DNA from: Haliotis cracherodii
Taxonomy: Eukaryota
Direction: 5' to 3'
Assembly: GCF_022045235.1 (NCBI RefSeq)
Contig: NW_027266265.1
Span: forward strand, 3,224,001 to 3,288,000
Length of the DNA stretch: 64,000 bases
Made by a program: the position numbers and the translations under genes
In this document: positions 1-64,000 of the stretch, in pieces
Position numbering within the stretch: the first letter of the stretch is position 1
Layout: each line of letters begins with the position of its first letter
Notes under the pieces: generated by a model
Database searches by the model: none
Told to the model about the DNA's origin: nothing
The model's input: only the letters and a program-made list of their open reading frames with translations

Positions 1-299
1 TTTTTAATCAATCATAATGCTAATTTATAACATTAAATATACACCCTGGGTTATTTTGTATACATTGTGTGAGTGAGTGATTGAGTGAGTGAGTGAGTGA
101 GTGAGTGAGTAAGCTTCTCACAATGCTCAAGAAGAATCGAAGTCGACTCTTCAGCTCGAAGAGCCCACACTTTAGCCACTAGACCCGCACCGCTCCTTAA
201 TGAATACAAGACGCACTTACCAGCTAATAGTTTAGTCTAGCTACAAGTCCATAATGGATTTATTAAACATTCGCAACGTTATCAGGAGAGGTAAGACCT

Positions 300-520
300 A
301 TGCGGACATGATGTCTAAGGCACCACAATCAGCTGTGCCGAGTTACGGTTCTTAGACATGTCAAAACCCAAGATGCAAATCCCCGTTTCGCCCTGATAAT
401 GCTTCTAGGTCCGTGTTCGTGGGTTTTACCAAAGTGGTAAACGCCCAAACCCTACATCACCTCTAGTTTTCCTCGTCTTCAAACTGACGCCCCGTGATAT
501 GACTGAGACACTGTTCAATG
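300..520 (+). mobile_element. Old, diverged copy of SINE family A
   Basis: Degenerate match to family A (GTCTAAGGCACCAC..., CGTGGGTTTTACCAAAGTGGTAAACG, CTGACGCCCCGTGATA). Confidence 0.6.
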
Positions 521-750
521 TTAACGGTTTCGCAGCCACACGCGATAACGTTCGGCTGCCTTGATTATATTCCACAAATCCTTTAAAGCAGCACAACGCC
601 GACAAACATAATGATTAAGATATATATATTTTGCCAGGGCCACAAGTTCAAGAACCCAGACAATCGTGTATGGCGGTTCTTGTAACTGTAACTTTATTAT
701 TACACCACGACAAGTTGATTTGACAATGAACATATTCAAACGTACGATTC

Positions 751-1119
751 GGTGTGGTGAAATAGGGCTTTCGTCGCGTTCAAGATTTTGGCACTTATAC
801 CTTGACGTTCATGCACCCGTTTGTATGTACGTGCGTGTGTGCGAGCGTGGATTTGTGCGTGCATGCTTGGTGTGTTTGTACTAATGCCGGATGTATAGTG
901 CTAGCCCACTGAGATACCATGCCGCAGTTTGATATCGATGCCCCACTCAGACACATTATACTGACTCCGAGCCGACCTGTCCCTTTTATGTTATCCTGCG
1001 CCAGGCAGGGTAACAACAAGTACCATCTTTTAACGTATTTTGGTATGGCGCGGCCAGGGATCGAACCACCGACCCTCCTCCCAAGTAGACGTTCTATCTA
1101 CTACATCACAGGGGCGGCC
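751..1119 (-). mobile_element. Meta-type tRNA SINE (family D)
   Basis: On the minus strand: tRNA-like head with B box GGTTCGATCCC, then a Meta-like domain (CATACCAAA...ATGGTACTTG...GTCGGCTCGGAGTCAGTATAATGTGTCTGAGTGG), a CA-rich tract and a GACG...AAACCC tail. Confidence 0.8.
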
Positions 1120-1241
1120 AGAAGAACGATTGATCAGTGTTTATTGAAACATTCTGGAAGGATGTGTTACCATTTAGGACAAATACAGGTATGCTAATTA
1201 AACATTCGCAACTCAATAGGATTATGTATGTGACCATGGAG

Positions 1242-1520
1242 TGAGTGAGTGAGTTAGGTTTAACGCCGCTTTTAACAGTATTCCAGTTATATCACGGCGT
1301 GTCAGCTTAATGTGGCAGGAAAGCCCGAAGTGATGCAGGTCTAAGACGTTTACCACTTCGGTGAAACCCACGAGCACGGGTATGGTGCTGACAAACCTAG
1401 AAACATAATCGGGGTGAACCGGGATTGGAACCCACAATCGTAGGTTTCTGGCGTGTCCAAGGGACGCAACTCTGCACAGCGAATCGCGGCGCCTTAGACG
1501 ACTGGGCCACCCGTGCCCCC
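1242..1520 (-). mobile_element. tRNA(Leu-like)-derived SINE family A
   Basis: A box TGGCCCAGTCGTCTAAGG, B box GGTTC.AATCCC, tail GCGGCGTTAAAC(TCAC)n. 14-bp TSD ATGTGACCATGGAG (1228-1241 / 1521-1534). Confidence 0.92.
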
Positions 1521-1892
1521 ATGTGACCATGGAGCCGCAGTGGTTTGGCATGAAGGGTGGGGGTGGGGGTAGGATACGCCCACCCCTTCGCAAACACCTG
1601 GTACCATCACTATTTGATAGTGAATCCTAAACACATGCACATGATATAGACGGAATTGTACTATCGACTCTGTTTTGGGCAGATATTTATTCATGAATAT
1701 GTAAAGGGCTATGTCGCTTTTATTTACAAAGGAAACAACATACGTATATCAGGACGAGTGGGGTTGTTGCTGTATGGATGGCAGGTTATACACGAACTTG
1801 AATAATTACACGGAAAACAATAGAAAACCAAGTACACACCCCACAAGATCAGTGATTGCATATCGCGATATCTCCTTATCCTCTTATCTGTG

Positions 1893-2167
1893 GGGGGCAC
1901 GGGTGGTCAAGTCATCTAAGGCGCCGCGATTCGCTGTGCAGGGTTGCGTCCCCTGGACACGCCAGAAACCTATGATTGTGGGTTCGAATCCCGGTTCACC
2001 CCGATTATGTTTCTAGGTTTGTCAGCACCATACCCGTGCTCGTGGGTTCCACCGAAATGGTAAACGTCTAAGACCTGCATCACTTCGGGCTTTCCTGCCA
2101 CATTAAGCTGACACGCCGCGATGTAACTGGAATACTGTTAAAAGTGGTGTTTAACCCAACTCACTCA
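1893..2167 (+). mobile_element. SINE family A
   Basis: Full length; 12-bp TSD CTCTTATCTGTG. Confidence 0.92.
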
Positions 2168-2549
2168 CTCTTATCTGTGTATGGCAACGGACTAGCTCGC
2201 GCTGCCTGGACACTTCATACCTCCTTTGCTATCGCATCTTCCACAGCTGTTTGACTCACACCACTAGTGATGTAATAGTGCAGATATCATCAGTTTATGG
2301 CGGATATAAAGTAACGCTCTTTAAACTTCAATATTTGTCCTGCTATCTTAGTTCCTCTTGTACTATCTCGGCGCCAGAGTTGTTTGTTTGTGGTTATATA
2401 ATATTGTCTTGTGTCCAGCTGGGCAGTGTGAGGGAACTCTTGGACGTCTGCTGACCACATGTGATATGTTTCACAAACTATCTCTGACATGATGATTATA
2501 AGAAGCTACCTTTAGACAACGTATGGATATGACGTTAAATCTTACAACA

Positions 2550-2711
2550 GTGAGTGAGTATGGTTTTACACCGCTTTTAGCAATATTCCAGTAATATCAC
2601 GGCGGGGGACACCAGAAATGGGCTTCACACATTGTACCCATGTCGGGAATCGAACCCGGGTCTTCGGTGTGACGAGCGAACGCTTTAACCACTAGGCTAC
2701 CCGACCGCCCC
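2550..2711 (-). mobile_element. Short tRNA(Asp/Val-like)-derived SINE family B
   Basis: Minus strand GGGGCGGTCGGGTAGCCTAGTGGTTAAAGCG...GGTTCGATTCCC..., tail shared with family A. TSD TAAATCTTACAACA. Confidence 0.92.
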
Positions 2712-4115
2712 TAAATCTTACAACAACTATTGTGACATACTAAAAGTGTCTACACTAGGTCTACGCTGCCAACCACCTCATAATATATATAAATGTTTAT
2801 ATATTGTGAAGGAAAATAGTATGTAATATCTCAATATATAATGTACATTATGTATATCTACCTCTCATGCCTGTAATTATATTTATTCCCCTATGTAGAT
2901 AGTTTGTACCGTGACCTACGAGGGTGTTCTGTACAATAGAAAATCTTGATTCTTGATTCTGGAGTGTGCAGAGGCTTTGAGGTGTTGTGTATGATGGGAT
3001 ATTATATTTTATGCCTGAACCTCTACACTCGAGGACAAAGTACCTGGGATATATTAAATGTTGTAAATAGTATAATTATTCTGTCGATATCGTCTATATG
3101 GTTTCACTTATGCTACCCATCACTACAGAGCGGTATTGCTTGACGCTATTATGCAGCTATTACATCCACACATCAAAGAATTAAGATCTTCATCCATAAC
3201 TTCGGGTTCATATTCAGCCCAGTAAAAAACCATAACATTATCAACAAATGAGACGTTTGGTGTTTATCTGTTTGAATATATCTCATTACGAGGAATAAGA
3301 ACACATTTCTTTTGTCTGTGAGATTCCAGATATACAGTTCCAATGCACGATATTGTAAAGGGGTTGTAGGTGTCAACTGTGACATTTCACTTGAAATTCT
3401 TATCAAAGTTGATAGGGCTTGCTGACCTTCTGTAATGAAGACGATAGTCATTTCCCGTCTACATATACATTGTGGGTGACTAGTGATGCATTTGTGAGTG
3501 GTACTGAAATTCGAAGACACATATGTACTCACAGATATAAAAACGTTGCCATGGCATTAGGTTTGATGGACAACCCATGTCCTCTACACATGTGTGAAGT
3601 CACAGTTTCGTCTTTATTGTACAGTGCATGAGTCACTGCAAGCTGAGTTTATCACAGTATTTCATGTTTGAAACGTATGGTACGAGATATTGATACGAAT
3701 TATAGATGCAAGGTTTTTGTACACCTAAACAAACCAGCAAAATATAGTTGCTCTTTCCCTTCCACGTGTCCGCAGCTTGTTTACGTGGATCAAATAAAGA
3801 GGGCAATTACATAAATAGTTTTAGATTTATTCGTGTTGGATTAACGATGACCTCGTACAGGAAGAAACCCTTTGCATTTCCCTGTGTACACTACCATTTT
3901 CATTGATACCAATAAAATGTTTCTTATCAGAGTCTGTCAAATGTTTATGAGCTGTATGAAGCTCTTGGCTTTATTGGATTGTAAAACAGCTGCTCTGAGA
4001 AGTTCATGTGACCTGATTAGGCGTTTCGATACCTTTACCACACATACCAATAATTGTACAAAATACCAGTATCACATACATGTAGTGAGGCTTAATGTGT
4101 TTTATCAAACAATGA

Positions 4116-4283
4116 GTGAGTGAGTGAGTATGGTTTAACGCCGCTTTTAGCTATATTCCAGCAATATCACGGCGGGGGACACCAGAAATGGGCTTCACAC
4201 ACTGTACCCATGTCAGGAATCGAACCCAGGTCTTCGGTGTGACAAGCGAACGCTTTAACCACTAGGCTACCAGACGGCCCCCA
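4116..4283 (-). mobile_element. SINE family B
   Basis: Full length; TSD TATCAAACAATGA. Confidence 0.92.
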
Positions 4284-5559
4284 TATCAAACAATGAAGGA
4301 CAAGTACACATGTATGTTATATGGAAGAAAAAATATGGTGAATTCTCAGCCGCTACCTGTGAACTCTTGCCCTTATGTTACATAGACCCGACTCGAGGGC
4401 GTAATGTAGGTATTAGCCGCTGTACACCAACAGTAGTTTCAGCAAATAACTAATACATGTGTCCCGTGTTATGTCTTGAATAGACCTTGAAAGGGTTCGT
4501 GTACATCCTATACCCTGCCACTGTCAGACTCGTTAATTCTTACATCCGCTACTTCTGTCAATTACAACCATGGTTTGGTTGTAAACGCTATATAGATGCC
4601 TTATCCATAAATTGTGTCCACATTGTCATCCAACAACTTCTAAGAAATGCCCAGAAACAATTCATTTGTTAATTGTCAGGGATGACCGGAACCAGACCCC
4701 TGTATTGTCCCCTGTGATAGATGGCCATGTCAAAGACATAAACTGGACATAATCAATGTACACAACTGTCGTACGACGGCGTACGATTGAAAGCTGGCCT
4801 AGTGTACGACAGATCTGTCACTGAAATATGCATGTCAAATTCAGCTGATGACATGCATTCCATGCTTGGTGTCCTTTCTCTGTTTACAAACTGTGCCTGT
4901 TAGATCTGCTGTCGAGATGCATCTATTGATAACGAGGCTTGTACAAACACAACGCTTTTTTTGAAAGAATAGCAATCTCCACTGAGAGATATAGTAAGGC
5001 ATGACAAGACGTAATACGATATGATAAATATAGAATAAACAACAGAAACAAACTGTGCGAGTGTATGCATATCCGACACAGACCTGATCTAATACAAGAA
5101 CAACATTGTTATGATCTTGAATGAAATGAAATGTTGTGAAATTATGTGATGTGACTTTACCAAAGTATATTCAATCCAACGCACTTAACACACTGACAAA
5201 CTTTCGCCATTCACAATAGGTTTACTAGTCCTGCACCATGACCGCTATATATATTTATTTTATGAAAAAATAATAATCTAGAAACGCATTCAAAAGCAAG
5301 TCTATCCAGCTGAAGCTAGCTCTGAAATCAGCATAAGGAAATATTTTTTATTTTTAGAGTCAAGAAGGAAATTGTGTACTATAAGATTTCAGAGACTAAA
5401 TGTTAGTCTGTAGGTTTACATTTTACTCAATAAATGCATACATCTCAATTTAAGAATCGTGAGCATTATACACTGACGACAAAGTAAATACAATATTCAA
5501 TATTTTTTATCCGATCCCAATACGTAACCCTGACTTCGAGGATAAAACATCAGTCAACA

Positions 5560-5834
5560 TACGTTAATCCCCAAAAATGACTAATCCTTTGTTTTGACGT
5601 AAATATCCCCATGTTTTATTCTCAAGGGATGAGTTGATAACGCTGCACTTAATCGATGTTATATATCAATCAAATCTGTTAAACCCGACATGACCAATAT
5701 ACAGCCATGTCATGTTCATGTGCTGTTGCAGGCTGGCTGGCTATATATTGCTCCGCCCTGGTTGTCGAGCCACCAGTCTCAAGCAGGCAGGCAGTCCGTC
5801 AGTTCAGACTTTAAACCAACACACAGCAGTCATC
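5560..5834 (+). promoter_or_regulatory. Core promoter/5'UTR of CA copy 1
   Basis: TGACTAA (AP-1-like) about 5579, TGACGTAA (CRE-like) 5595-5602, CCAAT 5694-5698, TATATA 5742-5747, Inr-like CCAGTC about 30 nt downstream and TCAGTT at 5799. Conserved in copies 2 and 3. Confidence 0.65.
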
Positions 5835-8800
5835 ATGAGTTGGGGATACGGAACCGAGAACGGTAAGTTGCTGCGGTGTGATAGTTCTTATTGTTCTTTA
5901 ATATTTCTCTGCTCGCTTTGTTCTTTATTCAGGTCAGATGTATTTCATGTGTGTTAATGAGCACTCTTAATTTTGTTTTTGCACCTTTCAAAAATCAGTT
6001 TGCAACCGGAATCTTTTCTCTGTGAAGGTGACTTTTTTAGATTTCTTATTTTTGATTTCCAACTTTTTAAAAAGATATTGCATTAATTTGGCAGGACATT
6101 GATAACGGCTTTTGAAACACAGTCAATATATTTGCAGTATTCTTTCTTTTGGGACAGTTCTTAGTATAGATAGATGATTTATTTAATAAACTCATTATCA
6201 CATCTATTATTTTTTAGATTCATTTACAAATATTTTTTGGTATAGTTTTTATTGTTTTAATTATAATCGTTCACATTTATTTTTGTCTTAAATGACACTG
6301 TCGTTGTAGGTGTAAGTTTGTTACCCTGTTGCTAGGTGAGACGTATATTATTTTTACCGAGCAAGTACAATATACAGTAACTAAGCAACATCTCGTCCTG
6401 ATGTTGAAATCGAATAATATTCGTTTGTTTGAATCCATACACCTTTTTATGAGCGAATATGACAGTTAGAAGTATTGCACAGAAAACGTTTTACAATGTG
6501 TATTTATCCTTCGGCATACTCTTCACGGGGTGTGTCCCCTTGTTGTTCAGTGAATGTAAACCGCATTCGTTCGCGTTTTGCCCTTGAACTAAACGACCCC
6601 ACATTTGTCGGCGGCTTGATATTTGAAATACACACTGGGTTCCGTCTTGTGCTACATCTGTTAACATAAGTCTAGACGCACCGATGGTGTGTATATGTAC
6701 TATAGTTTCCCCAAGGAGCGCATGGTAATGGGAGGAAGGTTCGTCTTCTTATATAAAACGGTACATGTTTTTCAGTTACCATACCTTTTAATAGTAAGCC
6801 CATTATGACTTTGTAATATTTTTGCCAACTTGACAGTTGGAGTTTGGTTGGTTAAGGGACTTCTTCAAAGCGTTTTGCATATCTATTTCAAATACCTGTG
6901 CTACTTCGTAGAAACACCTTTTTTATAACTTCATCTAAACATATTACAAACAGGCGTCTCTCTTAAGGAAACGTCCCTAGTTACGGGAATGCATCACAAG
7001 TGACATCTATATCCTTCTCTTAACGTAGATCTGTTGTGAAGGTGAAAGTGACAAATATCCATTAAGGTTGTCAGGTGGGGCTTATCAAGTCAGTGCACAC
7101 GTGTCAGTTGTCTGGCAGTACACCATCGACCTCCCGGTACCCGCAGTGCCTTCACTCAGGCGCACGGCGGACTGTGCATGACGTATGCCGGTCCTGATGG
7201 CTCTCTGTGGACATTAATCCTTAGTACCACGTGCCGTAAAGTAACAGCATGTAACATACACTTCTTAGAAAACTAGAACCCTTGAGGCAGATTCAACAAT
7301 GTTGTTTTCTACAAGTGTTCAGTAACTACAATAATTATGATATTGAGTAGAAGCAATGTAGACGGGTAGAAATATGAATCTCAATTAAGTGGGATGCATA
7401 ATTTCGGATCTTGCACAATCACACAATATTTATTTTGGATTTAATTGTACTACTTTGACAGATATTCTTGTACGGATATATCTGTGTATAAATCTGATGG
7501 ATTCGTGGAAAATGGTGTTCAGATAAGCCAGATGAGTTAAGATAAGATAAGCCATCCTATAAAGACCATACGGTTAAAAGCATCGACAAACCGAGGTACA
7601 ATGAAATCCTTTTTATTTGAAATGATTAAAGTAAATAACAGATGATTCTTACTAACCTGGGTTAAAAACGGACATTTGTAATTTGTACACCCTTCATATG
7701 TGGTTTTTAGCATCTTACTCATGTTTTAATGAGATGATTATCATAATATTTTTTATAAAATCAAGGGTATGGCCTTGACATGCTCCTGTTCTAGTGAGAT
7801 GGTTACTACCATATTGTAAAAACAAAAACGTGCAAACCATTGACATATCTCATTACCATACTGTATACACAAGAGTGTGTATAGCTTAGTCACGTATATA
7901 AAGCAACAGCTGGTCCTTCGAGAAACACTATACGTTGAATATTAATATAGAACAAATACTACAGTCCGAAATGTACAATGTACAATGAAGGAACAGATAT
8001 CTCATTGTAAGACATATGAGGACGCTAATTCGCAAGGACGTGTCATAGTATATATCTCTCCAGTTAATTCCCTTTGCGCCGCCATGCTCGGTTTAATCCA
8101 GTACACCACACACACAAGGTGACGAATGTTTTGTATATCAAACATGGCGTGCTCGTTTAGGTGCGTCTCAAAAAATGAATTAAATAAACTTAACGGCGCC
8201 TTTCACGATAGGCCAAATCAATTTGTTATATGTGTATTGACAATATGCCTCTGAATGATGCCTTACATAAATCTTTTATTGGGTTGAATTTATGACATTT
8301 CAAAATGCATTTAAACTTGTGATAAATAATATTCTGGGTAATAACGGATGTTCAACGGATGCTCACATACTTGCTGACATGGTTTTATGGGGCAATTACA
8401 CCAAACTTAAATACAATAAACATTAAACAGGCAAGAGCCGAAATTCACTTGAACAAGTTGGCGGGGTATGTCAGCAGCATGGAACATGTCAGGCCATGAC
8501 ATTGGTGGGTTACACTGGCACCCGTTGACAATACCAGGTGTCACCTAACCACTGTGTGCGTGTCAGCGTAGCCCAAGAACATAGGCAATCAATGCCCAAT
8601 ATCTACCATCTCAAATACTGTTCCGACTTTAATTGAAATTTAAAGTAGACAAACGTTTATTGATAACTTCTTGTTTATGTCACCTTGCCGTGTCTGTCAA
8701 GTCATGTTGTCTAATATCCGTATGTCACATTCTCTGATAACATTGTGCCACATTGTCTTTCACGTGATATTCCTGTTTTTTTCAGGACCCAAGTCATGGG

Positions 8801-11800
8801 TCAACAACTTCCCCATAGCCGCGGGCAAACAACAGTCTCCTGTGGACATCAACTCGACCAATGTCGAGTTCGACCAGAAGCTCGAGGCCAACCCTCTTTC
8901 TGTCAAGTACTATATCGAACAGAACATGGACTTCGAGAACACAGGGTTCTCCGTCAAGGCCAACATCCGGGAACCATCAAGTAAGTTCCACTTTAAATGA
9001 ACATCTTGCTTATTTAACGTGAGACAGTGAATGCTGTCTAACGTCACAACCAGCAATACCCTAGTCCATCACAGAGGCTCGTACAGAGTCGAGCCTGGGC
9101 AGTACAAGCCAATGGATGTACTCTCGGGGTTCTATAAAACCCAACAACCAAGTCTTCGAGTCTGACCACTAGAGCCGTTTTAGTCCACCCGTATGACAAG
9201 CATTGGTTGCTTAGGTGCATTTCTACCCGGTGTCCTCCAACCTTCCAACCATACCCAACTGCCCCCCCCCCCCTACCCCCCTAAACCATCCACCCATTTC
9301 ATTTGTCTCCACTTTACCCAGCACATCATCCGTTTGTCCGTCAAGACAGCTTGTTACAAAGATGCGAGGAGTTGTGTTGAACATGGTAACATATGTGTAA
9401 AATAAAATCTCCATTCTTTAATGCAGATAATCATAAACCATAAACATAATATTGTATAATCATGAATTACAATTTCCCAGCCATATCGATACAACGACAT
9501 CCTTTCTTCAACTGCAGAATCTGATTTGCCTATATCTAGCATGCTGATGTTGAACAATCTGTAACTGTGTTGCAGCTATCTCAGGGGGCCCCCTTGAAAG
9601 CACATATCAACTTGAGCAGTTCCATCTCCACTGGGGGTCATGTGACGAGAGGGGGTCGGAGCACACAGTGGAGGGCAAGACATTCCCAGCCGAGGTACTC
9701 TCTCCTAGACCACATGTAAAATATATCCGTCGTATATAAATGGTTATTTCAGTCAATCATAAGGCCACGACAAACGTATATTTTCCCAATGTATACAGAC
9801 TCGAGAAATGCGAACTTAAAGGGGAAGTGTACACGCAAAAATCACTTTCTTTCTTTTTCTAAACAAAACGCAATTTTAGAATTAGTTAGTATCTGTGTTT
9901 GAAAATATACACTCATTTTTTTTCACAGTGAAAGTAGGAAGCTCACAATAGTGTGAAAGTGATATGCCGTTATGAGGCCTTCGTTTTACGAGCGAAATAG
10001 GCCTGAGTTATCCCCCTTAGATTATGACGTAATTGGTGCCAATTTAACTGGGTCCCTGTCTATTCTCAACGCAAAAGATATCAAGGACCAGTTTGCGGTA
10101 AAACAACATGGTCTACGACACACTCCGGCGCAGTGGTGACTCAGCATAACACAATTCTGGCTGGCATCTGAGATGCTAGAATCACAAACTGTACCTACAC
10201 CACGTGAAGCGGCTCTAACAAAGCATGATGACGTCATAATGTTTATCAATTGGCACCAATGACGTCATATTGCAAGGGACATAAGCCATGGTGTTTTTGT
10301 TATGGAAATAGAACACTTGGAAAATGTGAAAAATATAAATCGTTTTAGTGCAAAAAATATGTTAATTGAATATGATGTTTTTTTATATTTTTGTCTATGA
10401 CACTTCTATGTTAACACTTTTAATGTGGAAAAAGTACAAGGAAAAAAGGTTCATTTCCGTGTGAATTTGCCCTTTAATGACTTAATGACGTACCTTCTAA
10501 CGTAATGGGTCGACAACAACAAAGATCTTGAGTCACAATTACTCTCCACTTAAACACGTACAGTCACAAGTAAACAATATTCTTTTCGATATTCAATTAT
10601 GTGCTTGTTTTCTTTACAAATGAATATCTGTTTTCAGCTTCATCTAGTCCATTGGAACCGAGATAAATATTCCAGCTTCGGCGAGGCCGCAGACAAACCT
10701 GATGGTTTGGCAGTGTTTGGCATCTTCTTGGAGGTAGGACCCTCAACTAAAGTCTCGAGCTAATGGAACGTGTACATTATTCCTTTAGGCTTGCGTGACG
10801 AATGAATCGCATGTAAAATATGTAATACAAGGAAAAGGTCTTGGTGCAAAACGTCCCAAGTGAATTTTATATTTTACGAATGCTTTTCACACTTTGACGA
10901 TTAACTGATCTCAACACGAGAAGGCCGTAGCTCCGAATTAAACTAATGAAACTATATTCCCATTTGTCTTCAGGTTGGCGCTGAGCATCCGGGTTTCAAA
11001 CCTTTAACCGACGGTTTAGATGCTGTCAAGTTCTGTTCCAAACATGAACAGGTCAAAGGCCAGTTCAACCCCAAATGTTTCCTCCCAGGTGAATTCTCAT
11101 TCATTCATCCATCTTTCCCTCTTTCCATCTGTCTTTACCCTACTCGCTATCCGTCAATTCATTTTCCTTATTCCAGAAACAAAGGGCTCCGTTCATACCC
11201 AGTAATGGATTCATTCATTGTTAAATTCCCATCATAGTAGTACTACTACGGAGAACAATAATGTCTATCATCTATATGCACTGGATGACTCAATATGAAT
11301 AGAATTATTTATAAGGCAGATACGCCGAATATGCAATTTGGCAACTGGACACGGTTAATTAATGAAAGTGTAAAGTGTCTGAATTAACTTACTAGTCTTA
11401 ACCTAAGCCCTGTATGTGTATGTGGGATCATGTACAATACTTCTTCTTCTCTCCAGAAACTCTGTCCGAGTACTGGACTTATCCCGGGTCTCTGACCACG
11501 CCCCCCTGCTACGAGAGTGTCACGTGGATAGTATTTAAAGAACATATGGTGGTGTCGGAGAGTCAGGTAAGCACACATTACCAACATGTACAGAAAATAT
11601 AGTTAATCAAATGTTTGTAAGGTCGTGTGAAGAGAACATATATTGAGAAGCCAAAGGAACTCTCACTTGATGTTGTCATGTTTGAACTTAACATCGCTTG
11701 AAAATATCTTAGGTTAGCAATAGTATATCCCAAAATACACTGTGCTGGCCCTAAGTCAGCACTCATACTTCTACGTGGTTATCTTAAAAAATATCATTTG

Positions 11801-12362
11801 ATTTAAAACGTATAATATGAAAAAATGGGAAAACTTTTTCGCATTATACACTGAAGGGTATCTTGAAAAATCTTGTCTTTCAAAATCATTGAGTCTGCCT
11901 TTTTCAAACACGGTAGGGGTCCTGTGGTTGCAAATTCATTTCTGATCACAGTCTTAATTGAACCAATCTATTTGTACACATAATAACCCAGCCACTGTTT
12001 TTTTCGAACTATTGGTTAATTTGATATACATTTAACAACAGTTCGTTCAATTTCCATCTATGTATTCTTTCTTGTTCCTCAGCATGTGTTTATGTAGGTT
12101 GGGACAATGGTTACTCCCAATAACAATATCCAATACGTATGTATCGTATATAAGAACCACTATAGTCACAGTCTAAAAGTTGAGACGAATATTAAATCCA
12201 CTGTCTCTTATCATTCCATGTCTTAGTTTTAAAAAATTCTGCTTTCAGTTAAAGGCCCTTCGAAGCCTGTGTTGGGGGGACTGTGACGGCGACTGCATCG
12301 TCGACAACTACAGACCACCGTGTGAGCTAGGCAGCAGAAAGATCCGAGCAGCATTTCATTAA
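5835..12362 (+). CDS. Alpha-carbonic anhydrase, cytosolic type, paralogue 1 (7 exons, 258 aa)
   Basis: Exons 5835-5862, 8786-8980, 9576-9694, 10638-10733, 10974-11088, 11457-11566, 12249-12362. All introns GT-AG with consistent phases; 777 nt total. Motifs MSWGY, QSPVDI, QFHLHWG (His94/96), GSEH (Glu106), ELHLVHW (His119), [15 protein letters not shown] (Thr199), DNYRP. No signal peptide. Confidence 0.96.
9820..10473. mobile_element. Kolobok-like non-autonomous DNA transposon in intron 3 of CA copy 1
   Basis: TTAA TSD (9816-9819, 10474-10477), AG...CT termini with imperfect TIRs, internal inverted repeat TGACGTAATTGGTGCCAATT / AATTGGCACCAATGACGTCA. Absent from copies 2-4. Confidence 0.8.
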
Positions 12363-12905
12363 CGATATCTGACTGACACACGGACAACGGCCCCGTCTGG
12401 CGGAAGGAATTGTAGAACACTGCCGCAATTGTTTGTGACTATCACAAAACAACGATGGACTGACATTGTCAGATCTCATCAGAAGTATAACAGAGCACTA
12501 GATATGAATCATGATCAATAGAATTCAGCTGGAATGATTCAATGAGCTGACACTATTCAATGTGTGTTCCGGGAGAACGAAAGGTTGACTTGAGCATGTG
12601 GAGTTATTGTTTCATGTATAGAGATCACGAGTAATGGTGGGAAATCATCAAGGAGTCCACGTGGTGTGATATTGTACCCCGATGGCAAGAATTGATGAAA
12701 CATTCATTCGCGATTTGCCGACTCTGTGGACAAACGAAGCGCCAATACTATTGGTCGCTGAACAAGGGGTCCCACCATCACTGAGTATCAGAGGTTCTGG
12801 CGTGAATGGATCATGACATTTCAACATTAATGCAACGTCTTTCATCATATCATTGTACGGAAGTCCATAGTGACGCAAGTCACTAGAATTTTCTTTTGCT
12901 ATTGC

Positions 12906-40900: not shown

Positions 40901-41879
40901 GCAATTTTGCAACTGGACACGGTTAATTCGTGTTAATAAAAATAGTGTCCAAATAAACTTCTATTCTTAATCTTACCCCTGTAGGTGTATGTAGAAATCA
41001 CGTTTAATGTTTCTTCTTCTCTTCAGACACAATGTCCGAGTACTGGACTTATCCCGGGTCTCTGACCACGCCCCCCTGCTACGAGAGTGTCACGTGGATA
41101 GTATTTAAAGAACACATGGTGGTGTCGGAGAGTCAGGTAAGCACCCATTATCTACATTTTCAAAGGATATATTTCATTAAAAGTTAATTCAAAATAGTGT
41201 ATCGTTTGAAGAATTAAAATGAACATAAATACAGGAGCAAAAGATACTACACCTCTCAGCTGATTTTATCATATGTTTGAACTTCAGTTGGGATTATCTT
41301 AGGTTAGCAATATTATATCCCAAACATAAACTGTGCTGGTGGGAAGCCAGCAGTCATGCTTCCACGTCGTTACATTTTTAAAATTAGGATTAGATTTACA
41401 ACTTTAAAAATGAATACATACTTTTCACATAATACACATCTGCTGAAAATCACAGTTCAAACATGTGGTTGAAAATTGATAGTCTTCATTGTACCAATTT
41501 ATTTTTACATTAAATGGACAAGAAGGCTCCTGTTTGTCCCGTAGGCAAAATTACTATTTCATTCGCCGTGTAATATCAATTTTGATCTCAAATAAGAACA
41601 AACATTATTCATTCTAAGAAAATCAGCATATAAATATATGAAGCCCTTATACTCATCGATATAAAAACATCAACGCTGGGGAATAAAGCGACTAAAAGTT
41701 GAGATTTAAATCAAATCCATTGTCTCTTTTCATTCCATCCCTGAATAAGTTTATTCTGCTTTCAGTTAAAGGCCCTTCGAAGTCTGTGTTGGGGGAACTG
41801 TGATGGCGACTGCATCGTCGACAACTACAGGCCACCGTGTGAGCTAGGCAGCAGAAAGATCCGAGCAGCATTTCATTAG
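34951..41879 (+). CDS. Alpha-carbonic anhydrase paralogue 3 (7 exons, 258 aa)
   Basis: Exons 34951-34978, 38026-38220, 39115-39233, 40012-40107, 40547-40661, 41027-41136, 41766-41879. Intact frame and motifs; about 7 aa differences from copy 1. Confidence 0.96.
35165..36300 (-). mobile_element. RTE-X-like LINE remnant in intron 1 of CA copy 3
   Basis: KTKLIV...[11 protein letters not shown]...[10 protein letters not shown] and [13 protein letters not shown]. Confidence 0.8.
38440..38680. repeat. About 64-bp C-rich tandem repeat in intron 2 of CA copy 3
   Basis: CATCCAACTGTCCTCTCCTCAAA...CATCCAACTGTGCCCCCTCAAAC, 3-4 units. Confidence 0.9.
38720..38888 (-). mobile_element. SINE family B in intron 2 of CA copy 3
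   Basis: 14-bp TSD ATAAATGCAAGGAG. Confidence 0.92.
39430..39698 (-). mobile_element. Family C retroposon in intron 3 of CA copy 3
   Basis: Matches family C; nested in a larger insertion at 39241-39706. Confidence 0.85.
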
Positions 41880-42463
41880 TGACTGAAAGAACTGTGGCTT
41901 TAATGATATCTGACTGACACACGGAATGAAGATCACGTTGACCGACCCCGACTGGCGGAAGGAATTGTACAACACTGCAGACATTGTTTGTGACTATCAC
42001 ACAACAGGGATGGACTGACATTGTGAGATTTCATCAGAAGTATAACAGAGCACTTGATATGAATCATGATCATTAGAATCCAACTGGGACGATTCAATGA
42101 GCTGACATTATTCAATTTTGTTCCCGGAAGAACGAAAGGTTGACTTGAGCAGGTGGAGTTGTTGTTTTATGTTTTTAGAACATGAATTATGGTGGGAAAG
42201 CATAAAGGACTCACAATTTATGTTCCACTTGGTGTGATATTGTAGCCCGAAGGCAAGAACTAATAAAACGGTTATTCCAGGTCTTCTATGGACAACAAAG
42301 CGCCCATAATATTGGTCACTGAACTGAGTATGAGAGGTTGTGGCGTGAATGGATCATGTCATTTGAACATTAATGTAACGTCTTTTTTTTTACAGAGACA
42401 TTCATCATCATCGGGGAACATATCACTCGATGCTTAACCATAATCTATCACAAATGCCTAATA

Positions 42464-42620
42464 GGGACACGGGTGGCGGTGCTCGTGGGTTGCACCAAAT
42501 TAGTAAACGTCTGAGGCCTGCATCAGTTCGGGCTTTCGTCCCACATTAAACTGACACGCTGTGATATAACTGGAATACTGTTAAAAGCGGCGTTAAACCC
42601 AACTCACTCACTCACTCACT
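42464..42620 (+). mobile_element. SINE family A, internally deleted
   Basis: Head joined directly to the 3' half; TSD AAATGCC(T/C)AATA. Confidence 0.85.
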
Positions 42621-42820
42621 AAATGCCCAATAAATGTACAGTCATCGATTCCAAATTTTCAATTCACAATAAGTATGTTCAGAATTGAACACATTTCCAA
42701 AAGAGTTTTTTTCCAAAGCTATTTAGTAATTTATCACCTGAATATCTTTCTATCTCAAATTGTGTAAAAACAAAGTAATTAATACATTCAACATGGTGAA
42801 TAACATCGTTCTCCACATAG

Positions 42821-43170
42821 GTGAGGTGAAATGGGGTTTAACGTCGCGTCCAAGATTATTGCACTTGTATAGCGACGTACATATACGTGTGTGTGTTTGT
42901 GTGGCTGCTTGTACTAGTCCGGACTGATGCCGATTTATAGTGCTAGCGAACTGAGATACCATGCCGCAGTTTAACATGCATTACCCACTCAAACACAGTA
43001 TACTGACTCCGAGCCGACCAGTCCTTGTTTTAGCCCCTTAATGCCGAGCGCCAGACAGGGTAACAACAAGCACCATCTTTTGACGTCTTTTGGTATGACG
43101 CGGCCAGGGATCGAGCCCCAGACCTTCCGCTCTCCGGGCGGACGCTCTACCACTAGACCACGGAGGCGGT
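42821..43170 (-). mobile_element. Meta-type SINE (family D), full length
   Basis: tRNA-like head GACCGCCTCCGTGGTCTAGTGG...GCTCGATCCC; 14-bp TSD CGTTCTCCACATAG. Confidence 0.88.
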
Positions 43171-43220
43171 CGTTCTCCACATAGTCCCGCGTCACACCGG
43201 TTCTGCTGTTCATTAGACTG

Positions 43221-43482
43221 GACCCGTGAAGATCCGGGATAGAATTGGTCTTAAGCAACCCATTCTTACCGTAAAAGGCGACAGTGCTTGTCATAAAAGG
43301 CAACCAACGGGATCGGATGGTCAGATTCGCTGACTTGGTTGATGCATGTCATCAAATCCAAAATGCGTGGATCGATGTTCATGATGTCGACCCCTGGATT
43401 GTTTGGTCCAGACTCGATTATTTACAGACCGCCATCATACAGATAGAATATGGATGAGTGCGGCGTTAAAAAACAAACAAAT
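43221..43482 (+). mobile_element. Family C retroposon
   Basis: GACCCGTGAAGATCCGGG start, GCGGCGTTAAA tail. Confidence 0.85.
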
Positions 43483-44689
43483 CCAAGTACAATGATAAAA
43501 AAGATGGGTTCCCTTCCAGTGTACTCAATAAATACAGCAATAAATGCAGCAAAATCTCTACCCCATTTTGTCATACCAGGTCAATCTCTCCGACTGGATA
43601 TATGTAAACACACATAATGTAGCTCAACTGAAACCAAACATACTTTTATCCAACAGAATAGTATCGAACATCAATAACATATCTTACCAGTGAATATTTT
43701 ATCAAAAGTATTCCTCCCGAATGCCTCCTGAACTAGGGCCTTTTTTGTGGCTGGTAAACAAAAAGTTTATATTCTGGAAAAATGTCACTAAAGTAATTTT
43801 CTATTGACTATGTTTTATATAAAGCAACAATGCCATGTTCAGATACAAAAGAAACAAAGCCAATGTCAGACAAAAATCTTCTATATTCCTTGCAATGTAA
43901 GATAGGCTTTTGCATAACCTTCGTCCTTGACAGCAGTACCCGCTCCTAATCCACAGTTGACGATGTTCCACTCGAGTCGCGATCTGTGACTGGAGCCGAC
44001 AACTGATGCTCATCACCTTCCAGAGTAGTGGCTGGCTTGTCCTCAATAACGAGTCTGCCATTCTTATAATAGCCCCTCTTGTTCTCAGATCTGAGCAAAG
44101 TCAGTTTCTCACGCTGTCGCTTATGACGAGTAATTGCAAGAAACCGAGCAAAAAAAATAAAAAACGTGAAAATAGCAAATCATATCCTATATTTTCAATC
44201 AAACTTTGTTAACAAGAATATTTTACATTAAGGGGCGATATGTACGAAATTAACCCTTAATGTAAACAAAAATATTTTTTACATTCAGGGTTGCGAGTCG
44301 ATGCTCTTGATGTCATTTTTTTAAAATAAGATTTAACACGTAACCCTTAATGTAACATTTTTTACATTAAGAGTATTTTTTACAGGGGTGTAACAAAGGG
44401 GAGGGCTCCTTTGCAGTTTATCGCCATACTAAACACGAATCAAAATTTTAAATCTTCATATATATTTTAAGTCTCTCTGCTTATATAATTCATCAATTTA
44501 TTTTTTTCCCTTTCAATACTGCTCCACTTTTCATAGTTTTTAAATATAACTTTGCATAAATGACTCAATTGTAAACATATTAACTTGGTCTCGTCGCTAT
44601 ATGGCTGAAATCCTACCGATGCGACGTTAAATTTTAACTCACTCACCCTCTGCTGTGGAGATGTTCATCTTTACCCAAGACCCTTAATA

Positions 44690-47030
44690 GACACAGATTT
44701 AAAGATTATTCATCTAAACGTTCGTAGTATAAAAGACAAACTAGATATCCTTGAAGTTGAGCTTAGACATAATGATGTAATTTCAATTGCTTGTCTGAAA
44801 CATGGTTCCACACGGGTATGCATAACAGCGACCTAATTATTCCTGGTTTCCAGGTTCCATTAAAGGTTTGTTTGTTGTTTAACGCCGCACTCAGTAATAT
44901 TCCAGCTATATGACGGTCTGTAACCAGACAACCCAAACAATCCAGTGATATACATTATGAGCATCGATCCACGCAATTCGGATACGATGAAATGCATCAA
45001 CCTAGTCGATTTAGGAAAGACAGGTCAACTCGAGGGGGTGGCATATTTATTTACGTTAGAGATAATATGTATGTCAAATATATGTATCCGCTTATAGTTG
45101 GTCTAGAGGCGATATGAGTACATGATAAATGCACAACTATTATGTGATTATTTGATTGGTACTGTCTATCGTGCAGATAAGAGTGGAGCGTATTGGGAAT
45201 TGATCAATGAATAGGAAACACAGTTGATATGAATATGTATACTGAAATTGCAGGAGATTTTAATATAGATACTTCGAGAGAATAATTAAAAAAATCGAAT
45301 ATTTGCAAATGGTGCATGGACGTTCACACATTATTAGAGAACCTACGAGGATCACCATACATTCCAGTACGTTGATAGATTTACATTTTGTGACAGACGT
45401 TGATAGTGTACAGGATTCGGGAGTACCTTGATCCAGTTTGTAGCGAATACAGTCCAATTTTTGTAACCATAAAAGAAATAATCCCTTTAAACGTAAAGTG
45501 CATTATTATTCCATAGCAGACCTAGATGGTTTAAATATAGACTTGCTGAAAATTGTTGGTGATTTAGTACTCTCATCGGGGGATGTGAACACAATTACTG
45601 ACGAATCTACATCTCGAAAAGACCCGTGAAGATTCCAGGGTCGAATATGTCTTCAGCAACCCATGCTTGCCGAAAAAGGCGAGTATGCTTGTCGTAAAAG
45701 ACGACTAACGGGATCGGGTGGTCAGGCTCGCTGACTTGGTTGATGCATGTCATCGATCCCAATTGCGTGGATCGATGCGCATGATATTAATCACCGGATT
45801 GTCTGGTCCAGACTCGATTATTTACAGACCACCGTCATATAGCTGGAATATTGCTGAGTGCGGCGTTAAACAACAAACCAACCAACCAAACAATCGAATT
45901 ATAAAAGTTTGTTGTAAACATATTCCTAATAAAATTGTTACCGTGCGATTAAAGGATCCACAGTGGATCAATAATGAGATACGTTCCTTAATAAGAAAAC
46001 GAATTCGACAACACAAAAAAAGCTAAAAGACGTAATACTCCATCTGAAATTTAGTAAATTTAGCAAATAATGTAATCGAATATGTCCGTAAGGAAAAGAA
46101 AGCATATGCATCTAACATTAATACTGTAATGAATAGTTCTTAAAGACATGATGACGTTTAGTAAAGGAATTTCTTTAATTTAAAACTGCAAAACACAATT
46201 TTCCCGCAATGATATTTGGGGATAGGTTGTATGATAATTACATGGATATTGCTAATATTCTCAATAGCCTTGTGGACAAATCTCGTATATGAAAACCTGA
46301 TATCCACTTTCCACCCTTTAGAACTATATAAAGTTGATAGGGGGGCACGGGTTGCCCAGTCGTCTAAGGCGCCGCGATTCGCTGTGCAGAGTTGCGTCCT
46401 TAGGGCACGCCAGAAACCTATGATTGTGGGTTCGAATCCCGGTTCGCCCCGATTATGTTTCTAGGTTTGTCAGCACCATACCCGTGGTCGTGGGTTTCAC
46501 CGAAGTGGTAAACGTCTGAGACCTGCATCACTTCGGGCTTTCTTCCCACATTAAGCTGACACGCTCACTCACTATAAAGTTGATAATCGATTAGTCAATA
46601 TAATTTTGATGGAAGATGAAGTTAGGGACATACACCTTTCCGTGTACACCACAAAGGCAACTTGTCCTGGTGGTATTGGAAATAAAGTACTTAAAAAACA
46701 GCTTACAGTTTAGTCCAAATCCGGTACAATGTGTGAAGCCCATTTCTGGTGTCCCCCGCCGTGATATTGCTGGAATATTGCTAAAAGCGGCGTAAAACCA
46801 TACTCACTCACTCACTAGTCCAAATCCTTACTGAACTATTCAATTTCACTCAACGAGCAATATTACCATCACTAAAGACAGAAGCTCTTTTCATTCCTAT
46901 TCATAAGAAGAATAACGTGAATAAATGCACAAATTACAGACAGGCTACGCTCACAAGTTGTTTAGCAAATATATTTGAAAAATGTTATTTAAACATATGT
47001 ATAACTATTTAAGGAATAATAACAATTTGC
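44690..47030 (+). mobile_element. Decayed CR1/L2-type LINE (endonuclease to RT start) with four nested short retroposons
   Basis: IIHLNVRSIKDKLDIL...ETW...IPGF...RKDR..RGGGIFIYVRD; PQWINNEIRSLIRKR; PGGIGNKVLK; PIHKK...NYR. Nested: family C (44866-45008 minus; 45621-45891 plus), family A (46340-46572, TSD TATAAAGTTGATA), family B 3' half (46723-46815, TSD TAGTCCAAATCC). Confidence 0.8.
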
Positions 47031-47034
47031 TCAC

Positions 47035-47345
47035 TAACCTGGATATCGACCAAACCTGTCTTGCGATGAGAGACAGGCGCCCACATCATAACGCTACCCA
47101 CACCAAATCTACCCACTTCCTGTTTCCGGCGTAACGTTCTCCCCGACGTCTGTGGACCAGTGCTCTTCCATCCCCTCGATGGAGGAGAAATCTTGATTCG
47201 TCGCTGAACCCCGCTCAAGATCGCTCCATCCGACTGCGTCACCTACGTGAAAGGATGACCACAGCCACCTCAACAGCATTCCAAATACCCGGACTGCGCA
47301 GAATCTCCGACCAGACCTTAGGAAACCGTTTAAGGGCAGTTAGAT
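47035..47345. mobile_element. Tc1/mariner transposase fragments in opposite orientations
   Basis: Minus strand: RFGVGSVMMWAPVS..KTGLVDI (DDE region). Plus strand: PAQDRSIRLRHLRER...RISDQTLGNRLR (HTH region). Confidence 0.75.
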
Positions 47346-48146
47346 GATGTGAGTGTACTTCTAAATGGAATTACCTGTCAATTCCGCTCATGTGTTGATG
47401 GTCAGGGATGACACGTCCATGTATTGTCCCCTGTGATAGGTGGCCACGTCATAGACAAGCTGGACGTAATCAATGCACGCGACTGTCGTATGATGTCGTG
47501 CAACAGATCTGTCACTCAAATATGCGTTGTCAATTTCAGTTGATGTCATGCATTCCGTGTAATTCCAGGCGTCCTTGTTCTGTTTACAAACTGTGCCTGT
47601 TAGTTCTGCTGTCGAGATGCATCGACTGATAGATTTGCACAAAACAACCCTTAGATTATTTTTTAAGAAAAAAGAAATCTCTTCTGCAAGATAGATTAAG
47701 ATATGACAAGGCGTAATACTATATGATAAATAACAAATATACACAAACTGCCAGAGTGAATTCATATCTATCAGAGATCTGATTTAATACATGAACAAGA
47801 ACGTGATGTTCAAGAATAACATGACATGTTATGAAAACATAGGCTATGACTTTACCGACGCATATTCAATCCAACACACTGCACGCACTGACAAGCTACC
47901 ACCATTCACAATAGGTACACGTATTACTCAATAAATACATCAATGAGTACGCATTATACATTGAGAACAAGGTAAAAATACACTACCTTCCTGATCCGAT
48001 ACCAAACATAACCCTGCTTAAAGGGCTATAAAGCGTCAGTCAACATACGTTAATCTCCACAGTCACTAATCTTTTGTTTTAAGGTACATATCCCTGTGTA
48101 TCAGATCTGATGGATCCGACATGACACTCACTATGGTTGGCTATAT

Positions 48147-49629
48147 GGTTTGTTCCCACTGTGTCGGCAGATTATTTCGTATTAATTAAGATAATTCGGA
48201 TTAGCCGTCATGCTTTGCTACACTGCCGACACTAATTAGTATATTTCATGAACTTGGCATTGTTATTAACCAACTCTAGTTTTGTTATCCGAACTACTCG
48301 TACGTGCTATTGAAGGCCCTGATGTAGTGAACACCGTCCTCACGTTCTACAGCGACCACGGCAGCCTGTACACGGCTGTCAAACACGTGTTTGTCTGTAA
48401 AGGTTCTACTACACCAAATCAGAACCAGTTTGGACAGTGCGGTTTTCGTAGGGGCCTTCAGTGCAGATCAAGAGATATCTGCAGGCTGTGATTGGAGGAT
48501 ATTCTGTAAGATTTTTATGTCTTCAATTGTACATCCATCCAGTTATAAAACTAACCATGTTTTTCTATATTTAGTACTGTCTTTTTCGGCATGATGACTT
48601 ATGCTGAATGTGACCACAGCTATTTTCAAGTAGGTGACATTTGGTGCGAAACTGGGGGTGGTGTGTTCAGCTTCCTGTACTCGGAAAAGGGGCTGGCTAA
48701 GCTAGTCATTTCTTATTTTTTTATTGCTGCTCTAAGGCCAAACTGTGCACACACGTACAGGTAATAGCTGTTGAATGCTTAGTTATTTAAAAAAAATATA
48801 ACGTTACTATAGAAGTCTATGGGAAAACATTTGGTTGTGTGTAACCTGTAAACTGAATGGTTGCCTTTTTCACTTCCGACAGAAAGTTTGGCGCAATGTT
48901 CAGAAGTGTGATCTGCAAACTGCCTCAGCAAACAATCCTGATGTTAACCTTTTTGTTAACCAGAACCGCCGTGATATTGCTGAGTGCGGCGTTAAACAAC
49001 AAACAAACCAAACCAATGAACCAGAACCAGCCGGCACGATGGTATCTTCCCAAAACGTAGACCTGCCAAAACGCAGACCCATTAAAACAACACTCGTTAT
49101 GGCTGGTTGCATCAGTAATAAGTACCCTGTACCCTTGATTATGTAAAATGGTATCACCCATGTAACAAGAAAGAAAGCTGGGTAGATTTCACAAAATTTT
49201 ATTCAAATGTTATTTCATTGTCATTTATGATTATCAGTCATTTTCACTTGTTTATCATCAGTGGACCAACTGCATCCAGGTACTGAAGGGGTGTCTTTTC
49301 ACGGCGATGAAGCTGTTCCTTGAGTCGGACAAGGCGATGTTCTTTATCTCTGTAGACAACCTTCCTGGGTGGCGGTGCTGCTCCAAATCCAAATTGCATC
49401 TGCGCTAGTTTCGCTCTCCGAAATTTCTACCTTCTGGATCAGTTCGATAAATCTGAAGATGTTTGGATGCGTGTGCTGATTCTTGCCGATTCTGGAGTGG
49501 AAACCTTCTAGGTTGTTGTTTGTACGATATTCCCCATTTTAATCCTTCTATTGTTGTAGGGATTAGCACGGAAGACAAGCTAAATTACCCTAAACAATAG
49601 CTGCCGGCACAGTGTGAACACCCCGCCCT
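48147..49629. mobile_element. Mutator-like (MULE) non-autonomous element inserted in the TATA box of CA copy 4
   Basis: Imperfect TIRs (GGTTTGTTCCCACTGTGTCGGCAG... / ...CTGCCGGCACAGTGTGAACACCCC). Transposase relics GCLFHFRQKVWRNVQ (plus, about 48856) and RTNNNLEGFHSR...HPNIFRFIELIQK (minus, about 49530-49430). Confidence 0.8.
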
Positions 49630-49699
49630 TATATTGCTCGGCCCTGGTTGTACAAGCCTCCAGTCAGTTCAGACTTAGCACCAACACACAGCAGTCATC
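49621..49699 (+). promoter_or_regulatory. Remodelled core promoter of CA copy 4 (GC box plus residual TATA)
   Basis: CCCCGCCC 49621-49628 directly before TTATATTG. The ancestral upstream promoter is displaced to about 47345-48146 by an insertion. Confidence 0.5.
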
Positions 49700-52600
49700 A
49701 TGCAATGGGGATACAGCACCGAGAACGGTAAGTTGCTGCGGTATAAATTATTCGTATTCTTTAATATTCCATTTTTGCATTGTAAGCCTTCTTATTTTTG
49801 ATTTTATAACTTTCTAAAATAGTATTGTATTAATTTGACACAGTAGGTGTATTTGCAGTATTCCTCCTATTGGGCAAGCGGTCTGAAAAGAATAACGACT
49901 CAAGAATGTAAAATCATTGTAAAAAAACACAAAATAGCTACGATTGAGAGTAAATATAATGTAAAGACGTGAAAGGTAAATATACTTATGACGACGTGCA
50001 TTATAAATAGTGATTTCACATTTTATTTCACAATATATGAAGGTTTATATATATCATAAAGTGACTGGCAGCGTTCACTTAGTGTAATTACAGTCCTGAA
50101 AATTCACAATACACCCGTACACGTACGTGTATTAAAGATCAACGTCATATCTAAACGGTGTCTACAAGTTTAAAAGCATGTCACACAGATAATTTGTTTA
50201 AAAGAACAGCTTCAAGATCCTTACAACAGTTTTGTTATTTTGACAGTTTTATAAATCTAGGTGTATTTCTGTATAAACTGTAATAAGGACAGTGCATAAG
50301 GAAGTGGATTTCATCTTCTATCTTGTTTAAATTACAGATTTTTGATTTTCTCTGGTCGGCACACGTGTTGGTGTATCTGCCTCTTTCAATCTCCAGATTA
50401 TGACAACTTAATTTAGTTAGAGCTAATCTATTATCTTTACACTTTACTATGAATACACAAAGTCAGCGATCTATAATAAACCCACTCAGCCACAGAGGCT
50501 TCCACAAAAATGAAAGTCCGACAACTAGTAGTCTAGATCACGTACTTTTTTTGTGGAAGCCTCGGTGGCTGAGTGGGTTAGATCGCTGACTTTGTGTGCT
50601 GGCGATTAGGTGCCTCGCTATGGCAAGTGTGGGTACGAATTCCGGACTTTTACCCAAAAGGTACGAGAATCTGTACTTTGCTAAGAAAGTGTTATCCTAA
50701 ATATAATTTCTTTTACACTTTACTGCTGAAACATACTTCTAAAGCCTAAATTTATCGGTTATAATTCCTTCATATCTCAGTTTTTGTGTTAACGTGATTA
50801 CCTTCAATCAGAAATTTGTTTTAAATAGCTTCATTGAAATTTGTGCAAGATGCATTTTCACTTTGAATTTGGGAAATAAGTGTGTCTTCAGATGTTCAAA
50901 AGATTGCAGGACATTTTGGGTGAGGCCAAATATTATAGCATTTCTCAGGCGCTGGAAAAACAAATGGACATATATATGTACAGAAAGAGGGTACAGTCTT
51001 CTATTACCTGTCACTCCCAGGATCTGCTTTGCTATTTTGATAGTGAACTCACATAACAAAGTGATTATGACCAATTTTGACACATTTCGGATAATGGGGA
51101 TGAGAAGTTGAATGCAGTGTACATGTTCCCATGTTTCAGTGCCACTCCAAGATTGTAGGAGTCCACTACATCAACGATTTGATTGCCCAATTTAAATTGA
51201 AGTTTATTTTCTTTGACGATCCTCCCAATAGAAGTATCTTTGCTACGTTAACCTTAAGTTAAACCCTCATAATGGGAATGCATCACAGGTGACACCATAA
51301 CAAATCTACGTTAAGAGAAGGATATAAGTGACAATCCCCGATTCAGGTTGTCAAGTAGGACTTATCAAGTCAGAGCACTCGTGTCAGTTGTCTGGCAGTA
51401 CACCATCCCGGTACCCGCAGTGCCTTCATTCAGGCGCACGGCGGACTGTGCACCACGTATGCCCGCCCTGATGGCTCTCTGTGGACATTAATCCTTAGTA
51501 CCACGTTACATAAAGTGACAGACAATTACTAGAAAATAGTGTTTAGGTAAATTATCCTATAATGACCATACAGTTAAAAGCATCGACAAACATACTCTTG
51601 AGGCAGGATGAAATCCTTTCATTGGGAAATGATTAAGTAAATAACACATGGTTGTTATTAACCTGGCTGAACAAAACGGACATTTGTAATTTGTGCATCC
51701 TTCGTATGTGTTATTTAAACTTTTGTTACTGTCTTCATGGGATTAAATTATTAATTATAACATTGTTTATAAATTACCGGTAAACCCTAGATATGTACCT
51801 CTTTAAATGTGATGGTTGTTACCATAGTGTATAAACAAGAGCGTGCATAGTCAGTCACGCGTGGAAAGCAATAACTGGTCCTTTGCGAAACAATATACAA
51901 TAAATATCAATACAGAGAAAAAGTACCACCATCCAAAATATGAAATGTTATTGCCCCGAATGAGCAGGTATGTCCGTGTGAGACCAATATGGACGTTCAT
52001 CGTATGGACGTGTTAAGTTATATCTTCCTCCAGTGAATTCCCTATGTGCCGCCACGCACGGCTTAATCCAATACAGTACACACACGAAATGACGTTAACG
52101 TTGTTTTTAATGTCAGTATCAAACATGGTGTGTTTATTTGGGGGCGTCTCACAACATGAATGACATAAACGAAACAATGCCTTTTACGAAATGCCAAATG
52201 CATTTGTTATATGTTTAATGACATGTTTTTATGCCTCAGAAAGATATGGGCATTTAACCTTACATTGGGTTGAATTTATAACATTTCAAAATGCATTTAA
52301 ACTTGTCATTACTTAAATTATTATCATTAGCATGTACAGATTAAAATAAGAAATGCTGCAAAGAGGGTTTGGGTGATACTGGCACAGTCAGGCTGGTCAG
52401 GGTCATCATCTGCTCAGGGTCCTGGCCCCCTCTGCACGCAGCACAGACAGCGAATGGGACTTCTCCCAGGAAGCGCTGCCTAGTCGAACCCATCCAGAAC
52501 TGTTCGGAGAATGTGAAGACTCCCCAACACTGCAGCCTTCTGCATTACCCAGATTGTCAGAAGAACTGTATTTCTGGTAGCAAACCTGGGTACTCTCCCA

Positions 52601-55600
52601 ATGTCAGTCAAGGGATTGGGAGGTACCAAACCTAAAGCACCAAGAACAATGGGGAGTCAGACAACTTAGTACTTGGGATGCAAGCGTGAGATTATTATAA
52701 GTAACGTAACAGTTTTGTCTTAAAGCCGTGTCTGTCATGCCACGTTGTCTGATATCATAATGTCACGTTGTCTGATATCTTTATGTCACGTTGTCGGATA
52801 TCTTTATGTCACGTTGTCGGATATCTTTAAGCCACGTTTTCTTATATCCTTATACCACATTGTCTTGTCATCATGTGATATTCTTGGTATTTCAGGACCC
52901 AAGTATTGGGTCAACAACTTCCCAATAGCCGCGGGCATGCAACAGTCTCCTGTGAACATCAACTCGACCAATGTCGTGTTCGACCAGAAGCTTGAGGCCA
53001 ACCCTCTTTCTGTCAAGTACTTCATCGAACAGAACATGGACTTCGAGAACACAGGGTTCTCCGTCAAGGCCAACATCCGGGAACCGTCGAGTGAGTCACT
53101 TTAAATGAACATCTTGTTTATTTCACGCGAGACAGTGAATGTTGTTTAACGTCGGTAAGATCAGAAGCTTGATAATAGTCGAGTGTGGGCCATGTAAACC
53201 AGTGACAGAAAGCTTGAACAACGACCAACGTTATTGCGATTCAGTGCAATCAACCAAGTCATCGAGTCTGCCCACCCGAGCAGTTTTACTCCACCCTTAG
53301 GAGAAGCATGGGTTGTTGTGGCATTCCTACCGCGAGTGAGCATGAGGGGGTAACACATAAACTCTCCTCATTTCGACCCGTGAAGATAGGATAGGTCTTC
53401 AGCAACCCATACTTACCATAAAAGGACACTATGCTTGTCGTAAGAGTTGACGAACGGGGTCAGATGGTGACGCTCCTTGACTTGGTTGATGCATGTCATC
53501 GTATCTCAATTGCATAAATCGATGCTCATGATATCAATCACTGGATTGTCTGGTCCAGATTCGATAATGAACTGACCAACGTCATATAGCTGGACTATTG
53601 CAGAGTGCGGCGTTAAACAACAAATATCTCACATCTCCTAACTCCACATTACAATCACCATATCATCCACACCTATCCAACTCTGCCCCCTCAAACCATC
53701 CATCCACACTCAACTGTCCCTTCCTCAATTACGCCAAATCTGGGGGCACGATTGGGCCAGTCGCCTAAGGCGCCGCGACTCGCTGTGCAGAGTTGTGTCC
53801 CTTAGGCACCCCAGAAACCTATGATTGTGGATTCGAATCCCGGTTCGCACCGATTATGTTTCTAGGTTTGTCAGCACCATACCCGTGCTCGTGGGTTTCA
53901 CCGAAGTGGTAAACGTCTGAGACCTTCAACACTTCGGGCTTTCCTCCCACATTAAGCTGACACGCCGCGGTATAACTGTAATAGTGTTAAACTCACTCAC
54001 TACTCGAAATCTGCCCATGTCTGGCATGCTGATGTTGAACATTGCGTAACTGTGTTGCAGCTATTTCAGGGGGCCCCCTGGACAGCACGTATCAACTTGA
54101 GCAGTTCCATCTCCACTGGGGGTCATGTGACGAGAGGGGGTCGGAGCACACAATGGAGGGCAAGACATTCCCAGCCGAGGTACTCTCTCCAAGACCACAT
54201 GTAAAATATATCCGTCAGTGTATAAATGGTTATTTCACTAAATCACCACGACAAACGTCTTGTCTCCCCATGTACGTATACATATGTGAACTAAATTACA
54301 TACATTCTAAAGTATTGAGTCATATTTTTTCTCCACTTAGACTGGCCAGAAGAAAACAAGTACAATCTTAAGTAAACAATATCCAATATTTTCGATATTC
54401 GATTCGATGTTATGTTCGTTTTTTGCAACTTGATATTTGCTTTCAGCTTCATCTCGTCCATTGGAACCGTGATAAATATTCAAGCTTCGGAGAAGCTGCA
54501 GACAAGCATGATGGTTTGGCAGTGTTTGGCATCTTCTTGGAGGTAGGCCCCTCAACTAAACTCTCCGTTCAATGAAACGTGTACATTTTTTCCCTCTTGG
54601 CCGGCGGAGCGAAAGAAGCGCATGTAAAATATATGTACTACAAGGAAAGGTTCGATGCAAAACATAAAAAGGGATTTTTTTATTTTGTGAATGCTTCTCA
54701 CACTTTGACGATTAACTGATTTTCGGCTGATGTCCATAATTAAAATAAGGAAACTATATTCCTTTCTACAATCAAGTACTTTACATAAATTAGGGTAGAT
54801 GGATCATAACAAGACGTACAATATGAGTATTCTAATCTGAACTTGGGGTTCCTGTGTTTCAACCCTTCGCTCCAAACCTGTCTCATCCAACATTTAAGTG
54901 AACGCATTGAGAGAGAATTAAGTGACACACATTTGAGTGTGATTTACACGCATTTATCTTCAGGTTGGCGCTGAGCATCCGGGTTTCAAACCTTTAACCG
55001 ACGGTTTAGATGCTGTCAAGTTCCGTTCCAAACATGAGCAGGTCAAAGGCCAGTTCAACCCCAAATGTTTCCTCCCAGGTGAGTTAAGTTCTCATTCATT
55101 AATCCATGTTTCCATCTGTCTTTACACTTCTCGTTATCCGTCAATTCATTTTCCTTATTCCAGAAACGTAGGGCTCCGTTCACATCCAGTATTGTATTCA
55201 TTCATTGGGAATTTTATATCATTGCACGGAGAACAATAATTTCAACTATATACACTGGATGACTCAGTGTGAATAAAATTATTCAAATGGCGTATATGCC
55301 GAAAATGCACTTTTTCAACTGGTCATTGTTATTTCGTATAAATGTAACAAAAACAGGGTCTAAGTTGACTTACGATTCTTAACCCAAGCCCTGTATGTGT
55401 ATGTAGAGACCATGTACAATAATATTTCTTCTCTTCAGACACAATGTCCGAGTACTGGACTTATCCCGGGTCTCTGACCACGCCCCCCTGCTACGAGAGT
55501 GTCACGTGGATAGTATTTAAAGAACACATGGTGGTGTCGGAGAGTCAGGTAAGCACACATTATCTACATTAATAAAAAAATGTAGTTAATTGAAAATTGA

Positions 55601-56349
55601 TTAAAATCTGATTTAGTCAAATGTTTGAGGGGTGTAATAGATACAACAAACAAATTGAGGAACAAAAGAAACCATACCTACAAGTTGATTTTATCATATG
55701 TTTAACTTCAATATCTAAGGTTAACGATATTATATTGCCAAAAATAAACTGCTGGCGCTAGGTCAGCACTCATACGTGGTTATATATATCTTTTAAAATA
55801 TGATTTTGTTTAAAACTTTTAATAATGAAATTGTTTTTCACATAATAATACACATCTGCGGATCGGTATCCGAAACATCATATCTTTCAAAAAAGTAAAT
55901 TTGCATTTTTTTATCACATTTCCAACATGGTAGAGGATCTTGTAGTTGCAAATTCATTTCTTATCTCTCTTTTCACTGAATGAATTTCATTTTAAACATT
56001 ATTATTCAGCTACGGAACTGTTGGTTGAATAGACATACATTCAAAACTACTTTCGGTATACTTTCTTTTGCCCCTCAGTATATGTGTATGCGAGTAGATT
56101 CACTCCCAATGGGAATACCATATGTATGTATCTTACATAAGAACAACAATGATCTGTCAAAAAGTTCAGATTAAATCCATTGTCTCTTATCATTCCATGT
56201 ATAAGTTAAAAAACGTATTCCGCTTTCAGTTAAAGGCCCTTCGAAGTCTGTGTTGGGGGGACTGCGACGGCGACGGCGACTGCATCGTCGACAACTACAG
56301 GCCACCGTGTGAGCTAGGCAGCAGAAAGATCCGAGCAGCATTTCATTAG
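49700..56349 (+). CDS. Alpha-carbonic anhydrase paralogue 4 (7 exons, 260 aa)
   Basis: Exons 49700-49727 ([10 protein letters not shown]), 52896-53090, 54061-54179, 54447-54542, 54964-55078, 55439-55548, 56230-56349 (2-aa DG insertion). Intact frame and Zn ligands. Confidence 0.95.
49890..51230 (-). mobile_element. RTE-X-like LINE remnant in intron 1 of CA copy 4, with nested insertions
   Basis: Paralogous to 35165-36300. Confidence 0.65.
50449..50712 (+). mobile_element. tRNA-derived SINE fragment with a fold-back inverted 5' end
   Basis: GCCTCGGTGGCTGAGTGGGTTAG (A box)...GGTACGAATTCC (B-box-like), preceded by its own reverse complement; flanked by duplicated TTTACACTTTACT. Confidence 0.65.
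52335..52700 (-). mobile_element. 3' fragment of an R4/NeSL-like (REL endonuclease) non-LTR retrotransposon
   Basis: Minus strand [11 protein letters not shown]...[18 protein letters not shown]. Confidence 0.7.
52735..52865. repeat. 23-bp tandem repeat upstream of the exon 2 acceptor (copy 4)
   Basis: ATGTCACGTTGTC(T/G)GATATCTTT, about 6 units. Confidence 0.9.
53375..53624 (+). mobile_element. Family C retroposon in intron 2 of CA copy 4
   Basis: Matches family C. Confidence 0.85.
53743..54003 (+). mobile_element. SINE family A in intron 2 of CA copy 4
   Basis: Matches family A; ends about 57 nt before the exon 3 acceptor. Confidence 0.88.
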
Positions 56350-56884
56350 TGACTGTGAAAGAACTGTCGTCTTAAGATATCACACTGACACAGGGGCTGA
56401 AGGTCATGTTGAGCGTCCCACTGCTGAACATTGTTTGTGACTATCACAAAACAGGGAACGACTGACATTGTCAGATCACATCAGAAGTACAACAGGGCAC
56501 TCGATATGATTCATGATCAATAGAATTCAGCTGGGATGATTCAGTGAACTGACACTATTCAATCTGTCCCGAATGGACGAAAGGTTGACTTGAGCTTGTG
56601 GAGTTGAACGAATGTTGCTTCATGAATTTAGTTCACGAGTTATGGTGAAAACCATGAAAGAGTCACACTTGGTGTGATATTGTACCCTGATGGCAAGAAT
56701 TGATGAAACGTTCACTCGCGATCTGCCGACGCTGTGGACAACGAAGAGCACATCATATTGGACGCTGAACATGAGTGGTTCTGGCGTAAATGGATCTTGA
56801 TATTTCAACATTAAGACAGCGTCTTTCATCCGATCATTGTACGGAGGTCAATGGTCACGAATTTCATAAGAATTTGACTTTTGC

Positions 56885-56890
56885 AATAAA
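56885..56890 (+). terminator. Poly(A) signal, CA copy 4
   Basis: Homologous AATAAA block. Confidence 0.65.
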
Positions 56891-57214
56891 TCAGTGCAAC
56901 GTTTTTGTTTGGTCATTCATCCATCCACTAGTATCCAAAATGGTGGTTTTATGTGCGAAACATTCTATATGTCAGCTTAAGTCGGTAGGATAGTCCAGTG
57001 TGTCATATATGGATAGGTTTTATACATGATCCAGTACTGACAAATCACTATCGAATAGTGATGATACCAGGTGTTCGACAAAAGGTGAGCAGATCCTGCC
57101 TCACAGGTGGCACCGTCACAAACACATACAAACACGGAAACAACTTTTAAAGCTTTGCTGAGGCCTTTGTATTGTAACTCTTGTTAACTAACTTTATAGT
57201 AACAAGTGTGGATA

Positions 57215-57543
57215 AGATATATGGATCAACAACTTCTTTATTACAATTAGGAGCGACGTTTCGGTGTAGGTTCTAACACCGTTATCAAGCAAGTGACGGT
57301 TGATGGTTGCGATTGCCAGGTCTCCATGAAGACGACGAATAACTTCTTTGAGAGGCAGTTAGAAGAGGAGTACTGAGAAAGATATCGATATATGGATGAA
57401 AAACTTCTTCATTACAATTAGGAGCGACGTTTCAGTGTAGGTTCTAACACACTATATAAGAAACAGATTTCAGTTGGAACTATATTGGCTACTGTCACTG
57501 TCCGACTGCTTGATAACGGTGTTAGAACCTACACCGAAACGTA
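57215..57543. mobile_element. Penelope-like terminal repeat remnant with minimal hammerhead-like motifs
   Basis: Direct repeats 57215-57290 and 57388-57450 plus an inverted copy 57508-57543 of TTGATAA-C-GGTGT-TAGAACCT-ACACC-GAAAC-GT(C/A). Confidence 0.6.
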
Positions 57544-58129
57544 ACATATTAATTCTAAACATTGCTTCTGCACAAAGTATTCCAGCATGCTAATTTCAAG
57601 CCTTAATTTCTGATGAACAATTTCTGTCATTGGTTCATCTGAAAAAAACAACGCGGAAACATTATAAGAGCCAAGATAGGGAAGTGTATCTGGCATAATG
57701 TTTGTCACAGATGCGTGAAATTTGGAAATGTCCTCCACATGTCAAAAGCTTTACTGAGTTCTTGAATGTTGTCACCGGCCCACTGGTCGTAGCGCCTTCC
57801 TACTCATACATGTTCGTCTGTCGGCGCTGCTAGGCATAGCTCCACGTCGTTATGCTCATTGGGTTATTGTCAGAGATTTTTGTTGTCTGTAAATTACATT
57901 CTCTTGCAGTTTAATCTCATACTTTTATGATCACTGTGAAGAACACCAGCGAACTAGTAACTGTGTACACGGACTATAGTCCTCTTACTTTCATACACCG
58001 AATGAAATCTACCAATTAGCCGGATTGTTCGGCGTCTTGCCGATTGTCTTGTAAAAATGTTGTTTTAGCTACCAAGCTGGCTGTCGTTCATTTCCCGATG
58101 AACGTCACTATGTCACGTGATTACCTTGT

Positions 58130-58832
58130 CAATCGAGCGGAGACACACAGAACTACTTTAGGGGAATTCCTCAATGTCTAAAAATAACCCCCAAAAAGCG
58201 TTAGGGAAAACTAAGTGCGACATCGATTCAAGCTATAAATGATGGCTTTGAAGCCAGACAGATCATGTGTATGTCAGGTCACCGAAATGAAGCGCCCATT
58301 CGAAGCAGAGAATGCTCGACTAACCAAAAGAAATCACTGAGCTCCACACTGTCGTGTATTGCTTCAGGAAACCCAACCGCGCCGTCTTAAGCGGTAGTCC
58401 CCGTCATCAGCAGCCGTATATGACTCAGACACACACCCAAAGTTCACAGAACGTTAAAATGAATCCATTTTCACCATCAGACGGGTATGGATTTCTTTCC
58501 AACTCTAACTTTACTGGGTGCAACTTTTGTTTCAAGTGAACGACATTGCCGTAGCCGCCATTTTCTGCCGTTTGTAAAACCAAGCGATGTCACTCCAAAT
58601 GGAATGTTTGGGACGGATGACGTCACGACTCTCCGCGTTGATATAGTTCGCTTTAAATAATTCAAGTTTGATGTTCAATGGATTGTTTTGTTATGGTTTA
58701 TGCATCTGTCAATATAAGGATTGAAGTTGCATTTGTTGACGTTCATGTTCGCGCATCTTGGAATTTGCTCACGTGAGGCACTGTCTTCATCAGCTGATGA
58801 ACGACAACAAATACAACTTCAATCCTTAATCA
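58130..58832 (+). mobile_element. Crypton-like remnant (YR C-terminus and 3' terminal hairpin)
   Basis: DGFEARQIMCMSGHRNEAPIRS; inverted repeat TAAGGATTGAAGTTG.ATTTGTTG (58715-58738) / CAACAAAT.CAACTTCAATCCTTA (58805-58828). Confidence 0.7.
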
Positions 58833-58934
58833 ATCAGTGATCACTGTCAGTGTAAATTGGTTTATGACACCCTGGCCTCAAGAGCACAGCTCCACGACAA
58901 GTATTATAACCATGATCAAACATCTTCTGAACCA

Positions 58935-59210
58935 GGGGGCACGGGTGGCCCAGTCGTCTAAGGCGCCGCGATTCGCTATGCAGAGTTGCGTCCCTTTGGC
59001 ACGCCAGAAACCTATGATTGTAGGTTTGAATCCCGGTTCGCCCCGATTATGTTTCTTGGTTTGTCAGCACCATACCCGTGCTCGTGGGTTTCACCGAAGT
59101 GGTAAACGTCTGAGACCTGCATCACTTCGGGGTTTCCTCCCACATTAAGCTGACACGCCGTGATGTAACTGGAATACTGTTAAAAGCGGCGTTAAACCAA
59201 ACTCACTCAC
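58935..59210 (+). mobile_element. SINE family A
   Basis: TSD TCTTCTGAACCA. Confidence 0.92.
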
Positions 59211-60414
59211 TCTTCTGAACCAAAGTCGTATGACGCTCTTTGAAATCATTTCAGAAAGAGCATATGCTGGATTGTACCTTACAACTTGTGAAATGTTAAC
59301 ACAAAGGCCGCGGGGATATTACTCGACACGAAGGTAAAGTCAATCATTGGTAAGGTGAAGTCATCGTTATCACGCCAAAACGTTCAGGCTTTAGGACACG
59401 CCATGCGCACTGGACAATGGAACCGCCGAGTGACCTACATGGTTACATATTCATATGGATAAAACATGCTGTATTCCTTACACGTGTTGAAGCGCTTAAT
59501 ATTCCGATTAATGTATTTGACATTTCATTTATATGCTATTTTAACTTGATATACATGTATGTTGTTTGGGTTATATGCCTATGGAGGAAATTATTACATA
59601 TTGGAACAACTCCCTAGTAACAGTGAGGTTATCACGCAAACATTGTATTTAGCGATCCTTGGCGAGCTAAATACATAGTGTTTATTCCTAATACAGGATA
59701 TTTACCATCCCCAAACACACAAGCGTGATAACCTCTTTATCACATAATGTCATTCTTTAATTCTGTGCTTCAAAATCGCTTTCCCTTTTTCACAAACATT
59801 ACTGAAACATTGCGAGTTTTCCTGGAATGCGCGCATTAATATTTATTACATCACAGGGTAAGTGATGTGTCAGTCGTACAGTGACAGTAGCCAATATAGT
59901 TCCAACTGAAATCTGTTTCTTATACAGTGGCGAAGCAACATATACGCAAAACAACAATTGTTATTAATTGCCTTTCGCGGCAATCCATCGGTCTGTCCGC
60001 TAGAGTAACTGCCCTTTGTCAAAGGGAAGCTACTCTAACCCTAGTGTATGAGACGTAACGGCAACGGTCAGACGTTGTTGACATTCGGTCTGTCCTGTCA
60101 TAACTTTAAGAAGTGTTGTCAGATGTACACACAGCGACAAAAAGAAACAAGGTAACAATTCAAACATATTTCGGCCAAATCCAACTATTTTAATTTGTGG
60201 AGAAGGTTTCAAGCCGCAGAGGTATACAAGCATATGTACTGATCCCGCTTTGCTAGGCCTCGTGCCCTCGCAAAATTGTTTCGAAATTTATGTCTCCAAA
60301 GTTGCTAAAACTTATAAAATGCTTTAGCTACGTCACAGTTAGACACTGATTTTCAGTATATTAGACTGTTCTTTTGATAATGATAACAATTATCCCGGTA
60401 GTTTATCAGGGTTA

Positions 60415-60515
60415 TAGCGAAAACGGCACCTCAGCAAAACGGCACCGATTGGCGAAAATGGCTACTATTGCCTGGCGAAAACGGCACCTCGACTCGAGCG
60501 AAAACGGCACCTTAT
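60415..60515. repeat. Clustered GCGAAAACGGCACC repeats (probable DNA-transposon subterminal repeats)
   Basis: Four or five copies within 100 bp. Confidence 0.6.
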
Positions 60516-61851
60516 TTTTTGTTTTACCTTGGTCAAATAAATGATATTAAACTTACATTGTAACTTGCAAACGCCAATAATTGTGGGATGTTAAAACAAG
60601 TTTACATTAGAAATTAGCCTCTACTCCAAGTATAATCCAACTTTGTTTATACGCAACTCAACTTATTGTGAAAACATAACATGCTTCGAAGAAATATAAT
60701 AGAAATTAAACTCACATCGTCTTTTACAAACACAAATAATTGTGAAATAAAACAAATAAGAAATTAGCCCCCTACTCCAATTTACTCACCGACTCTGATT
60801 GGGAGGCGCAGTTAACTTATTGTGAAAACACTTTACGCTTTGAAGTTTTAAGTACCTATACTCAAGATGCTGAAGAAATCAGAGTACCAAACCTATCGGA
60901 AATTCACATTACGGCTTCCAGATGCCCGATGGTTAATTCTGACTCGATCGCCGAATGACGAGGGCGACGCCATGTTTGTGTATAAACAGTGAAAGTAGTC
61001 CCTACTTGACCTTTGATATTTGTATCTGTACCCGCATATGACCCCAACAGATATCGTTTTTATCCGTTGGCTGTATCCTGCTGAGAAACCTACCCAATTT
61101 ATGATAAAATCTGTTACTCGTCTCTGCACAAGGCTGCTAGTCCTGACAGCGCTATTTACAAACTGCCTGATGGTTACTGGTGGAAACAAGCTCTTTGCCA
61201 ACGGAACCACCCTGAAGTATGGCTGATGTTACGTATCGATTCCCAGATTGAAGGAATATGTTGACCCAGAGATTTGTACATAAGAGAACCTACAAACACC
61301 CAACAGGTGGTATTCAATCAATACATATGTTACAAAATGCGCTGCGTTTACAAATCAATACAAATTACTGCACAGCAATTACAGTGGGAGAGACCAATAG
61401 AGTGGTAGTACAATATTCAATGGAAATTAATATGATGGCAGTGGTCAAATACAAAAATACAGTGGTGATAGAAAAAGTCAGTGATTATAATATATATTCC
61501 CAAAGTGGCGACAGTGGTAAAACTTCCTAGATGGGCTAGGCAGGGAATCAGGAATTTCGAGCGATCCTCACATGAAAGCTGGTTCCGAAACGATGAAATG
61601 CGTGAGAGACGAAATGTGATAGAGATGCGTAAACACGCTCTTGTCTCCTTATATACAACCTACCTAGCTACAGGTAGATTCCATATGGTTCGTACTATCA
61701 CTGTCCGCGGTAAAGCGGACCGGAAGTTTACACACCACAATACCATCTAAACATAGTAATTTCCTGACGACTGATCACTGCCCAAACACAATGCAAAGAG
61801 CGTCTACCGAATTTCAACGGAAACAATATAACACAATTACAATCACTGTTC

Positions 61852-62067
61852 ACCCGTGAAGATCCGGGATAGAATTGGTCTTCAGCACCCCTGCTTGCTG
61901 AAAAGGCGACTATGCTTGTCGTTAGAGGCGACTAACAGAATCGACTGGTCAGGCTCCTTGTTTTGGTTGATGCGTGTCATCGTATCCCAATTGCGTGGAT
62001 CGATGTTCATGATGTCAAAAACTGGACTGTCTGGCACAGACTTTATACAGACCGCCGTCATATAGCT
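61852..62067 (+). mobile_element. Family C retroposon (3' shortened)
   Basis: Matches family C. Confidence 0.82.
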
Positions 62068-62216
62068 CGAGAAAATACACTGTCATATAACACTGAATAC
62101 CGAAAAATGTGGTTTGATGAAAACTTCGCAGGCTTTAAACGCTCGCACATAAAACAAGTCTGACTGTTATAGCCTCGACAAAGTGATCGTGTCTTTCCCC
62201 ACAGTCTTTCTGAAAC

Positions 62217-62611
62217 AGGTGATGTGAAATGGGGTTAAACGTCNNNNNNNNNNNNNNNNNNNNNNNNNNNNNNNNNNNNNNNNNNNNNNNNNNNNNNNNN
62301 NNNNNNNNNNNNNNNNNNNNNNNNNNNNNNNNNNNNNNNNNNNNNNNNNNNNNNNNNNNNNNNNNNNNNNNNNNNNNNNNNNNACTAGTCCGGACTAATG
62401 CCGATTTTATTGTACTATCCATTGAGATACCATGCTTAACTTAATACCCCACAGTATACTGACCCCGAGCCGACCAATCCTTGTTTTGTGCCCCTTAATG
62501 CCGAGCGCCGGGCAGGGTAGCAACAAGTACAATCGTTTACCGTCTTTTGGTTTGGTGCGGCCGAGGATCGAACCCCGGACCCCCGCTCACCACCAGACCA
62601 CGGAGGCGGTC
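62217..62611 (-). mobile_element. Meta-type SINE (family D) spanning an assembly gap
   Basis: Both ends match family D; the gap coincides with its internal CA/GT tract. Confidence 0.82.
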
Positions 62612-62739
62612 CCTTCTGAAAAAAAAGACTGCATCATGGTACCTTGGTAAGATAGATTATCGGCAGCCACAGCCATACTCTTAAAAAAATGAAACGCAAA
62701 GCCAGATTTTTGTGAGGTAAGAAAAAACATTTATACGAG

Positions 62740-64000
62740 GAACCATCGAGGTGTAGAGCCAAAAGGTTGTGGAAAGAACACTTGGTGATTGTAGTCATCT
62801 CAGTTATCGGCAGACTAACATCCTAGTACCAGAACGCATTGAGGAAACACCTCCTGTGAAGAACAGTGGAATCGATTGTGTGCGCAGGGACTTGTTTACA
62901 CAAGCCGGAATACAACAACCACTTGTTCATGGATGCCTCACTTCAAGGTCGGGGAAGTCACTTCAACTTGGAAGTAACATCAGGCCTATGTTCAGAAGCA
63001 GACAGCTCTACCACATCAATTATCTGTAATCGAGGCAATATTTCATTGGACCCCACAGTCAAGAAACCAACGTCTGATGATCGGGACACTCATTTCAACT
63101 GTGGCATACACTAAACACCTTCAAGGCATGATGAATTCAGAGACCCTCCTGCAATTGACCTTTCCCCTTCCGTAGACGAGCTCAACTTACCGATCAAGGC
63201 AAGACATATACCGGGAGCGGCAAATGGATTAGCAGACACCTTATCCAGACAATAAAAGAAAAGATTGTCTACTAATAACCCTATTTGCATCGGATAACAT
63301 TGTGTCACCAGAACCGGACCCAGTAGCCAAGTCAGTCGATGCTCTGACAATATCATGGGAGGACCTAAACGTGTATGCCTTGATACCACGGATAGTACAA
63401 AGATCCTACACACGAGCTACCTTCAACTGCTGTTGGTAGCGCCGGAAAACAACAACCACCTGTTCATGGATGCCTCACTTCAAGGTCGGGGAAGTCACTT
63501 CAACTTGGGTTGCAGAGCTCGTCGAACTGGCAGGGATTCCACTTCTAAGACTTCCAAACTAGTCAAATATTCTGCTACATCCTCCCTCCAATTAGGTCCA
63601 TCCAAGACCAGAATTATACGAACTTCACGTATGGAGTATATCAAGATCAGTCTCAAAAGAGGATTTTCCATTAGAGCAGCTAAGGCAGCCTCCTTAGCAC
63701 TTCGTCAATCAACGAGAATCTCTGTGACGATAAATGGAAAAGTTTTCACTAGTTTGCAAGATCCAAGGTTTTCTGCAGCCAAGCTACTATACCACAAGTA
63801 GCAGATTACCTATGTCACTTAAGAAGTACAAGGCATCTTATGGTTCGACACTGGGCACTTACTTGGCAGCGATCAGTTCTGTACCAACTACTCACTAATG
63901 GGATAAAACTTACTATAGTTCACGAACCGATAGATCTACACAGATCTTTCAGACTGCAAGTAATTCAGGCGTTACCATGACTTCAGGCTCATAGGTTTCC
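62740..64000 (+). mobile_element. DIRS-like tyrosine-recombinase retrotransposon remnant
   Basis: RNase H motifs LFMDASLQGRG and KARHIPGAANGLADTLSR; YR N-terminus KRGFSIRAAKAASLALRQST. About 68-bp internal duplication (62904-62971 / 63440-63508). Confidence 0.75.

What the first reader, a model, noticed from the sequence alone, without database searches (positions are those of the whole stretch)
5835..56349. Four-gene tandem array of intact, near-identical cytosolic alpha-carbonic anhydrases
Seen: four same-strand 7-exon genes with ATG spacing of 17.5, 11.7 and 14.7 kb and no inactivating mutation, while introns and flanks have diverged through many independent TE insertions and deletions. 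The ORF track misses the array because the exons are short. Known: molluscan alpha-CA expansions are associated with biomineralisation and acid-base regulation, usually through secreted or membrane forms. Inference: an intracellular CA kept in four copies by dosage selection or tissue subfunctionalisation.
Basis: partly seen in the sequence, partly recalled or inferred. Interest (0 to 1): 0.75.

Follow-up and report, generated by a model that had tools for sequence, protein, structure and literature searches.

The report
Abalone cytosolic carbonic anhydrase tandem array
An abalone genome carries four intact side-by-side copies of a predicted intracellular carbonic anhydrase gene that likely swap pieces with one another, with one copy likely doing most of the work; this is a real but fairly ordinary gene duplication in a well-known enzyme family.

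Summary
Observation confirmed. Four same-strand, 7-exon alpha-carbonic anhydrase genes lie at 5835-56349 (ATG spacing 17,466/11,650/14,749), all GT-AG, without stops, 258-260 aa, 7-18 aa differences per pair. Host genus Haliotis. They are paralogues, not haplotigs: introns differ 16-19% in all 6 pairs, g2-g4 share one gap-free stretch, and one DNA run holds g2-, g3- and g4-type sequence; another species label holds g3- and g4-type introns. Zinc ligands are intact, no signal or membrane segment is seen, and the His64 proton shuttle is Phe (25 of 38 molluscan relatives lack His). Pairwise dN/dS is 0.11-0.30, but constraint looks uneven: g1 11 synonymous:3 replacement private changes against 12:23 in g2-g4 (p=0.01), g4 has a 1.5 kb insertion at its promoter, g3 lacks the shared poly(A) signal. 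A 215-nt identical g2/g3 tract and switching tree topologies point to patchy gene conversion. Related-species RNA confirms splicing and g1-type and g2/g3-type transcripts; g4 expression is not shown. No evidence ties it to shell building. Similar local duplications appear in other molluscs. Ordinary; interest 0.22.

The parts
5835..12362 (+). g1: alpha-CA gene, 7 exons (5835-5862, 8786-8980, 9576-9694, 10638-10733, 10974-11088, 11457-11566, 12249-12362), 258 aa; most constrained copy
   Evidence: exon 2 is 100% identical at protein level to H. rufescens CA2-like; Pfam PF00194 on 4 of 6 exons scanned
23301..27433 (+). g2: alpha-CA gene, 7 exons (23301-23328, 24398-24592, 25229-25347, 25680-25775, 26170-26284, 26633-26742, 27320-27433), 258 aa
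   Evidence: region held at 0.47-0.69 of sampled words by 6 DNA runs of organism A in 2 studies
34951..41879 (+). g3: alpha-CA gene, 7 exons (34951-34978, 38026-38220, 39115-39233, 40012-40107, 40547-40661, 41027-41136, 41766-41879), 258 aa
   Evidence: RNA joints at 39233>40012 and 40661>41027, DNA contigs on introns 5 and 6 in runs X1 and X7
49700..56349 (+). g4: alpha-CA gene, 7 exons (49700-49727, 52896-53090, 54061-54179, 54447-54542, 54964-55078, 55439-55548, 56230-56349), 260 aa with a 2-aa insertion; most diverged N-terminus
   Evidence: DNA contigs on exon 1 and introns 1, 3, 5, 6 in X1, introns 5-6 in X7
5448..5834 (+). Proximal promoter and 5' UTR conserved in g1-g3 (91-94% identical), TATA-like box at about 5742-5747 (function inferred)
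48130..49629 (.). About 1.5 kb repeat-containing insertion directly upstream of the TATA-like box of g4, displacing its upstream promoter homology to 47340-48126; g4 also lacks 22 nt of 5' UTR (boundaries approximate)
   Evidence: high repeat depth in bins 48024-49351
27419..27633 (+). 215-nt tract (end of exon 7 into 3' UTR) identical between g2 and g3 (41865-42079): candidate recent conversion tract
   Evidence: 215 of 215 identical; same tract 161 of 177 to g1, 165 of 189 to g4; next g2/g3 stretch 252 of 284
12904..12918 (+). Shared distal poly(A)-signal block, also at 27990 (g2) and 56883 (g4); absent after g3, whose UTR homology ends at about 42385
9816..10477 (.). g1-specific intron-3 insertion with TTAA ends and imperfect terminal inverted repeats (MITE-like; class name recalled, not tested)

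Best explanation
These are four intact tandem paralogues of a zinc alpha-carbonic anhydrase predicted to be cytosolic, which likely arose by unequal crossing-over in an abalone ancestor and likely still exchange short stretches by gene conversion, with g1 likely the main, tightly constrained copy and g2-g4 likely accessory copies under weaker selection. Shown: gene models, intact zinc and gatekeeper residues, Phe in place of the His64 proton shuttle, paralogy, presence of g3- and g4-type introns under two species labels, spliced transcripts of the family in two related species. Inferred: the enzyme hydrates CO2 in the cytosol for pH and ion regulation at a moderate rate (the His64-less mussel enzyme has kcat 4.2e5 per s against 1.4e6 for human CA II, PMC6010101); the duplicated unit was 12-17 kb and included the promoter; conversion keeps exons of g2-g4 more alike than their introns; repeat insertions have begun to alter the regulation of g4 (promoter) and g3 (3' end).
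For: Paralogy: intron divergence 0.163-0.185 in 6 of 6 pairs against 0-4.4% between the window and run X1 in the 7 listed X1 pieces that lie on gene sequence (1 of 8 listed lies on a repeat), and 2.6-6.8% in the 4 such pieces of X7; X1 also holds 0.69 of g2 words. Enzyme: H91/H93/H116, E103, T198 in 4 of 4 copies; model of the close relative P0001 matches human CA XIII/II at TM 0.95; best PDB sequences CA VII and II; highest 19-residue hydropathy 0.82-0.89. Conversion: 215-nt identical tract; informative sites cluster by split (21 adjacent agreements against 13.1 shuffled, p=0.006); AU tests prefer (g1,g3|g2,g4) for intron 3-exon 5 and (g1,g4|g2,g3) for intron 6-UTR (rejected trees p=0.005-0.036); pair-exclusive intron blocks switch partners (intron 2: g1~g2, g3~g4; intron 6: largest g2~g3, g1~g4); private synonymous rate of g2-g4 12/489 against intronic 51/939 (p=0.009) or 93/1458 (p=0.0005). 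Asymmetry: private changes g1 11 syn:3 non-syn, g2-g4 12:23 (Fisher p=0.0099); g1-diagnostic UTR features in RNA runs X12 and X13, and the single RNA contig per run over g4's 6-nt insertion lacks it.
Against: The clustering test weakens after thinning (15 against 10.7, p=0.068); blocks for AU tests were chosen after seeing the data, and 2 of 4 blocks did not single out one tree. Short identical tracts can also come from assembly or polishing across paralogues; no listed organism-A contig covers the 215-nt tract. Private-site counts are small, the g1-versus-rest comparison is post hoc, and g1's private class may include the branch to a g2-g4 ancestor (at least 2 of g1's 3 private replacements match H. 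rubra). Pairwise dN/dS among g2-g4 is still 0.20-0.30 (p<=0.003), so they have been under purifying selection. RNA came as contigs from other species labels, RNA status is a guess, tissue unknown, and the tool states that contig depth cannot rank genes. No activity or localisation data.
Confidence: 0.55

Rival explanations
1. All four copies are co-expressed and kept under similar selection for total enzyme dose, possibly making up for the slower His64-less enzyme.
For: 4 of 4 intact; dN/dS 0.11-0.30 in 6 of 6 pairs; g1-g3 promoters 91-94% identical; g1-type and g2/g3-type UTRs both occur in RNA of two species labels; array older than the A/B split.
Against: Uneven private dN/dS; g4 promoter insertion and g3 poly(A) loss; most His64-less molluscan relatives in the tree show no such young array, and the His64-less mussel enzyme is only about threefold slower than CA II (PMC6010101 passages); a separate Haliotis cytosolic CA keeps His64 (P0061).
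Confidence: 0.2
2. The copies are split by tissue or stage (for instance gill, mantle, larva), one of them feeding bicarbonate to shell formation.
For: g4 has a different proximal upstream region, and upstream flanks differ beyond about 400 nt; an intracellular CA serves spicule formation in calcareous sponges (PMC4265532 passages).
Against: No tissue data; all active-site residues checked (25 positions) are the same in the four copies; the giant-clam cytosolic CA2-like was not detected in shell-facing epithelium (PMC5727267 abstract and passages); the abalone mantle CA read in passages is a secreted 349-aa protein (PMC8138131).
Confidence: 0.15
3. g2-g4 (above all g4) are no longer functional and are held in frame only by conversion from a working copy.
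For: Private changes of g2 (4 syn:9 non-syn) and g4 (5:11) do not differ from neutral (p=0.28, 0.23); the g4-type UTR contig in X13 has depth 3.9, like intronic contigs in X12 (2.4-4.2).
Against: No damage to any of 48 splice dinucleotides, 4 starts or the frames despite 16-19% intron divergence; g4's own indel is in frame; g2/g3-type UTR contigs occur in both RNA runs; synonymous evidence points to exchange among g2-g4 rather than from g1.
Confidence: 0.07
4. The array is an assembly artefact of uncollapsed haplotypes.
For: Two N gaps lie between g1 and g2; no listed contig spans two genes.
Against: Four types that all differ by 16-19% in introns cannot be two haplotypes; g2-g4 are gap-free; one run holds three types, and a second species label holds two.
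Confidence: 0.03

Closest known systems
Haliotis rufescens 'carbonic anhydrase 2-like isoform X2' (P0001) and H. rubra 'carbonic anhydrase 2-like' (P0002), database annotations
   Same: Same gene family and lineage: 9-15 and 22-29 alignment differences from the four copies; both have Phe64; Haliotis clade 100/100.
   Different: P0001 equals none of the copies: g1-type up to residue 52, g4-type from residue 82 including the 2-aa insertion, plus 3 private changes. H. rubra falls outside the four copies (98/91).
Vertebrate cytosolic alpha-CAs (human CA II, VII, XIII)
   Same: Fold (TM 0.95, 46% identity), three zinc His, Glu106, Thr199, size about 260 aa, no targeting signal. Recalled, not from a call: human CA1/2/3/13 also form a tandem cluster of 7-exon genes.
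   Different: His64 is Phe, Asn62 is Thr, residue 67 is Lys; copies are 93-97% identical, far younger than the vertebrate isozymes.
Mytilus galloprovincialis MgaCA (PMC6010101, passages read)
   Same: 255-aa molluscan alpha-CA with zinc ligands and gatekeepers, without His64, and active.
   Different: Lys rather than Phe at 64; bivalve; no array described in the passages read.
Lineage-specific cytosolic CA duplicates in other molluscs (Sinanodonta ACJMK2_010064/66/67, Potamilus CHS0354_038560/63, Gigantopelta, Pinctada)
   Same: Own-lineage clades in the tree; neighbouring locus tags or equal contig lengths suggest local duplication (not checked on DNA).
   Different: Longer branches between copies; the unionid ones keep His64.
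Abalone mantle CAs (HdhCA I, HdhCA II) and nacreins
   Same: Alpha-CA domain, same genus.
   Different: HdhCA II is 349 aa with a signal peptide and about 29% identical to human CA II (PMC8138131 passages); HdhCA I is 337 aa (PMC8082251, search listing only). The array proteins are 258-260 aa without such signals.

Membership tests
Alpha-carbonic anhydrase (PF00194) | Profile match above the curated cut-off | tested here: met
   4 of 6 g1 exons scanned score 34-55 bits, cut-off 27; exons 5 and 7 gave no hit alone
Alpha-carbonic anhydrase (PF00194) | Three zinc His (94, 96, 119) and gatekeepers Glu106, Thr199 | tested here: met
   H91, H93, H116, E103, T198 in 4 of 4 copies
Alpha-carbonic anhydrase (PF00194) | Alpha-CA fold | tested here: met
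   Model of P0001 (stand-in, 9-15 differences from the copies), pLDDT 94.7, TM 0.95 to human CA XIII
Alpha-carbonic anhydrase (PF00194) | CO2 hydratase activity | not testable with these tools
   needs an assay
Cytosolic alpha-CA clade | No signal peptide, membrane helix or C-terminal anchor; domain starts at the N-terminus | tested here: met
   Hydropathy only, no dedicated predictor: highest 9-residue mean in first 38 aa 0.68, highest 19-residue mean 0.89; WGY motif at residues 3-5
Cytosolic alpha-CA clade | Closest solved relatives are CA II/VII/XIII | tested here: met
   60 of 60 shown PDB sequence hits are CA II or VII. The tree held no secreted CAs, so clade placement was not tested by tree
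Cytosolic alpha-CA clade | Cytosolic localisation | not testable with these tools
   needs immunolocalisation or tagging
CA II-type high-turnover isozyme | His64 proton shuttle | tested here: not met
   Phe64 in 4 of 4 copies; His in 13 of 38 molluscan relatives examined
Secreted or membrane shell CAs (nacrein, HdhCA II type) | Signal peptide or anchor, longer chain | tested here: not met
   PMC8138131 passages
CA-related proteins (CARP, acatalytic) | Loss of one or more zinc His | tested here: not met
   all three present
Tandem array under partial concerted evolution | Conversion tracts or topology switching along the gene | tested here: inconclusive
   215-nt identical tract and AU p 0.005-0.036 in 2 of 4 blocks support it; thinned clustering p=0.068 and possible assembly homogenisation leave doubt

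The most novel reading that the evidence does not exclude
Abalones amplified a His64-less, slower cytosolic carbonic anhydrase, and unequal crossing-over still changes copy number (the g1/g4 mosaic P0001 would be a real fusion allele), making this locus a copy-number dial for intracellular CO2 and pH buffering that contributes to heritable differences in tolerance of acidified, upwelled water.
Probability: 0.07. Interest if true: 0.55.

Novelty: new member of a known kind. Interest (0 to 1): 0.22.

Why it matters
Modest. It gives a clean gene model for an abalone cytosolic CA family that I did not find described (7 literature searches; open-access library only). In practice, 95-96% identical exons mean that RNA-seq and qPCR of 'CA2-like' in abalone acidification or shell studies pool four genes, and database models can be mosaics across copies (P0001). 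If copy number varies between animals it becomes a testable candidate for acid-base tolerance in a farmed and threatened genus.

Tried and rejected
No whole genome is held for this window, so further copies elsewhere and flanking synteny remain open. Which species and how many copies make up P0001's 9-member cluster is not known here. The run search listed no holder on record as RNA for organism A (no evidence either way); the two RNA runs laid are guesses by the tool and carry other species labels. The joint 38220>54061 (g3 exon 2 to g4 exon 3, 28-nt side) was rejected as evidence of read-through splicing: multi-mapping between copies explains it. The strong topology counts of the first alignment (25:3:6 in intron 2, 6:5:44 in intron 6) were rejected as alignment-driven; strict filtering left 1429 columns and 40 informative sites. 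His64 loss as an abalone novelty: rejected (25 of 38 molluscan relatives lack His). The N-terminal extension of H. rubra P0002 as a signal peptide: rejected, since it resembles a translation of the g3 promoter and 5' UTR. No other host gene stood out among 29 stop-to-stop frames of 110 aa or more (judged by eye, not scanned against Pfam). Earlier-findings look-ups gave nothing relevant. PMC10236652 (passages) had nothing on CA arrays with conversion. Supplements were not opened for any paper; supplementary gene tables of abalone genome papers may already list this array.

Full report
Observation. Self-comparison shows four collinear + strand units. Building g1 from its splice signals and mapping each exon gives four 7-exon genes with ATGs at 5835, 23301, 34951 and 49700, all 24 introns GT..AG and no internal stop. 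g4's last exon starts at 56230 and has an in-frame 6-nt insertion, giving 260 aa against 258. Pairs differ at 7-18 residues. No other host gene was apparent among 29 long frames.

Identity. Exon 2 of g1 is 100% identical at protein level to Haliotis rufescens 'CA2-like X2' and 88% to H. rubra 'CA2-like', so the host is an abalone; the species is not established. Pfam PF00194 hits 4 of 6 exons scanned. With P0001 as full-length stand-in, the next relatives are molluscan CAs at 59% identity or less (120 of 5661 hits listed, 47 aligned, 42 used in the tree). The best solved relatives are human CA VII and II by sequence and CA XIII/II by fold (TM 0.95). All four copies keep the three zinc His, Glu106 and Thr199 equivalents and have no hydrophobic segment: predicted active and cytosolic. 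His64 is Phe. That is not special: 13 of 38 molluscan relatives have His, 25 do not, and the Lys64 mussel enzyme has kcat 4.2e5 per s against 1.4e6 for human CA II (PMC6010101, passages). A separate H. asinina CA, 52% identical, keeps His64.

Real paralogues. Alignable intron sequence differs by 16.3-18.5% in all 6 pairs. g2-g4 lie in one gap-free stretch; two N gaps separate g1. Six DNA runs of organism A from two studies hold 0.47-0.69 of the words of the g2 region. Laid on 37400-57300, run X1 gave listed contigs on g3 introns (3 of 315, 0 of 556 with 27 gap letters, 18 of 406 different) and g4 (12 of 805, 0 of 340, 4 of 317, 2 of 555); its eighth listed piece lies on a repeat. Run X7 (organism B) gave g3-type (13 of 353, 10 of about 380) and g4-type (8 of 209, 17 of 251 with 13 gap letters) pieces; its other 4 listed pieces lie on repeats (only 32 of some 240,000 pieces were shown). 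One sample thus carries at least three types, and the g3/g4 duplication predates the A/B split. In the protein tree H. rubra falls outside the four copies (98/91), which suggests duplication after that split, though conversion can mimic it.

Expression. Two runs guessed to be RNA (X12, organism D; X13, organism B) show GT..AG joints at three predicted introns within one copy and one exon 2/3 joint across copies. A loose end in X12 at 56771 is a 16-mer found only in g1's UTR among the four 3' regions, and an indel pair in X13 at 42118/42123 fits g1's UTR (513 of 728 depth there). UTR contigs of g2/g3 type occur in both runs (28 of 553 and 9 of 287 different). The one RNA contig per run over 56264 lacks g4's insertion; a g4-type UTR contig in X13 has depth 3.9, no more than intronic contigs in X12. 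So the family is spliced and at least two types are transcribed in relatives; g4 expression is not shown. Contig depth cannot rank genes and the tissues are unknown.

Selection. Pairwise dN/dS is 0.11-0.30, below 1 in 6 of 6 pairs (Nei-Gojobori, p<=0.003). Changes private to one copy are 11 synonymous:3 replacement in g1, 4:9 in g2, 3:3 in g3, 5:11 in g4; g1 against the rest p=0.0099; g2 and g4 alone do not differ from neutral. Counts are small, the test is post hoc, and g1's class may include an ancestral branch. Regulatory drift agrees: g1-g3 share about 400 nt of promoter at 91-94%, while g4 has about 1.5 kb inserted just upstream of its TATA-like box and lacks 22 nt of 5' UTR; g3 lacks the poly(A) block shared by the others.

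Exchange between copies. g2 and g3 share 215 identical nt across the stop codon, where g1 and g4 differ by 9-13% plus indels and the next g2/g3 stretch by 11%. After strict filtering, 40 informative sites cluster by split (p=0.006; 0.068 after thinning); AU tests favour different trees for intron 3-exon 5 and for intron 6-UTR, and do not resolve the other 2 of 4 blocks. Pair-exclusive indel blocks switch partners along the gene, and synonymous sites of g2-g4 carry fewer private changes than their introns (2.5% against 5.4-6.4%, p=0.009-0.0005). Patchy conversion is the likeliest cause; assembly homogenisation is not excluded. P0001 is itself a g1/g4 mosaic: either a gene model joined across copies or a true recombinant.

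Mechanism. Likely: unequal crossing-over multiplied a 12-17 kb unit with its promoter; repeats then accumulated in introns and flanks; conversion partly homogenises exons; g1 supplies most of a moderately fast cytosolic CO2/bicarbonate catalyst for pH and ion regulation; g2-g4 are intact accessory copies under weaker constraint (0.55). Rivals: equal dosage (0.20), tissue split including shell supply (0.15), dead copies held open by conversion (0.07), artefact (0.03). Nothing here links the array to shell formation: the abalone mantle CA read is secreted (PMC8138131, passages) and the clam cytosolic CA2-like was not detected in shell-facing epithelium (PMC5727267, abstract and passages), although a sponge intracellular CA does serve spicule formation (PMC4265532, passages).

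Novelty. Lineage-specific alpha-CA duplication in molluscs is published (PMC6639325, passages), and own-lineage cytosolic duplicates appear in unionids, Gigantopelta and Pinctada. Seven searches of the open-access library showed no paper on this array in their listings; subscription papers and supplements were not seen. Verdict: real, new member of a known kind, interest 0.22.

Noticed in passing
P0001 compared with window genes g1 (5835-12362) and g4 (49700-56349): The H. rufescens database protein is g1-like to residue 52 and g4-like from residue 82, including the 2-aa insertion: a chimeric gene model or a real unequal-crossover product.
   Followed up: partly
window 34831-34950 compared with P0002 N-terminus: The 54-aa N-terminal extension of the H. 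rubra model resembles a translation of the TATA-box region and 5' UTR of g3, so it is likely an annotation error.
   Followed up: partly
window 42262-42267 and 42385: g3 has lost the shared distal poly(A) block but has its own AATAAA about 380 nt after the stop; an organism-D RNA contig runs past it to 42385, where UTR homology ends.
   Followed up: partly
exon 7 of all copies, for instance 12249-12362: Cys-rich acidic loop near the C-terminus; 7-8 Cys per protein against 2-6 in the four vertebrate rows; many molluscan relatives are also Cys-rich. Could be a redox or metal site; untested.
   Followed up: no
window 13168-13697, 29317-29457, 52737-52865: Three unrelated-looking minisatellites all have a 23-nt period; the last lies just upstream of g4 exon 2.
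   Followed up: no
window 38443-38680: 67-nt tandem repeat (3.5 copies, 96% matches) in g3 intron 2, with one related unit in g4 intron 2 at 53670-53736.
   Followed up: no
window 1239-1520, 1893-2170, 16021-16294, 46341-46564, 53741-53991, 58935-59212 and 18423-18685, 39432-39704, 43221-43486, 45620-45889, 53375-53624, 61852-62070: Two families of 220-280 nt dispersed repeats (77-95% identical), very high-copy in the laid runs and present in RNA contigs; SINE-like by size (label recalled, not tested).
   Followed up: no
window 21988-22470 (-), 30198-30650 (+), 35966-36349 (-): Frames that look like decayed retroelement fragments (RNase H or reverse-transcriptase tails, by eye and recall).
   Followed up: no

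What the first reader, a model, noticed from the sequence alone, without database searches (positions are those of the whole stretch)
8935..8960. His64 proton shuttle replaced by Phe in all four copies (NTGFSVK instead of NNGHAFN/NNGHS)
Seen: the segment aligning to human CA II 61-67 reads N-T-G-F-S-V-K, giving Thr62, Phe64 and Lys67; position 91 is Glu. His94/96/119, Glu106, Leu198 and Thr199/200 are intact. Known: His64 is the rate-limiting proton shuttle, and CA III (Lys64) and CA V (Tyr64) are slower. Inference: a Zn-competent but slow or buffer-dependent CA, an alternative shuttle (Lys67 or Glu91), or altered substrate use. Amplification to four copies could compensate for low turnover or reflect a non-canonical role.
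Basis: partly seen in the sequence, partly recalled or inferred. Interest (0 to 1): 0.75.

Follow-up and report, generated by a model that had tools for sequence, protein, structure and literature searches.

The report
Abalone carbonic anhydrases lacking shuttle histidine
Four neighbouring abalone genes encode intact cytosolic carbonic anhydrases with phenylalanine where human CA II has its proton-shuttle histidine, but losing that histidine is commonplace in invertebrate enzymes of this type, so the finding is real and fairly ordinary.

Summary
The copies are under purifying selection (dN/dS 0.09-0.31). Phe64 is also present in all six related proteins checked from two other Haliotis species.

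- His64 is a minority state among the nearest relatives: 42 of 110, 15 of 119 and 27 of 68.
- Molluscan cytosolic CAs carry Leu, Ser, Ala, Glu, Lys, Tyr, Trp or Phe there, with at least 29 changes on a 144-row tree.
- A mussel relative with Lys64 has a measured kcat of 4.2e5 per s (PMC6010101).
- Thr62, Lys67 and Glu91 are clade-wide background, not Haliotis-specific compensation.
- Four adjacent paralogues keep His64, and they are tandemly duplicated too.

Phe itself is rare: Haliotis plus one unnamed lineage. I found no paper describing a natural Phe64 enzyme. Verdict: a new member of a known kind, of low interest.

The first readers also noted this array on the same window (s1-829643).

The parts
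5835..12362 (+). CA copy 1. Seven exons: 5835-5862, 8786-8980, 9576-9694, 10638-10733, 10974-11088, 11457-11566, 12249-12362 (stop included).
   Evidence: Exons found by reading frames and splice context. All introns are GT-AG. Six of seven exon translations occur exactly in database protein P0346.
8947..8949 (+). Phe64 codon (TTC) of copy 1, inside N-T-G-F-S-V-K (8938-8958).
   Evidence: Aligned to His64 of CA II.
23301..27433 (+). CA copy 2. Exons: 23301-23328, 24398-24592, 25229-25347, 25680-25775, 26170-26284, 26633-26742, 27320-27433. Phe64 codon at 24559-24561.
   Evidence: All seven exon translations occur exactly in P0346, a 595-aa database model that fuses copies 1 and 2.
34951..41879 (+). 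CA copy 3. Exons: 34951-34978, 38026-38220, 39115-39233, 40012-40107, 40547-40661, 41027-41136, 41766-41879. Phe64 codon at 38187-38189.
   Evidence: All seven exon translations occur exactly in the 258-aa database protein P0342.
49700..56349 (+). CA copy 4. Exons: 49700-49727, 52896-53090, 54061-54179, 54447-54542, 54964-55078, 55439-55548, 56230-56349. It has a two-residue (D-G) insertion in the last exon. Phe64 codon at 53057-53059.
   Evidence: All seven exon translations occur exactly in the 260-aa database protein P0345.

Best explanation
The four genes encode ordinary, functional cytosolic alpha-carbonic anhydrases of an abalone. They belong to the molluscan cytosolic CA group, in which position 64 is not held as histidine and changes often. 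Phe became fixed there in the Haliotis lineage.

Shown: the zinc site (His94/96/119), the Glu106-Thr199 gate, Gln92, Tyr7 and the hydrophobic CO2 pocket (Val121, Phe131, Leu198, Val207, Trp209) are intact. The CO2/HCO3- interconversion step at zinc should therefore work as in CA II.

Inferred: without His64, and with Asn62 also replaced, the proton leaves the zinc-bound water by other routes. These could be direct transfer to buffer or small metabolites through the water network, possibly helped by Lys67. The likely result is a medium-activity enzyme (order 1e5 per s), like the measured Lys64 mussel and Ser64 coral enzymes, rather than a crippled one. The four copies are a tandem expansion kept by purifying selection, one of several CA expansions in this genome.
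For: - Gene structure: intact ORFs and 24 of 24 GT-AG introns. The exon models equal database proteins P0342, P0345 and P0346.
- Family: PF00194 matches over the curated cut-off on the window's exons.
- Catalytic residues: H94, H96, E106, H107, E117, H119, V121, Q92 and N61/G63 are invariant in 144 aligned relatives including these genes.
- Fold: the AF2 model of P0342 has pLDDT 95.7. Foldseek gives TM 0.94 and rmsd 1.5-1.6 A to CA II, XIII and VII structures.
- Selection: pairwise dN/dS is 0.09-0.31 at dS 0.09-0.16.
- Conservation of Phe64: it is present in all four H. rufescens and both H. rubra relatives checked.
- Lability of position 64: His in 42 of 110, 15 of 119 and 27 of 68 relatives; at least 29 changes on the 144-row tree.
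- Named examples: Lottia, Patella and heterobranchs Leu; Gigantopelta Ser, Leu and Trp; Mytilus Lys; oysters Ser; Pinctada Ala; chiton Tyr; Diptera Tyr; copepods Ala or Ser; amphioxus Ala.
- Measured kinetics of relatives: Mytilus MgaCA (Lys64) has kcat 4.2e5 per s and kcat/Km 3.5e7; CruCA4 has 2.4e5; hCA I 2.0e5; hCA II 1.4e6 (PMC6010101, passages).
- Corallium rubrum: 4 of 6 CAs lack His64 (PMC4981384, passages).
Against: - No enzyme assay exists for any Phe64 CA. A bulky aromatic side chain could obstruct the water channel more than Lys, Ser or Ala do.
- The published kinetics were measured in buffered assays, which can mask a shuttle defect.
- Expression of these four genes was not shown here. 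Read laying on copy 2 placed nothing on any exon. No run holding exon 2 is on record as RNA.
- The origin of Phe64 is unresolved. The backbone of the careful tree is unsupported (27/15). An AU test does not reject a clade of the Phe64 genes with the adjacent His64 paralogues (p-AU 0.74; the constrained tree is 12.45 log-likelihood units better than the quick free tree). Phe64 may therefore descend from a His64 gene within this cluster rather than from an already His-less gastropod ancestor.
- The tools give no model coordinates, so no distances could be measured around position 64.
Confidence: 0.8

Rival explanations
1. Dosage compensation. Phe64 makes a slow enzyme, and the four copies were retained to make up for low turnover.
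For: Four intact copies are kept under purifying selection. At least four copies are also present in H. rufescens. Copy 1 is closer to an H. rufescens protein (98.8%) than to its own paralogues (97.2% or less), so the duplication predates that species split.
Against: The adjacent His64 paralogues are also present in four tandem copies, two of them nearly identical. A further cluster of eight or more CA-like genes lies on another contig. Tandem multiplication is therefore general for CAs here, not tied to Phe64. Measured relatives without His64 are not very slow. No expression data are available.
Confidence: 0.1
2. Dedicated alternative shuttle. Lys67 (or Glu91) has taken over intramolecular proton transfer in CAs without His64.
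For: Raw association: Lys or Arg at 67 in 73 of 79 non-His64 rows against 10 of 65 His64 rows. Human CA III pairs Lys64 with Arg67 (Table 2 of PMC6158936).
Against: With phylogeny controlled, only 6 independent pairs exist. Position 67 is unchanged in about 5 of them (sign test p = 1). Lys or Arg at 67 also occurs with His64 in Hygrophila snails, scallops, horseshoe crab and termite. It therefore looks like clade background, at most permissive. Glu91 is the commonest residue in both classes: 25 of 45 His rows and 48 of 73 non-His rows. A lysine pKa near 10 is poorly matched to the zinc-water pKa (my own knowledge, not tested).
Confidence: 0.2
3. Changed or non-catalytic function: a CARP-like binding protein, or an enzyme shifted to esterase, COS or another substrate.
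For: Position 64 and the 62/65/67 rim differ from CA II. There is a Cys-rich C-terminal loop.
Against: All zinc ligands and gate residues are intact, unlike the CARP-like loci of the same genome, where the zinc-site motif is altered (L026, L044, L045). The hydrophobic CO2 pocket is conserved. The Cys-rich loop is shared with many gastropod relatives whatever their residue 64: 59 of 144 rows have 2 or more Cys.
Confidence: 0.05

Closest known systems
Mytilus galloprovincialis MgaCA (255-aa cytosolic-type alpha-CA, Lys64), PMC6010101
   Same: Molluscan cytosolic-type CA of the same length class. Zinc ligands and gate are intact and His64 is replaced. It has Thr62, Ser65 and Lys67 like the abalone genes (M-N-T-G-K-S-V-K in P0253). 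It is 53-60% identical to the abalone proteins.
   Different: It has Lys, not Phe, at 64. It has been purified and assayed (kcat 4.2e5 per s). The abalone enzymes have not.
Human mitochondrial CA VA / VB (Tyr64)
   Same: A natural aromatic residue replaces His64 in an active enzyme. CA VA also has Thr62 and Ser65 (Table 2 of PMC6158936). A CA VA-mimic chimera (7nzr) was the second-best PDB hit of exon 2.
   Different: CA V is mitochondrial with a presequence and has Met or Gln at 67. Tyr has a titratable hydroxyl; Phe has none. That Lys91 and Tyr131 serve as shuttles in murine CA V is recalled and was not seen in any call.
Human CA VII and CA II (closest solved structures)
   Same: Cytosolic, about 260 aa, same fold (E 4.6e-77 to 3mdz; TM 0.94). 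About 46-47% identical. The active-site core is identical.
   Different: They have His64 and Asn62, plus His residues at 15, 17 and 36 in the aligned N-terminal stretch (CA II). The abalone protein has no His before His94 (sequence of P0342). It also has a 3-residue deletion after position 72 and a Cys-rich loop near residue 230.
Human CA III (Lys64, Arg67)
   Same: A cytosolic isozyme without His64 and with a basic residue at 67 (Table 2 of PMC6158936).
   Different: I recall that CA III's very low activity is attributed largely to Phe198. The abalone genes keep Leu198.
Corallium rubrum CruCA1/3/4/5
   Same: Invertebrate alpha-CAs with intact zinc ligands and non-His residues (Lys, Asn, Ser, Arg) at the shuttle position (PMC4981384). 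CruCA4 was measured at 2.4e5 per s.
   Different: They are cnidarian and mostly secreted or membrane forms. None has Phe.

Membership tests
Alpha-carbonic anhydrase (Pfam PF00194, Carb_anhydrase) | Significant match to the family profile | tested here: met
   Exon-wise matches over the 27-bit cut-off at the window's coordinates, for example C2:3235453-3235584 at 56.9 bits and C2:3232785-3232988 at 41.5 bits. PF00194.27 is precomputed for P0218 and P0217.
Alpha-carbonic anhydrase (catalytically competent) | Three zinc-ligand histidines (94, 96, 119) | tested here: met
   Present in all four copies. Invariant columns in A1.
Alpha-carbonic anhydrase (catalytically competent) | Gate residues Glu106 and Thr199, plus Thr200 and Leu198 | tested here: met
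   G-S-E-H-T and L-T-T-P-P are present in all four copies.
Alpha-carbonic anhydrase (catalytically competent) | CA II-type fold | tested here: met
   AF2 pLDDT 95.7. Foldseek TM 0.94 and rmsd 1.5-1.6 A to CA II.
High-activity CA II-type isozymes | His64 proton shuttle with Asn62 and Asn67 water-network residues | tested here: not met
   Phe64, Thr62 and Lys67 in all four copies.
CA-related proteins (acatalytic CARPs) | Loss of one or more zinc-ligand histidines | tested here: not met
   All three histidines are present. By contrast, loci L026, L044 and L045 of the same genome have the motif altered.
CA III-like low-activity isozymes | Lys64 and Arg67 (Table 2 of PMC6158936), and Phe198 (recalled) | tested here: not met
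   The abalone genes have Phe64, Lys67 and Leu198.
Cytosolic (not secreted) alpha-CA | No signal peptide (the protein starts directly at the conserved W-G-Y motif), and no Cys23 partner for a Cys23-Cys203 disulfide | tested here: inconclusive
   Exon 1 encodes M-S-W-G-Y-G directly, and position 23 is Ala. No signal-peptide predictor was run. That the disulfide marks extracellular CAs is recalled.
Enzyme activity | CO2 hydratase activity that is inhibited by sulfonamides | not testable with these tools
   Needs a bench assay.

The most novel reading that the evidence does not exclude
In protostome cytosolic CAs the His64 shuttle is dispensable because a basic residue at 67 (Lys or Arg in 73 of 79 non-His rows) together with a rebuilt 62/65 rim provides a different, general proton-exit route. 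Position 64 is then free to be tuned by lineage: at least 29 changes, including reversal to His in freshwater Hygrophila snails. On this reading the abalone Phe64 enzymes are the most hydrophobic extreme of that tuning. They may be specialised, for example for buffer-coupled or partner-coupled proton hand-off.
Probability: 0.15. Interest if true: 0.5.

Novelty: new member of a known kind. Interest (0 to 1): 0.25.

Why it matters
It matters little for the specific claim. A histidine-less shuttle position is already documented in mussel and coral alpha-CAs with measured, respectable activity, and it proves to be the majority state among the nearest invertebrate cytosolic CAs.

Two modest points survive:
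- A natural Phe at position 64 has, as far as my searches go, not been described or assayed. An abalone enzyme would be a clean natural test of how much a non-titratable aromatic residue at 64 costs.
- The survey made here shows that position 64 is one of the most changeable active-site positions in molluscan cytosolic CAs while its neighbours Asn61 and Gly63 are invariant. That cautions against inferring 'slow' or 'odd' enzymes from vertebrate-centred rules.

Tried and rejected
- Close orthologue from exon 2 alone: the representative search found nothing above 50% identity, mostly exon-sized fragments without names. Orthologues came only after stepping through full-length relatives (P0054, then P0187, then P0218).
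- Expression: the look-up of sequencing runs listed 24 runs, of which 21 hold exon-2 words. None is on record as RNA; 14 are small contig sets labelled 'RNA? (a guess)'. Read laying on the whole of copy 2 (23200-27500) with X1, X2, X3 and X11 laid only three pieces of 40-56 letters. Two lie just upstream of exon 1 and one lies in intron 1. None is on an exon and there were no joints. This is inconclusive, and the tool itself warns that a filter drops contigs. No transcript-derived protein at 90% identity or more turned up either: the P0218 and P0217 clusters hold only NCBI models.
- Co-evolution of Lys67 with loss of His64: the raw table is striking, but the independent-pairs test has no power and shows no coupled change. 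I rejected it as evidence. Asn62 loss goes the same way in about 3.5 of 6 pairs and never the opposite way (p 0.125), which is suggestive only.
- Orthology of the Phe64 genes with the Leu64 genes of limpets: the quick tree suggested it (SH-aLRT 85). The careful 63-row tree leaves the backbone unresolved (27/15), and the AU test does not reject Phe64 genes plus adjacent His64 genes as one clade. I withdrew that claim.
P0342 has no His before His94. Its four His residues outside the zinc site and His107/His122 lie in the C-terminal half (residues 151, 172, 214 and 258 of P0342). By recall, the equivalent CA II positions are surface sites far from the cavity.
- Literature on Phe64:
  - 'carbonic anhydrase' + 'Phe64' returned 29 papers, 20 listed. 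By title and abstract none concerns a natural Phe64 CA.
  - 'H64F' returned 0 papers.
  - The Haliotis + CA search listed two H. discus hannai papers on 337-aa and 349-aa proteins; the abstract of the 349-aa one mentions an N-terminal signal peptide (abstract starts only). Their lengths show they are not these 258-260-aa genes.
  - PMC6639325 (passages) does not discuss position 64.
  - Supplementary alignments of these and other mollusc CA papers were not opened and may already tabulate position 64.
- Rows dropped:
  - A1 kept only proteins of 240-320 aa without X (144 rows). Fusions, long models and fragments were left out, for example P0091, P0261, P0267, P0282, P0284, P0339, P0340 and P0346.
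  - In one search the 13 alignment rows of four long repeat proteins (P0001, P0003, P0044, P0045) were set aside before the count of 68. One row (P0033) looks mis-registered by two residues and is probably His.
- Genome census: position 64 could be read at 24 loci. It is His at 12: the four neighbours, L011, L028, L037, L038, L039, L042, and the CARP-like L026 and L044. It is not His at 12: Phe x4, Lys at L041, Arg at L045, Tyr at L046, Gln at L056, and Ala in an H-G-A-S motif at L048-L051. Several other loci (L009/L030, L040, L043, L047, L052-L054) could not be read because the position falls at or beyond an exon edge.
Full report
WHAT IS THERE

The window is eukaryotic DNA: about 40% GC, with spliced genes. 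Exon 8786-8980 translates to a 64-residue stretch ending [15 protein letters not shown]. The motif N-T-G-F-S occurs four times, all on the + strand, at 8938, 24550, 38178 and 53048. Self-comparison shows four tandem units that are 80-94% identical, introns included.

Reading frames and splice context give a seven-exon gene of 258 codons in each unit. All 24 introns are GT-AG and all four reading frames are open. Copy 4 has a two-residue insertion in the last exon.

These models were later confirmed independently:
- The seven exon translations of copy 3 occur exactly in database protein P0342 (258 aa).
- Those of copy 4 occur exactly in P0345 (260 aa).
- Those of copies 1 and 2 occur in P0346, a 595-aa model that fuses the two genes.

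The sources name these proteins carbonic anhydrase 2-like (P0342 and P0345; P0346 is named an uncharacterized protein) of Haliotis cracherodii, on a contig whose length equals that of the window's contig. Steps that needed a full-length protein used these database entries.

phmmer of exon 2 against PDB chains aligns it to CA II residues 13-71 (E 2.1e-07). Phe lies opposite His64, Thr opposite Asn62 and Lys opposite position 67.

P0342 aligns over its whole length to CA VII (3mdz, E 4.6e-77) and to CA II in the same register. That alignment has a 2-residue insertion before position 64 and a 3-residue deletion after position 72.

All four copies keep Tyr7, Asn61, Gly63, Gln92, His94, His96, Glu106, His107, Glu117, His119, Val121, Phe131 and Leu198-Thr199-Thr200, and have Glu at 91.

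An AlphaFold2 model of P0342, made with a 144-row alignment, has mean pLDDT 95.7. It superposes on CA II, XIII and VII structures at TM 0.93-0.95 and rmsd 1.4-2.0 A.

The genome holds only these four exon-2 copies at 92-100% identity.

THE GENES ARE MAINTAINED

Pairwise Nei-Gojobori estimates were counted exon by exon. They give dS 0.09-0.16 and dN/dS 0.09-0.31 for the six pairs.

The same E-N-T-G-F-S-V-K-A motif is present in four H. rufescens proteins and two H. rubra proteins. Copy 1 is 98.8% identical to an H. rufescens protein but at most 97.2% identical to its own paralogues. The array therefore predates that species split. The two H. rubra proteins are 98.1% identical to each other and about 85-92% identical to the others.

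Expression could not be shown. No run holding exon 2 is on record as RNA, and read laying on copy 2 put nothing on any exon.

HOW UNUSUAL IS A NON-HIS RESIDUE AT 64?

It is not unusual.

(a) Same genome. Four further CA genes lie just downstream on the same contig (L031-L035). All read N-N-G-H-S-F, and two of them are near-identical tandem copies. Position 64 could be read at 24 CA loci in the genome, and His is present at 12.

(b) Representative library. Exon 2 had 80 hits at E 0.001 or better. After setting aside 4 long repeat proteins, 68 proteins remain. Of these, 27 have His, 11 Ser, 11 Ala, 4 Tyr and 3 Phe, and the rest are Leu, Asp, Glu, Met, Cys, Gln, Lys or Thr.

(c) Relatives of the plankton-derived protein P0054. 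Going by the named hits, these are largely copepod and insect CAs. His is present in 15 of 119, against Ala 55, Ser 22 and Tyr 19. Named examples:
- Drosophila, Musca, Bactrocera and Chironomus: Tyr.
- Tigriopus: Ala.
- Lepeophtheirus: Ser.
- Branchiostoma: Ala.
- Macrostomum: Ala.

(d) Relatives of the clam protein P0187. His is present in 42 of 110.

(e) The 144-row alignment (proteins of 240-320 aa). Asn61 and Gly63 are invariant, while column 64 reads His 65, Leu 18, Ser 11, Ala 11, Phe 9, Glu 9, Tyr 8, Lys 7, Thr 2, Cys 2, Arg 1 and Trp 1. The column needs at least 29 changes on the tree. Strongly supported clades each have their own state:

| Clade | Residue at 64 |
|---|---|
| Haliotis | Phe |
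| Lottia and Patella | Leu |
| Gigantopelta | Ser, Leu, Trp |
| Heterobranchs | Leu |
| Hygrophila (nested within heterobranchs) | His |
| Neogastropods | Ala, His, Tyr |
| Veneroid, myoid and dreissenid clams | Glu, Ala, Ser, Thr |
| Mytilus | Lys |
| Pinctada | Ala |
| Oysters | Ser, Arg |
| Scallops and unionids | His |

Outside Haliotis, Phe appears in one unnamed lineage (P0222, P0228, and the fragment P0025).

WHAT THE LITERATURE ADDS

- PMC6010101 (passages read). The 255-aa Mytilus galloprovincialis enzyme has Lys in place of His64. It still shows kcat 4.2e5 per s and kcat/Km 3.5e7, twice hCA I and about a third of hCA II. The same table lists the coral CruCA4 at 2.4e5 per s.
- PMC4981384 (passages). 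Four of six Corallium rubrum CAs have the shuttle His replaced by Lys, Asn, Ser or Arg.
- PMC6158936 (passages and Table 2). Human CA III has Lys64 and Arg67. CA VA has Thr62, Tyr64 and Ser65. CA X and XI have Arg64.
- PMC5727267 (passages). The giant-clam CA2-like enzyme keeps His64 but has Thr62. The paper cites a 20- to 30-fold loss of activity on mutating His64 in CA II.
- I found no paper on a natural Phe64 CA or on these abalone genes (listing and abstracts only).

LYS67, GLU91, THR62

Lys or Arg at 67 is present in 73 of 79 non-His rows and in 10 of 65 His rows. That contrast is mostly phylogenetic. Only 6 independent pairs differ at 64, and in about 5 of them position 67 is the same (p = 1). 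Lys or Arg at 67 also accompanies His64 in Hygrophila, scallops, Tachypleus and Zootermopsis.

Glu91 is the commonest residue in both classes.

Replacement of Asn62 by Thr or Pro tends to go with loss of His64. It goes the same way in about 3.5 of 6 pairs and never the opposite way (p 0.125). This fits decay of the His64-centred water network better than recruitment of a new shuttle.

P0342 has no histidine before His94. CA II has His15, 17, 36 and 64 in the aligned stretch.

ORIGIN OF PHE64

The origin is unresolved. A quick tree placed the Haliotis Phe64 clade with other gastropod and chiton non-His clades at SH-aLRT 85. The careful 63-row tree leaves that backbone unsupported at 27/15. An AU test does not reject the Phe64 genes and the adjacent His64 genes as one clade: p-AU is 0.74, and the constrained tree is 12.45 log-likelihood units better than the quick free tree. 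The neighbours sit on long branches, so neither reading is safe.

VERDICT

These are intact, selectively maintained cytosolic alpha-CAs whose zinc chemistry should be normal. Proton export must bypass position 64, as it does in many invertebrate relatives, two of which have measured medium-high activity. Phe at 64 is a rare state of a very labile position. It is fixed in Haliotis and not described in the papers I could search.

This is a new member of a known kind. The copy-number-compensation and special-function ideas have no support. The Lys67-shuttle idea remains possible but is not supported by the controlled test.

Noticed in passing
L031-L035 (G000:C2:3296893-3335381, just downstream of the window): There are four more cytosolic-type CA genes, one on the + strand and three on the - strand. 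All have N-N-G-H-S-F (His64) and are about 36% identical to the window's exon 2. Two of them (L034, L035) are near-identical tandem copies. One equals database protein P0343.
   Followed up: partly
window 5835-27433: A 595-aa database model (P0346, 'uncharacterized protein') joins copy 1, minus its last residues, to copy 2 through translated intergenic or upstream sequence. This is either read-through transcription or an annotation artefact.
   Followed up: no
window 12267-12325 and the same place in copies 2-4: The Cys/Asp-rich loop (C-W-G-D-C-D-G-D-C) is not peculiar to these genes. 59 of 144 aligned relatives have 2 or more Cys in this loop, and most gastropod relatives read L-C-C-D-E/D-C-G. 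It is the lowest-confidence part of the model, with a block mean pLDDT of 81. The D-G insertion of copy 4 is shared with two H. rufescens proteins.
   Followed up: partly
alignment A1 / trees: The freshwater Hygrophila snails (Physella, Lymnaea, Biomphalaria) have His64 but are nested with strong support inside the Leu64 heterobranch clade. This looks like an apparent regain of the shuttle histidine.
   Followed up: no
window 1241-1520, 1893-2172, 16021-16300, 46341-46564, 53737-53991, 58929-59214: A dispersed repeat of about 280 bp is present in both orientations at 88-95% identity. One inverted pair lies 370 bp apart at 1243-1520 / 1893-2170. A second repeat of about 240 bp lies at 18446-18685, 39432-39704, 43215-43486, 45620-45889, 53385-53624 and 61852-62067.
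   Followed up: no
L046-L054 (G000:C9:18.29-18.59 Mb): A cluster of eight or more divergent CA-like genes. In four of them (L048-L051) the position-64 region reads H-G-A-S and six residues after the H-F-H zinc motif are missing. They may be nacrein-like or otherwise modified CAs.
   Followed up: no
L026, L044, L045 (G000:C78 and C56): Three CARP-like loci have the H-x-H zinc motif altered (I-R-I-H-F-H, I-K-F-H-F-G, I-K-L-H-F-G). Two of them keep His at position 64 and one has Arg.
   Followed up: no
Copy 4's exon 1 is also the most diverged (M-Q-W-G-Y-S). The transposon claim was not examined here.
   Followed up: no

Follow-up and report, generated by a model that had tools for sequence, protein, structure and literature searches.

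A cysteine cluster in the 230–240 loop of four tandem cytosolic-type carbonic anhydrases of Haliotis cracherodii

The gene array

The window, by which we mean the whole 64,000-nucleotide (64-kb) stretch of Haliotis cracherodii contig NW_027266265.1 analyzed here, carries four alpha-carbonic anhydrase (alpha-CA) genes in tandem, all on the + strand. According to our exon models copy 1 occupies 5835..12362 (+; 258 amino acids with 8 cysteines), copy 2 23301..27433 (+; 258 amino acids, 8 cysteines), copy 3 34951..41879 (+; 258 amino acids, 7 cysteines) and copy 4 49700..56349 (+; 260 amino acids, 7 cysteines). Each gene has seven exons, and GT-AG borders and open frames are found throughout all four; the exons of copy 1 are 5835-5862, 8786-8980, 9576-9694, 10638-10733, 10974-11088, 11457-11566 and 12249-12362 (+). 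A preliminary description of this DNA had singled out four versions of a Cys/Asp-rich motif in proteins with 7–8 cysteines each. A six-frame search of the window, together with the exon models, recovers all four motifs as they were given, and the cysteine counts above agree as well. The motif always lies in exon 7, the last coding exon, which in copy 1 (12249..12362, +) encodes the loop, the sequence NYRP and Cys246 (12321-12323).

Any two copies differ at 7–18 residues (93–97% identity in the paralogue comparison) and at 12–22 synonymous codons, and their introns and shared non-coding blocks are only about 70–91% alike. Because of this residue, synonymous and non-coding divergence in each pair we regard them as paralogues and not alleles; the last two values rule out uncollapsed haplotypes. 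The nearest named proteins, whose names are automatic, are the H. rufescens carbonic anhydrase 2-like isoform X2 (P0003) and the H. rubra carbonic anhydrase 2-like protein (P0004); a literature search found no functional study of either. P0003 is 100% identical in exon 2 and has the copy 4 loop, yet neither it nor P0004 is identical to any window copy. Three assembly gaps (15529-15677, 21627-21762 and 62244-62383) fall in the window, two of them between copies 1 and 2, and in view of these gaps and of the lack of an exact match to P0003 the array may contain further copies.

Several other features accompany the genes. A 23-mer repeated 12 times lies 3′ of copy 1 (13418-13697), a 67-mer repeated 3.5 times lies in intron 2 of copy 3 (38443-38680), and part of copy 1 intron 3 (9800-10500) is a dispersed repeat, with deep contig coverage and numerous variants in all four sequencing runs used below. 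Four stop-free stretches of 127–160 codons, between or within the genes (21991-22470, -; 30198-30647, +; 35969-36349, -; 14274-14729, +), resemble transposon fragments and may derive from such elements.

Splicing was assessed with contigs from four public runs, which we presume to be RNA. The joint that leads into copy 1 exon 7 (11566-12249, GT..AG) was found in three of the four (X1, X2 and X11), and the X2 contig contains all five joints among copy 1 exons 2–7 and matches the window with 0 differences from 12245 to 12700, a segment that covers exon 7 and its 3′ flank. The loop is therefore part of the spliced message, and these joints rule out that it is misread intron sequence. At 12359 a contig end of run X8 goes on, right after the stop codon, with sequence that matches about 12752 onward, possibly owing to a 3′ UTR intron or to a deletion in one paralogue.

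Upstream of a TATA-like box, copies 1–3 have about 350 bases in common, while the promoter of copy 4 (49250-49620) differs, and regulation of copy 4 may thus depart from that of the other three. Matches to the MRE consensus number 0, 1, 2 and 1 per upstream kb in copies 1–4 (0.34 expected), and a single ARE-like site near -131, common to copies 1–3, lies within a generally conserved block; we judge both scans uninformative. Residues 20–55 of the H. rubra protein P0004 map onto window positions 5722-5834, where the TATA box and 5′ leader lie, so its N-terminal extension is likely a gene-model artefact, and a targeting extension at the N terminus is ruled out on the same ground.

Catalytic residues and cysteines of the four copies

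The numbers of the catalytic residues and of residues 23, 64 and 198 follow alignments to CA II/VII, to which the copies align from residue 2–3 through the end; as judged by this alignment, signal peptide and membrane anchor are absent. P0003, which is near-identical to the window copies, matches PF00194 with E 1.3e-82 (E 0.14 for exon 7 alone). His94, His96, His119, Glu106 and Thr199 are intact in all four copies, as is the hydrophobic pocket, where residue 198 is Leu as opposed to the Phe of CA III. In copy 1 the zinc ligands His94 and His96 (local His91 and His93) are encoded at 9623..9631 (+) and His119 (local His116) at 10641-10643 (+). None of the copies shows the loss of zinc histidines that marks the inactive CARP-type proteins, all three being present, and none has the His64 proton shuttle of the fast CA II type, since in the alignment Phe occupies this position in all four (8947..8949, +, in copy 1). 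By these residues the copies are cytosolic-type alpha-CAs without the His64 shuttle, and catalysis is predicted. Their net charge is -9 to -12.

Residue 23 is Ala in every copy, which bears out the earlier statement that the Cys23 partner of the secreted-CA disulfide is missing. Cys202 (11507..11509, +), the equivalent of Cys203 of the secreted enzymes by alignment to the disulfide-engineered CA II 4hba, is thus left without its partner. Since the copies are cytosolic-type CAs lacking Cys23, their thiols are plausibly free.

The Cys/Asp loop of copy 1, Leu228 to Cys237 (12267..12296, +), aligns with the 230–240 surface loop of human CA II and has Cys229 at 12270, Cys233 at 12282 and Cys237 at 12294, together with four acidic residues. 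The copy 2 loop (27338-27367, +) keeps a CCxxC arrangement, that of copy 3 (41784-41813, +) has Asp232 changed to Asn, and that of copy 4 (56248-56283, +) has a 6-nt insertion which adds DG. A CW pair is present in copies 1, 3 and 4, CC in copy 2, and FC in H. rubra P0004; P0003 and P0004 share Phe64, Cys97, Cys233 and Cys237 with the window copies. Altogether three substitutions and the one two-residue insertion separate the four loops, and this is the extent of the variation among paralogues that the preliminary description had noted; all three cysteines are kept in all four copies. Variable columns amount to 3/10 in the loop and 20/248 elsewhere (Fisher p 0.049, or 0.008 counting the indel), a comparison for which the loop was picked post hoc and in which an N-terminal stretch likewise attains 3 in 10. 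The proposed CxxxCxxxC spacing applies to copies 1–3 but is broken by the DG insertion in copy 4, and the sequence RPPCEL, described as following the motif, is present but separated from it by IVDNY.

Outside the loop, Cys97 (9641..9643, +; the position of CA II Leu100) occurs in all copies and is a candidate partner of the loop cluster. From CA II topology we presume that it and residues 166–167 lie close to the loop; a literature search for contacts of these residues with the loop gave nothing useful. Cys167 (11034..11036, +) is confined to copy 1, with Arg in copies 2–4, and adjoins a position that is Cys in 17 of 18 members of the heterobranch clade discussed below. Cys181 (11076..11078, +) aligns with Cys183 of CA VII (3mdz), the glutathionylated cysteine of CA III/VII (PMC6098850, in the part available). 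CA III Cys188 and CA VII Cys217 have no counterparts, as no copy has a cysteine at 182–201 or 203–228.

Two predicted structures were compared, that of P0003 as the abalone model and that of the Aplysia protein P0049. The P0003 model has a mean pLDDT of 96.9 and a TM score of 0.94 to CA II, and the loop is its lowest-confidence internal block (pLDDT 83). Both models place isolated beta-bridge residues at the equivalents of 229 and 237, from which we infer that these two residues, both Cys in abalone, would pair with each other and close the loop.

Loop cysteines among homologues

The homologue set consists of the best 120 of 3702 matches, less two from Haliotis and two that are fused or truncated, which leaves 116; it is rich in molluscs and fish, and its members are related to one another. 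In this set Cys makes up 154 of 1284 loop residues (12%) and 474 of 28687 elsewhere (1.65%), a roughly 7-fold enrichment in which the fish share. The Cys-free loop of CA II therefore reflects mammals. That CA II has no loop Cys, as had been noted, is correct, but it does not set the abalone proteins apart, for cytosolic CAs of teleosts, lamprey and bivalves have loop Cys, and so do human CA XIII and CA VIII (one each). Zero, one, two, three and four loop cysteines are found in 35, 32, 24, 23 and 2 homologues, respectively, and Cys at the 237 position in 49/116, bivalves, teleosts and lamprey among them. A total of 7–8 cysteines is not distinctive either, as 38 of the 116 have at least seven (median 5.5 per domain). 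From 90 of 150 more distant representatives 117 loops could be parsed, of which 37 contain Cys, with no common spacing, and a search for homologues with the loop alone gave three candidates, the sole matches being the two Haliotis proteins.

The particular spacing fares less well than the cysteines themselves. Conservation of CxxxCxxxC in orthologues, which the preliminary description had proposed as a check, is not seen: the exact pattern occurs in 2/116 homologues and is absent from copy 4 and from H. rubra. CCxxC, on the other hand, occurs in 17/116, and its named bearers are exclusively gastropods (Gigantopelta, Lottia, Patella, Aplysia, Elysia, Plakobranchus, Arion, Candidula and Bradybaena); the copy 2 loop is closely similar to that of Gigantopelta. 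In a clade of 18 heterobranch-snail proteins (57–80% identity, mean 67%) Cys229 and Cys230 are each present in 18/18, Cys233 in 14/18 and Cys166 in 17/18, and positions 235–237 are variable. Cysteines unconserved in relatives had been named in advance as an outcome that would count against a role for the loop, and in this clade the opposite was found. At position 233 most homologues have a polar residue, yet abalone, limpets, Gigantopelta, heterobranchs and a chiton keep Cys there. Judged from these alignments, the conserved unit is CCxxC and not the CxxxCxxxC spacing, and, mammalian CA II aside, the loop appears as a hot spot where Cys recurs, its gastropod version being under selection.

Two unnamed proteins, P0010 and P0014, combine Phe64 and Cys97 with CxxxCxxxC in a longer loop and fall outside Haliotis in the tree; their likeness to Haliotis is possibly convergence.

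Absence of His64 is common, 64 of the 116 homologues being without it. Moreover, the cytosolic CA of the mussel Mytilus galloprovincialis, an apparent dimer with Lys64, has a kcat of 4.1e5 per s (PMC6010126, in the part available). A non-enzymatic role therefore does not follow from Phe64, and the metal-buffering subfamily that the preliminary description suggested from the loop cysteines together with this residue is putative. The proteins of Physella, Biomphalaria and Lymnaea (P0044, P0064 and P0071) have His64, Asn in place of Cys233 and Cys at 100. They nest among Leu64 relatives in the tree (branch support 82), and the freshwater pulmonates possibly regained the proton shuttle.

Possible roles of the cysteine cluster

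Our tentative preference, which we hold with less than even confidence, is that these are ordinary enzymes with a selected gastropod Cys cluster that acts as a reversible, putatively redox-reactive thiol patch. CCxxC, kept in copy 2, would be the ancestral form. Haliotis would have acquired Cys237 and Cys97, and from then on either member of the CC pair could have been dispensed with; Cys230 would then have been lost from three of the four abalone copies by one base change. In the reducing cytosol the loop thiols would be free; under oxidative load they would become glutathionylated or, alternatively, a Cys229–Cys237 disulfide at the base of the loop would staple it, catalysis being predicted to remain largely unaffected by the loop. 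The retention of thiol number while position shifts (CW, CC, FC and the copy 4 insertion) fits such a patch, as do the loop Cys counts, which form a continuum and not an all-or-none site, and the correspondence of Cys181 to the glutathionylated Cys183 of CA III/VII; the models make the 229–237 disulfide possible. There are also precedents for CAs with surface thiols in CA III/VII (PMC6098850) and RvCA5 (PMC12899995), both as described in the available parts of these papers. Against a thiol patch stands the missing counterpart of CA III Cys188 and CA VII Cys217. Tight CC and CxxC clusters are, in addition, more typical of metal sites. The four acidic residues of the copy 1 loop are also unfavorable, given that in CA III/VII thiols with acids nearby are reported to be less reactive (PMC6098850, available part).

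A rather doubtful candidate is a second, thiolate metal site for Zn (or Cd/Cu if abundant) built from the loop and one nearby Cys, with ligands that migrate between lineages: abalone would use Cys97/229/233/237, heterobranch snails Cys166/229/230/233. Cysteines at 97, 100, 166 and 167 plus those of the loop add up to 4–5 in 6/6 Haliotis and 18/18 heterobranch proteins and to 4 in just 1/88 of the remaining ones, although this set of positions was selected post hoc in proteins with 6–10 Cys, and the five proteins from limpets and Gigantopelta reach just 3, 3, 3, 2 and 0. Both losses within the heterobranch clade are apparently offset, as P0040, without Cys166, has CCDDECC and the three Hygrophila proteins without Cys233 have Cys100, and the acidic flanks would favor cation binding. 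Cys97 accompanies Cys237 in 8/9 cases (Fisher p 0.004, raw counts), but this covariation is gone on the tree (median p 1; the tree-controlled tests have 4–9 independent pairs overall and exclude P0007 and P0121, which show a fusion or truncation in the loop). In a structural Cys4 zinc site close relatives would be expected to space the ligands identically, which is not found within Haliotis, where paralogues 93–97% identical have CW, CC or a two-residue insertion and H. rubra has FC; moreover, the loop block has the poorest internal confidence of the abalone model, and that 97 and 166 lie near the loop is presumed from CA II topology. In a broader proposal, His64-less gastropod cytosolic CAs in general would have a four-Cys second metal site on the 230–240 loop with a migrating fourth ligand: abalone would use Cys97/237, sea slugs and land snails Cys166, and freshwater snails Cys100. 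Such a site, which would tie the enzyme to zinc, cadmium or redox status, we consider unlikely. The cysteines could instead for the most part be substitutions that a flexible and dispensable loop tolerates, filling small hydrophobic positions at its base, with the paralogue differences due to drift after recent duplication. The CA II 230–240 surface loop is described as flexible, and removing it is reported to have increased the melting temperature (PMC4519908, available part, citing Boone 2015). Many homologues have hydrophobic residues at 229, 230 and 237, so Cys may just fill small hydrophobic slots there, and the Cys columns 181 and 202 are retained no less well than the loop cysteines; the absence of a common spacing in distant loops and the median of 5.5 Cys per domain point the same way. 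The invariance of Cys229 and Cys230 across the heterobranch clade at 57–80% identity and the wide retention of Cys233 at a mostly polar position argue against tolerance, which we think unlikely.

Two further roles have little to recommend them. Palmitoylation of cytosolic proteins is common at vicinal CC pairs, and CC occurs in 35/116 loops, so that an S-acylated CC or CxxC might hold a cytosolic CA at membranes, close to ion transporters. The flanks, however, are acidic and neither basic nor hydrophobic, the proteins carry the net negative charge given above, and the CC pair is lost in three of the four copies; S-acylation, which the preliminary description had also raised, is thus a poor fit and very improbable. 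As for the Cys/Asp loop relaying protons in place of the lost His64, Cys233 occurs in 0/52 proteins that have His64 and in 28/70 of the others, and the Hygrophila branch combines His64 with loss of Cys233. Nevertheless, 42/70 non-His64 proteins are without Cys233, the tree-controlled comparison has a median p of 1 with 4–6 independent pairs, too few to reach significance, and the loop is a peripheral surface element; we consider a relay of this kind extremely improbable.

Returning to the putative thiol patch, comparison with better-known enzymes shows where the abalone proteins stand. Human CA II and CA VII resemble them in fold (TM 0.94–0.95), in sequence (46% identity to the listed chains), in the full catalytic set and, for CA VII, in Cys183, but differ in having His64 and no Cys in the 230–240 loop. 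CA III/VII (PMC6098850) and the tardigrade RvCA5 (PMC12899995) are, in the available parts of these papers, likewise Cys-rich with surface thiols and without the conserved disulfide, and CA III also lacks His64 (PMC6010126, available part). Their reactive cysteines are elsewhere, however, at 183/188 in CA III, at 183/217 in CA VII and spatially separated in RvCA5, whereas the abalone proteins have a cluster in the 230–240 loop; Cys181 occupies the aligned position of Cys183, its reactivity being putative, and no copy has a second candidate at 188 or 217. The other CCxxC gastropod CAs share a loop with Cys229/230/233 and have Leu or Ser, not His, at residue 64, but they are only 50–59% identical to the abalone proteins and lack Cys237 and Cys97, and the heterobranch ones add Cys166. 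The M. galloprovincialis CA is, like those of abalone, a molluscan cytosolic alpha-CA without His64 but differs in having Lys64; cysteine is mentioned 0 times in the available part of PMC6010126, and the Mytilus proteins of our homologue set have 1–2 loop Cys. Two Pacific abalone CAs, in the portion of their reports available, have 337 and 349 amino acids, lengths unlike those of the window copies.

Second metal sites described for CA II are at His64, Cys206 and the N terminus and none is in the 230–240 loop (PMC4730368, available part), and an oyster mantle CA was docked with two Zn on histidines (PMC10892192, available part). Our search of the open literature, outside of which lie subscription sources including older fish and invertebrate CA biochemistry, found no paper on Cys in the 230–240 loop. 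Although alpha-CAs are a very familiar enzyme family and the abalone genes do not amount to a new system, a CCxxC cluster that runs across gastropod cytosolic CAs, in a loop that is Cys-free in mammals and in company with loss of His64, seems to have gone unremarked. The four abalone copies form a natural series of variants of this loop (CW, CC, Asp to Asn, and an insertion). If the second metal site is real, an alpha-CA would have a thiolate site of natural origin, with a bearing on how shelled animals handle metals and control their acid-base balance; if the cluster is a redox patch, it would extend the idea developed for CA III/VII to molluscs, at a different site on the enzyme.

What the first reader, a model, noticed from the sequence alone, without database searches (positions are those of the whole stretch)
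47345..49699. MULE transposon splits the TATA box of CA copy 4 and supplies a new GC box
Seen: copies 1-3 read GG(C/T)TGGCTATATATTGCTCCGCCCTGG, whereas copy 4 reads GGTTGGCTATAT-[about 1.48 kb element with TIRs and MULE transposase relics]-TATATTGCTCGGCCCTGG. The element's right end places CCCCGCCC (Sp1-type) directly before the residual TATA. The displaced ancestral promoter has lost CCAAT and the CRE-like and AP-1-like motifs, and the 5'UTR is shortened, yet the ORF is intact and has the most N-terminal substitutions (MQWGYS, KYW, GMQ, VNI). Inference: TE-driven promoter replacement giving a new expression pattern.
Basis: partly seen in the sequence, partly recalled or inferred. Interest (0 to 1): 0.75.

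Follow-up and report, generated by a model that had tools for sequence, protein, structure and literature searches.

The report
Transposon swapped abalone carbonic anhydrase promoter
An old, broken Mutator-like transposon sits at the TATA box of one of four tandem abalone carbonic anhydrase genes and has pushed its upstream promoter 1.5 kb away; the same gene in a related abalone still appears to be transcribed, likely from its old start site, and whether the transposon changed where it is expressed is untested.

Summary
A 1,478-bp defective MULE (24-bp TIRs, transposase relics, two nested repeats) sits at the TATA box of copy 4 of four intact Haliotis cytosolic alpha-CA genes. The displaced promoter has lost its motifs and 85 bp.

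Three corrections. (1) Exactly 8 extra bases lie between the right TIR and the resumed ancestral sequence, likely a MULE target duplication. That would have rebuilt the TATA box, not split it; later changes weakened it. (2) The GC box is half TIR, half changed duplication. (3) Copy 2 has more private amino-acid changes (9) than copy 4 (7 plus a 2-residue insertion); only the N-terminal clustering is special, with pN/pS 0.42-0.50.

New evidence: the left junction is bridged by contigs from two other organism labels about 3-4% diverged, so the insertion is old. In one of them, two spliced RNA runs carry the copy-4 3'UTR far above background. TATA-to-initiator spacing is kept (31, 31, 32, 32 bp).

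So the proximal promoter was replaced and the core promoter likely survived. A new expression pattern, and any role for the GC box, remain untested. New member of a known kind; interest 0.38.

The parts
47340..48146 (+). Displaced ancestral upstream promoter of copy 4, decayed; proximal block 85 bp shorter than in copies 1-3
   Evidence: 73.5% to copy 3 upstream; proximal block 59 vs 144 bp, 71-78% identity against 93-99% among copies 1-3; 2.9-3.8% diverged from organisms C and B, like introns
48139..48146 (+). Left copy of the likely 8-bp target site duplication (GGCTATAT), identical to copies 1-3
48147..48170 (+). Left TIR of the MULE
   Evidence: 20 of 24 match to the right arm; organisms B and C restore one more match at 48164
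48342..48401 (+). MULE transposase relic, first part of the DDE-region piece
   Evidence: weak tblastn match to P0003 residues 9-29 (E 0.12), continuous with the next piece across the nested insert
48402..48846 (.). Nested high-copy repeat with short inverted ends and a duplicated target (TGTAAA, or GTAA if the ends are one base longer); family not identified
   Evidence: depth over 1,000 times single copy in DNA run X10
48847..48963 (+). MULE transposase relic (GCLFHF region)
   Evidence: 77% over 39 aa to P0003, 62% over 37 aa to P0004; phmmer E 2e-13
48974..49016 (+). Tail of a dispersed high-copy repeat (SINE-like; label recalled)
   Evidence: matches at several other places in the window; loose ends at 48974 and 49008 in all four runs
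49244..49526 (-). Inverted C-terminal MULE transposase relic with a frameshift
   Evidence: 61% over 31 aa to P0003 residues 125-155; 44% over 25 aa to P0004
49601..49624 (-). Right TIR of the MULE, ending in CCCC
49621..49628 (+). GC box CCCCGCCC: four TIR bases plus four bases of the changed target duplication
   Evidence: function untested
49625..49632 (+). Right copy of the likely 8-bp target duplication (GCCCTTAT), 5 of 8 matching
49630..49635 (+). Residual, weakened TATA box (TATATT)
   Evidence: consensus comparison recalled
49660..49666 (+). Initiator-like motif; predicted start at 49662, 32 bp from TATATT as in copy 3
   Evidence: no 5' end data
49700..56349 (+). Copy 4 carbonic anhydrase, 7 coding exons (49700-49727, 52896-53090, 54061-54179, 54447-54542, 54964-55078, 55439-55548, 56230-56349), 260 aa
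   Evidence: introns 2-6 match five GT..AG joints in runs X8 and X12, which cannot tell the paralogues apart
56350..56900 (+). Copy-4-specific 3'UTR with AATAAA at 56885
   Evidence: 74-80% to paralogues over 56444-56681; contig depth 339 and 785 in X8 and X12
5742..12362 (+). Copy 1 (TATA to stop), uninterrupted promoter
23208..27433 (+). Copy 2 (TATA to stop), uninterrupted promoter
34857..41879 (+). Copy 3 (TATA to stop), uninterrupted promoter

Best explanation
A defective Mutator-like transposon sits at the TATA box of copy 4 and has moved the old upstream promoter 1.5 kb away, while the core promoter likely stayed with the gene and likely still sets the old start site. Steps: (1) Shown: the insertion is derived and old. 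(2) Inferred: its 8-bp target duplication gave the gene a complete TATA box at the moment of insertion, so the gene stayed alive. (3) Shown: the displaced upstream block has decayed to intron-like divergence. (4) Inferred: three later changes in the gene-side duplication weakened the TATA and, together with the TIR's terminal CCCC, made the GC box. (5) Inferred: transcription now rests on the residual TATA and initiator plus activators that were not displaced, most likely intron-1 or cluster-wide enhancers, with the TIR end as a minor contributor. (6) Inferred: the foreign DNA and indels cut the 5' end of copy 4 off from the gene conversion that keeps the promoters and first exons of copies 1-3 alike, so its N-terminus drifted under loosened constraint.
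For: Outgroup: the H. rubra protein model reads through the insertion site with 0 back-translation mismatches to copies 1-3 over 33 nt. Age: single contigs bridge the left junction in organism C (649/257 bp, X10) and B (649/69 bp, X7) at 2.9% and 3.8% divergence. Geometry: TIR symmetry ends the element at 49624 and ancestral sequence resumes at 49633, 8 bases later; MULE duplications are 8-11 bp (PMC6446971, passages) and 8 or 9 bp for the animal MULE Muta1 (PMC5225508, passages). Core kept: TATATT to initiator A is 31, 31, 32 and 32 bp, inside the -32 to -29 window reported for mouse (PMC1779604, abstract). Expression: X8 and X12 show five spliced joints absent from the two DNA runs, and a copy-4-type 3'UTR contig at depth 339 and 785, against 4-11 upstream of the element; paralogue UTRs are only 74-80% alike there. 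Weak start hint: in X12 the excess depth in bin 49568-49891 fits at most about 94 bp upstream of 49727, and the bin to its left is at background. Conversion: copies 1-3 are 93-99% alike from the proximal promoter to the ATG but 73-88% in introns 3-5; TE insertions and large indels are described as ending conversion (PMC3924837, passages). N-terminal pN/pS is 0.42-0.50, with pS raised as well (0.17-0.19). Intron 1 of copy 4 keeps blocks 85-87% alike to copies 1 and 3.
Against: The duplication matches at only 5 of 8, three of them forced by the overlap, and no second copy of the element was obtained to fix its true end. All three changes lie on the gene side: P about 0.01-0.02 at a TIR-derived one-sided rate, post hoc, which is more than drift predicts. 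The right junction is not among the pieces shown for B or C (one search lists 32 of about 302,700 pieces). In X8 nothing is laid on 49568-49727, and the intron-1 contig carries 216 unmatched letters upstream of 49728, so one of the two RNA runs does not show the copy-4 exon 1 at all. Contig depth cannot fix a start site or a level (tool's own warning). The amino-acid changes extend into exon 2, 3.2 kb from the insertion, which a purely local barrier explains poorly; their clustering is significant (permutation P 5e-4). No enhancer was tested.
Confidence: 0.55

Rival explanations
1. Co-opted promoter with a new role. The TIR end and selected changes in the duplication built a working GC-box promoter that gave copy 4 its own tissue or stress pattern, and selection keeps its N-terminus distinct against gene conversion.
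For: Three changes on the gene-side duplication and none on the displaced copy; the old downstream GC box was lost while an upstream one appeared; the gene is intact and appears expressed long after the insertion; 8 of 12 codons with copy-4-private changes lie in codons 1-42, across two exons; local divergence peaks are a described sign of selection under conversion (PMC3924837, passages); Q2, Y13 and M24 are not among the seven commonest residues in 116 homologues.
Against: pN/pS 0.42-0.50; 4 of the 6 changed sites also differ in H. rubra and are variable among homologues; the flanking introns are not homogenised as they are in the opsin example; the GC box ends one base before the TATA, closer than activator sites usually lie (recalled); the motif was picked after the fact; no tissue data.
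Confidence: 0.2
2. Tolerated damage. The insertion lowered or deregulated copy 4, redundancy with three near-identical enzymes hid the cost, and the copy is decaying from the 5' end, perhaps already silent in the window's own species.
For: TATA weakened, upstream motifs lost, three further derived-looking changes in the window's displaced promoter (48083, 48113, 48115); raised pN at the N-terminus; X8 lacks cover of exon 1.
Against: No stop, frameshift or broken splice site in 7 exons; pN/pS 0.10-0.24 over codons 43-258, though conversion can also give this; high-depth copy-4 3'UTR in two studies of organism C.
Confidence: 0.13
3. The junction is repair filler, not a changed duplication. At insertion or after a failed excision, the gap was patched with a short copy of the neighbouring ancestral GC box, so the GC box is host-derived and arose in one step.
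For: The 7-mer CCGCCCT at the junction is identical to the one 10 bp downstream in copies 1-3; the exact overlap of the two flanks is only 3 bases; one event explains three clustered differences.
Against: The extra length is exactly 8 bases, the family's duplication size; three differences in 8 is compatible with TIR-pair divergence (P 0.07-0.14).
Confidence: 0.12

Closest known systems
Maize Adh1 allele with a Mu3 insertion at the TATA box (Kloeckener-Gruissem, Vogel and Freeling 1992, EMBO J 11:157; title and citing sentences seen in PMC3782648 and PMC7496502; paper not held; details recalled)
   Same: A Mutator-family element at the TATA box; cited as a case of TE sequence giving a neighbouring gene a new expression pattern. 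Recalled: the target duplication duplicates the TATA.
   Different: That was a fresh laboratory allele in a plant with measured organ-specific effects. This one is old, shared by three organism labels, decayed, in an animal gene cluster, and its effect on expression pattern is unmeasured.
Rice mPing insertions between TATA box and upstream regulatory elements (PMC3782648, passages)
   Same: The TE separates the core promoter from upstream elements; basal expression continues and the inducible response changes in some alleles.
   Different: mPing is a young MITE of another superfamily with tested alleles; here the upstream elements have since decayed.
Animal MULEs such as Aedes Muta1 (PMC5225508) and the MULE-Mollusca group (PMC6446971); passages seen
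   Same: TIRs, MULE-type transposase, 8-bp duplication size, insertion near genes.
   Different: Short 24-bp TIR, transposase in two oppositely oriented fragments, two nested repeats; clade not determined.
Concerted evolution of tandem duplicates with islands of divergence (PMC3924837, passages)
   Same: Patchy identity among paralogues and a local divergence peak in one copy.
   Different: Introns here are already 13-27% diverged (introns 3-5) and the peak has pN/pS below 1, so it is not the clean selected-site signature of the opsins.
Cytosolic alpha-carbonic anhydrases, CA2/CA7-like (H. rufescens P0001, H. rubra P0002)
   Same: Pfam PF00194 over the full length of both relatives, conserved His motifs in all four copies, no signal peptide evident.
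   Different: Not the 349- and 337-aa mantle CAs described for H. discus hannai (PMC8138131, PMC8082251; search listing and abstract openings only), judged by length.

Membership tests
MULE (Mutator-like) DNA transposon | Terminal inverted repeats | tested here: met
   20 of 24 bases; 2 matches in the window, 0 expected; range 14-500 bp in PMC6446971
MULE (Mutator-like) DNA transposon | MULE-type DDE transposase sequence | tested here: met
   relic 62-77% identical to P0003 and P0004; P0004 scores 40.6 bits against the 27.6 cut-off of PF10551. None of 10 relic ORFs hit MULE directly
MULE (Mutator-like) DNA transposon | 8-11 bp target site duplication | tested here: inconclusive
   8 extra bases by TIR symmetry, but only 5 of 8 match
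Autonomous MULE | Intact transposase ORF | tested here: not met
   fragments on opposite strands, deletions, frameshift, nested inserts
TE-derived (co-opted) promoter | TE sequence occupies the proximal promoter of a transcribed host gene | tested here: met
   element ends 6 bases before TATATT; copy-4 3'UTR in two RNA runs of organism C, which carries the left junction
TE-derived (co-opted) promoter | Start site inside the TE | tested here: inconclusive
   depth arithmetic points downstream of the element, but contigs cannot show starts
TE-derived (co-opted) promoter | TE motif needed for expression, or a changed pattern | not testable with these tools
   needs reporter, CAGE or tissue data
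TE-derived (co-opted) promoter | TE motif conserved across species | tested here: inconclusive
   no row for 49600-49640 among the 40 of 460 differences shown
Neofunctionalised paralogue under gene conversion | Local divergence peak in one copy | tested here: met
   8 of 12 codons with private changes in codons 1-42; permutation P 5e-4 allowing any cut point
Neofunctionalised paralogue under gene conversion | Excess of amino-acid over silent change in the peak | tested here: not met
   pN/pS 0.42-0.50, small counts
Cytosolic alpha-carbonic anhydrase | PF00194 domain with conserved His and SLTT motifs, no signal peptide | tested here: met
   catalytic roles of the motifs recalled; enzyme activity not tested

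The most novel reading that the evidence does not exclude
The transposon's target duplication rescued the TATA box, and selection then remodelled the junction base by base into a GC-box promoter. This gave one member of a conversion-homogenised carbonic anhydrase cluster its own expression domain and a protected, divergent N-terminus: a dated, stepwise birth of a TE-host hybrid promoter in a calcifying mollusc, with three unmodified sister promoters as built-in controls.
Probability: 0.2. Interest if true: 0.65.

Novelty: new member of a known kind. Interest (0 to 1): 0.38.

Why it matters
TE insertions at core promoters are known, mostly from fresh plant alleles. This one is old, shared between abalone species, and sits beside three intact sister promoters, so before and after can be compared in the same nucleus using existing tissue RNA-seq and a simple reporter series. 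It also shows a general point about anatomy: a long target duplication can hand the TATA box back to the gene, so an insertion 'in the TATA box' swaps the proximal promoter without destroying the core. If copy 4 has its own expression pattern, it bears on how cytosolic carbonic anhydrases diversified in calcifying molluscs. If not, it is an ordinary tolerated insertion.

Tried and rejected
No whole genome is held, so other copies of the element could not be counted or aligned. A TIR pattern scan of metagenome contigs found 0 loci. A P0003 scan matched 97 stretches, none confirmed. The phage collection gave no match. A word-indexed protein search with the relic found 1 candidate and none scored; the full HMMER search found 5. 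Pfam on 10 element ORFs gave no MULE hit. Cluster members of P0001 and P0002 could not be looked up, so it is open whether databases hold copy-4-type proteins from named species.

Run search: no RNA holder listed on record; the three RNA-guess runs with the window's own organism label held next to none of the words. This is no evidence either way. 4 of 21 listed runs were laid (X7, X8, X10, X12).

Rejected: (a) a 3-bp duplication as the whole story, since it leaves 5 bases unexplained and is off the family size; (b) 'copy 4 is the most diverged protein'; (c) polarising the CCAAT loss from the H. rubra N-terminal extension, whose upstream part matches no better than background, so loss in copy 4 against gain in copies 1-3 is not settled; (d) splice joints as copy-4 evidence, since exons are 92-100% alike from exon 2 on; (e) the first P values for clustering, which used a cut point chosen after the fact and were replaced by the permutation.

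Earlier findings of this scan: nothing by place, sequence or words. Literature: searches listed no paper on this locus or insertion; two searches returned 0; one search was uninformative. Only open-licence papers are searched, and no supplements were read; abalone genome-paper supplements could hold expression tables for these genes.

Full report
Setting. The window holds four tandem 7-exon genes on the + strand, each with an open 258-260 aa frame and canonical splice sites. Exon 2 of copy 4 finds 2 proteins among 9 candidates, both named carbonic anhydrase 2-like, from Haliotis rufescens (92%) and H. rubra (84%); both carry PF00194 over their length and P0001 aligns to solved CA2 and CA7 chains. 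The window is therefore abalone DNA; the species was not determined. Pairwise dS is 0.085-0.158 and dN/dS 0.11-0.30.

The observation. It is real. Copies 1-3 have an uninterrupted TATA region; in copy 4 it is interrupted after 48146. The H. rubra protein model happens to read through this region, and its 11 residues back-translate to copies 1-3 with 0 mismatches across the insertion point (best of 4,000 random windows: 10 mismatches), so the uninterrupted state is ancestral. The same model keeps residues from the 22-bp 5'UTR segment that copy 4 lacks. The displaced block has lost the CCAAT, CRE-like and AP-1-like motifs (names recalled) and 85 bp, and is 71-78% like the paralogues where they are 93-99% like each other.

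The element. It spans 48147-49624. The arms match at 20 of 24 bases. A 54-aa piece finds 5 relatives among 1.84 billion proteins; 2 of the 5 pass the Pfam MULE cut-off and 2 more hit it weakly. Against these, the window shows a DDE-region relic on the + strand (48342-48401 and 48847-48963) and a C-terminal relic on the - strand (49526-49244), so part of the interior is inverted. The + relic is split by a 445-bp repeat with short inverted ends and a duplicated target, and ends at a 43-bp tail of another dispersed repeat. Both have very high depth in the DNA runs, while the MULE ends are at about 2-3 times single-copy depth. About 990 bp is MULE proper. It is non-autonomous and old.

The junction. 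TIR symmetry ends the element at 49624; ancestral sequence resumes at 49633. The 8 bases between match the 8 bases left of the element at 5 positions. MULE duplications are 8-11 bp (PMC6446971, passages), and 8 or 9 bp for the mosquito element Muta1 (PMC5225508, passages). If these 8 bases are the duplication (inference), the gene had a complete TATA box on its side from the start, and what it lost was everything upstream. The left copy is still identical to copies 1-3; the gene-side copy differs at three bases, which weaken the TATA and, with the TIR's CCCC, complete the GC box. Three differences in 8 is unremarkable against TIR-pair divergence (P 0.07-0.14), but all three on one side is less so (P 0.01-0.02, post hoc). 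A one-step filler copied from the ancestral GC box 10 bp downstream is a third option. No further copy of the element could be obtained to fix its true end.

The core promoter. The distance from TATATT to the A of a shared initiator-like CCAGTC is 31, 31, 32 and 32 bp in copies 1-4, and the 22-bp deletion is placed slightly better downstream of it (10-11 of 14 against 8-9 of 14 matches). This lies within the -32 to -29 window reported for mouse TATA promoters (PMC1779604, abstract). The predicted start is 49662; it is not measured.

Age. Of 21 runs listed, 4 were laid on 47300-57000 at 90% likeness. In DNA run X10 (organism C) one contig covers 47498-48403 without gaps, and in X7 (organism B) one covers 47498-48215; both bridge the left junction, at 2.9% and 3.8% divergence. 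The insertion and the promoter deletions therefore predate the split of these organisms from the window's. The displaced block diverges at the rate of the intron-containing pieces (1.8-5.5%), with no sign of constraint. The right junction is not among the pieces shown; the tables were cut to 40 of 460 differences, 15 of 1,943 joints and 32 of about 302,700 pieces.

Expression. X8 and X12 (organism C, two studies) show five GT..AG joints at introns 2-6 that the DNA runs lack, so they hold spliced RNA. These joints do not separate paralogues. The 3'UTR does: a contig over 56444-56681 with 7 other letters and 5 gaps has depth 339 in X8, the same three indels occur at depth 785 in X12 and at single-copy depth in both DNA runs, and paralogue UTRs are only 74-80% alike there (83% best local). 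Contigs upstream of the element have depth 4-11 in both runs; intron contigs have 36-72 in X8 and 9-14 in X12. The tool warns that contig depth cannot rank parts of a gene or show a start, so this is a strong hint of transcription, not a measurement. In X12 the excess depth in the exon-1 bin fits at most 89-94 bp at depth 785-830, which does not reach the element: a weak hint for the old start. Against this, X8 has no cover on 49568-49727, and its intron-1 contig continues for 216 letters unlike the window from exactly the exon-intron boundary. This is unexplained and may be a second 5' haplotype or an extra copy. P0001 also joins a copy-1-3-type N-terminus to the copy-4-type 2-residue insertion. 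Nothing was learnt about expression in the window's own species.

The protein. Copy 4 has 7 private substitutions and a 2-residue insertion; copy 2 has 9. Six of copy 4's lie in residues 2-37, and codons with private changes cluster at the 5' end (8 of 12 in codons 1-42; permutation P 5e-4). There pN is 0.08-0.09 and pS 0.17-0.19, ratio 0.42-0.50; over the rest the ratio is 0.10-0.24. Four of the six sites also differ in H. rubra, and all six vary among 116 homologues (120 listed, less the two closest Haliotis proteins, which were read separately, and two long proteins dropped). The conserved His and SLTT motifs are intact. Identity among the copies is patchy: proximal promoters of copies 2 and 3 are 99% alike and introns 3-5 73-88%, as expected under gene conversion, which TE insertions and large indels can end and under which selected sites can show as peaks (PMC3924837, passages). 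Escape from conversion with loosened constraint fits; selection is not excluded, since the peak runs into exon 2, 3.2 kb from the element.

Mechanism and verdict. Most likely (0.55) the insertion swapped the proximal promoter while its duplication preserved the core, and the gene kept firing from the old start using activators that were not displaced. A co-opted GC-box promoter with a new expression domain (0.2), tolerated damage (0.13) and a filler origin of the junction (0.12) remain open. The closest precedent is the maize Adh1 allele with Mu3 at the TATA box (title and citing sentences seen; details recalled), and mPing insertions between TATA and upstream elements in rice (PMC3782648, passages). 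Searches listed no paper on this locus, in an open-licence library only. It is a new member of a known kind, unusually well set up for testing. Interest 0.38.

Noticed in passing
window 49728 (run X8, record 26): An intron-1 contig of the copy-4 orthologue runs 216 letters upstream that do not match the window, starting exactly at the exon-intron boundary; X10 and X12 of the same organism label do match exon 1. Possibly a second 5' haplotype or an extra copy.
   Followed up: partly
P0001 (H. rufescens) against window copies: It combines a copy-1-3-type N-terminus with the copy-4-type 2-residue insertion near the C-terminus, suggesting conversion or a chimeric gene.
   Followed up: partly
window 48402-48846: A 445-bp high-copy repeat nested in the transposase relic, with short inverted ends and a 6-bp (or 4-bp) duplicated target; organism C contigs X10 and X12 stop matching the window at 48403.
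   Followed up: partly
window 49017-49540: The C-terminal half of the transposase relic is inverted relative to the DDE-region relic; a TIR-like subterminal motif lies at about 49028-49037 and an inverted one at 48223-48232.
   Followed up: partly
window 27301-27600 vs 41747-42046; 24313-24598 vs 37941-38226; 5570-5869 vs 23036-23335: Islands of 95-97% identity between paralogues amid 75-85% background, likely recent gene-conversion tracts.
   Followed up: partly
exon 2 of all four copies (copy 4: about 53050-53075): All four enzymes have Phe where the CA7 chain aligned has His in the NNGH motif (the proton-shuttle His64 of human CA II; numbering recalled), so these may be slower enzymes.
   Followed up: no
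window 51139-51236 and 51326-51521: Intron-1 blocks of copy 4 are 85-87% alike to copies 3 and 1: candidate intronic enhancers or conversion tracts.
   Followed up: no
window 13168-13697, 29317-29457, 52737-52865: Three different minisatellites share a 23-bp period.
   Followed up: no
P0002 (H. rubra): Its 55-residue N-terminal extension reads through the TATA box and 5'UTR, so it is probably a gene-model artefact.
   Followed up: yes
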